Origin: Squalus acanthias
Lineage: Eukaryota
Length of the DNA stretch: 64,000 nucleotides
Assembly: GCA_030390025.1 (NCBI GenBank)
Contig: CM059432.1
Span: forward strand, 310,001-374,000
Direction of reading: 5' to 3'
Positions 1 through 64,000 of this stretch are shown here, in pieces. Made by a program: the position numbers and the translations under genes. The notes under the pieces were generated by a model that was not told the origin of the DNA, searched no databases, and was given only the letters and a program-made list of their open reading frames with translations. Each line of letters starts with the position of its first letter. Within the stretch, counting starts at the first letter, position 1.

Positions 1-285
1 GCTCCTCCAATTCTGGCCTCTTGAGGATCCCCGATTTCCATCGCTCCACCATTGGCAGCCGTGCCTTCAGCTGCCTGGGCCCCAAGCTCTGGAATTCCCT
101 CCCTAAACCTCTCCTCCTCTCTCTCCTCCTTTAAGACGCTCCTTAAAACTTCCCTCTTTGACCAAGTTTTAGGTCACCTGCCCTAATACGTGTCTTGGTG
201 TCAAATTTGTGTCTTAAAATACTCCTGTGAAGCGCCTTGGGACGTTTTACTAGGTTAAAGGCGCTGTATAAATACAAGTTGTTGT
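1..285 (+). mobile_element. 3' end of an L2-type LINE
   Basis: Encodes TIGSRAFSCLGPKLWNSLP, typical of an L2 ORF2 C-terminus, then the tail gtgaagcgccttgggacg...aaaggcgctgtataaatacaagttgttg. The same tail type ends the DeuSINE-type SINEs in this window. Confidence 0.7.
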
Positions 286-544
286 GCTGATGTGAGGCTA
301 ACTGGTGAGTCGATGCCTGGGTGTCTTCATTTCCCCTTCGTTGAATGGGCTGTAACACTCACCAACCTCCGGTCCTGTGTTACAAATGCCGACTCCTACG
401 AGTGTTGTAAGTTTGTTGTTTGTGGTTCTGCTATTTCATCACAAACCACTGTGCTGCTGGGCTCAGTATCATGCCCTTATATGTAGAAGTCACCGTACTG
501 TGCAACGTCAGGAAACTGAAGTCAATCAATCCGCTAATTTGTTG

Positions 545-3500
545 TAACATTTACCACGAAAACTGCCGGATTGTCGTAAAAACCCAACTGGGGGGTCACT
601 CACGTCCTTCAGGGTAGGGAACTTGCCACCCCCACCCGGACTGAGCCTACATGTGACTCCAGTCCCACTCTACCGAGTTAACTCTTAATTGCCTCTGAAG
701 TGGCCTAGCCAGTCACTCAATCGCTGCAGAACTGAACCGTGAATTAACCAGACATTGTATCAGAATAAGCCTCAGGCACTCTCAGCCCAGTCGACCCTGT
801 AAAGTCCTCCTCACCAACATCTGGGGACTTGTGCCAAAATTGGGAGAGCTGTCCCACAGACTAGTCAAGCAACAGCCTGACATAGTCATACTCACAGAAT
901 CATACCTTTCAGCCAATGTCCCAAACTCCTCCATCACCATCCCTGGGTATGTCCTGTCCCACCGGCAGGACAGACCCACCAGGGGTGGCGGCACAGTGGT
1001 ATACAGTCAGGAAGGAGTGGCCCTGGGAGTTCCCAACATTGACTCCGGACCCCATGAAGTCTCATGGCTTCAGTCAAGCATGTGCAAGGAAACCTCCTGC
1101 TGATTACCACCTACCGCCCTCCCTCAGCTGATGAATCAGTACTCCTCCATGTTGAACACCATTTGGAAGAAGCACTGAGAGTAGCAAGGGCACAGAATGT
1201 ACTCTGGGTGGGGGACTTCAATGTCCATCACCAAGACTGGCTCGATAGCACCACTACTGACCAAGCTGGCCGAGTCCTGAAAGACATAGCTGCCAGACTG
1301 GGCCTGCGACAGGTGGTGAGAGAACCAACACGAGGGAAAAACCTACTTGACCTCGTCCTCACCAATCTACCTGTCGCAGATGCATCTGTCCATGACAGCA
1401 TTGGTAGCAGTGACCACTGCACAGTCATTGTGGAGACAAAGTCCCGTCTTCACACTGAGGACACCCTCCACCGTGCTAAATGGGATAGATTCAGAACAGA
1501 TCTAGCAACTCAAAACTGGGCATCCATGAGGCGCTGTGGGCCATCAGCAGCAGCAGAATTGTATTCCACCACAATCTGTAACCTCATGGCCCGGCATATC
1601 CCTCACTCTACCATTACCATCAAGCCAGGGGACCAACCCTGGTTCAATAAGGAGTGCAGAAGAGCATGCCAGGAGCAGCACCAGGCATACCTAAAAATGA
1701 GGCGCCAACCTGGGGAAGCTGCAACACAGGACTACATGCATGCTAAAAAGCAGAAGCAGCATGCTATAGATAGGGCTAAGAGATCCCACAATCAACGGAT
1801 CAGATCAAAGCTCTGCAGTCCTGCCACATCCAGTCGCGAATGGTGGTGGACCATTAAACAACTAACGGGAGGAGGAGGCTCCATGAATATTCCCATCCTC
1901 AATGATGGTGGAGCCCAGCACGTGAGTGCAAAAGACAAGGCTGAAGCGTTTGCAACCATCTTCAGCCAGAAGTGCCGAGTGGATGATACATATCGGCCTT
2001 CTCCTGAGGTCCCCATCATCACAGAAGCCAGTCTTCAGCCAATTCGATTCACTCCACGTGATATCAAGAAACGGCTGAGTGCACTGGATACAGCAAAGGA
2101 CTATGGGCCCTGACAACATCCCGACTGTCGTGCTGAAGACTTGTGCTCCAGAACTAGCCGCGCCTCTAGCCAAGCAGTTCCAGTACAACTACAAGAGATT
2201 AGCGTGCAAAGTTAAAGCACATGGGATTGGGGGTAAGGTACTGATTTGGATAGAGAACTGGTTGGCAGACAGGAAGCAAAGAGTTGGAATAAATGGGTCT
2301 TTTTCCGAGTGGCAGGCAGTGACTGGTGGGGTACCGCAGGGATCGGTGCTAGGACCCCAGCTATTCACAATATATATTAATGATCTAGACGAGGGAACTA
2401 GATGTATTATCTCTAAGTTTGCAGACGACACAAAGCTGGGTGGGCGTGTGTGCTGTGAGGAGGATGCAGAGAAACTCCAGTATGATTTGGACAGTTTGGG
2501 TGATTGGGCAGATGCATGGCAGATGCAGTATAATGTGGATAAATGCGAGGTTATCCACTTTGGTGGCAAAAACAGGAAGACAGGTTATTATCTGAACGGC
2601 AATAGATTGGGAAAAGGGGAAGTGCAATGAGATCTGGGAGTCCTTGTGCACCAGTCGCTGAAGGTAAGCATGCAGGTGCAGCAGGCAGTTAAGAAGGCAA
2701 ATGGTATGTTGGCTTTCACAGCGAGAGGATTCGAGTACAGGAGCAAGGATGTCTTGCTGCAGTTGTACAAGGCCTTGGTGAGACCACACCTTGAGTGTTG
2801 TGTGCAGTTTTGGTCGCCTTATCTGAGGAAGGATGTTCTTGCCATGGAGGCAGTGCAGCGAAGATTCACCAGACTGATACCTGGGATGGCAGGAATGACG
2901 TATGAGGAGAGATTGGGTCGATTAGGCTTATATTCGCTAGAGTTTAGAAGAATGAGAGGGGATCTCACTAAAACTTATAAAATTCTAACAGGACTAGACA
3001 GACTAGATGCAGGAAGGATGTTCCCGATGGCGGTGGAGTCCAGAACCAGGGGTCACAGTCTAAGGATAAGGGGTAAGCCATTTAGGACTGAGATGAGGAG
3101 GAATTTCTTCACCCAGAGAGTGGTGAACCTGTGGAATTCTCTACCACAGAAGGCAGTTGAGGTCAATTCATTAAATATATTCAAGAAGGAGATAGATATA
3201 TTTCTTAAGGCTAAAGGGATCAAGGGATATGGGGAGAAAGCAGGGACAGGGTACTGAATTTGGGTGATCAGCCATGATCTCATTAAATGGTGGAGCAGGC
3301 TCGAGGGGTCGAATGGCCTACTCCTGCTCCTATCTTCTATGCTTCTATGCTTCTATACAACACTGATATCTATCCGACAATGTGGAAAACTGCCCAGGTA
3401 TGTCCTGTCCACAAAAAGCAGGACAAATCCAATCTGGCCAATTACTGCCGCATAAGCCTACTCTCAATCATCAGCAAAGTGACAGTGCTATCACGCGGCA

Positions 3501-4770
3501 CTTACTCACCAATAACCTGCTCATTGATGCCAGAGCCACTCGGCTCCAGACCTCATTACAGCCTTGGTCCAAACATGGACAAAGAAGCTGAATTCCAGAG
3601 GTGAGGTGAGAGTGACTGCCCTTGACATCAAGACAGCATTTGACCGAGTGTGGCATCAAGGAGCCCTAGTAAAACTGAAGTCAATGGGAATCAGGGAGCA
3701 AACTCTCCACTGGCTGGAGTCATACCTAGCACAAAGGAAGATGGTTGTGGTGGTTGGAGGTCAATCATCACAGGCCCAGGACATCACTGCAGGAGTTCCT
3801 CAGGGCAGTGTCCTAGGCCCAACCATCTTCAGCTGCTTCATCAATGACCTTCCCTCCAACATAAGGTCAGAAATGGGGAAGTTCGCTGATGACTGCACAG
3901 TGTTCAGCGCCATTCACAACTCCTCAGATAATGAAGCAGTCCATGCCCGCACGCAACAAGACCTGGACGACATTTAGGCTTGGGCTGATAAGTGGCAAGT
4001 AACATTCGCGCCACACAAGTGCCAGGCAATGACTTTCTCCAACAAGTGAGAGTCTAACCACCGCCCCTTGAAATTCAACGGCATTACTACCGCCGAATCC
4101 CCCACCATCAACATCCTGGGGGTCACCATTGACCAGAAGCTTTACTGGACCAGCCACATAAATACTGTGGCAACAAGAGCAGGTCAGAGGCTGGGTATTC
4201 TGCGGTGAGTGTCTCACCTCCTGACTCCCCAAAGCCTTTCCACCATCTGCAAGGCACAAGTAAGGGGTGTGATGGAATACTCTCCACTTGTCTGGATGAG
4301 TACAGGCTCCAACAACACTCAAGAATCTCGACCCCATCCAGGCCAAAGCAGCCCATTTGATTGGCACCCCATCCACCACCTTAAACATTCACTCCCTCCA
4401 CCACCGGTGTACCGTGGCTGCAGTGTGTACCATCTACAAGATGCACTGCAGCAACTCGCCAAGGCTTCTTCGGCAGCACCTCCCAAACCAGCGACCTCTA
4501 CCACCTAGAAGGACAAGGGCAGCAGGCGAATGGGAAAACCACCACCTCCAAGTCACGCACCATCCTGATTTAGAAGTATATCGGCCGATCCTTCATCGTC
4601 GCTGGGTCAAAATCCTGGAACTCCCTCCCTAACAGCACTGTGGGAGCACCTTCACCACACGGACTGCAGCGGTTCAAGAAGGTGGCTCACCACCACCTTC
4701 TCAACGGCGATTAGGAATGGGCAATAAATGCCGGCATTGCCAGCGACGCCCAGATCCTATGAACGATTAA
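545..4770 (+). mobile_element. Near full-length, decayed CR1-group (Zenon-like) LINE, 'family A', interrupted by a CR1 at 2191-3353
   Basis: APE motifs NIWGL, LTESYL, YRPP, GDFN, LDLVLTN and SDH (ORFs 831..1103, 1064..2113). RT motifs [28 protein letters not shown] and FADD (3564..3977). C-terminus SLHHRCTVAAVCTIYKMH and an A-rich tail near 4770. Frameshifts and stops are present. Confidence 0.8.
2191..3353 (+). mobile_element. 5'-truncated CR1 LINE (family B)
   Basis: [21 protein letters not shown] and NFFTQRVVNLWNSLP motifs; 3' tail (ttctatgc)n. The host family-A reading frame resumes after it. Confidence 0.9.
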
Positions 4771-4831
4771 AACAAAATAACCATCACAGGCACAATGGGC
4801 CGAATGGCCTCCTTCTGTGCTGTAAGATTTT

Positions 4832-7640
4832 GGGGGTTACCTTGGCCAAAGGTGAAAACAGGCGCTAAATGGGTGCAGTGCTAATAAGACACGCCTGTCT
4901 GAAAGTCTGCTTTTAGCTCACAATTTTGGTCCTAATTGCTGATTACCGTAGTTTGAACTTGCCTGGAGGCTTAACCAGACACCTGCATGTTTCGCATTCA
5001 AGTGCTGATTAGACGCAATTTTCGCGGAGCCGTAAATGTGGCTCCTCGCACCCGCTTCCAATGAAGGTGTGGAGTGCGCTGGCTGGCACACAGTGGCACG
5101 TTGCAGGATGGCTCAGGGACCGAGGGAGAGGGGGCACAGGTTCTCGGACATGGCACTGGAGGTCTTGGTGGTGAAGGTCCAGAGCAGGAGGGGTGTCCTG
5201 TACCCGCAGGGGGGTTGCACGCCACCTCTCCCTCCTCGCCCTCCTCTCCCTCCTCGCCCTCCTCATCCTCCTCTCCCTCCTCTCCCTCCTCGCCCTCCTC
5301 ATCCTCCTCTCCCTCCTCGCCCTCCTCTCCCTTCTCACCCACCTCTCCCTCCTCTCCCTCCTCTCCCTCCTCGCCCACCTCTCCCTCCTCTCCCTCCTCG
5401 CCCACCTCTCCCTCCTCTCCCTCCTCTCCCTCCTCGCTCTCCTCTCCCTCCTCTCCCTCCACTCCCTCCTCTCCCTCCTCTCCCTCCTCATCCTCCTCTC
5501 CCTCGTCCTCCTCTCCCTCCTCTCCCTCCTCTCCCTCCTCACCCACCTCTCCCTCCTCTCCCTCCTCTCCCTCCTCTCCTTCCTCTCCCTCCTCTCCCTC
5601 CTCTCCCTCCTCTCCTTCCTCTCCCTCCTCTCCCTCCTCACCCTCCTCTCCCTCCTCTCCCTCCTCTCCTTCCACTCCCTCCTCTCCCTCCTCGCCCTCC
5701 TCTCCCTCCTCTCCCTCCTCTCCCTCCTCCCTCTTCTCCCTCCTCTCCTTCCTCTCCCTCCTCTCCCTCCTTCCTTCCTCACCCTCCTCGCCCTCCTCTC
5801 CCTCCTCGCCCTCCTCTCCCTCCTCTCCCTCCTCATCCTCCTCTCCCTCCTCTCCCTCCTCTCCCTCCTCTCCCTCCTCGCCCTCCTCGCCCTCCTCTCC
5901 CTCCTCTCCCTCCTCATCCTCCTCTCCCTCCTCTCCCTCCTCTCCCTCCTCTCCCTCCTCTCCTTCCTCGCCCTCCTCGCCCTCCTCTCCCTCCTCTCCC
6001 TCCTCTCCCTCCTCTCCCTCCTCATCCTCCTCTCCCTCCTCTCCCTCCTCTCCTTCCTCTCCCTCCTCTCCCTCCTCTCCCTCCTCTCCCTCCTCTCCTT
6101 CCTCTCCTTCCTCATCCTCCTCTCCCTCCTCTCCCTCCTCTCCCTCCTCTCCTTCCTCTCCCTCCTCTCCCTCCTCTCCCTCCTCTCCCTCCTCTCCCTC
6201 CTCTCCTTCCTCGCCCTCCTCTCTTTCCTCTCCCTCCTCTCCCTCCTCTCCCTCCTCTCCTCCTCATCCTTCTCTCCCTCCTCTCCCTCTTCTCCCTACT
6301 CTCCCTCCTCGCCCTCCTCTCCCTCCTCTCCCTCCTCTCCTTCCTCTCCCTCCTCTCCCTCCTCATCCTCCTCTCCCTCCTCTCCCTCCTCTCCCTCCTC
6401 TCCCTCCTCTCCTTCCTCTCCTTCCTCTCCCTCCTCTCCCTCCTCGCCCTCCTCTCCCTCCTCTCCCTCCTCACCCTCCTCTCCCTCCATGTCCTCCTCT
6501 CCCTCCTCTCCTTCCTCTCCTTCCTCTCCCTCCTCTCCCTCCTCGCCCTCCTCTCCCTCCTCTCCCTCCTCACCCTCCTCTCCCTCCTCGTCCTCCTCTC
6601 CCTCCTCTCCTTCCTCTCCTTCCTCTCCCTCCTGTCCCTCCTCTCCCTCCTCTCCCTCCTCAACCTCCTCGCCCTCCTCTCCCTCCTCTCCCTCCTCACC
6701 CTCCTCGCCCTCCTCATCCTCCTCTCCCTCCTCTCCCTCCTCTCCCTCCTTGCCCTCCTCTCCCTCCTCACCCTCCTCGCCCTCCTCTCCCTCCTCGCCC
6801 TCCTCTCCCTCCTCTCCTTCCTCTCCTTCCTCTCCTTCCTCTCCCTCCTCTCCCTCCTCGCCCTCCTCTCCCTCCTCTCCCTCCTCGCCCTCCTCGCCCT
6901 CCTCACCCTCCTCGCCCTCCTCTCCCTCCTCTCCCTCCTCACCCTCCTCGCCCTCCTCTCCCTCCTCGCCCTCCTCTCCTTCCTCTCCCTCCTCTCCCTC
7001 CTCTCCCTCCTCGCCCTCCTCTCCCTCCTCACCCTCCTCGCCCTCCTCTCCCTCCTCTCCCTCCTCTCCTTCCTCTCCCTCCTCTCCTTCCTCTCCCTCC
7101 TCTCCCTCCTCTCCCTCCTCGTCCTCCTCTCCCTCCTCTCCCTCCTCTCCCTCCTCTCCTTCCTCTCCCTCCTCTCCTTCCTCTCCCTCCTCTCCCTCCT
7201 CTCCCTCCTCGTCCTCCTCTCCCTCCTCTCCCTCCTCGCCCTCCTCTCCTTCCTCTCCTTCCTCTCCCTCCTCGCCCTCCTCTCCCTCCTCTCCCTCCTC
7301 TCCCTCCTCTCCCTCCTCGCCCTCCTTGGCCTCCTCTCCCTCCTCTCCCTCCTCTCCCTCCTCGCCCTCCTCGCCCTCCTCTCCCTCCTCGCCCTCCTCT
7401 CCCTCCTCACCCTCCTCGCCCTCCTCGCCCTCCACTCCCTCCTCTCCCTCCTCTCCCTCCTGTCCCGCTCTCCTGCAGCAGTTGGTGCTGCTCTGCCTGG
7501 CCTCATGTCCTCCTCCCATTCCTCATCCAGACCAAGGGGGACCCCTAGAAAGATGCCCATGACCAAGAACTCCTTTTCCCCTGGTGACTCCTATCAGGTG
7601 TCCAATCAGGTGGCGTGGCTCAGCACACACTCTTTTTAGG
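4832..7640. mobile_element. Internally deleted PIF/Harbinger-derived element containing an expanded 9-bp array
   Basis: Plus-strand ATG at 5108 gives MAQGPRERGHRFSDMALEVLVVKVQSRRGVLYP, homologous to the Myb/SANT starts at 8286 and 41686. Minus-strand ATG at 7560 gives MGIFLGVPLGLDEEWEED..., at the position expected for a convergent transposase start. No matching TIR pair found. Confidence 0.55.
5224..7460. repeat. About 2.2-kb polypyrimidine tandem array, 9-bp unit CCTCCTCTC (roughly 250 units) with variants such as CCTCCTCGC and CTTCCTCTC
   Basis: Read directly; it generates the low-complexity PPL/SSP/LLS and EEG/RRE ORFs in the ORF track. Confidence 0.97.
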
Positions 7641-8752
7641 TGAAGTCCTCAGAGAATTTATGGAAAAAATGTGGATAGAATGTGAAGTATTACATTTTGG
7701 TAGGAATAATAGGGAGGTCACTTATTACTTGGAGGGTGCGAGTCTAGATGGGGTAGAGGAACAAAGGGATCTCGGAGTACAAATACACAAATTATTAAAA
7801 GTTGCGACACAGGTTAGCAAGGCCATAAAAAAAGCAAACCAGGCACTAGGGTTTATTTCTAGAGGGATAGAATTGAAAAGTAGGGAAGTTATGCTAAACC
7901 TGTATCGAACCTTGGTTAGACCGCACTTAGGGGGGAAAATTAGGTATCGGCCATTTTGGGACGCTAATATCGGCCGGGCGCAAAATTTAGCGCCCGACGC
8001 AAATTATCACCAGTGACCGGGAAATTAGTCTCCAGTGCTCCTGGAGGTGATTGGAGCGTTAAATCAAGCGCTACACACCTCTCTTAGGGCGCTAACGTCG
8101 GGGAACGGGGCGCTACCTCAGAACGCTACTCAAGCTCAGGCGATGTCAATCACCCAGTCCTCAGACAGACTGCCGTCGTCCAGGTCTTAAAGGGGAGGGT
8201 CAATGATGCTGCATAGCCTCACCCTGATCATTGCAGCGTTTGACCTGGGCCTGCAAGGAGGTGCAAATCTTCAACAATGATTATCATGGCTGCTCAGAGG
8301 CCCAGGGAGAGAGCTCGCCGGTTTAGCGACCAGGCATTGGTGGCTCTGGTTGTGGCTGTGGAACGCCGACGGGCAGTGCTGCTCCCAGACACTGGCAGAA
8401 GGCCATTGCCGCAGGAGTTCACAAGGGTGTGGAGGGAGGTGGCCCATTACATAGAAACATAGAAGATAGGAGCAGGAGTAGGCCATTCGGCCCCTCGAGC
8501 CTGCCCCGCCATTCGATGAGATCATGGCTGATCATCCAAACTCAGTAATAACAACAGAAAACGCTGGAAAAACTCAGCAGGCCAGGCAGCATCCGTGGAG
8601 AGAGAAACAGAGTTAACGTTTCAGGTCGAAGACCTTTCGTCAGAACTGGAAAAAAGCAGGAAATGAAATAGATTTAAGGCCAGGATAAAGCTGAGAAAAG
8701 GGGGAGGGGATGAAAGAACAAAAGGAGAGATTAAGAGACATTGAGAGACATT

Positions 8753-9495
8753 GGGCCGAAAATTGATCCCGGGACGCGAGAGTACGCACTGCGTACTCTC
8801 GCGTATTCCCACTCCAATTGCCGGTTTTCTGCATGCCCTGCGCATGCGCTGAAAACCGGCAATTGCTCTTCCGAAAAGGGGGCGTGGCTTGAGTGCATCG
8901 CGTGCGCGCTACAGGCTGCGCGCACGCTGTGCACTTCATGCTTTGGACGCGCAGGTAAGTAGGGAAGATTTTGGAAATGTAAAAAGGAGGAGTAAGACCC
9001 GCTTTTAAGAAGGTAAGTAGTGAATTAAGTATTTTTTTGAATTTTTTTTTACAGGTATATCTTTTTTATAGACTTTAAAGACAGGTAAGTTTATTTTTAT
9101 AACTTTTTAAAAGATTTTAAATTTTTTCAAAAATTTAATTTTTTATTTAAAATGGTTAATTTAATTAACTATACTTATTTTATTAATGTGATGGTTTTTT
9201 TTAAAATTTAATTGAGGTTTAGCTGTTATTTTGGGGGGGTGTAAGATTCATAAGTCTCACAGCCATGCTGTGAGACTTATGAATGGAAGATGGTGTGCTG
9301 CCATTGGCTCTAACTGAGTCACGTGATCCCACAGCTCGCACGAATTAACTACGCCGCTGGGATACGCAAGCCCAGCACAGCTGATGTCTGGAACATCAAT
9401 TTCGTGCGAGCTGGATCAGAAAAAGCATAAGCGAGGTGAGAGATCGCGGGGAAGGCTTACCCCCGCGGGAACAGAGCGAGATCAATTTCTGGGCC
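8753..9495. mobile_element. Non-autonomous Harbinger-type MITE rich in internal hairpins
   Basis: TIRs gggccgaaaattgatcccg and cgagatcaatttctgggcc match at 15/19. ATT TSD at 8750-8752 and 9496-9498. The empty site is visible in the other pLTR copy (9762-9798, reverse complement). Confidence 0.8.
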
Positions 9496-9873
9496 ATTAA
9501 GAGATGATCAAGGCAAGGAGTATAAGGCAAGCACCTCATCTTTCGTTTAGGCACGCTACAGCCCTCTGGACTCAATATCGAGTTCAACAATTTTAGATCA
9601 TAACCTCGGCCCCCATCACATTTATATATTTTTTTTTCATCCACCCTTTTGTTTGCTCCCCCCCCCCTTTTTTTTCCCTCCTAGAAGCTGGCAGCTGTCC
9701 TTCATTCTGCCAGTGCATTTCACACTTCTTTTAGCCTCAACCTGTCACATTAACACCTCCTCTTGCCTTGATCATCTCTTAATGTCTCTTAATCTCTCCT
9801 TTTGTTCTTTCATCCCCTCCCCCTTTTCCCAGCTTTATCCTTGCCTTAAATCTATTTCATTTCCTGCTATTTC

Positions 9874-9912
9874 CAGTTCTGACGAAAGGTCTTCGACCTG
9901 AAACGTTAACTC
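9874..9912 (+). ncRNA. Minimal hammerhead ribozyme motif of the Penelope-like pLTR (inverted copy at about 8610-8648)
   Basis: agtt CTGACGA a AGGTC ttc GACCT GAAA cgtta act: core boxes CUGANGA and GAAA, a 5-bp stem II and a palindromic AACGTT stem III. Confidence 0.65.
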
Positions 9913-11524
9913 TGTTTCTCTCTCCACGGATGCTGCCTCGCCTGCTGAGTTTTTCCAGCGTTTTCTGTTGTTATTTCGGATTTCCAGCATCCGCAGTATT
10001 TTGCTATCCAAACTCAGTACCCTGTCCCTGCCTTCTCCCCATATCCCTTGATCCCTTTAGCCTTAAGAAATATATCTAACTTCTTCTTGAATATATTTAC
10101 TGACTTGGCCTCAACTGCCTTCTGTGGTAGAGAATTCCACAGGTTCACCACTCTCTGGGTGAAGAAATTCCTCCTCATCTCTGTCCTAAATGGCTTACCC
10201 CTTATCCTTAGTCTGTGACCCCTGGTTCTGGACTCCCCCGCCATCGGGAACATCCTTCCTGCATCCAGTCTGTCTAGCCCTGTTAGAATTTTATAAGTTT
10301 CAATGAGATCCCCTCTCATTCTTCTAAACTCCAGCGAGTATAAGCCCAATCGACCCAATCTCTCCTCGTACGTCATTCCTGCCATCCCAGGTATCGTCCA
10401 GGAGCCTGGTCCACAGGACTCCCACCCAGCGCCGCAAGATGTTCAACAACCTCACTCGGGTGGTCAGGGTGAGTAGATGCTTGAAATGCCTCTACATCCC
10501 ATCTCAACCTCACCCTGTGCACAGACGGTATAAACAGCCACATCCCCAACACTCACCCACCAGCTATGCCCATCTACTAAAAGTCACATCCACATCTCAC
10601 ACCTTGCAGACATTAACGGCTATTCAACTATGTTAGGCACATCTGCCAAACACATGGCTGCACACTCACTCACACGCTGTCTTTTTTCTTGCAGGCCAAG
10701 CTTTCTCATAACAGGAGGGAGCAACAATGCACGGGAGGAGGTCAGACGGAGCTGCACCCCGTCACAGCTGGAGGAGAGAGTTCACAGACTCATCGCGAGT
10801 CATGTCGTGGGCGCTTTGGCAGTCGGAGAGGTCGACCCCCTTGGGGACAGTAACAGTATGTTCATCATCTCTCTCTCATCTCTCATACCACTTCCCCTCA
10901 CAACACCAGCCTTTCCCACTCTCCATTTGACGATACTGTCTCCAGTCCTTGCTCCCTTCCTGCCCCCCTCCCCTCACGTTAAAGCCACTCTTGTGCCTTC
11001 CTGCTTTCAGATAGTGAGCCACCATCTGAGCAGCCGGTCCCGTAGCCTCCCAGTGGCAGCGACGCGGGAGAGGAGGAGGAACACCAATCCGGAGCCTCAC
11101 CGCCTGCGTCTCCCGAGGGCGAGACATCCGATACTGGGGCCACGCGTTCACTGGAGGGGAGCAGGGGGTTTGGAACTGATGTGGGTGAAGCTCCGGAACC
11201 CAGCGGGCTGCAGCAACGCCATGGGGGAAGGGAAGCTCGGGGGCCATCTCCCCGGAGGGTGAGTGCGTGCACAAGTTCTGCTGCACAGGACTCAGATGAG
11301 GACCTCGATATCGCGGCGATGACCACACAGGCGATGAGCATGCATACAGAGCTCATGGGTGTAATGGCAAGGGTGCCCGAGAGCATGGATGTACTGGCTA
11401 GGAGTGTGGAGCAGTCGCCACCAACACAGCTGTCATCTGTGCGCAAACCCTCGAGCCCATCCTTGCCTCCTTGCAGAGGATGGTTGACTTGCAGAGAGAA
11501 CGTGGGGTGACCCAGACTCCATGC

Positions 11525-12058
11525 CCCGTATCTAAGGAGGGATATACTTGCATTGGAGGCAGTTCAGAGAAGGTTCACTAGGTTGATTCCTGGGATGAAG
11601 GTGTTGTCTTATGAGAAAGGTTGAGCAGGTTGGGCCTATACTCATTGGAGTTTAGAAGAATGAGAGGTGATCTTATTGAAACATATAAGATACTGAGGGG
11701 CTCGACAGGGTAGATGCTGAGAGGATGTTTCCCCTCGTCGGGAAATCGAGAACTCGGGGGCACAGTTTCAGAATAAGGGGTCATCCATTTAAGACGGAGA
11801 TGAGGAGGAATTTCTTCTCTCAGAGGGTCGTGAATCTTTGGAATTCTCTGCCCCAGAGAGCTGTGGAAGCGGAGTCAGTGAATATATTCAAGGCGGAGAT
11901 TGACAGATATTTGAGCTACAAGGGAGTCAAGGGTTATGGGGAGCGGGCGGGAAAGTGGAGTTGAGGCCAAAATCGGATCAGCCATGATCTCATTGAATGG
12001 CGGAGCAGGCTCGAGGGGCCGAATGGCCGACTCCTGCTCCTATTTCTTATGTTCGTAT
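11525..12058 (+). mobile_element. 5'-truncated CR1 inserted in the Harbinger Myb gene
   Basis: ORF 11725..11964 is a CR1 C-terminus, followed by the CR1 3' UTR and tail. Confidence 0.88.
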
Positions 12059-12949
12059 GGGTGAGGTGGCAGCACCTATTGCAGCACAGGCCGACGCAAC
12101 GCAATGGCTTAGTGCTGCAATCGAGTCATTGGCTGGTGCCATCCAATCACAGACTGCTCTCATGCAGTCTCAGATTGATGTCACACAAGCGCTGACTGCT
12201 GCCATCTTCGCTGGGTCACCCACAGTCCACCGGGGATCTCACAATGCCGCAGCAGGCCAGCAATCTGTGCTCGAGCAGATTGCTCCGGATGCTGAGGTTC
12301 TGCCCCGGGGGAGTGGCAGTGTGTCGGTCGAGCAGGAGGGTGCTGTCCTCTCTCAGGATGACAGCATTCCTGCTCCCACCACTGGCACTTCCCCATTGCA
12401 CTTGCCACAGCCTGTAACCCAGCCAGCCCAGACTGCTGCTGCCCATGCTGAGTTGGTGCAGTCTGCAGCCGGGCCCTCCAGGCCCAGAGCTGGTCGAGGG
12501 CGTCCTTCAAGGCCACCTGCAGCCTCTGGATCTGAGATTCAGCAGCCTTCCACCAGCCTTGCTGCAGCCACTGGGGCCCCATTACGGAGGAGCAGTCGGG
12601 TGGGAAGGGGGGAAGTGCGGAGGGGAGGGTGATCATTCAAGAAGGCCCACTAACTAAAATTTTTCGACCATATGGGGGGGAGTGTTTGTACCAAAGCTGG
12701 ATGTGTTTGAAAATATATTGTTCACTCTGTTAAGACATATTTCGATGTGCTAAGAACCAGTTTTGTTTGTTAATGAATTGTTGTGTTTGTTTGTTGTTGG
12801 TTGTAAGACACAGTTGTTCAGAAAAATACATTTTTTTATTGAAACGTTACAAATTTTCTCATGTTACTCATTGGAGCTTTGCCCGGTAATAGGGGCTGTG
12901 GGATGGCTGTAATGATGTGCTTGTTGATCCCAAAAGCCATCTTCTCCGT

Positions 12950-14095
12950 CAATCATCAGCTGTCTTAGGAGGCGTTCATGAACAGCCCTTGCAGAAGCAA
13001 CATTGAGCGCCTCCCTCCCACATTGCTGCTGCTCCTCCTCCTCATTATCCTCCTCTTCATCCTCCTCCTCCTCTCCCTCTTCCTCCTCCTGAGGTGGTCC
13101 ACCAATCCCTGGTGACAATGGCTGGGTCCTCAGAATTGCGAGGTTGTGAAGCATGCAGCCCACAACAATGAAAAGCGATACTCGATCAGGGGAGTACTGC
13201 AGGGCTCCTCCAGAGCGGTCAAGCCACCGGAACCGTTGCTTCAGCCGATCGTCTGTTCGATGAGGTTCCTGGTGGCGCTGTGGCTCTCATTGTAGGCGAG
13301 CTCAGCAGGAGTGTTGGGGTTACGGAGCGGTGTCATCGGCCAGGTACAGAGTGGATAACCCTTGTCCTCGAGGAGCCAGCCACGAGGTTGATGCGGTGCT
13401 TGGAACAGGTCTGGGACACCAGTCTGGCGCAGGATGAATGCATCATAGCTGTTGCCAGGATAGCGGGCATTGACAGCGAGGATGCGCTGTCTGTGGTCGC
13501 ACACCAACTGCACGTTGCGGAAAACCTCTGCATTTTGATGAGGTGCCCGCCATGCCACGTGCGTGCAGTCAATGGCGCCCTGAACCATGGGGAAGCCCGC
13601 TATCCTAGAGAAGCCACATGCGCGTTCACACTGTTTGTCCCGGGTCATGGGGAATGAGATGTACTCCCTCCTCCTTTAGTACAGAGTATTTGTGAGCTCC
13701 CGGATGCAACAATGGTCGGCGAACTGGGAGATGTTTGCAATGTCCCCTGTTGAAGCCTGGAAGGAGCCGCTGGCGTAGAAATTGAGAGCCACCGTCACCT
13801 TCACTGTCACCGACAGAGACGTCCTGGTCCTGAGCTGAGGCTGGAGCTCTGGCTGCAGGAGGTGGCAGAGCTCAGTGACCACCTCCTTGCTGAAGCGCAG
13901 CCTTCTAAAACACGGCTCCTCGGACAGATGAATGTAGGAGAATTGCTCCCGGAATACGCCGGGAGTGGAAGGTCTCCTGTGCAGAGCCCTGTTGGTCCTC
14001 CTCCCTCCGGCCACGTTTTCCACTCTCTCTCTCCACCTCCACTGCCTCCGACGGTGAAGCTGGAGGACGAGGCCCTGTGCCAGGACAGCCCCCAT
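12950..14095 (-). pseudogene. Harbinger DDE transposase (HARBI1-like family), frameshifted
   Basis: FRRLRFSKE, VTVALNFYASGSFQ, GAIDCTHV, PGNSYDAFIL, LLEDKGYPL, LIEQTIG* and MLHNLAI motifs plus an acidic tail, spread over ORFs 13676..14095, 13241..13648 and 12864..13163. Confidence 0.9.
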
Positions 14096-14744
14096 TAAAT
14101 CTTCTAAATGTGGTAGTAATAAAGGTTCCGAAATAGGGACCTGAAAAGTCTTGCCCCTCGGAGGCGCTAATGGGCGGCGCTAACCAACCGAATTTTTCCC
14201 CCTTAGAGTCCAGGGTACAGTTTTAGTCGCCATATTATGAAAAGGATATAGAGACACTGGAGAGGGGGCAGAGGAGATTTACAAGGATGATACCAGAAAT
14301 GCGAGGGTATACATATCAGGAAAGGATGAACAGGCTGGGTCTCTTTTCTCTTGAAAAAAGAAGGCTGAGGGGTGACCTAATAGAGGTCTTTAAAATTATG
14401 AAGGGTTTTAATAGAGTGGATACAGAGAGAGTGTTTCCCCTTGTGGGGAAGAGCAAAACTCGAGGCCATCAATATAAAATAGTCACCAAGAAATCAAATA
14501 GGGAATTCAGGAGAAACTTCTTTACCCAGAGAGTGGTGAGAATGTGGAACTCGCTACCACAGGGAGGGGTTGAAGCGAATAGTGTAGACACATTTAAGGG
14601 GAGGCTGGACAAGCATATGAGGGAGAAGGGAATAGAGGGTTATACTGATAGATTTAGAAGAGGAAAGACGGGAGGAGGCTCGAGTGGAGCATAAATGCCG
14701 GCATGGACTGGTTGGGCCGAATGGCCTGTTTCTGTGCCGTATAT

Positions 14745-15060
14745 CCGATGTAAACCGAGGCCCCGTCTGTTCTCTCAGGTGAATGTAAAAGATCCCAGGG
14801 CACTATTTCGAAGAAGAGTAGGGGAGTTATCCCCAGTGCCCTGGGGCCAATATTTATCCCTCAACCAACATCACTAAAACAGATGATCTAGTCATTATCA
14901 CATTGCTGTTTGTGGGAGCTTGCTGTGCGCAAATTGGCTGCCGCGTTTCCCACATTACAACAGTGACTACACTTCAAAAAGTACTTCATTGGCTGTAAAG
15001 CGCTTTGGGACGTCCGATGGTCGTGAAAGGCGCTATAGAAATGCAAGTCTTTCATTCTTT
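14745..15060 (+). mobile_element. 3' half of a DeuSINE-type (SacSINE1-like) SINE
   Basis: taaaccgaggcccc...aaagatcccagggcact...gctgccgcgtttcc...gtaaagcgctttggg...aaaggcgctatagaaatgcaag resembles the Deu domain plus an L2-type tail (recognised from memory). Confidence 0.7.
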
Positions 15061-15606
15061 ATACCTAAGTCTTACTGCACATCATCGGAACAAGAAGGCA
15101 AGCCCATTGATATCTGTAACAGATCAGGCTTCCTCCTGCCCTCCAACCCTATAACCTGTCAACCCCTCTGAGGAGGGAGCCTGGGGTGGGAGGTCATAGA
15201 GCGTGTCCAGGAAGGTGAAAGAGGAAGACGTGTGCCAACCAAGGTTTCACCACCAGATCGCTTCCTCTTGTACGCTGGGCCGATTGTCGGTGAACATTAC
15301 AAAACTTTTCCGTCACTCCCCTTTTACTGAAAGTCACATGACAGCTTCATTGCTGAGGAAATGGAGCTGACCGCTCTTCCTGTTTTCCTCCTCTACATGT
15401 TCCCCTGCGTGATGCAACAGGGCCGAGTGCATTGAGCAGACTACGCTCAAAACATCCCAACCATTCGCCCCAAAGACCGCCCCCTGCGGAGAAATAGAGG
15501 CTGACTCACTGACTGATCCACACAGCATGAGGGATGGGGGGAAGGTGAGGGTGAACGATCAGGGGAAAGGCGTCGCCAGTCGGAGGACACCTTGGCTCAA
15601 GATCCG

Positions 15607-15720
15607 GGGCTCAGTGGGTATCACTCTCTCACCTGTCAGTCAGAAGGTCGTGGGTTCAAGCCCCACTCCTGAAACTTGAGCACAAAAATATAGGCTGACA
15701 CTCCAGTGCAATACTGAGGT
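15607..15720 (+). mobile_element. tRNA-derived head of a DeuSINE-type SINE leading into the 33-bp array
   Basis: A box ggctcagtgg, B box ggttcaagcc, then gctgacactccagtgcaatactgag, as in the copy at 29342. Confidence 0.8.
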
Positions 15721-18700
15721 AGGCCTGCACTGTCGGAGGGGCAGTACTGAGGGAGCGCCGCACTGTCAGAGGGACAGTACTGAGGGAGCACCGCACTGTC
15801 GGAGGGGCAGTACTGAGGGAGCTCCGCACTGTCGGAGGGACAGTACTGAGGGAGAGCTGCAATGTCGGAGGGGCAGTACTGAGGGAGCGCCGCACTGTCG
15901 GAGGGGCACTACTGAGGGAGCGCCGCACTATCAAAGGGGCAGTACTGAGGGAGCTCCGCACTGTCGGAGTGACAGTACTGAGGGAGCTCCGCACTGTCGG
16001 AGGGACAGTACTGAGGGAGCTCCGCACTGTCGGAGGGGCAGTACTGAGGGAGCTCCGCACTGTCGGAGGGACAGTACTGAGGGAGTGCTTCACTGTCGGA
16101 GGGGCAGTGATGAGGGAGCGCTGCACTGTCGGAGGGGCAGTACTGAGGGAGTGCTGCACTGTCGGAGGGGCAGTACTGAGGGAGCGCCGCACTGTCAGAG
16201 GGGCAGTACTGAGGGAGCGCTGCCCTGTTGGAGGGGCAGTACTGAGGGAGCTCCGCACTGTCGGAGGGGCAGTACTGAGGGAGCTCCGCACTGTCGGAGG
16301 GACAGTATTAGGGAGTGCTTCACTGTCGGAGGGGCAGTGATGAGGGAGCGCTGCACTGTCGGAGGGGCAGTACTGAGGGAGTGCTGCACTGTCGGAGGGG
16401 CAGTACTGATGGAGCGCCGCACTGTCAGAGGGGCAGTACTGAGGGAGCGCTGCCCTGTTGGAGGGGCAGTACTGAGGGAGCGCTGCACTGTCAGAGGGGC
16501 AGTACTGAGGGAGCACCACAGTGTCGGAGGGGCACTACTGAGGGAGCGCCGCACTGTCAGAGGGGCAGTACTGAGGGAGTGCTTCACTGTCGGAGGGGCA
16601 GTGCTGAGGGAGCGCTGCACTGTCGGAGGGGCGGTACTGAGGGAGCGCTGCACTGTCGGAGGGGCAGTACTGAGGGAGTGCTGCACTGTCGGAGGGGCAG
16701 TACTGAGGGAGCGCCGCACTGTCGGAGGGGCACTACTGAGGGAGCGCCGCACTATCAAAGGGGCAGTACTGAGGGAGCTCCGCACTGTCGGAGTGACAGT
16801 ACTGAGGGAGCTCCGCACTGTCGGAGGGACAGTACTGAGGGAGCTCCGCACTGTCGGAGGGGCAGTACTGAGGGAGCTCCGCACTGTCGGAGGGACAGTA
16901 CTGAGGGAGTGCTTCACTGTCGGAGGGGCAGTGATGAGGGAGCGCTGCACTGTCGGAGGGGCAGTACTGAGGGAGTGCTGCACTGTCGGAGGGGCAGTAC
17001 TGAGGGAGCGCCGCACTGTCAGAGGGGCAGTACTGAGGGAGCGCTGCCCTGTTGGAGGGGCAGTACTGAGGGAGCTCCGCACTGTCGGAGGGGCAGTACT
17101 GAGGGAGCTCCGCACTGTCGGAGGGACAGTATTAGGGAGTGCTTCACTGTCGGAGGGGCAGTGATGAGGGAGCGCTGCACTGTCGGAGGGGCAGTACTGA
17201 GGGAGTGCTGCACTGTCGGAGGGGCAGTACTGATGGAGCGCCGCACTGTCAGAGGGGCAGTACTGAGGGAGCGCTGCCCTGTTGGAGGGGCAGTACTGAG
17301 GGAGCGCTGCACTGTCAGAGGGGCAGTACTGAGGGAGCACCACAGTGTCGGAGGGGCACTACTGAGGGAGCGCCGCACTGTCAGAGGGGCAGTACTGAGG
17401 GAGTGCTTCACTGTCGGAGGGGCAGTGCTGAGGGAGCGCTGCACTGTCGGAGGGGCGGTACTGAGGGAGCGCTGCACTGTCGGAGGGGCAGTACTGAGGG
17501 AGTGCTGCACTGTCGGAGGGGCAGTACTGAGGGAGTGCTGCACTGTCAGAGGGGCAGTACTGAGGGAGCGCCACACTGTCGGAGGGGCAGTACTGAGGGA
17601 GCGCCGCACTGTCGGAGGGACAGTACTGAGAGAGCACTGCACTGTCAGAGGGGCAGTACTGAGGGAGCGCCGCACTGTCAGAGGGGCAGTACTGAGGGAG
17701 CGCCACACTGTCGGGGGGGCAGTACTGAGGGAGCGCCGCACTGTCAGAGGGGCAGTACTGAGGGAGCGCTGCACTGTCAGAGGGGCAGTACTGAGGGAGT
17801 GCTGCACTGTTGGAGGGGCAGTACTGAGGGAGCGCTGCACTGTCGGAGGGGCAGTACTGAGGGAGCGCCGCACTTTCAGAGGGGCAGTACTGAGGGAGTG
17901 CTGCACTGTCTAGGGGCAGTACTGAGGGAGCGCTGCACTGTCAGAGGGGCAGTACTGAGGGAGTGCTGCACTGTCTAGGGGCAGTACTGAGGGAGCGCAA
18001 CACTGTTGGAGGGGCAGTACTGAGGGAGCCCCGCACTGTCAGAGGGGCAGTACTGAGGGAGCGCTGCACTGTCGGAGGGGCAGTACTGAGGGAGCACCAC
18101 ACTGTCAGAGGGGCAGTACTGAGGGAGCGCTGCACTGTCAGAGGGGCAGTACTGAGGGAGCGCTGCACTGTTGGAGGGGCAGTACTGAGGGAGCACCACA
18201 CTGTCGGAGGGTCAGTGCTGAGTGACTGCTTCACTGTCAGAGTGGCAGTGCTGAGGGACTGCTGCACTGTCGGAGGGGCAGTACTGAAGGAGCACCGCAC
18301 TGTCGGAGGGGCAGTACTGAGGGAGTGCTGCACTGTTGGAGGGGCAGTTCTGAGTGAGTGCTGCACTGTCGGAGGGGCGGTACTGTGGGAACGCTGCACT
18401 GTCGGAGGGGCAGTACTGAGGGAGCGCTGCACTGTCGGAGGGGCAGTACTGAGGGAGCGCTGCACTGTCGGAGGGGCAGTACTGAGGGAGCACCGCACTG
18501 TCGGAGGGGCAGTACTGAGGGAACGCTGCACTGTCGGAGGGGCAGTACTGCCGCACTGTCGGAGGGGCAGTACTGAGGGAGTGCTGCACTGTTGGAGGGG
18601 CAGTTCTGAGTGAGTGCTGCACTGTCAGAGGGGCAGTACTGAAGGAGCGCTGCACTGTCGGAGGGGCAGTACTGAGGGAGCGCTGCACTGTCGGAGGGAC

Positions 18701-19142
18701 AGTACTGAGGGAGCGCGGCACTGTCGGAGGGACAGTACTGAGGGAGCATTGCACTGTCAGAGGGGCAGTACTGAGGGAGCGCCGCACTGTCGGAGGGACA
18801 GTACTGAGGGAGCATTGCACTGTCAGAGGGGCAGTACTGAGGGAACGCTGCACTGTCGGAGGGGCAGTGCTGAGGGAGCGCCGCACTGTCGGAGGGACAG
18901 TACTGAGAGAGCACTGCACTGTCAGAGGGGCAGTACTGAGGGAACACTGCACTGTCAGAGGGGCAGTACTGAGGGAACACCGCACTGTCGGAGGGGCAGT
19001 GCTGAGGGAGCGCCGCACTGTCGGAGGGACAGTACTGAGAGAGCACTGCACTGTCAGAGGGGCAGTACTGAGGGAGCGCCGCACTGTCAGAGGGGCAGTA
19101 CTGAGGGAGCACCGCACTGTCGGAGGGGCAGTACTGAGGGAG
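15706..19142 (+). repeat. 33-bp minisatellite (CAGTACTGAGGGAGCGCCGCACTGTCGGAGGGG)n, about 104 units, with an 824-bp higher-order duplication
   Basis: Read directly. Rare variants recur 824 bp apart, for example actatcaaag at about 15927 and 16751, and gtattaggg at about 16305 and 17129. Confidence 0.97.
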
Positions 19143-19290
19143 CCCCTCCGACAGTGCAACCCTCCCGCAGTACTGTCCCTCTGACAGTGCAGGGCTCCCT
19201 CAGCCCTGCACTGGGAGTGTTAGTCTGGATTATGGGCTCAAGTCTCTGGAGTCGGACTATGAACCCACAACCTTCTGACTCAGAGGACAG
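19143..19290 (-). mobile_element. Inverted SINE head plus about two inverted 33-bp units closing the array
   Basis: The reverse complement reads ctctgagtcagaaggttgtgggttcatag...ctaacactcccagtgcagggctgagggagccctgcactgtcagagggacagtactg. Confidence 0.8.
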
Positions 19291-19495
19291 CAGATTTCCT
19301 TCCCTAAAGGGCATTAGTGAACCAGTTGGGTTTTTGTGACAATCCCACAGCTTCTTGCTCACTTTTACTGAGACCAGATTTTAAAGAAAGTGAATTCAAT
19401 ATTCTCAGACGGCCCTGGTGGGATTTCAGCTCACAGTCTCCGGATTACCAGTCCAGGTCCCCGGGTTACTGGTCCAGTAACGTGACAGTTACCAG
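19291..19495 (-). mobile_element. Older partial copy of the tRNA-headed SINE seen at 23135-23596
   Basis: cagatttccttccctaaagg...gaaccag.tgggttttt...ggtgggatt...ccagtaac matches 23368-23572. Confidence 0.6.
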
Positions 19496-19769
19496 GTACA
19501 GGCAAGCATCTCCTGGGATGCCAGATTCCCAGATCTGACTGATACCATGAGGTCGACTCTCTCGCAGAGCATTCACTCGGATGTACCAGGTTTGAGGGAC
19601 TTCAGCTTCAAAAGAGAACTGGAAAAATGCTTGAAGGGAAACATTCGCAGGGCTATGTGGAAAGAGTGGGGGGGAGTGGGACTAATTGGAGAGCATCATC
19701 CAAGAGCCGCTACAGGCTCGATGGGCCGAATGGCCTCCTTCTGTGTTGTGTCGTTCTGTGATTCGATGA

Positions 19770-20185
19770 TAAGGAGATATTCGGACAGGTGACCCAAAGC
19801 TTGGTAAAAGAGGCAGGTTTTAAAGAGCGTCTTAAAGGAAGTGAGAAAGGTCGAGAGGTTTAGGGAGGGTATTCCAAAGTTTGGGGCCTTGGAATGAAGG
19901 CACGGCCGCCAATGGTGGTGCAGAGGGAATCGGGGATGCTCAAGAGGCCAGAATTGGAGGAGTGCAAAAATCTCGGAGGGTTGTGGGGCTGGAGGAGGTC
20001 ACAGAGATAGGGAGGGGGTGAGAGGCCACGGAGGGATCTGATAACCAGGATGGGAATTTTGAAATTGAGGCGTTGCCAGACCGGGAGCCAATGTCGGTCA
20101 GCGAGTACGGGGGCGATGGGCGAACGGGACTCGGTGCGAGTTCGGACACGGGGCAGCAGAGTTTTGGATGAGCTCAAGTTGTGGT
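19770..20185 (-). mobile_element. L2-type LINE 3' fragment
   Basis: ORF 19860..20177 contains PVLADRHWLPVWQRLNFKI and TIGGRAF; homologous to 1-285. Confidence 0.75.
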
Positions 20186-20917
20186 GGGTGGGAGGTGGGA
20201 GGCCGGCCGGGAGAGCGTTCAGGGTTACTTGGGCTACTGGCGGCCCAACGGGAAACCTGACCGCTGGAGCCCACCACCAACATTTCTGTGTCCGCTTTCC
20301 TTAATGTTGTGCTGGGAGGAGCAGACGTTCCAATCCTGACTCCTTAGCTCGACCGCAGGCCGCAGATGAACCCCTCCCATTTGACCGCCGCCCCCCCCAC
20401 CCCCCCCACCACTCCCGCACTTCAGGCGAGACAGAAGGCCCCAAAACTGGAGGAAACCGTAACGAGGCGCTGGCACCCAATGAGGCCCAAGGACCAACAT
20501 CGAGTGGTCCTTGCGCCAGTTTCTACCGGCGAAGCGAGGCAGTGTCAGCGGCGCCTGGTTATCGCTCGAGAACGGGCGCGAACAGATTTATCCCTCAGCG
20601 GCTGACGAGAATGTGGAACTCGCTGCCACGGGGAGTGGGTGAAGCAAATCGAATTGAAGCATTTAAGGGGGATGCTTGATGCTTCTATGAGGGAATAGAG
20701 GGATATGGGGAAGAGGCAAATAGAGTGGGAGGAGGCTGGTGTGGAGCATAAACGCCGTCACAGACCAGTGGGGCCGAATGGCCTGTTTCTGTGCTGTACC
20801 TTCTGTGTAATGTCATTAATCTATCAGTGAAGCAACACTTAGTAAAGAAAGACTTGCATTTGTATAGCGCCTTTCACAACCTCAGGACGTCCCAAAGTGC
20901 TTTACAGACAATTAAGT

Positions 20918-22940
20918 AGAATCATAGAAAAATTACAACACAGGAGGAGGCCATTCAGCCCATCGTGTCCGTGCCGGTCGACAAAGAGCTATCCAGCCTA
21001 ATCCCACTTTCCAGCTCTTGGTCCGTAGCCCTGTAGGTTACAGAGCTTCAAGTGCATATCCAAGTAGTGTTTAAATGTGATGAGGGTTTCTGCCTCTGCC
21101 ACCCTTTCAGGCAGTGAGTTCCAGACCCCCATCACCCTCTGGCTGAAATTTTTTTTCTCATCTCTCCTCTAATCCTTCGACCAATTACTTTAAATCGGTG
21201 CCCCCTGGTATTGACCTCTCTGCTAAGGGAAATAGGTCCTTCCTATCCACTCTATCTAGGCCCCTCATCATTTTATACACCTCAATTAAGTCTCCCCTCA
21301 GCCTCCTCTGTTCCAGGGAAAACAACCCCAGCCTATCCAATCTTTCCCCATAGCTAAAATTCTCCAGTCCTGGCAATATCCTCGAAAATCTCCTCTGTAC
21401 CCCCTCTAGCACAATCACATCTTTCCTGTAATGTGGTGACCAGAACTGCACGCAGTACTCTAGCTGTGGCCTAACTAGTGTTTTATACAGTTCTAGCATA
21501 ACCTCCCTGCTCTTGTATTCTATGCCTTGGCAAATAAAGGAAAGCATTCCGTATGCCTTTTTAACTACTTTATCGACCTGTCCTGCTACCTCAGGGATCT
21601 GTGGACATACACTCCAAGGTCCCTCTGTTCCTCCACACCTCTCAATATCCTCCCATTTAATGTGTATTCCCTTGCCTTGTTGCCCCTCCCCAAATGCATT
21701 ACCTCACACTTTTCCAGATTGAATTCCATTTGGAACTTTTCTGCCCACCTGACCAGTCCATCGATATCTTCCTGCAGTCTACAGCTTTCCTCCTCACTGA
21801 TCAACCACACCGCCAATGTTTGTATCATCTGCAAATTTCTTTATCATGCCTCCTACATTTAAGTCTAAATCACTAATATATACCACAAAAAGTAAGGGAC
21901 CGAGTACTGAGACCTGTGGAACCCCACTGGAAACAGCCTTCCAGTCACAAAAACTCCCCTCATCCATTACCCTTTGTTTCTTGCCACTGAGCCAGTTGTG
22001 GATTCAACTTGCCACTTTCCCTTGGATCCCATGGGCTTTTACTTTTTTGACCAGTCTGCCATGTGGGACCTTGTCAAAAGCCTTGCTAAAATCCATGTAG
22101 ACTACATCAAACGCACTGCCCTCATCGACCCTCCTTGTTACCTCCTCAAAGAATTCAATCAAGTTAGTCAGACACGACCTTCCCTTAACAAAACCATGCT
22201 GACTGTCCTTGATTAATCTGTGTCTTTCTAAATCACAGAATCACAGAATCAGAATCACAGAATCCCCACAGTGCAGATAGAGGCCATTTCAGCCCATCGA
22301 GCCTGCACCGACACATATCCCACCCTATCCCCGTAACCCCACGTATTTAATCCCCCTAACACTAAGGGTCAATTTATCATAGCCAAATCAACCTAGCCCG
22401 CACATCTTTGGACTGTGGGAGGAAACCGGAGCACCCGGAGGAAACCCACGCAGACACGGGGAGAATGTGCAAACTCCACACAGACAGTCACCCGAGGCCG
22501 GATTCGAACCCGGGTCCCTGGCGCTGTGAGGCAAGCAGTGCTAACCACTATGCCACCGTGTTGCCCTAAATGAAGGTTTATACTGTCCCTCAGAATTGAT
22601 TCCAGTAATTTGCCCACCACCGAGGTTAAACTAACTGGCCTGTAATTGCACGGTTTATCCCTTCCTCCCTATTTAAACAATGGTACAACGTTAGCAGTTC
22701 CCAATCCTCTGGCACCAGTCCTGTAGCCAGGGAGGACTGGAAATTGATGGTCAGAGCCTCTGCAATTTCCTCCCTTGCTTCTTTTAATAGCCTCGGATAT
22801 ACTTCATCCGGCCCTGGCCATTTATCTACTTTCAAGGATGCTAAACCCCTTAATATTTCCTCTCTTACTATGTTTATCCCGTCCAATATTTCACTATCTT
22901 CCTCCTTAACTTCAACGCCGGCATCGTCGCCCTCTTTTGA
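20918..22940 (-). mobile_element. CR1 LINE, truncated and decayed, hosting an HE1-type SINE
   Basis: ORFs 21185..21547, 21586..21834 and 22626..23018 carry CR1 RT motifs; the (tctatgat)n tail is at 20918. Confidence 0.88.
22234..22566 (-). mobile_element. HE1-type V-SINE (tRNA head, V domain, CR1-type tail)
   Basis: The minus strand starts gggcaacacggtggcatagtggttagcac with B box ggttcgaatcc, has the V-domain gtgtgggtttcctccgggtgctccggtttcctcccacagtccaaagatgtgc and an (attctgtg)n tail. taaat TSD at 22229-22233 and 22567-22571. Confidence 0.85.
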
Positions 22941-23134
22941 AGTGTTTGGGAGGGGCTGTGGAAGAAGCCTTGGCGAGTTGCTGCAGTGCTTCCTGTGGAT
23001 AGGACACGCTGCAGACATGGGGCAGGGAGTTGAGATACAGCTCAGTCATTGAATGGCAGAACAGGCTCGAGGGGCTGAATGGCCTCCCCCTGTTCCTTTG
23101 TTAATGGTGGTGGACAGGCTGCCGATCAAGCAGA

Positions 23135-23596
23135 CTTTTTTTTTTTAATTTGTTTTATGGGATGTGGGCGACGCTGGCAAGGCCGGCATTTATTGCCCAT
23201 CCCAAATTGCCCCTTGAGAAGGTGGTGGTGATCCGCCTTCTTGAACTGCTGCAGTCCGTGTGGTGAAGGTACTCCCACAGTGCTGACTTTGTTGTAGTGG
23301 TTTGGTAAAACTGAGTGTCTCGCTCGGCCATTTCAGAGGGCAATTAAGGCCAGACCGGGTAAGGGCGGCAGATTTCCTTCCCTAAAGGACGTTAATGAAC
23401 CAGATGGGTTTTTACAACAATCCGGTAGTTTCATGGTCACCATTACTGATACTAGCTTTTTATTCCAGATTTATTTAATTAACCGAATTTAAATTCCCCA
23501 GCTGCCATGGTGGGATTGGAACTCGTGTCTCCAGATCATTAGCCCAGGCCTCTGGATTACTAGCTCAGTAACATAATCACTATGCTACCGTACCCC
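23135..23596 (-). mobile_element. tRNA-headed bipartite SINE (body similar to the family A 5' region, tail equal to the family A 3' end)
   Basis: Head ggggtacggtagcatagtg...gagttccaatccc. The body matches about 553-720 and the tail matches about 4633-4765, followed by poly(A). Confidence 0.7.
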
Positions 23597-24114
23597 AATG
23601 CTTGCGTTATTAGGCCAGCACAAACTGAGCATGCTCATACTAAACCATGTGATAATACATTAGATATGAGGGAGGCCCTTCTGCCCATCTAGTTCTTCCT
23701 TCCATGGAAACCTACGATCTCCCACCATACCGTCCGACTGCCTCCAGAGTTTTCATGTCCACAGCGCTATCATGGCCCAGGCCAGCAATCTGTTTCCTGA
23801 TATTAGTCCTGAACTGCCCTTTCCCCTACATCTCCTTTGCCCTGTGGTCGAGGTTTAACTTGCGCTCACAGGATTAACCTTTTCTATTCCACTCGGTCAC
23901 TCAAGAAGCTCGACACCATTCAGGACAAAGCATAATACTGTGGCAACAAGAGCAGGTCAGAGGCTGGGTATTCTGCGGCGAGTGTCTCACTGCAATAAAT
24001 GCTGGCATTGCCAGCGACGCCCACATCCCATAAGCGAATAAATAAAAAAAGCCATGGACTAGCAACTCATCGTGTCTCTGTCCTTCATTTGTTCTACCCA
24101 AGTATATTACATTT

Positions 24115-24132
24115 TGGTGACGAGGATGGGAT
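24115..24132 (+). promoter_or_regulatory. Primer-binding site, probably tRNA-Ser(GCU)
   Basis: tggtgacgaggatgggat lies 3 nt after the LTR end TTACA. It matches 17/18 of the complement of the vertebrate tRNA-Ser(GCU) 3' end (ATCCCATCCTCGTCGCCA) as recalled. Confidence 0.75.
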
Positions 24133-24367
24133 CCCAAAGTCATTTTTAGGATCATGGAAGGACACAGTGTTCAACCTTCGAGTGGACAAGTTTAAGGTGA
24201 ATTTGTGACACCTAAACTGAATTTTTTGCAATGTTTTACCATTAATGCTGATGCAGAATCCTCTGTGCTTCACCTTTGTGTGTTTGTATACACAGCAACA
24301 GCAGTGTTGATTCTCACAGGTACACAGGTATCGTGCTGAGTCACTGTTCAACGGGATCGGGACATTC

Positions 24368-25200
24368 ATGGCCGCATCTACGGGATTCATCGGAAGCCTC
24401 GGTTGTATGACCGAGCTCGCGAACCATTCAGTTCTTACATTGAGCAGATGGAGATTTTTTTTAGGGCCAATAACATTATTGAGACCGAAGGTGTAGATGA
24501 GAATGTTCAAGCTCAAAATGAAGTAATTTATGAACGGAAGAAAGCAACTTTTCTAACCGAGATCGGGCCTGATGTCTACGGAACGTTGACAAACCTACTC
24601 GCGTCAGGGAAAGCGAAGGATGCGTCGTTTGAAGACATTGTCGAGAAACTCGAGGACCATTTCGACCCAAAGCCGTTAGAAATAGCAGAGAGCTATAAGT
24701 TTGGTACCAGAAACCAAAAACAGAGTGAAATCATCAGTGAGTACATTGTAGCTCTTAAGAACCTGTCTTTGCATTGTAACTTCAGCACATTTTTGGATCG
24801 TGCGTTGCGAGATAAGTTTGTGTGTGGACTGGTGGATGAGCGCACACAGTCCAAGTTACTGAACACTCCGAACCTAACATTTGACATAGCATGCAAAATT
24901 GCCCTATCTATAGAGATGGCGTCTAAGAATACTCGGGAGCTCTGTCCAACTCAAGTGACAAGTGCAGCTGTGGTCTACAGTCACAAAGCCACCGCCAAAC
25001 CTAAAGCTCTGAGAGCGAGTCAAAAGCATGTCGGTGAGAGCAGTTCAGTGAATTGTTATCGCTGCAAGGAAGTCACTCACCACAGTCCTGCCAAAGCAGA
25101 AATGTGAAGTGTTTTCACTGCCAGAAGCAAGGCCATATTTCAACAGCTTGCAGAGCTGGATCGAAAGCAGGAAGTAAGAACCATTCTAGTGGCAATGCAA
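24368..25200 (+). pseudogene. Gypsy gag, frameshifted
   Basis: ORF 24403..25107 has FFRANNI, LRDKFVCGL and CYRC. The CCHC knuckle CFHCQKQGHISTAC follows in a shifted frame at about 25110-25152. Confidence 0.85.
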
Positions 25201-26787
25201 AGCAGTGACAATAAAAGGGACGAGTTCACAATATTGAAGTGAACACACCTGATGTTGAAGAACTAGGCATCCAAAATGTAATATATGTGGGTAGAACTCT
25301 GCCCCTAAGCGGCAACGCTAGCAGTTGTGAGAAAGACTTCCATACAAAACTTTTGATCAACGACCAATATATTGATATGTGTATCGACACGGAGGCGGAC
25401 TGCTCTATCATGAGTAAGGACACATATGAGAGTAAGTTTAAATCAAGTACCATTTACAAAGAGTACCGTAGAGTTCAAAACCTACTCCGGAGAAATCCTA
25501 GAGACATGTGGACAAATGGAATGTACAGTTCAGCACGATGGCCAGTCAGTAAAGCTGCCTATTATTGTAGCGAGCTACAACAGGCCAACTCTCATGGGAA
25601 AAGACTGGTTGAGAAAGTTAGAACTAGACTGGAAAAACATCTTCAGTGTAGATGCTTCAAAGAAGCGACTCGACACAATGCTGAACAAGTATGAAAGCAA
25701 GTTCACAGACAGTTATGAGGGCAGCACTGGGTATGACGCGCATATCCACATCAAGTCCAACGCAAAGCCTGTCTATTGTAAGGCAAGGCCAGGTCCCCTG
25801 TGTGTTGAAAAGTCAGGTGGAGGAAGAGCTAGAGAACTCAGAGAGAACGGAGTGCCAATAAAAACTGACAAAAGTGAATGGGCTACCCCGATTGTGGTAG
25901 TGCCCAAAGCAAACAAAACTGTACGCTTGTGCGGTGACTACAAAGTTATTATCAACCAAGCAGTTGACGATGAGCAGTACCCATTACCTACATCACAAGA
26001 TTTGTATGCAGCACTCTCTGGGTCAAAGGTTTTCTCCAAGCTTGACCTGTCGCACGCTTACGCTCAGCTGAATGTTGACAAAGAGAGTCAACAGTATCTC
26101 ACTATCAACACACACAAGGGACTGTACTCGTACACCAAGCTGCCGTATGGTGTAAAGTCCTCCCCCAAAATCTTCCAGGCTACGATGGATAAGATTTTGC
26201 AAGGAGTTCCAAATTGCTTATGTAATCAAGACGATGTGCTGCTCGCAACAAGCAGCGAGGAAGAAAATCTAGACGTGTTAGATTTAGTGCTTCAAAGGTT
26301 GAATGCCCACAATGTCAAATTGAAAAGGAGCAAATGTGCTTTTGTGCAGCCCGAGATTGTGGACCTTGGTCTGAAAGTTGATGCAAATGACTTGCAACCA
26401 GTGAAGGAAAAGGTTGATGCTGTCGTCAATGCTCCAAAGCCACAGAACATGTCTGAGTTAAGATCTTTCCATGGAATGGTCCAGTACTATGCACGTTTCT
26501 CACCTCAGTTAGCGACCATGTTAGCTCCATTGCACGAGCTCCTCAAGAAGGATGTCCAGTGGAAGTGGACGAAAGCGCAACAGGAAGCTTACGTCGCTTG
26601 TAAGAGAAGTCTCTCCAGCGATGCTCTACTTGTGCACTACGACACAGAGCGTGAGCTTAAGTTAGCGTGTGATGCTTCCAGCGACGGTGTGGGAGCTGTC
26701 ATAAGCCACGTAATGGATGACGGTCAAGAAAAACCAATCACGTTCGCATCGCGAACCCTCACAAAGAGCGAAAGAAACTACACACAA

Positions 26788-29153
26788 AACCTACATATAG
26801 ACTGGGCAAACCAAACTGGGACCAGTGTCCTGGCGAACCGAATAACTAGAGCACTAGACAGGGCTTTAAACTAATGATGGGGGGTTGGGAAGATTCAGGA
26901 AAGAGTAAATTTAAAAGCAGCGAGAGAAATGTCATGGCTCTAGAGCAGAGTAGAGTTTTCGGTAAAAATAAGCAGAGTGGGTCAGGAAGGGACAGAGAGA
27001 GTATTCGATCAAAGGAAGAGGCTTTTAATGTTGCCAAAAAGAGTAGTAAGCCTGAGGATTGGGAGGATTTTAGAATTCAGCAAAGGAGGACCAAGAAATT
27101 GATAAAGAAAGGGAAAATAGAATATGAGAGTAAACTAGCGAGAGACATAAAAACAGACTGTAAAAGCTCTATAGGTATGTAAAAAGGAAAAGATACAGTA
27201 TTTAAGAAAGGCGGGAGAGAGAAAACAGGGAATGACAGACCAGTTAGCCTGACATCAGTAGTAGGGAAAATGCTTGAATCTATTATTAAGGACGTGGTAA
27301 CAGGGCACTTAGAAAATAATAATAGAATTGGGCAGAGTCAACACGGATTTATGAAAGGGAAATCGTGTTTGACAAATCTGTTAGAGTTTTTTGAGGTTGT
27401 AACTAGCAGAATAGATAAGGGGGAACCAATGGATGTGGTGTATTTGTATTTTCAGAAGGCATTCGATAAGGTGCCACACAAGAGCTTATGAAACAAAATT
27501 AGGGCTCATGGGATTGGGGGTAATATACTAGCATGGATTGAGGATTGGTGAACGGACAGAAAACAGAGAGTAGGAATAAACGGGTCATGTTCGGGTTGGC
27601 AGGCTGTAACTAGTGGGGTACCGCAAGGATCAGTGCTTGGGCCTCAGCTATTCACAATCTACATCAGTGATTTGGATGAGGGGACCAAATGTAATATATC
27701 CAAATTTGCTGATGATACAAAGCTGGGTGGGAATGTAAGTTGTGAGGAGGATGCAAGGAGGCTTCAAGGGGATATAGACAGGCTAAGTGAGTGGGCAAGA
27801 ACATGGCAAATGGAATATAGTGTGGAGAAATGTGAAGTTATCCACTTTGGTAGGAAAAATAGAAAAGCAGAGTACTTTTTAAATGGTGAAAGATTGGGAA
27901 AAGTTGGTGTTCAGAGGGACCTGGGTGTCCTTGTACACAAATCACTGAAAGTTAACATGCAGGTACAGCAAGCAATTAGGAAAGCAAATGGTATGTTGGC
28001 CTTTATTACAAGAGGATTTGAGTATAAGAGTAAAGACGTCTTACTGCAATTATATAGGGCCCTGGTGAGACCACACCTGGAGTATTGTGTACAGTTTTGG
28101 TCTCCTTACCTAAGGAAGGATATACTTGCCATAGAGGGAGTGCAACGAAGGTGCACCAGACTGATTCCTGGGATGGGGGGATTGTCCTATGAGGAGAGAT
28201 TGAGTAGACTAGGCCTATATTCTCTAGAGTTTAGAAGAATGAGAGGTTATCTCATTGAAACATACAAAATTCTTACAGGGCTTGACAGGGTAGATGCAGG
28301 GAGGATGTTTCCCCTGGCTGGGGAGTCTAGAACCAGGGGTCACAGTCTCAGAATAAGGGGTCGGCCATTTAGGACTGAGATGAGGAGAAATTTCTTCACT
28401 CAGAGGGTGGTGAATCTTTGGAATTCTCTACCCCAGAGGGCTGTGGAGGCTCAGTCGTTGAGTATATTCAAGACAGAAATCGATAGATTTTTGAATATTA
28501 AGGGAATCAAGGGATATGGGGATAGTGCAGGAAAGTGGCATTCATAGAATCATAGAATCATGGAAAGTTACAGCACGGAAGGAGGCCATTTTGGCCCATC
28601 GTGTCCGCGCCGGCCAACAAAGAGCTATCCAGCCTAATCCCACTTCCCAGCTCTTGGTCTGTAGCCCTGCAGGTTACAGCATCCCAAGTGCACATCCAAG
28701 TACTTGTTAAATGTGGTTAGGATTCCTGCCTCTACCACCCTTTCAGACAGTGAGTTCCAGACCCCCACAACCCTCTGGGTGAAGAAATTTCCCCTCAAAT
28801 CCCCTCTAAACCTTCCACCAATTACTTTAAATCTGTGCCCCCTGGTTTTTGACCCCACTGCTAAGGGAAATAGGTCCTTTCTATCCACTTTATCTATGTC
28901 CCTCATAATTTTATACACCTCAATAAGGTCTCCCCTCAGCCTCCTCTGTTCCAAGGAAAACAGACCCAGCCTATCCAGTCTTTCCTCATAGCTAAGATTC
29001 TCTACTCCCGGCAACATCCTTGTAAATCTCCTCTGTACCATCTCTAGTGCAATATAGTTGAGGTATAAGAGCAGCCTTGATCTTATTGAATGGCGGAGCA
29101 GGCTCGAGGGGCCAAATGGCCGACTCCTGCTCCTATTTCTTATGTTCTTATGT
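26788..29153 (+). mobile_element. CR1 LINE inserted in the Gypsy RNase H, with internal deletions
   Basis: ORFs 26874..27182, 27270..27491 and 27633..28547; 3' UTR at 29054-29153. Confidence 0.9.
28541..29053 (-). mobile_element. 5'-truncated CR1 inserted near the stop codon of the previous CR1
   Basis: ORF 28634..29041; tail (tctatgat)n at about 28541. Confidence 0.88.
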
Positions 29154-29481
29154 TAAAAGGAAGCACTCGCCATAGTGTTTGGAATCAAGAAATTCAACAG
29201 TTCCTGATCGGCAGAAAGTTTACCCTGATAACCGATCACAAACCTGCTCCTAGCAATATTGGGGCCCAAATCTGCCATCCCTGCAATGGCCGCATCAAGA
29301 ATGCAATGTTGGGTGGTGTTGTTGTCACAATATTGTCACAGTGTCAGCTGTTGTTCAGTGGGTAGCACCCTCCCCTCTGAGTCGGAAGGTTGTGGAGTCA
29401 AGTCTCTCTCTAGAGACTCGAGCAGAAAAATCTAGGCTGACACTCCAGTGCAGTACTGAGGGAGCGCCGCACTGTCGGAGA

Positions 29482-32400
29482 TCATAGAATCATAGAAATT
29501 TACAGCACAGAAGGAGGCCATTCGGCCCATCGTGTCCATGCCAGTCGACAAAGAGCTATCCAGCCTAATCCCACTTTCCAGCTCTTGGTCCGTAGCCCTG
29601 TAGGTTACAGAGCTTCAAGTGCATATCCAAGTACTTTTTAAATGTGATGAGGGTCTCTGCCTCGACCACCCTTTCAGGCAGTGAGTTCCAGACCCCCACC
29701 ACCCTCTGGGTGAAAAAAGTTCTCCTCAACTCCCCTCTAATCCTTCTACCAATTACTTTAAATCTGTGCCCCCTGGTTATTGACCTCGCTGCTAAGGGAA
29801 ATAGGTCCTTCCTATCCACTCGATCTCGGCCCCTCATAATTTTATACACCTCAATTAAATCTCCCCTCAGCCTCCTCTGTTCCAAAGAAAACAACACCAG
29901 CCTATCCAATCTTTCCTCATAGCTTAAATTCTCCAGCCCAGGCAACATCCTCGTAAATCTCCTCTGCACCCCCTCTTGTGCAATCACATCTTTCCTGTTA
30001 TGTGGTTACCAGAACTGCATGCAGTATTCTAGCTGCGGCCTAACTTCATTAAGATGGAGAGTGAAGTAGTTGACTCAGAGACTAGGGTCCTGAATTTAAA
30101 TAAAGGAAACTACGATGGTATGTGACGCGAATTGGCTAGGATGGATTGGGGAACGTTACTTAAAGGGTTGACGGTGGATAGGCAATGGCAAACATTTAAA
30201 GATCGCATGGATGAACTACAGGATTTGTTCATCCCTGTTTGGCATAAAAATAAAACAAAAAAGGTGACTCAACCGTGGCTAACAAGGGAAATTAGGGATA
30301 GCATAAGATCCAAGGAGAGGACATATAAATTGGCCAGAAAAAGCAGCAAACCTGAGGATTGGGAGCAGTTTAGGATTCAGCAAAGGAGGACAAAGGATTA
30401 ATTAAGAGGGGGAAAATAGAGTATGAGAGTAAGCTTGCAGGGAACATAAAAACTGACTGTAAAAGCTTCTATAGATATGCGAAGAGAAAAAGATTGGTGA
30501 AGTCAAGCTTAGGTCCCTTGCAGTCAGAATCAGGGGAATTTATAATGGGGAACAAAGAAATGGCAGACCAATTAAATACATATTTTGGTTCTGTCTTCAC
30601 AAAGGAGGACACAAATAACCTCCCAGAGATGTCGGGAAACATAGGGTCTAATGAGAGGGAAGAACTGAATGAAATCAGTATTTGTAGGGAAATGGTGTTA
30701 GGGAAATTGATGGGATTGATGGCCGATAAATCCCCAGGGCCTGATAATCTACATCCTAGGGTACTTAAGGAAGTGGCTCTAGAAATAGTAGATGCATTAC
30801 TGGTCATCTTCCAAAATTCTATAGACTCTGGAACAGTTCCCATGGATTGGAGGGTAGCTAATGTAACCCCACTATTTAAAAAAGGTGGGAGAGAGAAAAC
30901 GGGGAATTATAGACCGGTAAGCCTGACATCGGTAGTGGGGAAAATGCTAGAGTCCATTATAAAAGATGTAATAGCAGAGCACTTGGAAAACAGTGACAGG
31001 ATCGGACAAAGTCAACATGGATTTACAAAAGGTAAATCATGCTTGACTAATCTACTGGAATTTTTTGAGGATGTAACTGATAGAATAGATAAGGGAGAAC
31101 CAATGGATGTGGTGTATTTGGACTTTCAGAAGGCTTTCGATAAGGTCCCACATAAGAGATTAGCGTGCAAAGTTAAAGCACATGGGATTGGGGGTAAGGT
31201 ACTGACTTGGATAGAGAACTGGTTGGCAGACAGGAAGCAAAGAGTTGGAATAAACAGGTCTTTTTCCGAGTGGCAGGCAGTGACTAGTGGGGTACCGCAG
31301 GGATCGGTGCTAGGACCCCAGTTATTCACAATATATATTAATGATCTAGACGAGGGAACTAGATGTAATATCTCCAGGTTTGCAGATGACACAAAGCTGG
31401 GTGGGCGTGTGTGCTGTGAGGAGGATGCAGAGAAATTCCAGCATGATTTGGACAGTTTGGGTGATTGGGCAGATGCATGGCAGATGCAGTATAATGTGGA
31501 TAAATGCGAGGTTATCCACTTTGGTGGCAAAAACAGGAAGGCAGATTATTATCTGAACGGCAATAGATTGGGAAAAGGGGAAGTGCAACGAGACCTGGGA
31601 GTCCTTGTGCACCAGTCGTTGAAGGTAAGCATGCAGGTGCAGCAGGCGGTTAAGAAGGCAAATGGTATGTTGGCCTTCATAGCGAGAGGATTCAAGTACA
31701 GGAGCAAGGATGTCTTGCCGCAGTTGTACAGGGCCTTGGTGAGACCACACCTTGAGTATTGTGTGCAGTTTTGGTCGCCTTATCTGAGGAAGGATGTTCG
31801 TGCCATGGAGGCAGTGCAGCGAAGATTCACCAGACTGATACCTGGGATGGCAGGAATGACCTATGAAGAGAGATTGGGACGATTGGGCTTGTATTCGCTA
31901 GAGTTTAGGAGAATGAGAGGGGATCTCATTGAAACTTATAAAATTCTAACAGGACTAGACAGACTAGATGCAGGAAGGATGTTCCCGATGGCGGAGGAGT
32001 CCAGAACTAGGGGTCACAATCTAAAGATAAGGGGTAAGCCATTTAGGACTGAGATGAGGAGGAATTTTTTCACCCAGAGAGTGGTGAACCTGTGGAATTC
32101 TCTACCACAGAAGGCAGTTGAGGCCAATTCATTAAATATATTCAAGAAGGAGTTAGATATATTTCTTAAGGCTAAAGGGATCAAGGGATATGGGGAGAAA
32201 GCAGGGACAGGGTACTGAATTTGGATGATTAGCCATGATCTCATTAAATGGCAGAGCAGGCTCGAGGGGCCGAATGGCCTACTCCTGCTCCTATCTTCTA
32301 TGTTTCTATGTTTTTATGTAGTGTTTTATACAGTTCAAGCATAACCTCCCTGCCCTTATATTCTATGCCTCGGCTAATAAAGGCAAGTATCCCGTATGCC

Positions 32401-33018
32401 TTCTTAACCACCTTATCTACCTGTACTGCTACCTTCAGGGATCTGTGGACATGCACTCCAAGGTCCCTCTGATCTTCTGCACTTCTCAGTGTCCTACCAT
32501 TTATAGTGTATTCCCTTGCCTTATTAGCCCTCCCCAAATGCATTACCTCACACTTCTCCAGATTGAATTCCATTTGCACCTGACCAGTCCATTGATATCT
32601 TCCTGCAGTCTGCAGCTTTCTTCTTCATTATCAACCACACAGCCAATTTTTGTATCATCTGCAAACTTCTTAATCATACTTCCTACATTCAAGTCCAAAT
32701 CATTGATATATACCACAAAAAGCAAGGGACCTAGTACTGAGCCCTGCGGAACCCCACTGGAAACAGCCTTCCAGTCACAAAAACACCCTTCGACCGTTCC
32801 CCTTTGTTTCCTGCCGCTGAGCCAATTTCGGCTCCAACTTGCCACTTTGCCTTGGATCCCATGGGCTTTTACTTTCGTGACCAGTCTGCCATGCGGGACC
32901 TTATCAAAAGCCTTGCTAAAATCCAAAGAGACTACATCAAACACTCATCGACTCTCCTTGTTATCTCCTCAAAAAATTCAATCAAGTTAGTCAGACACGA
33001 CCTTCCCTTGACAAATCC
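29482..33018 (-). mobile_element. CR1 LINE split by a plus-strand CR1
   Basis: ORFs 29565..29987, 32298..32579 and 32543..32944. Confidence 0.88.
30045..32318 (+). mobile_element. Young CR1 (family B) with an uninterrupted 574-codon RT and C-terminal ORF (30494..32218)
   Basis: [46 protein letters not shown] and FADD motifs; 5' truncated. Confidence 0.93.
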
Positions 33019-34051
33019 ATGCCGTCTTTCGGATGAGATGCTAAACCGAGGCCCTGTCTGCTCCCTCAAGTGGACATAAAAGATTCCATGGCACTATTTC
33101 AAAGAAGAGTAGGGGAATTATCCCCGGTGTCCTAGCCAACATTTATCCCTCAATCAACATCACGAAAACAGATTATCTGGCCATTATCTCATTGCTGTTT
33201 GTGGGAGCTTGCTGTGCGCAAAATGGTTGCCGCGTTTCCTACATTACAACAGTGACTACACTTCAAAAAGTACTTCATTGGCTGTTAAGCGTTGTGGTCG
33301 TGAAAGGGGCTATAGAAATGCAAGTCTTTCTCTGCTTTTACATGACTACACGATTGAATATCGCACTTCAAAGCAGAACACAATCGCAGATGCCTTGTCC
33401 AGGTTGCCACATGAGGACTCATGTGTTGGGAGTGAAGGTGAGATTTTCACACTAGGTGCAGTTGACAAAGACTTTCCCGTGAATGCAACTGAGATTGCAG
33501 ATGAGACTCAAAAGGACTCAGTACTGAAAAGAGTGTATGAAAACACCTTGAATGGACGGACTGATCAGTGTCTGGACACAGAGTTGAAACCATTCCATAA
33601 CCGTCGCACTGAATTGTCTTGTGAGTAAGGTTGTATCAAGTGGGGAAACAGAGTCTGGTACCTACTTCTTTGAGAGATAGAATTCTGGCCGAACTTCATA
33701 TTGAACATCCAGGGATCGTCAGCATGAAATCAATTGCAAGAAGCTTTGTTTATTGGCCTGGATTGGACAGTGATCTTGAACCACTTGATCATGAACACAT
33801 ACAGGAGTTTGACTCAGTTCAGACTTCAGTAACTGAAGTACTAGGTTCAAACAAGTCTGAGATAGAAACAGGATCATCTTTGAGTTCGGAACCAAAACAA
33901 AACAGCCCGAAAATTGGTTCAACACCAAAACCGTCTGTAAGGAGATCAGGAAGGCTCCGCAAACCTGTTATTAAACTGGATTTGTAGTTCGTTTAAAAGA
34001 AAAAAAGCCGAGAGTTTTTGTTCTGTGGTACACGTAATGCTGGGAAAGGTG

Positions 34052-35730
34052 TATAAGGTTTCCAAAATTTACAGATCCCCAAAACCTAAGGAAAAAGGAC
34101 TTTGGAACTACCTCCGAGTGATAAAATTGCATTTGGGCCTAACATAAGGAATTTAAGACCAAAAACCAAGGTTTGGCATTTTAAAAACATGTCTGGGCCT
34201 GTAAAGGGAGAAAAGGCTGTGAAAGAAGATGGGATTGACCTCTGTAAAAGCAGTTTTGGTTATTGCAGTTAATTGCACTGTCTGGGGAACCAGGATGACC
34301 CTACTCAAGCCCCAGCAGGCATTAACATTTTGACAATAGACCCTGGGAGAAGACAGTCCCACCCAAAATAACAGGCCCCATCAAACCGATTACAGGGCCC
34401 ATCAGAAAACATGCATAATACAAATCACTCAGGACCAGTCTATAGAAAAGACTGAGTCCAGCCTAGAAACCCAAAACACGAAACCAATCACCAGTGATCA
34501 GCCAAGGAGATCGACAGGTTGCAAACCATCCCAAAACCCATTTGACACTTACAGAGCAGGTCCTGGTGACAGGCCCACCAAAAAAACAGACAATGAACTG
34601 AGTAGATTTGGCGGGTAGATAAGGCCATGTTCAATGGGTAAGATTGAAGGCCTGTTAAAAACCCAGTTCACGCGCTAGTAAGTCGTTACCGATTTACGAG
34701 CCCGCCAAAAACCAGACAATAAACTGAGTAGATTTGGCGGGTAGATAAGGCCACTTCAATTTAGTATAATTGAAGGCCCATCAAGCAGTTCAAGGTGGAG
34801 TGGAACAGTCAGTCGCAACCGGTGGTCATCAGAAGAAGAAGAAACCAGGAAGAAGAAAACCCGAGCTGGAAGCGAGTCGGCATCGCTCACCACTCAGACA
34901 CACCTGAGTCCAGCTCGTGAAGATACCACCTCGACGGACCTCCAACAACAGTCCCAACACAGTCACCCGGAGCAACAAGCAGCAACAAGTCACCGATGGC
35001 TCCACGAGGTCGACCAACACATTAAACAAGGCCTAAAGCCATCGCGGAAACCAAAGGCCTCATGAAACCAACAACCGCGCATTACCCCCAACTGACGGGT
35101 AATAGCAGGCCACCGCGACCAACAAAGACCAACTCCAGGGAAGAAAACCCGAAGAACCGCAAAGTTTCCACTCTCCAATCTACTCCTGACTTACCCCTGG
35201 GTAAGATTTTCCCAAAGACTCTAAGCCCTACTGCTAAACCAAAGAAATTGGGTACTCACCAGATAAATCCAAAACGACATCCTACCGCATCAGCGGACTC
35301 GCGAAGACTGACCAGAGACTCAGGTGAAGTCCTCTACCGCGTACGGGGTACGGCAGACACTAACCGCCATAAACAGCGAACCCCAAAACCGCGATTTAGC
35401 CCAACTGTCAAAGGATTGGTGAGCATTATCCCTGGTCCTTCAAAGCCTAACTTAGCTAGTAAAGTGGGGTTGGGAGGGGTGAAGTATTGTTCTACTGTCA
35501 TTTCCCTCGCTTGTACCGAAGTGTTCCCCACCTTTAGAGTATAAGAGTGTTATTATTTGTGTCTTACCTTTTCAATAAAGATTGAAGTTCTTTCATCAAA
35601 CTCAGTTGTCTGCTGCACCTTTTGTATCACAACCCCCAAATAAGTCCAAGGTCCAGAACCAAGGGAGTGGGAGCGATTCGAACCGCTCAGAAGTCAGAGG
35701 TAAAGCTGACACAAACCACCACCCCCTACA
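34052..35730 (+). mobile_element. Candidate 1.68-kb solo LTR inserted in the Gypsy 3' UTR
   Basis: Flanked by the 4-bp direct repeat GGTG (34048-34051 and 35731-35734). Ends are tataagg and ccctaCA. Internal direct repeat of about 45 bp (about 34583 and 34708), TATA-like tataat at about 34765 and AATAAA at 35574. No recognisable coding domain. Confidence 0.55.
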
Positions 35731-36744
35731 GGTGGGACCATAGTTTTGTTGTATTTGAGACGGGAATATGTACATTTCTTTTAAGGGGGAAAGCAGTGTA
35801 ATGTATTATCACATGGTTTGTCACATGGTTTGGTATGAGCATGCTCAGTTCGCTCTGGCCTAATGAAGCAAGCACATGGACTAGCAACTCATCCTGTCTC
35901 TGTCCTTCATTTGTTCTATCCACATATATTACTGAGTTCTGTGGTTATGGTTTCTGCGTGGACATCAGGCAAAAACACCATCTAAGTTGGCCGTGATCTC
36001 TGCCTCTCTCTGATCCAGTGAGCGAGTGGTCAGTCTATCTCTGAGGAGATGGTGGGAGCAGATAGTGGTGGTTCATTCAAATGCAAATTAAATAGATTTC
36101 ATTAAGAAGATAATATTTTGAGATTGAGTCTGTGAGTAATTTGAGACATGACGTGGGGAGGGCAGCGTGCTCGGGAGGAACCGGTGACTTTGAACCTCTG
36201 GTTCCCAAAGCTCTCCACCACTGGGGGGTTTCCTCACCTCCTGTCTGGGTCTGTTGGAGACTCATTGATAGAGATTGATTGTTGTAATTGGTCAACAACT
36301 CCATTATCGCCGGATCATGTGACTACCTGGATGGTAGAAGGTGAACTAGATGCACCCTGGTCTCTTTCGTCCAGCAATTCCTATCTTCCTTAATGACCAG
36401 ATAATCTGTTATAGGTGTTGGTTGAGGAATAAATATTGTTTCCACAGATGAGTTTTGAATTTCCCCCCTTCAAGGGCAGGCCGTGTCCTCTGGTCCAACT
36501 GTTCTGGCCAAGGTGAAGCAGCTCGTCATGGGCGACATTATCTGGTCCCTTTAGAATCCTAAAAACAGTAATCGTATCACTTCTCGACAATCCAGTGAGA
36601 ACATGCTCAATTGACACACTCGCTCCTCACAATCCAATCCCTCCGTCCCCATCAATCACCCTCTCTTCTGTATCCTTTCAACAGCTGAAATATGTCCTGC
36701 GGTGATCAGAACAGTACACAGTTTTCTAAATTCATTCACACCAA

Positions 36745-37950
36745 CGCTGGGAGTATGTTTCCCTTGGCTGGAACCAGGGGCCACAGCCTCAGGATGAAGG
36801 GTAGGTCATTCAGGACTGAGATGAGAAGAAATTTCTTCACACAGAGGGTGGTGAATCTTTGGAATTCTCTACTCCAGAGGGCTGTGGAGGCTCAGTCATT
36901 GGGTATATTCAAAACAGAAGCCGATAGATTTCTGACTAGTAAGGGCATCAAGGGATATGGCGATAGGGCCGGTGAATGGAGTTGAGGCAGAAGATCAGCC
37001 ATGATCTCATTGAATGGCGGAGCAGGCTCGAGGGGCCGAATGGCCGACTCCTGCTCCTATTTCTTATGTTCTTATGTATAAAGGGGCAGGATTATTTCAC
37101 TATTTTGGCTCAATATCAATCTTTTGATACATCCCAACATCTGTTTTGCTGTTTCATCCGGTGTTGGGTTGTGTCCATAGGACAATTGAGTATAAGATGA
37201 GGCATACTACTTTGTCCTTGTAAAAGACCTTAGTCAGGCCGCACTTGGAATACTGTGTCCAGCTTTGGTCTCCTCACATGGTGGGTGATATTGAGGCTTT
37301 GGGAGAGGGTGCAGAGGAGGGCCACTAGACTAATTCCCAGTCTAAAGCATCTTAGTTATCAAGATAGGCTAAAAGAGTTGGGAGTCTACACTTTAGAGAA
37401 GCGTAGATTTAGAGGGGATCTGATTGAGGTTTATAAGATAATGAAGGGAATAGATTGTGTTCCAGTTCACAGTTTGTTTCAATTAAATAGGTTAGGGAGG
37501 ACTGGGGTGACAAATTTAAATTGTATAAGGCTAGATCCAGGTTAAATGTCAGGAGGTGGGTCTTTTCCCAGAGAATAGTGGACCTCTGGAACAGGCTGCC
37601 GTCTCGTGCGGTGGATGCTGATTCGTGGAATTTCTTCAAGCGAGAGCTAGCCCTGTTTCTGGTTGGGGCGGAGATCACCTCTTACAGAAGGTAGGTACTG
37701 CAGGGAATTCAGGGCCAGAGTGATCTCCTGGACTAGTTTCGATCGCCTAGATGATTCGGAGAGGAATTTCCCAGATTTTTTCCCCTAAATTGGCCTGGGT
37801 TTTTAATCTTTTTCTTTGCCTTTCCCAGGAGATCACATGGTTTCGGGTAGGGTGGAGAGTGTATGTTGTGATACACAAGATATCGCAATTGTGTGGGACA
37901 GGCTCGAGGGACCAGAGGGTCTTTACCTGTCTGTCATTGTTCGTATGATC
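36745..37950 (+). mobile_element. Two tandem CR1 3' fragments of different subfamilies
   Basis: ORFs 36692..36985 and 37255..37545 carry CR1 C-terminal motifs and 3' tails. Confidence 0.8.
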
Positions 37951-38501
37951 GGATGCAAATTGGCTGCCGCGTTTCCTACATTACAACAGTGACCACACTT
38001 CAAAAAGTACTTCATTGGCTGTAAAGCGCTTTGGGACGTCCTGAGGTTGTGAACGGTGCTGTGGAAATGCAAGTCTGTCTCCCTGTAACTGCTATAAGGA
38101 ATCCTCCCTCCCCACTCCTTTCAGACAAGTGTCCTATTGGAGATTCTCCTCTATCTTTATTTCTTAGAAGGGGGGGGAGGGAAGGAGAGAGGCCACTGCA
38201 GATGTGTGGCCCCCACCTAGCTGGACCCACAGCCCGAGGACGATGGGGAGGAGAGGCTAGTCAGTACAGCAGGCCTTCTTCTAACTGAGCATCTGCTCAA
38301 AGGGGCCTCGTCGGTGTCAGCATATCAATGCCACATCCGGACTGCAACCAGAGCAATGTCTGCACAAACAACTTTTGAGCAAGCTCCATTTCCATCCAAA
38401 CCCACAGCTTGTGACTACGCACTGCTTCTCACCACAGTACTTCCTCTTTGCTGCTAGTTGCTGATGGCATACAACCTTAACGCTAACCTAGTGCTCCACA
38501 G

Positions 38502-39799
38502 TGTCAGCCGTGGCTCAGTGGATAGCACTCTCCACTCGGAGTCAGAGGGTCGTGAGTTCAATCCCCCTCCAGAGGATTGAGCACGCAATCCCACCGCAAT
38601 AATGAGCGAGTGCCGCACTGTCAGAGGGGCAGTACTGAGGGAGGGCCGCACTGTCGGAGGGGCAGTACTGAGGGAGCGCCGCACTGTCGGTGGGTCAGTA
38701 CTGAGGGAGTGCCGCACTGTCAGAGGGGCAGTACTGAGGGAGCGCCGCGCTGTCGGTGGGTCAGTACTGAGGGAGTGCCGCACTGTTGGAGGGGCAGTAC
38801 TGAGGGAGCGCCGCACTGTCGGAGGAGCAGTACTGAGGGAGCGCTGCACTGTCGGAGGAGCAGTACTGAGGGAGCGCCGCACTGTCAGAGGGGCAGTACT
38901 GAGGGAGCACCGCACTGTCAGAGGGGCAGTACTGAGGGAGCGCCGCACTGTCAGAGGGGCAGTACTGAGGGAGTGCTGCACTATCAGAGGGGCAGTACTG
39001 AGGGAGTGCTGCACTGTCGGAGGGGCAGTACTGAGGGAGCGCCGCACTGTCAGAGGGGCAGTACTGAGGGAGTGCTGCACTGTCGGAGGGGCAGTACTGA
39101 GGGAGCGCTGCACTGTCAGAGGGGCAGTACTGAGGGAGTGCTGCACTGTCAGAGGGGCAGTACTGAGGGAGCGCTGCACTGTCGGAGGGACAGTACTGAG
39201 GGAGCGCTGCACTGTCGGAGGGGCAGTACTGAGGGAGCGCCGCACTGTCGGAGGGCAGTACTGAGGGAGCGCTGCACTGTCGGAGGGGCAGTACTGAGGG
39301 AGCGCCTCCCTGTCGGAGGGGCAGTGCTGAGGGAGCGCCGCACTGTCAGAGGGGCAGTACTGAGGGAGTTCCACACTGTCGGAGGGGCAGTACTGAGGGA
39401 GTTCCGCACTGTCGGATGGTCAGTACTGAGGGAGTTCCGCATGGTCGGAGGGGCAGTACTGAGGGAGCGCCGCACTGTCAGAGGTGCCGTCTTTGGGATT
39501 AGACGTTAAACCGAGGCCCCTTCTGTTCTCTCAGGTGGATGTAAAAGATCCCATGGCACTATAGCAAAGAAGAGCAGGGGAGTTCTCCCCGGTGTCCTGG
39601 GCCCAATATTTATCACTAAAACAGATGATCTGGTCTTCATCACATTGCTGTTTGTGGGAGCTTGCTGTGCACAAATTGGCTGCTACATTTCCTACATTAC
39701 AACAGTGACTACTCTCCAAAAGTACTTCATTGGCTGTGAAGCATTTTGGGACGTCCTGTCCTGAGGTTGCGAAAGGCGCTATAGAAATGCAAGTTCTTT
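38502..39799 (+). mobile_element. Complete DeuSINE-type SINE with an internal 33-bp array
   Basis: tRNA head gtcagccgtggctcagtgg...gagttcaatcc, then the array, then gtgccgtctttgg...aaaccgaggcccc and an L2-type tail. Confidence 0.85.
38602..39482 (+). repeat. 33-bp minisatellite, about 27 units, same unit as 15706-19142
   Basis: Read directly. Confidence 0.97.
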
Positions 39800-39907
39800 G
39801 ATTGTAGCTTTTTAGTATAGTTTTCCCCTAAAGCAATACATAACAAATCAATAACTTCGGAAGTGCAGTCACATCTGTACACACCACAGCCACAAACTGC
39901 AAATGAA

Positions 39908-40519
39908 TTTATTTTTATTCAATCCTGGATCTGGGCGTCGCTGGCAAGGCCGCCATTTATTGCCCATCCCTAATTGCCCTTGAGAAGGTGGTGGTGAGCT
40001 GCCTTCTTGAACCGCTGCAGTCCGTGTGGTGAAGTTGCTCCCACAGTGCTGTTAGGGAGCGAGTTCCAGGATTTTGATCCAGCGACGATGAAAGAACGGC
40101 CGATATATTTCCAAGTCAGGATGGTGTGTGACTTGGATGGGAACTTGGAGGTGGTGGCGTTCCCTTGCGCCTGCTGCCCTTGTCCTTCTAGTTGGTAGAG
40201 GTCGTGGGTTTGGGAGGTGCTGTCAAAGAAGCCTTGGCGAGTTGCTGTAGTGCATCTTGTAGATGGTACACACTGCAGCCATGGTACGCTGGTGGTGGAG
40301 GGAGTGAATGTTTAAGGTGGTGGATGGGGGGCGAATAAAGCGGACTGCTTTGTCCTGGATGGTGTCGAGCCTCTTGAGTGTTGTTGGAGCTGCACTCATC
40401 CAGGCAAGTGGAGAGTATTCCATCACACTCCTGACTTGTGCCTTGTAAATAGTGGAAAGGCTTTGGAGAGTCAGGAGGTGAGACACTCGCCGCAGAATAC
40501 CCAGCCTCTGACCTGCTCT
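39908..40519 (-). mobile_element. Family A (Zenon-like CR1) 3' end
   Basis: ORF 40223..40588 contains RAGQRLGILRRV and SLHHQRTMAAVCTIYKMH; 3' UTR as at about 4600-4770. Confidence 0.85.
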
Positions 40520-41685
40520 TAAGAACATAAGAACATAAGAATTAGGAGCAGGAGTAGGCCATATGGCCCCTCGAGTCTGCTCCGCCATTCAATGAGATCA
40601 TGGCTGATCATCGACCTCGACTCCACTTTCCCGCCCGATCTCCATATCCCTTGATTCCCCTAGAGTCCAAAAATCTATCGATCTCAGCCTTGAATATACT
40701 CAAAGACTCAGCATTCACAGCCCTCTGGGGCAGAGAATTCCAAAGATTCACAGCCCTCTGAGTGAAGAAATTCCTCCTCATCTCAGTCTGAAATGGCCGA
40801 CCCCTTATCCTGAGACTATGCCCCCTAGTTCTAGACACTCCAGCCTGGGGAAACAACCTCTCAGCATCTACCCTGTCAATCTCCTTCAGAATCTTGTATG
40901 TTTCAATGAGATCACCTCTCATTCTTCTAAACTCCAGAGAGTATAGGCCCATTCTACACAATCTCTCATCATAGGACAGCCCTCTCATCCCAGGAATCAA
41001 TCTAGTGAACCTTCGTTGCACCGCCTCCAAGGCAAGTACATCCTTCCTTAGATAAGGAGACCAAAACTGTGCACAGTACTCCAGGTGTGGTCTCACCAAG
41101 GCCCTGTACAATTGTAGCAAGACTTCCTTACTCTTATACTCCAACCCCCTTGCAATAAAGGCCAACATGCCATTTGCCTTCCTTATTGCTTGCTGTACCT
41201 GCATGCTAGCTTTCTGTGTTTCTTGCACGAGGACACCCAAATCTCTCTGAACACCAACATTTGAAAGTTTCTCACCATTTAAAAAATATCCTGTTTTTCT
41301 ATTCTTCCTACCAAAGTGAATAACCTCACATTTCTCTACATTATATTCCATCTGCCATCTTACTGCCCACTCACTTAGTCTGTCTATATCCCTTTGCAGA
41401 CTCTTTGGGCTGGATTTTGTCAATGGGTCGGGCTAGGGTCATGTCAGGTGGAAATCGTGGTCTCCACCCGACTCCAATTGGATGTGGGGATAAGAATGGA
41501 TTTTCCCCTAATTGGGCAATTGATTTCCTGCGTGTGGGAACCCTGGCCCAATTAGTTTTTCCAGTCTGAAAGTCGGGTCCGATGACGTCATCATTGCTGC
41601 TGCATTTAAGGTCTGCAAGAAGCCTTGCTTCTTCTGCAGACTGCCAAGCTTTCTGTATTAGCAACCACACGAAAGTAGTAGCAAA

Positions 41686-43840
41686 ATGAGTTTCAACAGA
41701 CCTAAGTCTGCTCCGAGATTCGAGGACGTCGCCCTGCAAGCTTTGATAGAGGGAGCAGGAGCTAACAAAGAGGAGCTCTTCTCTTCCTCGGGAAGAAGAA
41801 GCCTCCCCAACAGACAAAGGCTGTGTGGCTTCAAGTGGCCCAGGAGGCTTCCTCCTTGGCGCAGATACCCCGGACCTGGCTTCAGTGTAGGAAGAGGTTC
41901 CATGACCTTATACGCACTGGAAAAGTGAGTATGACTTTCCCATCACCCTCAATCTCATCCCCATTGCCTCTCCTCTCCAGCACTCAGCTTTGACAACCTC
42001 TTCCGCCACATCCCACTTGACACTGACATTCCTGCCCCCTTACCCATTCCCTCTCTCTGTATGTTCACATTCACCTAACTATTCGACTATGCAGCCCTCA
42101 CACTTCCTATCACTGTGTTGCTATGACAACAACTTACAACGCACAGGGAGGGCCCTTGGTCTTGCCACCTCACTCCATCTTTGTCTCCTTCTAAGCATCT
42201 ATGCTATGGATTCTCTACACTCACTCCTTCATTCTCACTCAAACTCCACTTGTCTCCCTCATTGCAGGAAAAGAGAGCCCACAATAAAGAATTCAAGAAG
42301 GAGTTAGATATATTTCTTAAGGCTAAAGGTATCAAGGGATATGGGGAGAAGGCAGGGACAGGGTACTGAATTTGGATGATCAGCCATGATCTAATTGAAT
42401 GGCGGAGCAGGCTCGAGGGGCTGAATGGCCTACTCCTGCTCCTATCTTCTATGTAAAAGGGAACGAGCGAGGACAGGAGGAGGGCCACCCTCCATAGCCC
42501 AGATCACGACTTGGGAGGAGGCGGCCCTGCAGATAGTCGGGGTCGAGGACGATGCGCAAGTGGGGGACGGACAGACGGGTGCAGCCGAGCAAGCTGGTGA
42601 CAGAAGAGCTTTTCATCTCTCTCATTGGCATTGCATGGGTCGCTGATAATGAATCTGATGCTCTAACAGATTGACTTATGATCATCTGCAATATTCAATG
42701 TGCATGTAACCTTGGCCTCACATCTCTGACTCTTTCCTTTACTCCCCCACAGGACCATCGCAAGCCCTCGTCCCCACTATCCAGGAGAAACATCCGGAAC
42801 CTCCAGACTCCTCAGAGGAAGCTGCAACCTCTGAGGGCGCAGCATCAGCAGAACTAAGCGCACCCAGCACCAGCGCAGACACTCACACCTCGGTGGGACC
42901 CTCGGGACATAGAGTAGTGTTGTCACCTGGTGTATCACAGCTCACAAGTGAGCATCAGCAGATGGTGAGACAGGGACAGCAGTGGAGAGTCCTCGTCGGA
43001 GGGCGCAGGACTCTGCCAGCTCGGCTCAGCTGCATGTCGACCCTCTGCCTCTGGGTCCATCCAGAAGGAGAGCGGTGCTGGAACTCCAGGAACAGGTGCA
43101 GGAGTCTCTGGCAGGTTTTGTCTCCAGGGTCGCTGCGAGGAGTCCATCGCGAACATGAGCAGAGCCTTTGTGGAGGCGTTGGCGCATGAGCGCATCACCA
43201 CGGAAAGGATGGCAACCTACGTGGAAAGGATGTCTACCTCCATGGTAAGGCTGACTACCGTAGAGGAGAGGATGGCAACGGTAGAGGAGAGGATGGCTAC
43301 GTCCATGGAGGAGCTTAGTCGCCAGGGTATGGAAACCATGGTAATTGTTCAGAATAGAATGACATCTCTTGAGGAGTGATGGTCAGCTATTGAGCAATCA
43401 AACCAGACCTTCAGGCAAGTCCTCGCCAGTAGGACTTCCAGTACAGAAACGGGTCCTAATGGCCCCCCTGAAGTGCTGCAAGGTGCTGTCCAGCCACTTG
43501 CTAGCTCTGAAGTGGGGCTGACCCATGAGAGGGATGTTGGTGGCAGAGAACAAGGAAGTGGGGCTCCTCTCCAAGCATTCACACGACCATGCCACTGCAA
43601 AGTCCTCGGTCAGAGCCCCACCAGAGTCTTCACCCAACTGAGATCGGCGTCTCAACCCCTGCCCAGCCGCAGGAGCAGCAGACTGTTGGCGAGCCCTCAC
43701 AGGCTCGCAACCCCAGAGGACGGCCGCCAAAGGAGTCGAGACAGGAGCAGCAAGAAAGTGAGCAAGGGCCTCCACATCTGCTGAAGCCACAGGGGAACCA
43801 CCACATAGGAGCACGCGTAAGAGAAAGATACTGCACAAAT
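41686..43840 (+). pseudogene. Harbinger Myb/SANT-like partner, 3 exons, frameshifted, with a CR1 tail inserted at about 42290-42453
   Basis: MSFNRPKSAPRFEDVALQALIE...WLQVA...RTWLQCRKRFHDL. Donor at 41925, acceptor at 42267, exon 2 EKRAHNKRERARTGGGPP, donor at 42597, acceptor at 42752. Confidence 0.82.
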
Positions 43841-44087
43841 AGTCACAAGGGTGAAATGTTACGTTTATTGTGGACAAGCCATCTGTCGTTTCATGTAAAT
43901 AAAAAATCAGATGGCAACTGGTGCCCTTGTAGCGTTTGTCATATCGTTGATGGGACTTCCACATTGAGGGCTTAGGATGACTTGCACTTGTCAGTATGGT
44001 GCTCAGAGTGCTAAGAATCCGCTGGTTCTTGGCCATTGTCGATGCTCTGGTAAGAAGCTGCGAGTCCGAAATGCTTGATTGGCTAGG

Positions 44088-45321
44088 CTAAGCAAATCTG
44101 GACAGGATGAGTGCGTTCCTTGCATCCCGGGCAGCAATGTGCTCGCGTACTCCTGCCGCTGGTTGATGCGCCTCTGCAGGATGACCGTTGTCGCCCTCCT
44201 CCTCCTCCTCCTTGTCATCTGAGGAGGCTATGTGACGAGCCACTTGGTCCTCAGGAATCTGCAGGCCACGACGCTGTGCCATGTTGTGAAGTGCACAGCA
44301 AACCACGACGATTCTGGAGACCCTGGCTGCTGAGTACTGCAGGGCTCCACCTGATCTATCCAGGCATCTGAAGCGCATCTTTAGCAAGCCGATGGTTTGC
44401 TCGATTATGGATCTGTTGGAAATGTGGCTGGAGTTGTAGCTCTCCTCAGCCTCGTTGGATAGGCTCCTCAACGGCGTCATTAGCCACATCCTCAGGGGAT
44501 AGCCCTTGTCTCCAAGTAGCCATCCGTTAAGTTGGTCTGGCGGACTGAAGAGCGGAGGCACACTAGACTGGCGCAGGATGAAGGAGTCATGGCAACTGCC
44601 AGGGTACTTGGCGCAAACATGCAAAATTTCCTTCTTGTGGTCACACACCAACTGCACGTTGAGGGAGTGGAAGCCCTTGCAGTTGACAAAAATACCTGGA
44701 TTGCGATGGGGTGCCTTAAGGGCCACATGTGTGCAGTCCACGACACCCTGCACCCTTGGAAAGTCTGCCAGATGAGCAAATCCAACCGCACACGCTGTGA
44801 CACTTGGTCGATCCTTGGAGAAATGGATGTGATTGTGAGCGAGGGCAAAGATGGCATCGGTTACCTGCGTGATGCAGGTGTGTGCGCCCGCCTGCGAGAT
44901 GCCGCTGATGTCTGCAGCTGATCCCTGGAATGAGCCTGTGGCAAAAAAGTTGAGTGCGGTGGTGACCTTGACGGCCACTGGTAAGGGGTGTCCACCTGCT
45001 CCTCTGGGCTGCAGGTCTCGCTGGACCATTGCGCAGATGTCACCCACTGCCTCCTGCGAAAGTCGGAGCCGCCTTTGGCACTGCTGATCAGTCATACTGA
45101 GGTAGCTGACCCTGTGTCTGTACACCCTGTTTGGGGGGGTATCTCCTGTGCCGTCATGCTTCCAAGTGCTGGCGCCCTCTGGCCTGTGCAGCTTCAGGTG
45201 GGTGAGTAGCAGCTTGGAGCTGCTGCTGTTGGTGCTGCTGTTGGTCACGGTTCGGCTGCTGCCGCGGCTGCTCCTCATCCTCATCGGATGTCCAGGAGGA
45301 AAGGAAGGTAATGGTACCCAT
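44088..45321 (-). pseudogene. Harbinger DDE transposase; catalytic region in one open frame, N-terminus probably frameshifted
   Basis: ORF 44088..45284 has [41 protein letters not shown] and CCALHN. The likely true ATG at 45321 is out of frame and followed by a TGA. Confidence 0.88.
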
Positions 45322-46795
45322 GCTTCTGGTATATGCCTCAGTTGAGGAAGCGCTCAGTGAAGGTGGCGAGAGGGGTTTCCCAGGAGTTCACACTGGAGAT
45401 GGGTGTCAGGCTCCAAACTTCCACAACACTGAGTATGGCTGATAAAAGTTCCCCCAGACCTGAGACAGCAAAGTTCTGCCACCTGCAAATGATGATTGCT
45501 CAAAACTCCCTTTTAATGGTGGAGCTACAGCTGAAAGTCAGCTATCCAAATGAGAAACGGCCAGGTTTCACCGTCGTGGTTCAGAGGACGCGTGCTTCAC
45601 GTGGAAACAGGGTTAAACTCACAAAGGGCTGTCAAAATGGCATTTTAGAGGCTCTTAAGTGGCTGTTAAGGGCCTTAAAAGCCTATCCCGCCTCTTGGAG
45701 GCAGGACGGAGTCGGGATCGGAAACCCCCGATTTTGGAAAATTGCTCGGAGGAGGGATGGAGGCGGGACCGTGGCCGCCCGCCATTTTTTGCTATTTTAA
45801 CTCCCCACACGCCTCCATTCCCGCCTCCTCGGGCTTAGCAAAATCCAGCCCTTTGCGTTCTCCTCACAGCTTCCTGTCCCACCTAGCTTTGTATCATCAG
45901 CAAACTTGGATATGTTACACTCGGTCCCTTCATCTAGGTCATTAATATAGATTGTAAATAACTGAGGCCCCAACACTGATCCTTGCGGCACCCCACTAGT
46001 TATAGCCTGCCAACCTGAAAAAGATCCATTTATCTCGACTCTCTGTTTTCTGTCCGTTAACCAATCCTCTATCCATGCTACTATATTACCCCAAACCCGT
46101 GAGCCCTAATCTTGTGTAATAACCTTTTATGTGGCACCTTATCGAATGCTTTTTGGAAATCCAAATATACTACATCCACTGGTTCCTCTTTATCTACCCT
46201 GCTAGTTACATCCTCAAAAAACTCTAATAAATTTGTCAAGCACGATTTCCCTTTCATAAAACCATGCTGACTCTGCCTAATCATGTTATGATTTTCTAAG
46301 TGACTTGATACCACTTCCTTAACAATGGATTCCAGCATTTTCCCAACGACTGATGTCAGGCTAACTGGCCTGTAGTTCCCTGTTTTTTCTCTCTCGCTCC
46401 TTTCTTGAATAACGGTGCTACATTTGCGACCTTCCAATCCACTGGGACCGTTCTAGAATCTAGGGAATTTTGGAAGATCAAAACCAATGCATCCACTATC
46501 TCTTCAGCCACCTCTTTTAGAACCCTAGGATGTAGGTTGTCAGGTCCAGGGAATTTGTCGGCTTTTAGTCCCATTAGTTTCTCTAGTACTTTTTCTCTAC
46601 TTATATTAATTACATTAAGTTCCTCACCCTCATTAGACCCATTTATGGTCTGCTTTTTGTGTCTTCTACTGTGAAGACAGATACAAAATATTTGTTTAAC
46701 GTTAATGTCATTTCCTTATTCCCCATAACAATTTCTCCTGTCTCAGCCTCTAAGGGACCAATGCTTATTTTTGCTACTCTCTTCCTTTTTACATA

Positions 46796-46999
46796 AATGA
46801 GAAGTCGCACAACACCAGGTTATAGTCCAACAGATTTATTTAATTTTACAAGCTTTCGGAGCTGTCGCTCCTTCCTGACAAAGGAGCGACAGCTCCGAAA
46901 GCTTGTAAAATTAAATAAATCTGTTGGACTATAACCTGGTGTTGTGCGACTTCTCATTTTTGTCCACCCCAGTCCAACGCCGGCATCTCCACATCATGA
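46796..46999 (+). mobile_element. Penelope-like pLTR fragment forming a 79-bp perfect inverted repeat, with a degenerate hammerhead motif
   Basis: Arms at 46795-46873 and 46881-46959. Motif CTGACAA a GGAGC gaca GCTCC GAAA gctt. 11-bp flanking duplication ctttttacata (46785-46795 and 47000-47010). Confidence 0.75.
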
Positions 47000-47176
47000 C
47001 TTTTTACATACTTATAGAAGCTCTTACAATCTGCTTTTATATTGCTTGCTAGTTTTCTCTCATATTCTATTTTTTCACTTTTTATCAATTTTTTGGTCAT
47101 CCTTTGGTGGTTTCTGAAACTCTCACAATCCTCAGGCTTACTATTATTCTTTGCAACATTATAAGCTTCTTCTTTC

Positions 47177-49222
47177 ATATAGATTGGGCTAACCAAATTA
47201 GTAACAATACTGTGGAGGAGGAATTCCTAGAGTGTATACGGGATGGTTTCCTGGACCAATATGTCGAGGAACCAACTAGAAACCAGGCCATCTTAGACTG
47301 GGTATTATGTAATGAGAAAGGATTAATTAGCAATCTTGTTGTGCGAGGCCCCTTGGGGCGGAGCGATCATAATATGATTGAATTCTTCATTAAGATGGAG
47401 AATGAAATAGTTGACTCAGAGACTAGGGTCCTGAATTTAAATAAAGGAAACTACGATGGTATGAGGCGCGAGTTGGGTAGGATAGATTGGGGAATGTTAC
47501 TCAAAGGGTTGACGGTGGATAGTCAATGGCAAACATTCAAAGATCGCATGGATGAACTACAGAATTTGTTCATCCCTGTCTGGCATAAAAATAAAACAAA
47601 AAAGGTGACTCAACCATGGCTGACAAGGGAAATTAGGGATAGCATAAGATCCAAGGAGAGGGCATATAAATTGGCCAGAAAAAGCAGCAAACCTGAGGAT
47701 TGGGAGCAGTTTAGGATTCAGCAAAGGAGGACAAAGGGATTAATTAAGAGGGGGAAAATAGAGTACGAGCGTAAGCTTGCAGGGAACATAAAAACTGACT
47801 GTAAAAGCTTTTATAAATATGTGAAGAGAAAAAGATTGGTGAAGTCAAGCGTAGGTCCCTTGCAGTCAGAATCAGGGGAATTTATAATGGGGAACAAAGA
47901 AATGGCAGCCCAATTAAATACATATTTTGGCTCTGTCTTCACAAAGGAGAACACAAATAACCTCCCAGAGATGTCGGGGAACATAGGGTCTAATGAGAGG
48001 GAGGAACTGAATGAAATCAGTATTTGTAGGGAAATGGTGTTAGGGAAATTGACGGCATTAAAGGCCAATAAATCCCCAGGGCCTGATAATCTACATCCTA
48101 GGGTACTTAAGGAAGTGGCCCTAGAAATAGTAGATGCATTGCTGGTCATCTTCCAAAATTCTATAGACCCTGGAACAGTTCCCATGGATTGGAGGGTAGC
48201 TAATGTAACCCCACTATTCAAAAAAGGTGGCAAAGAAAAAACGGGGAATTATAGACCGGTAAGTCTGACATCGGTAGTGGGGAAAATGCTAGAGTCCATT
48301 ATAAAAGATGTAATAGCAGAGCACTTGGAAAACAGTGACAGGATTGGACAAAGTCAACATGGATTTACAAAAGGTAAATCGTGCTTGACTAATCTCCTGG
48401 AATTTTTTGAGGATGTAACTGATAGAATAGATAAGGGAAAACCAGAGGATGTGGTGTATTTGGACTTTCAGAAGCTTTCGATAAGGTCCCGCATAAGAGA
48501 TTAGTGTGTAAAGTTAAGGCACATGGGATTGGGGGCATGGTACTGACTTGGATAGAGAACTGGTTGGCAGACAGGAAGCAAAGAGTTGGAATAAACGGGT
48601 CTTTTTCCGAGTGGCAGGCAGTGACTAGTGGGGTTCCGCAGGGATCGGTGCTAGGACCCCAGCTATTCACTATATATATTAATGATCTAGACGAGGGAAC
48701 TAGATGTAATATCTCCAAGTTTGCAGATGATACAAAGCTGGGTGGGCGTGTGTGCTGCGAGGAGGATGCCGAGAAACTCCAGTATGATTTGGACAGGTTG
48801 GGTGATTGGGCAGAAGCATGGCAGAATCAATATAATGTGGATAAATGCGAGGTTATCCACTTTGGTGGCAAAAACAGAAAGGCAGATTATTATCTGAACA
48901 GCAATAGATTGGGAAAAGGGGAAGTGCAATGAGACCTGGGTGTCCTTGTGCACCAGTCGCTGAAGGTAACCATGCAGGTGCAGCAGGCGGTTAAGAAGGC
49001 AAATGGTATGTTGGCCTTCATAGCGAGAGGATTCGAGTACAGGAGCAAGGATGTCTTGCTGCAGCTGTACAGGGCCTTGGTGAGACCACACCTTGAGTAT
49101 TGTGTGCAGTTTTGGTCGCCTTATCTGAGGAAGGATGTTCTTGCCATGGAGGGTGTGCAGCGAAGATTTACCAGACTGATACCTGGGATGGCAGGAATGA
49201 CGTATGAGGAGAGATTGGGTCG
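47177..49222 (+). mobile_element. CR1 (family B), truncated at both ends
   Basis: ORFs 47104..48504, 48504..48932 and 48948..49271; nearly identical to 30045-31880. Confidence 0.92.
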
Positions 49223-62221: not shown

Positions 62222-64000
62222 ATGAAGATAACCATAGCCAGCCTCAACATCAACGGCAGCAGAGAGGCACGCCGTAGATTTAATAACTTCTCGGTCCTTC
62301 GGGAAGGGAGGCATGCGGTGTGCTTCCTGCAGGAAACTCACACCGTTCCGGGAGACGAGGCCACGTGGCTCCTGGAGTGGCGAGGAGGGGTCAGCATGAG
62401 TCACCTCTCCAACGTTTCCGGTGGGGTGGCTATCTTGCTGGCCCCGCATTTTCAGCCGGAGATCTTGGGGGTCAAGGAGCATGTGCCGGGCCGCTTGCTC
62501 CAGGTCACTGTTCGTCTGGGGGGCGTGCCGCTCCATTTAGTGAACGTGTACGCCCCCCAGCCCGGTGCGCAGCAAGTGCGCTTCTTCGATGAAGTGTCCG
62601 CTCTTCTGGGCACCGTCGACGTCGGCGAGTGCATCATCCTCGGGGGGGATTTTAATTGTACCCTCGAGGCGAGGGACCGTTCGGGCCCTTCGCGAAGCCT
62701 GACGGCGACGGTGAAGTTGAGGGACCTGGTCGGGTCCTTCGACTTGGTGGACGTCTGGCGAAATCTCCATCCCGACTCCAGCGCCTTCACTTGGGTGGGG
62801 TCTGGAGGAGGAAGGTCCAGAATCGACCGCCTTTACATTTCCCGGGCGTACGTCTCCTGCGTTCCGGCGGCTTCCATGCGGCCGGTGCCGTGCACGGACC
62901 ACCACCTGGTGTGGGCGGAGCTCGCTCCGTTGCAGGCGCCGGGGGGGTCCGCGTACTGGCATTTTAACAACCTGCTGCTGGAGGACGTGCGGTTCCGGGA
63001 TTCGTTTCGCCGGTTCTGGGCCGACTGGAGAAGGAAGCAGGGGGGCTTCCCCTCCTTGAGGCTATGGTGGGACGTGGGCAAGGCTCACGTCCGTCTCTTC
63101 TGTCAGGAGTACGCGAAGGGGTCGACCAAGAGGCGGGAGGCCCGGGTCGGGCGATTGGAGAAAGAAGTGCTCGACCTGGAGTCCCGTCTCGGTCAAGTCG
63201 TCGAAGACCCGGCCCTGCGGAAGGTGTACGAAGAGAAGAAGGGCGCGCTGAAGGACCTGCAGCTGGTCGGGTCCCGAGGCGCGTACGTGAGGTCGCGAAT
63301 CCAGTTCCTGCGGGACCTGGACCGCGGCTCCCCCTTCTTCTACTCGCTGGAAAAAAGACGAGGGGTCCGTAAGCAGCTCTTGGGGCTGCTGGCCGACGAC
63401 GGATCTCTGGTCTCGGATCCGGAGGGGATCAGCGCGGGGACCCGGGCCTATTACGGGGCTCTGTTCTCTCCGGATCCGTCCAGCGAGGATGCGCGCAGAG
63501 TTTTGTGGGAGGACCTGCCGAAGGTCGGCCCGGAGGGCGCCGAAGAATTGGACGCTCCGCTAAGTTTGGCGGAGCTGACCGGCGCCCTGCGCCAGCTCTC
63601 GAGGGGAAAGTCCCCGGGGCTGGACGGGCTGACCGTGGAGTTCCACAGGGCGTTCTGGGGGGCGACTACGCGCGGGTCCTGGGGGAAAGTCTGGCGACCG
63701 GGGAGATGCCCCTCTCTTGGCGCAGGGCGGTTATCGTCCTGCTGCCCAAGAGGGGTGATCTCCGCCTTTTAAAAAACTGGCGCCCGGTCTCCCTCCTCAG
63801 CACGGACTATAAAATTTTTGCCAGGGCCATGTCTGCCCGCCTCGGCACCGTGCTGGCCCACATGATCCACCCCGACCAGTCCTACACGGTCCCGGGCCGG
63901 ACAATCCACGACAACATCCATCTGGTCCGGGACCTGGTCCACCTTTCCCAGAGGACTGGTCTGTCGGTCGCCTTCCTTTCCCTGGATCAGGAGAAGGCGT
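62222..64000 (+). CDS. Tx1 ORF2 (APE endonuclease and start of RT), frameshift near 63660, truncated by the window end
   Basis: MKITIASLNING, FLQETH, NVYAP, GGDFN, SRIDRLY, TDH and KSPGLDGL; after the shift LLPKRGD, KNWRPVSLLSTDYKI and SLDQEKA. Confidence 0.88.

What the first reader, a model, noticed from the sequence alone, without database searches (positions are those of the whole stretch)
15607..39799. A SINE that repeatedly seeds the same 33-bp minisatellite from an internal hairpin
Seen: three states of one DeuSINE-type family occur in this window: one unit (29448-29480), about 27 units inside an otherwise complete SINE (38602-39482) and about 104 units (15706-19142). The unit lies just 5' of the Deu-like domain and derives from the stem-loop cagtgcagtact-gaggg-ag(c/t)gc(c/t)gcactg. 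Inference: either a VNTR-bearing SINE subfamily that retrotransposes with its array (analogous to SVA), or a hairpin that triggers expansion after insertion. Either would be a genome-wide minisatellite generator, which I do not recall being described for this family.
Basis: partly seen in the sequence, partly recalled or inferred. Interest (0 to 1): 0.7.

Follow-up and report, generated by a model that had tools for sequence, protein, structure and literature searches.

The report
Shark SINE carrying expandable 33-bp minisatellite
A common short jumping gene in this shark-like genome contains a 33-base stretch that was most likely duplicated once, spread as a short repeat and then grown in place into arrays of up to about 100 copies, which is a shark version of a process already described in mice, humans and snakes.

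Summary
The arrays are real: 104.5 and 27 units of 33 bp, each behind a tRNA-type SINE head. Two details need correcting. The 104-unit copy has no tail and is fused to a fourth, inverted two-unit copy. The one-unit copy is split by a LINE exactly at the unit's end. Plain slippage from the one-unit form predicts T at the unit junction. All three multi-unit copies have G there, and none of the 130 tiled junctions has T. Contigs of two other runs, from organisms A and D, show the same G junction and far more unit depth than head depth. This points to one founding duplication, not repeated seeding by the hairpin; amplification actually weakened the hairpin. Unit order is not shared between arrays, and the long array holds an exact 824-bp duplication inside an old SINE, so length is gained after insertion. 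SINE-born minisatellites are known (mouse B1, Alu, snake sSat3). I found no description for this family; Repbase and Dfam could not be checked.

The parts
15607..15707 (+). SINE head of copy 1 (tRNA-type, A- and B-box-like motifs)
   Evidence: differs from the majority letter of laid contigs at about 10 places in 15630-15740
15708..19145 (+). Array 1: 104.5 units of 33 bp, no SINE tail behind it
15863..17535 (+). Exact higher-order duplication in array 1: 849 identical bases at a lag of 824 (units 6-30 = units 31-55)
19114..19157 (.). Fusion point of array 1 with the inverted copy (2-nt overlap near 19144-19145), inside a 16-bp perfect inverted repeat formed by the two opposed units
19146..19211 (-). 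Two units of a separate, inverted SINE copy; its first unit forms a perfect 12-bp hairpin; both junctions carry G
19212..19286 (-). 5'-shortened head of the inverted copy (minor head type), fused to the 5' part of another tRNA-SINE family at 19284-19500
29341..29447 (+). Head of the one-unit SINE copy; sits inside a Gypsy-like pol fragment
   Evidence: Gypsy-like reading from self-matches to the pol region
29448..29480 (+). Single 33-bp unit with native 5' context (stem-loop); begins with the 7-nt direct repeat whose partner opens the tail
29481..33020 (-). 5'-truncated LINE inserted at the end of the unit, with a + strand CR1-like LINE nested at about 30045-32318 (RVT_1 ORF 30374-32218)
33021..33333 (+). 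Body and tail of the one-unit SINE copy
38501..38595 (+). Head of copy 2 (13-nt deletion before the first unit)
38596..39484 (+). Array 2: 27 units; the last unit runs into the native SINE body
39485..39800 (+). Body and tail of copy 2
14745..15056 (+). Body-and-tail-only copy of the same SINE, directly behind a CR1-like 3' end
55040..55217 (-). Older copy of the same SINE in which the core of the hairpin is deleted

Best explanation
One birth, spread by retrotransposition, growth in place. (1) Inferred: in an ancestral SINE of about 455 bp, a 33-bp segment between two 7-nt direct repeats (6 of 7 alike) was duplicated by slippage or unequal exchange, and the new junction took a T-to-G change. 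(2) Inferred: master copies with a few units stayed transcribable by RNA polymerase III and kept their LINE-type tail, so they were copied to many loci before the lineages of organisms A and D split. (3) Shown in the sequence: each array then evolved on its own, by point mutation (much of it at CpG sites) and by single-unit and block duplications up to 25 units long. (4) Inferred: arrays also collapse or recombine. The first unit keeps the native 5' side and the last keeps the native 3' side, so collapse restores a perfect one-unit SINE, and two facing copies can fuse and lose both tails, as at 19145. The hairpin is probably a structural element of the SINE RNA that may help at step 1 but is not what drives the expansion.
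For: Junction: the slippage-predicted 10-mer occurs 0 times on either strand of the window; of 130 tiled junctions (104 + 26; one is mis-tiled at a deletion) none has T at the site, 2 have A and the rest G; the inverted copy also has G. These are three loci, not 130 independent events. In one search the loose-end consensus sequences of runs X1 and X11 show the G junction, and no row lists T at 15740 or 15773, while neighbouring sites do list variants (15741 G>T 9% and 8%; 15774 A>G 74% and 79%, A>T 9% and 9%). Abundance: 215,721 (X1) and 50,486 (X11) records were laid on 193 bp, with summed depth about 129 and 20 times higher at the junction than in the head. Growth in place: 0 shared three-unit runs; 1 shared two-unit run against 0.49 expected (P 0.41, 5000 shuffles); 849 identical bases at lag 824; tails of the host copies only 85-88% alike (255/301, 274/310, 268/309). 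No run of four T on the sense strand of head plus array 1; one in the tail of copy 2, where three other copies have three T. Mechanism precedent: 5-10-bp flanking repeats as the origin of minisatellites, as summarised in PMC6947457 (passages).
Against: No genome was held, so the link between arrays and a SINE subfamily was not tested. Multi-unit copies sit on two head types (copy 1 resembles the one-unit copy, the inverted copy has a minor type also seen), which one young master would not give. One search shows 40 of 46 difference rows and warns that some differences in X1 were not counted, and it lists no T from one-unit copy ends either, so rare T junctions could be hidden. Contig depth is not copy number: after allowing a 31-fold overcount the junction-to-head ratio could be as low as 4.2 (X1) and 0.64 (X11), and the head used is diverged. 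Run X1 may be the source sample. None of the 16 listed pieces bridges head and second unit by 31 bases. No target-site duplication was found for copy 2 or the one-unit copy. The 824-bp duplication could be an assembly error.
Confidence: 0.6

Rival explanations
1. Invasion of resident copies. The array arose once but spreads at the DNA level: a break in or near the unit of a one-unit SINE is repaired from an array elsewhere (gene conversion or template switching), which turns old SINEs into array carriers without retrotransposition.
For: It explains the shared G junction equally well. Arrays occur on two head types. Host copies with arrays are as old as the one-unit copy (tails 85-88% alike). 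Non-CpG junction variants (A, T at the next base) recur in both arrays and both runs. Several rearrangements fall at or near the unit: LINE insertion at 29481, hairpin deletion near 55120, fusion at 19145, break at 14745.
Against: Only 33 bp of homology is offered by a one-unit target, which is short for ectopic conversion (general knowledge). Many variants seen twice or more in array 1 are absent from array 2, so exchange between loci is not frequent now. Collapse of arrays and module exchange between SINE masters also explain two head types.
Confidence: 0.2
2. Repeated independent seeding: the hairpin stalls replication or reverse transcription and each one-unit copy can start an array on its own.
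For: The hairpin is real in first units (RNA -10.5 to -25.0 kcal/mol). The inverted copy has a perfect stem with both arms changed, which suggests template switching across the stem (one case, inferred). One old copy has lost the hairpin core. The 7-nt direct repeats are in every copy. Independent expansion inside B1 SINEs is a recalled precedent (Bois 1998, seen only as a citation).
Against: Every birth would have to make the same untemplated T-to-G change: 0 T among 130 tiled junctions, three loci, and G in both runs. Folding of 116 internal units is weaker with the real junction (mean DNA -4.1, RNA -11.6 kcal/mol) than with the slippage junction (-5.0, -12.9) or the one-unit context (-6.6, -13.7).
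Confidence: 0.1
3. SVA-like subfamily: long arrays are copied whole with the SINE, so array length and order are mostly inherited from the master.
For: Copy 2 has head, 27 units and tail (about 1.3 kb) with no run of four T before position 39744. An earlier unchecked note in this genome describes 3.3-kb tRNA-headed elements, so long Pol III-type transcripts may be possible.
Against: No shared unit order; an exact 25-unit duplication inside a host about 9% away from the majority head sequence; only one of three multi-unit copies has both ends.
Confidence: 0.1

Closest known systems
SacSINE1 (DeuSINE superfamily; Nishihara 2006, not read; described in PMC5499810, parts 1-3 of 6 read, and PMC2746220, passages)
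   Same: tRNA-type head, body and short 3' tail; one-unit copy is 140 + 313 = 453 bp against 463 bp for SacSINE1; SacSINE1 is reported from dogfish, whale shark, little skate and elephant shark.
   Different: PMC5499810 has no occurrence of 'tandem', 'minisatellite', 'repeat unit' or 'hairpin' in its main text. Its supplements were not available. Sequence identity to the consensus was not tested.
SINE-derived satellites of squamates, above all snake sSat3 (PMC10702118, parts 1-4 of 5 read)
   Same: Tandem unit cut from inside a tRNA-SINE at a fixed position; terminal units run on into the SINE; one shared unit across a clade; hundreds of units in long loci; variable unit number at orthologous loci.
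   Different: Units there are about 67-290 nt and in snakes include the B box; here 33 nt, downstream of the promoter, so head and tail stay intact. There loci with both SINE ends are uncommon and number in the thousands; here the rough count of junctions is 100,000 or more. The authors leave open whether the process occurs outside squamates.
Minisatellites born in mammalian SINEs: mouse B1 (GGCAGA)n family (Bois 1998) and Alu-derived minisatellites (Jurka and Gentles 2006); seen only as citations and table rows in PMC6947457
   Same: Minisatellite grown from an internal SINE segment; short flanking direct repeats as the start (Haber and Louis model, as summarised there).
   Different: Those units are 6-8 nt in the table seen and, by recall, expand independently at many loci; here a shared derived junction points to one origin.
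SVA (SINE-VNTR-Alu) of apes; features recalled, PMC10681720 seen only in a search listing
   Same: Non-autonomous retroposon with an internal GC-rich tandem repeat of variable length.
   Different: SVA is a young composite, L1-mobilised element whose VNTR is in all full copies (recalled); here the host is an old tRNA-SINE, one-unit copies exist, no target-site duplication was found, and unit order is not shared.

Membership tests
SacSINE1 / DeuSINE | tRNA-derived head with A and B boxes | tested here: inconclusive
   Box-like motifs are in the consensus of five heads (box consensus recalled). ARAGORN and Rfam found nothing in the window, as is common for decayed heads.
SacSINE1 / DeuSINE | Sequence similarity to the Deu domain | not testable with these tools
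   No consensus available; supplements of PMC5499810 not held. Resemblance is recalled only.
SacSINE1 / DeuSINE | Length near 463 bp | tested here: met
   453 bp for the two halves of the one-unit copy against 463 bp (PMC2746220).
SacSINE1 / DeuSINE | 3' tail shared with an L2 LINE | not tested
   Self-comparison of the window showed tail matches only to other SINE copies and fragments; no partner LINE was at hand.
SacSINE1 / DeuSINE | Host is a cartilaginous fish | tested here: inconclusive
   Organism names are coded; earlier unchecked notes call this genome shark-like.
SINE-derived satellite (sSat, PMC10702118) | Tandem unit is an internal part of a SINE | tested here: met
SINE-derived satellite (sSat, PMC10702118) | Terminal unit continues into the SINE up to its end; four or more middle units | tested here: met
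   Array 1 has the 5' end, array 2 both ends.
SINE-derived satellite (sSat, PMC10702118) | Unit of about 70-290 nt from a Squam1-3 SINE | tested here: not met
   Unit is 33 nt; host SINE is read as a different family. It works like an sSat but is not one of the named families.
SINE-derived satellite (sSat, PMC10702118) | Subtelomeric enrichment | not testable with these tools
   No genome held.
SVA-type VNTR retroposon | VNTR present in all full copies and inherited with the element | tested here: not met
   One-unit copy exists; no shared three-unit runs between arrays.
SVA-type VNTR retroposon | L1-type target-site duplication and poly(A) tail (recalled) | tested here: not met
   No duplication over 4-5 nt in the flanks of two copies; tails end in short T-rich repeats.
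Minisatellite born between short direct repeats (Haber and Louis model) | 5-10-bp direct repeats flank the unit in the unamplified form | tested here: met
   7-nt repeats, 6 of 7 alike, 33 bp apart: 29448 and the start of the body (39484 in copy 2; 33021 in the split copy).

The most novel reading that the evidence does not exclude
A single mutation-marked duplication inside the main Deu-type SINE of sharks founded an undescribed, clade-wide family of hundreds of thousands to millions of 33-bp units, carried to new loci inside still-mobile SINE RNAs (or invading resident copies), still expanding long after the host copies aged, and acting as a hotspot for rearrangement. It could make up a percent or more of some shark genomes and differ several-fold between species.
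Probability: 0.35. Interest if true: 0.65.

Novelty: new variant of a known kind. Interest (0 to 1): 0.45.

Why it matters
How minisatellites are born and dispersed is hard to study because the founding state is usually lost. Here the one-, two-, 27- and 104-unit states survive side by side and a single junction base separates descent from independent birth, so the question can be settled by a census in any long-read shark assembly. If the rough counts hold, this repeat is a sizeable and unannotated part of shark genomes, a source of length polymorphism and assembly trouble, and it extends SINE-derived satellites beyond squamates, a point PMC10702118 leaves open. No function for the host is shown or implied.

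Tried and rejected
Whole-genome search: no genome held. Pattern scans for the unit found 0 matches in viral contigs, prokaryote genomes and metagenome contigs. Raw-read runs X23 and X24 gave 22 and 2 laid reads from 1,523 and 1,315 million letters, too few to use; they may be other animals or carry-over, and I draw nothing from them. Of the 14 runs holding 60-77% of the words (organisms A-E, 5 studies) only X1 and X11 were laid. Protein route: three word-index searches with translated units gave 2, 6 and 1 hits and the full HMMER search 226, 150 listed; the ten best looked up were unrelated repeats or unnamed; only unnamed records (P0034, P0128, P0163, perhaps P0030) look like translated units, so no taxonomic range came out; the hits were not inspected by eye, only by motif scan. 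Coding function of the arrays: rejected; open frames in several phases follow from a stop-poor 33-bp unit. Fold-back inversion at 19145: rejected, because the inverted units and head differ from array 1 (73 of 98 head columns alike); loss of the spacer between two facing copies fits better (inferred). G-quadruplex drive: no motif with loops up to 12 nt, only with loops up to 17 (40 and 11 matches); not pursued. Shared polymorphic sites 14, 17 and 26 of the unit are CpG positions and were not used as evidence of descent. Literature: ten searches found no description of this array; the library lacks most subscription papers, including Nishihara 2006, and Repbase, Dfam and SINEBase were not searchable. 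Look-ups of earlier scan notes by sequence, words and relatives returned nothing on this repeat.
Full report
Observation. Tandem Repeats Finder gives two arrays with the same 33-bp unit: 15708-19143 (104.5 copies) and 38596-39484 (27.0 copies). Self-comparison of the window shows a SINE head in front of each, and a third head with one unit at 29341-29480. Outside the arrays a 25-nt piece of the unit matches only at 29452 (+), 19207 (-) and 19174 (-), each behind a head. Units make up about 6.9% of the window.

Corrections to the anatomy. Array 1 has no tail. At about 19145 it meets a separate copy on the minus strand, with two units and a head that lacks its first 30 or so bases and is itself fused to another tRNA-SINE family. 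The inverted head matches the head of array 1 at only 73 of 98 columns, so this is not a fold-back of the same molecule. Loss of the DNA between two facing copies is my inference. The one-unit copy is split: a minus-strand LINE with a nested CR1-like LINE fills 29481-33020, and the SINE body resumes at 33021 with 1 to 4 bases lost or ambiguous. The two halves add up to 453 bp. Further copies are a body-and-tail piece at 14745-15056, two tail fragments, and an older copy at 55217-55040 with the hairpin core deleted.

What the family is. Layout and length fit SacSINE1, a 463-bp tRNA-derived Deu-SINE (PMC2746220, passage), reported from dogfish, whale shark, skate and elephant shark (PMC5499810, parts 1-3 of 6 read). 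I could not align to its consensus because the supplements are not held, so the name is likely but untested. In that paper the zebrafish Deu match spans SacSINE1 positions 124-258; the unit lies at 108-140 of the one-unit copy, so it would abut or overlap the start of the domain if the coordinates carry over.

Where the unit comes from. In the unamplified form the unit lies between two 7-nt direct repeats, GTGCAGT and GTGCCGT, 33 bp apart. That is the arrangement from which minisatellites are thought to start, as summarised in PMC6947457 (passages). The unit overlaps a 12-bp stem with a 5-nt loop, right behind the closed head domain. But the repeat boundary follows the direct repeats, not the stem.

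The junction test. Slippage on those repeats gives GAGG-TG-CAGT at each junction. That 10-mer is absent from both strands of the window; the arrays have GAGG-GG-CAGT (93 exact matches) with GA and GT variants. Of 130 tiled junctions none has T at the site, two have A, one is mis-tiled at a deletion. The inverted copy has G too. Junctions within one array share descent, so this is three loci. To widen it I laid four runs on 15600-15792. X1 (organism A, possibly the source sample) laid 215,721 records and X11 (organism D, another study) 50,486. Their loose-end consensus sequences show the G junction. No T row is listed at 15740 or 15773, while 15741 and 15774 list the GT and GG/GA variants at similar shares in both runs. 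Limits: 40 of 46 rows were shown, X1 was not fully counted, and T from one-unit copy ends is not listed either. X23 and X24 gave 22 and 2 reads and were set aside. A T-to-G change with no template in the one-unit form, shared by all multi-unit copies seen, is most simply one event.

Scale. Summed contig depth is about 129 times (X1) and 20 times (X11) higher at the junction than in the head. The tool warns that this is no copy number. With single-copy depths that I took from a few listed records (17 and 3.3) and an overcount of up to 31-fold for short contigs, my rough range is 0.5 to 15 million junctions in X1 and 0.16 to 5 million in X11, and at least 4.2 and 0.64 junctions per head. The head used is diverged and may be undercounted. 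Fourteen runs of five coded organisms hold 60-77% of the sampled words of copy 2; those words include head and tail, and only two of these runs were laid.

Growth after insertion. The two arrays share 6 unit types but no three-unit run, and one two-unit run against 0.49 expected. Array 1 holds 849 identical bases at a lag of 824, a 25-unit block, plus smaller repeats of variant units. The host copies are old: tails are 85-88% alike and heads 66-77%. So length was gained long after insertion, unless the block is an assembly error, which I could not check.

The hairpin. For 116 internal units the mean folding energy is weaker with the real junction (DNA -4.1, RNA -11.6 kcal/mol) than with the slippage junction (-5.0, -12.9) or the one-unit context (-6.6, -13.7). 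Arrays still fold as RNA (z -3.8 for three units). Signs that the stem matters at all: a perfect stem with both arms changed in the inverted copy, the deleted core at 55 kb and the LINE inserted at the unit's end; each is a single case. I read the hairpin as a feature of the SINE RNA that may favour the first event but does not drive expansion.

Mechanism and rivals. Best reading (0.6): one founding duplication, spread of few-unit masters by retrotransposition, independent growth and occasional collapse at each locus. Main rival (0.2): the array spreads at the DNA level into resident one-unit copies; it predicts the same junction, and arrays on two head types favour it a little. Repeated hairpin seeding (0.1) fails the junction test. 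Whole long arrays copied as in SVA (0.1) fails the unit-order test, on one pair of arrays only.

Comparison with what is known. The closest described system is the SINE-derived satellites of squamates (PMC10702118, parts 1-4 of 5 read): fixed internal unit, SINE ends attached, one shared type across snakes. Their units are longer, their loci number in the thousands, and the authors do not know whether the process occurs elsewhere; they also mention earlier reports of SINEs with short (about 30 nt) internal duplications, which I did not read. Mouse B1 and human Alu minisatellites are older precedents, seen here only as citations. For this family, PMC5499810 never uses 'tandem' or 'minisatellite', the dogfish genome paper mentions SacSINE1 only as a library entry (passages), and PMC4824008, PMC3747384 and PMC11481361 (passages) add nothing on it. 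Ten searches found no description, but Nishihara 2006, Repbase, Dfam and SINEBase were out of reach, and unseen supplements could show the array. Unchecked notes on this genome report other retroposon-born arrays of 49 and 28 bp, so it may simply be prone to them.

Verdict. Real, abundant and probably unreported for this family, but a new variant of a known kind. Interest 0.45.

Noticed in passing
window 19284-19500 (-), 23350-23590 (-), about 560-648: A second tRNA-headed SINE family; one copy is fused through a 3-nt overlap to the shortened head of the inverted copy. It may be the head that earlier notes describe on a 3.3-kb LINE; not tested.
   Followed up: partly
window 19178-19286 (-): This head and first unit fold far better than shuffles (z -6.8), while two other heads do not (z -0.4, -0.1); it may be a better-paired subfamily or template-switch repair.
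   Followed up: partly
window 53071-54075 (-): Intronless open frame of 334 aa with a strong Actin match; exon or processed copy not determined.
   Followed up: partly
window 44088-45353 (-), also about 13172-14179: Harbinger-like transposase frame of 421 aa (DDE_Tnp_4) and a decayed relative.
   Followed up: partly
window 59685-63772 (+): L1/Tx1-like element: long first frame and an endonuclease-bearing second frame.
   Followed up: partly
window 24340-26874 (+) and around 29160-29340, 33340-33600: Gypsy-like gag-pol remains (RVT_1, RNase H); a second piece hosts the one-unit SINE and its nested LINEs.
   Followed up: partly
window 5225-7466 and 57047-59005: A 250-copy 9-bp purine/pyrimidine array and a 2-kb CA-rich array.
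   Followed up: no
whole window: Many CR1-like LINE copies of several subfamilies, 64-96% alike, often nested in one another.
   Followed up: no
proteins P0034, P0128, P0163: Unnamed predicted proteins that contain translated 33-bp units; P0034 joins them to what looks like an exon of a host gene. Probably gene-calling artefacts.
   Followed up: partly
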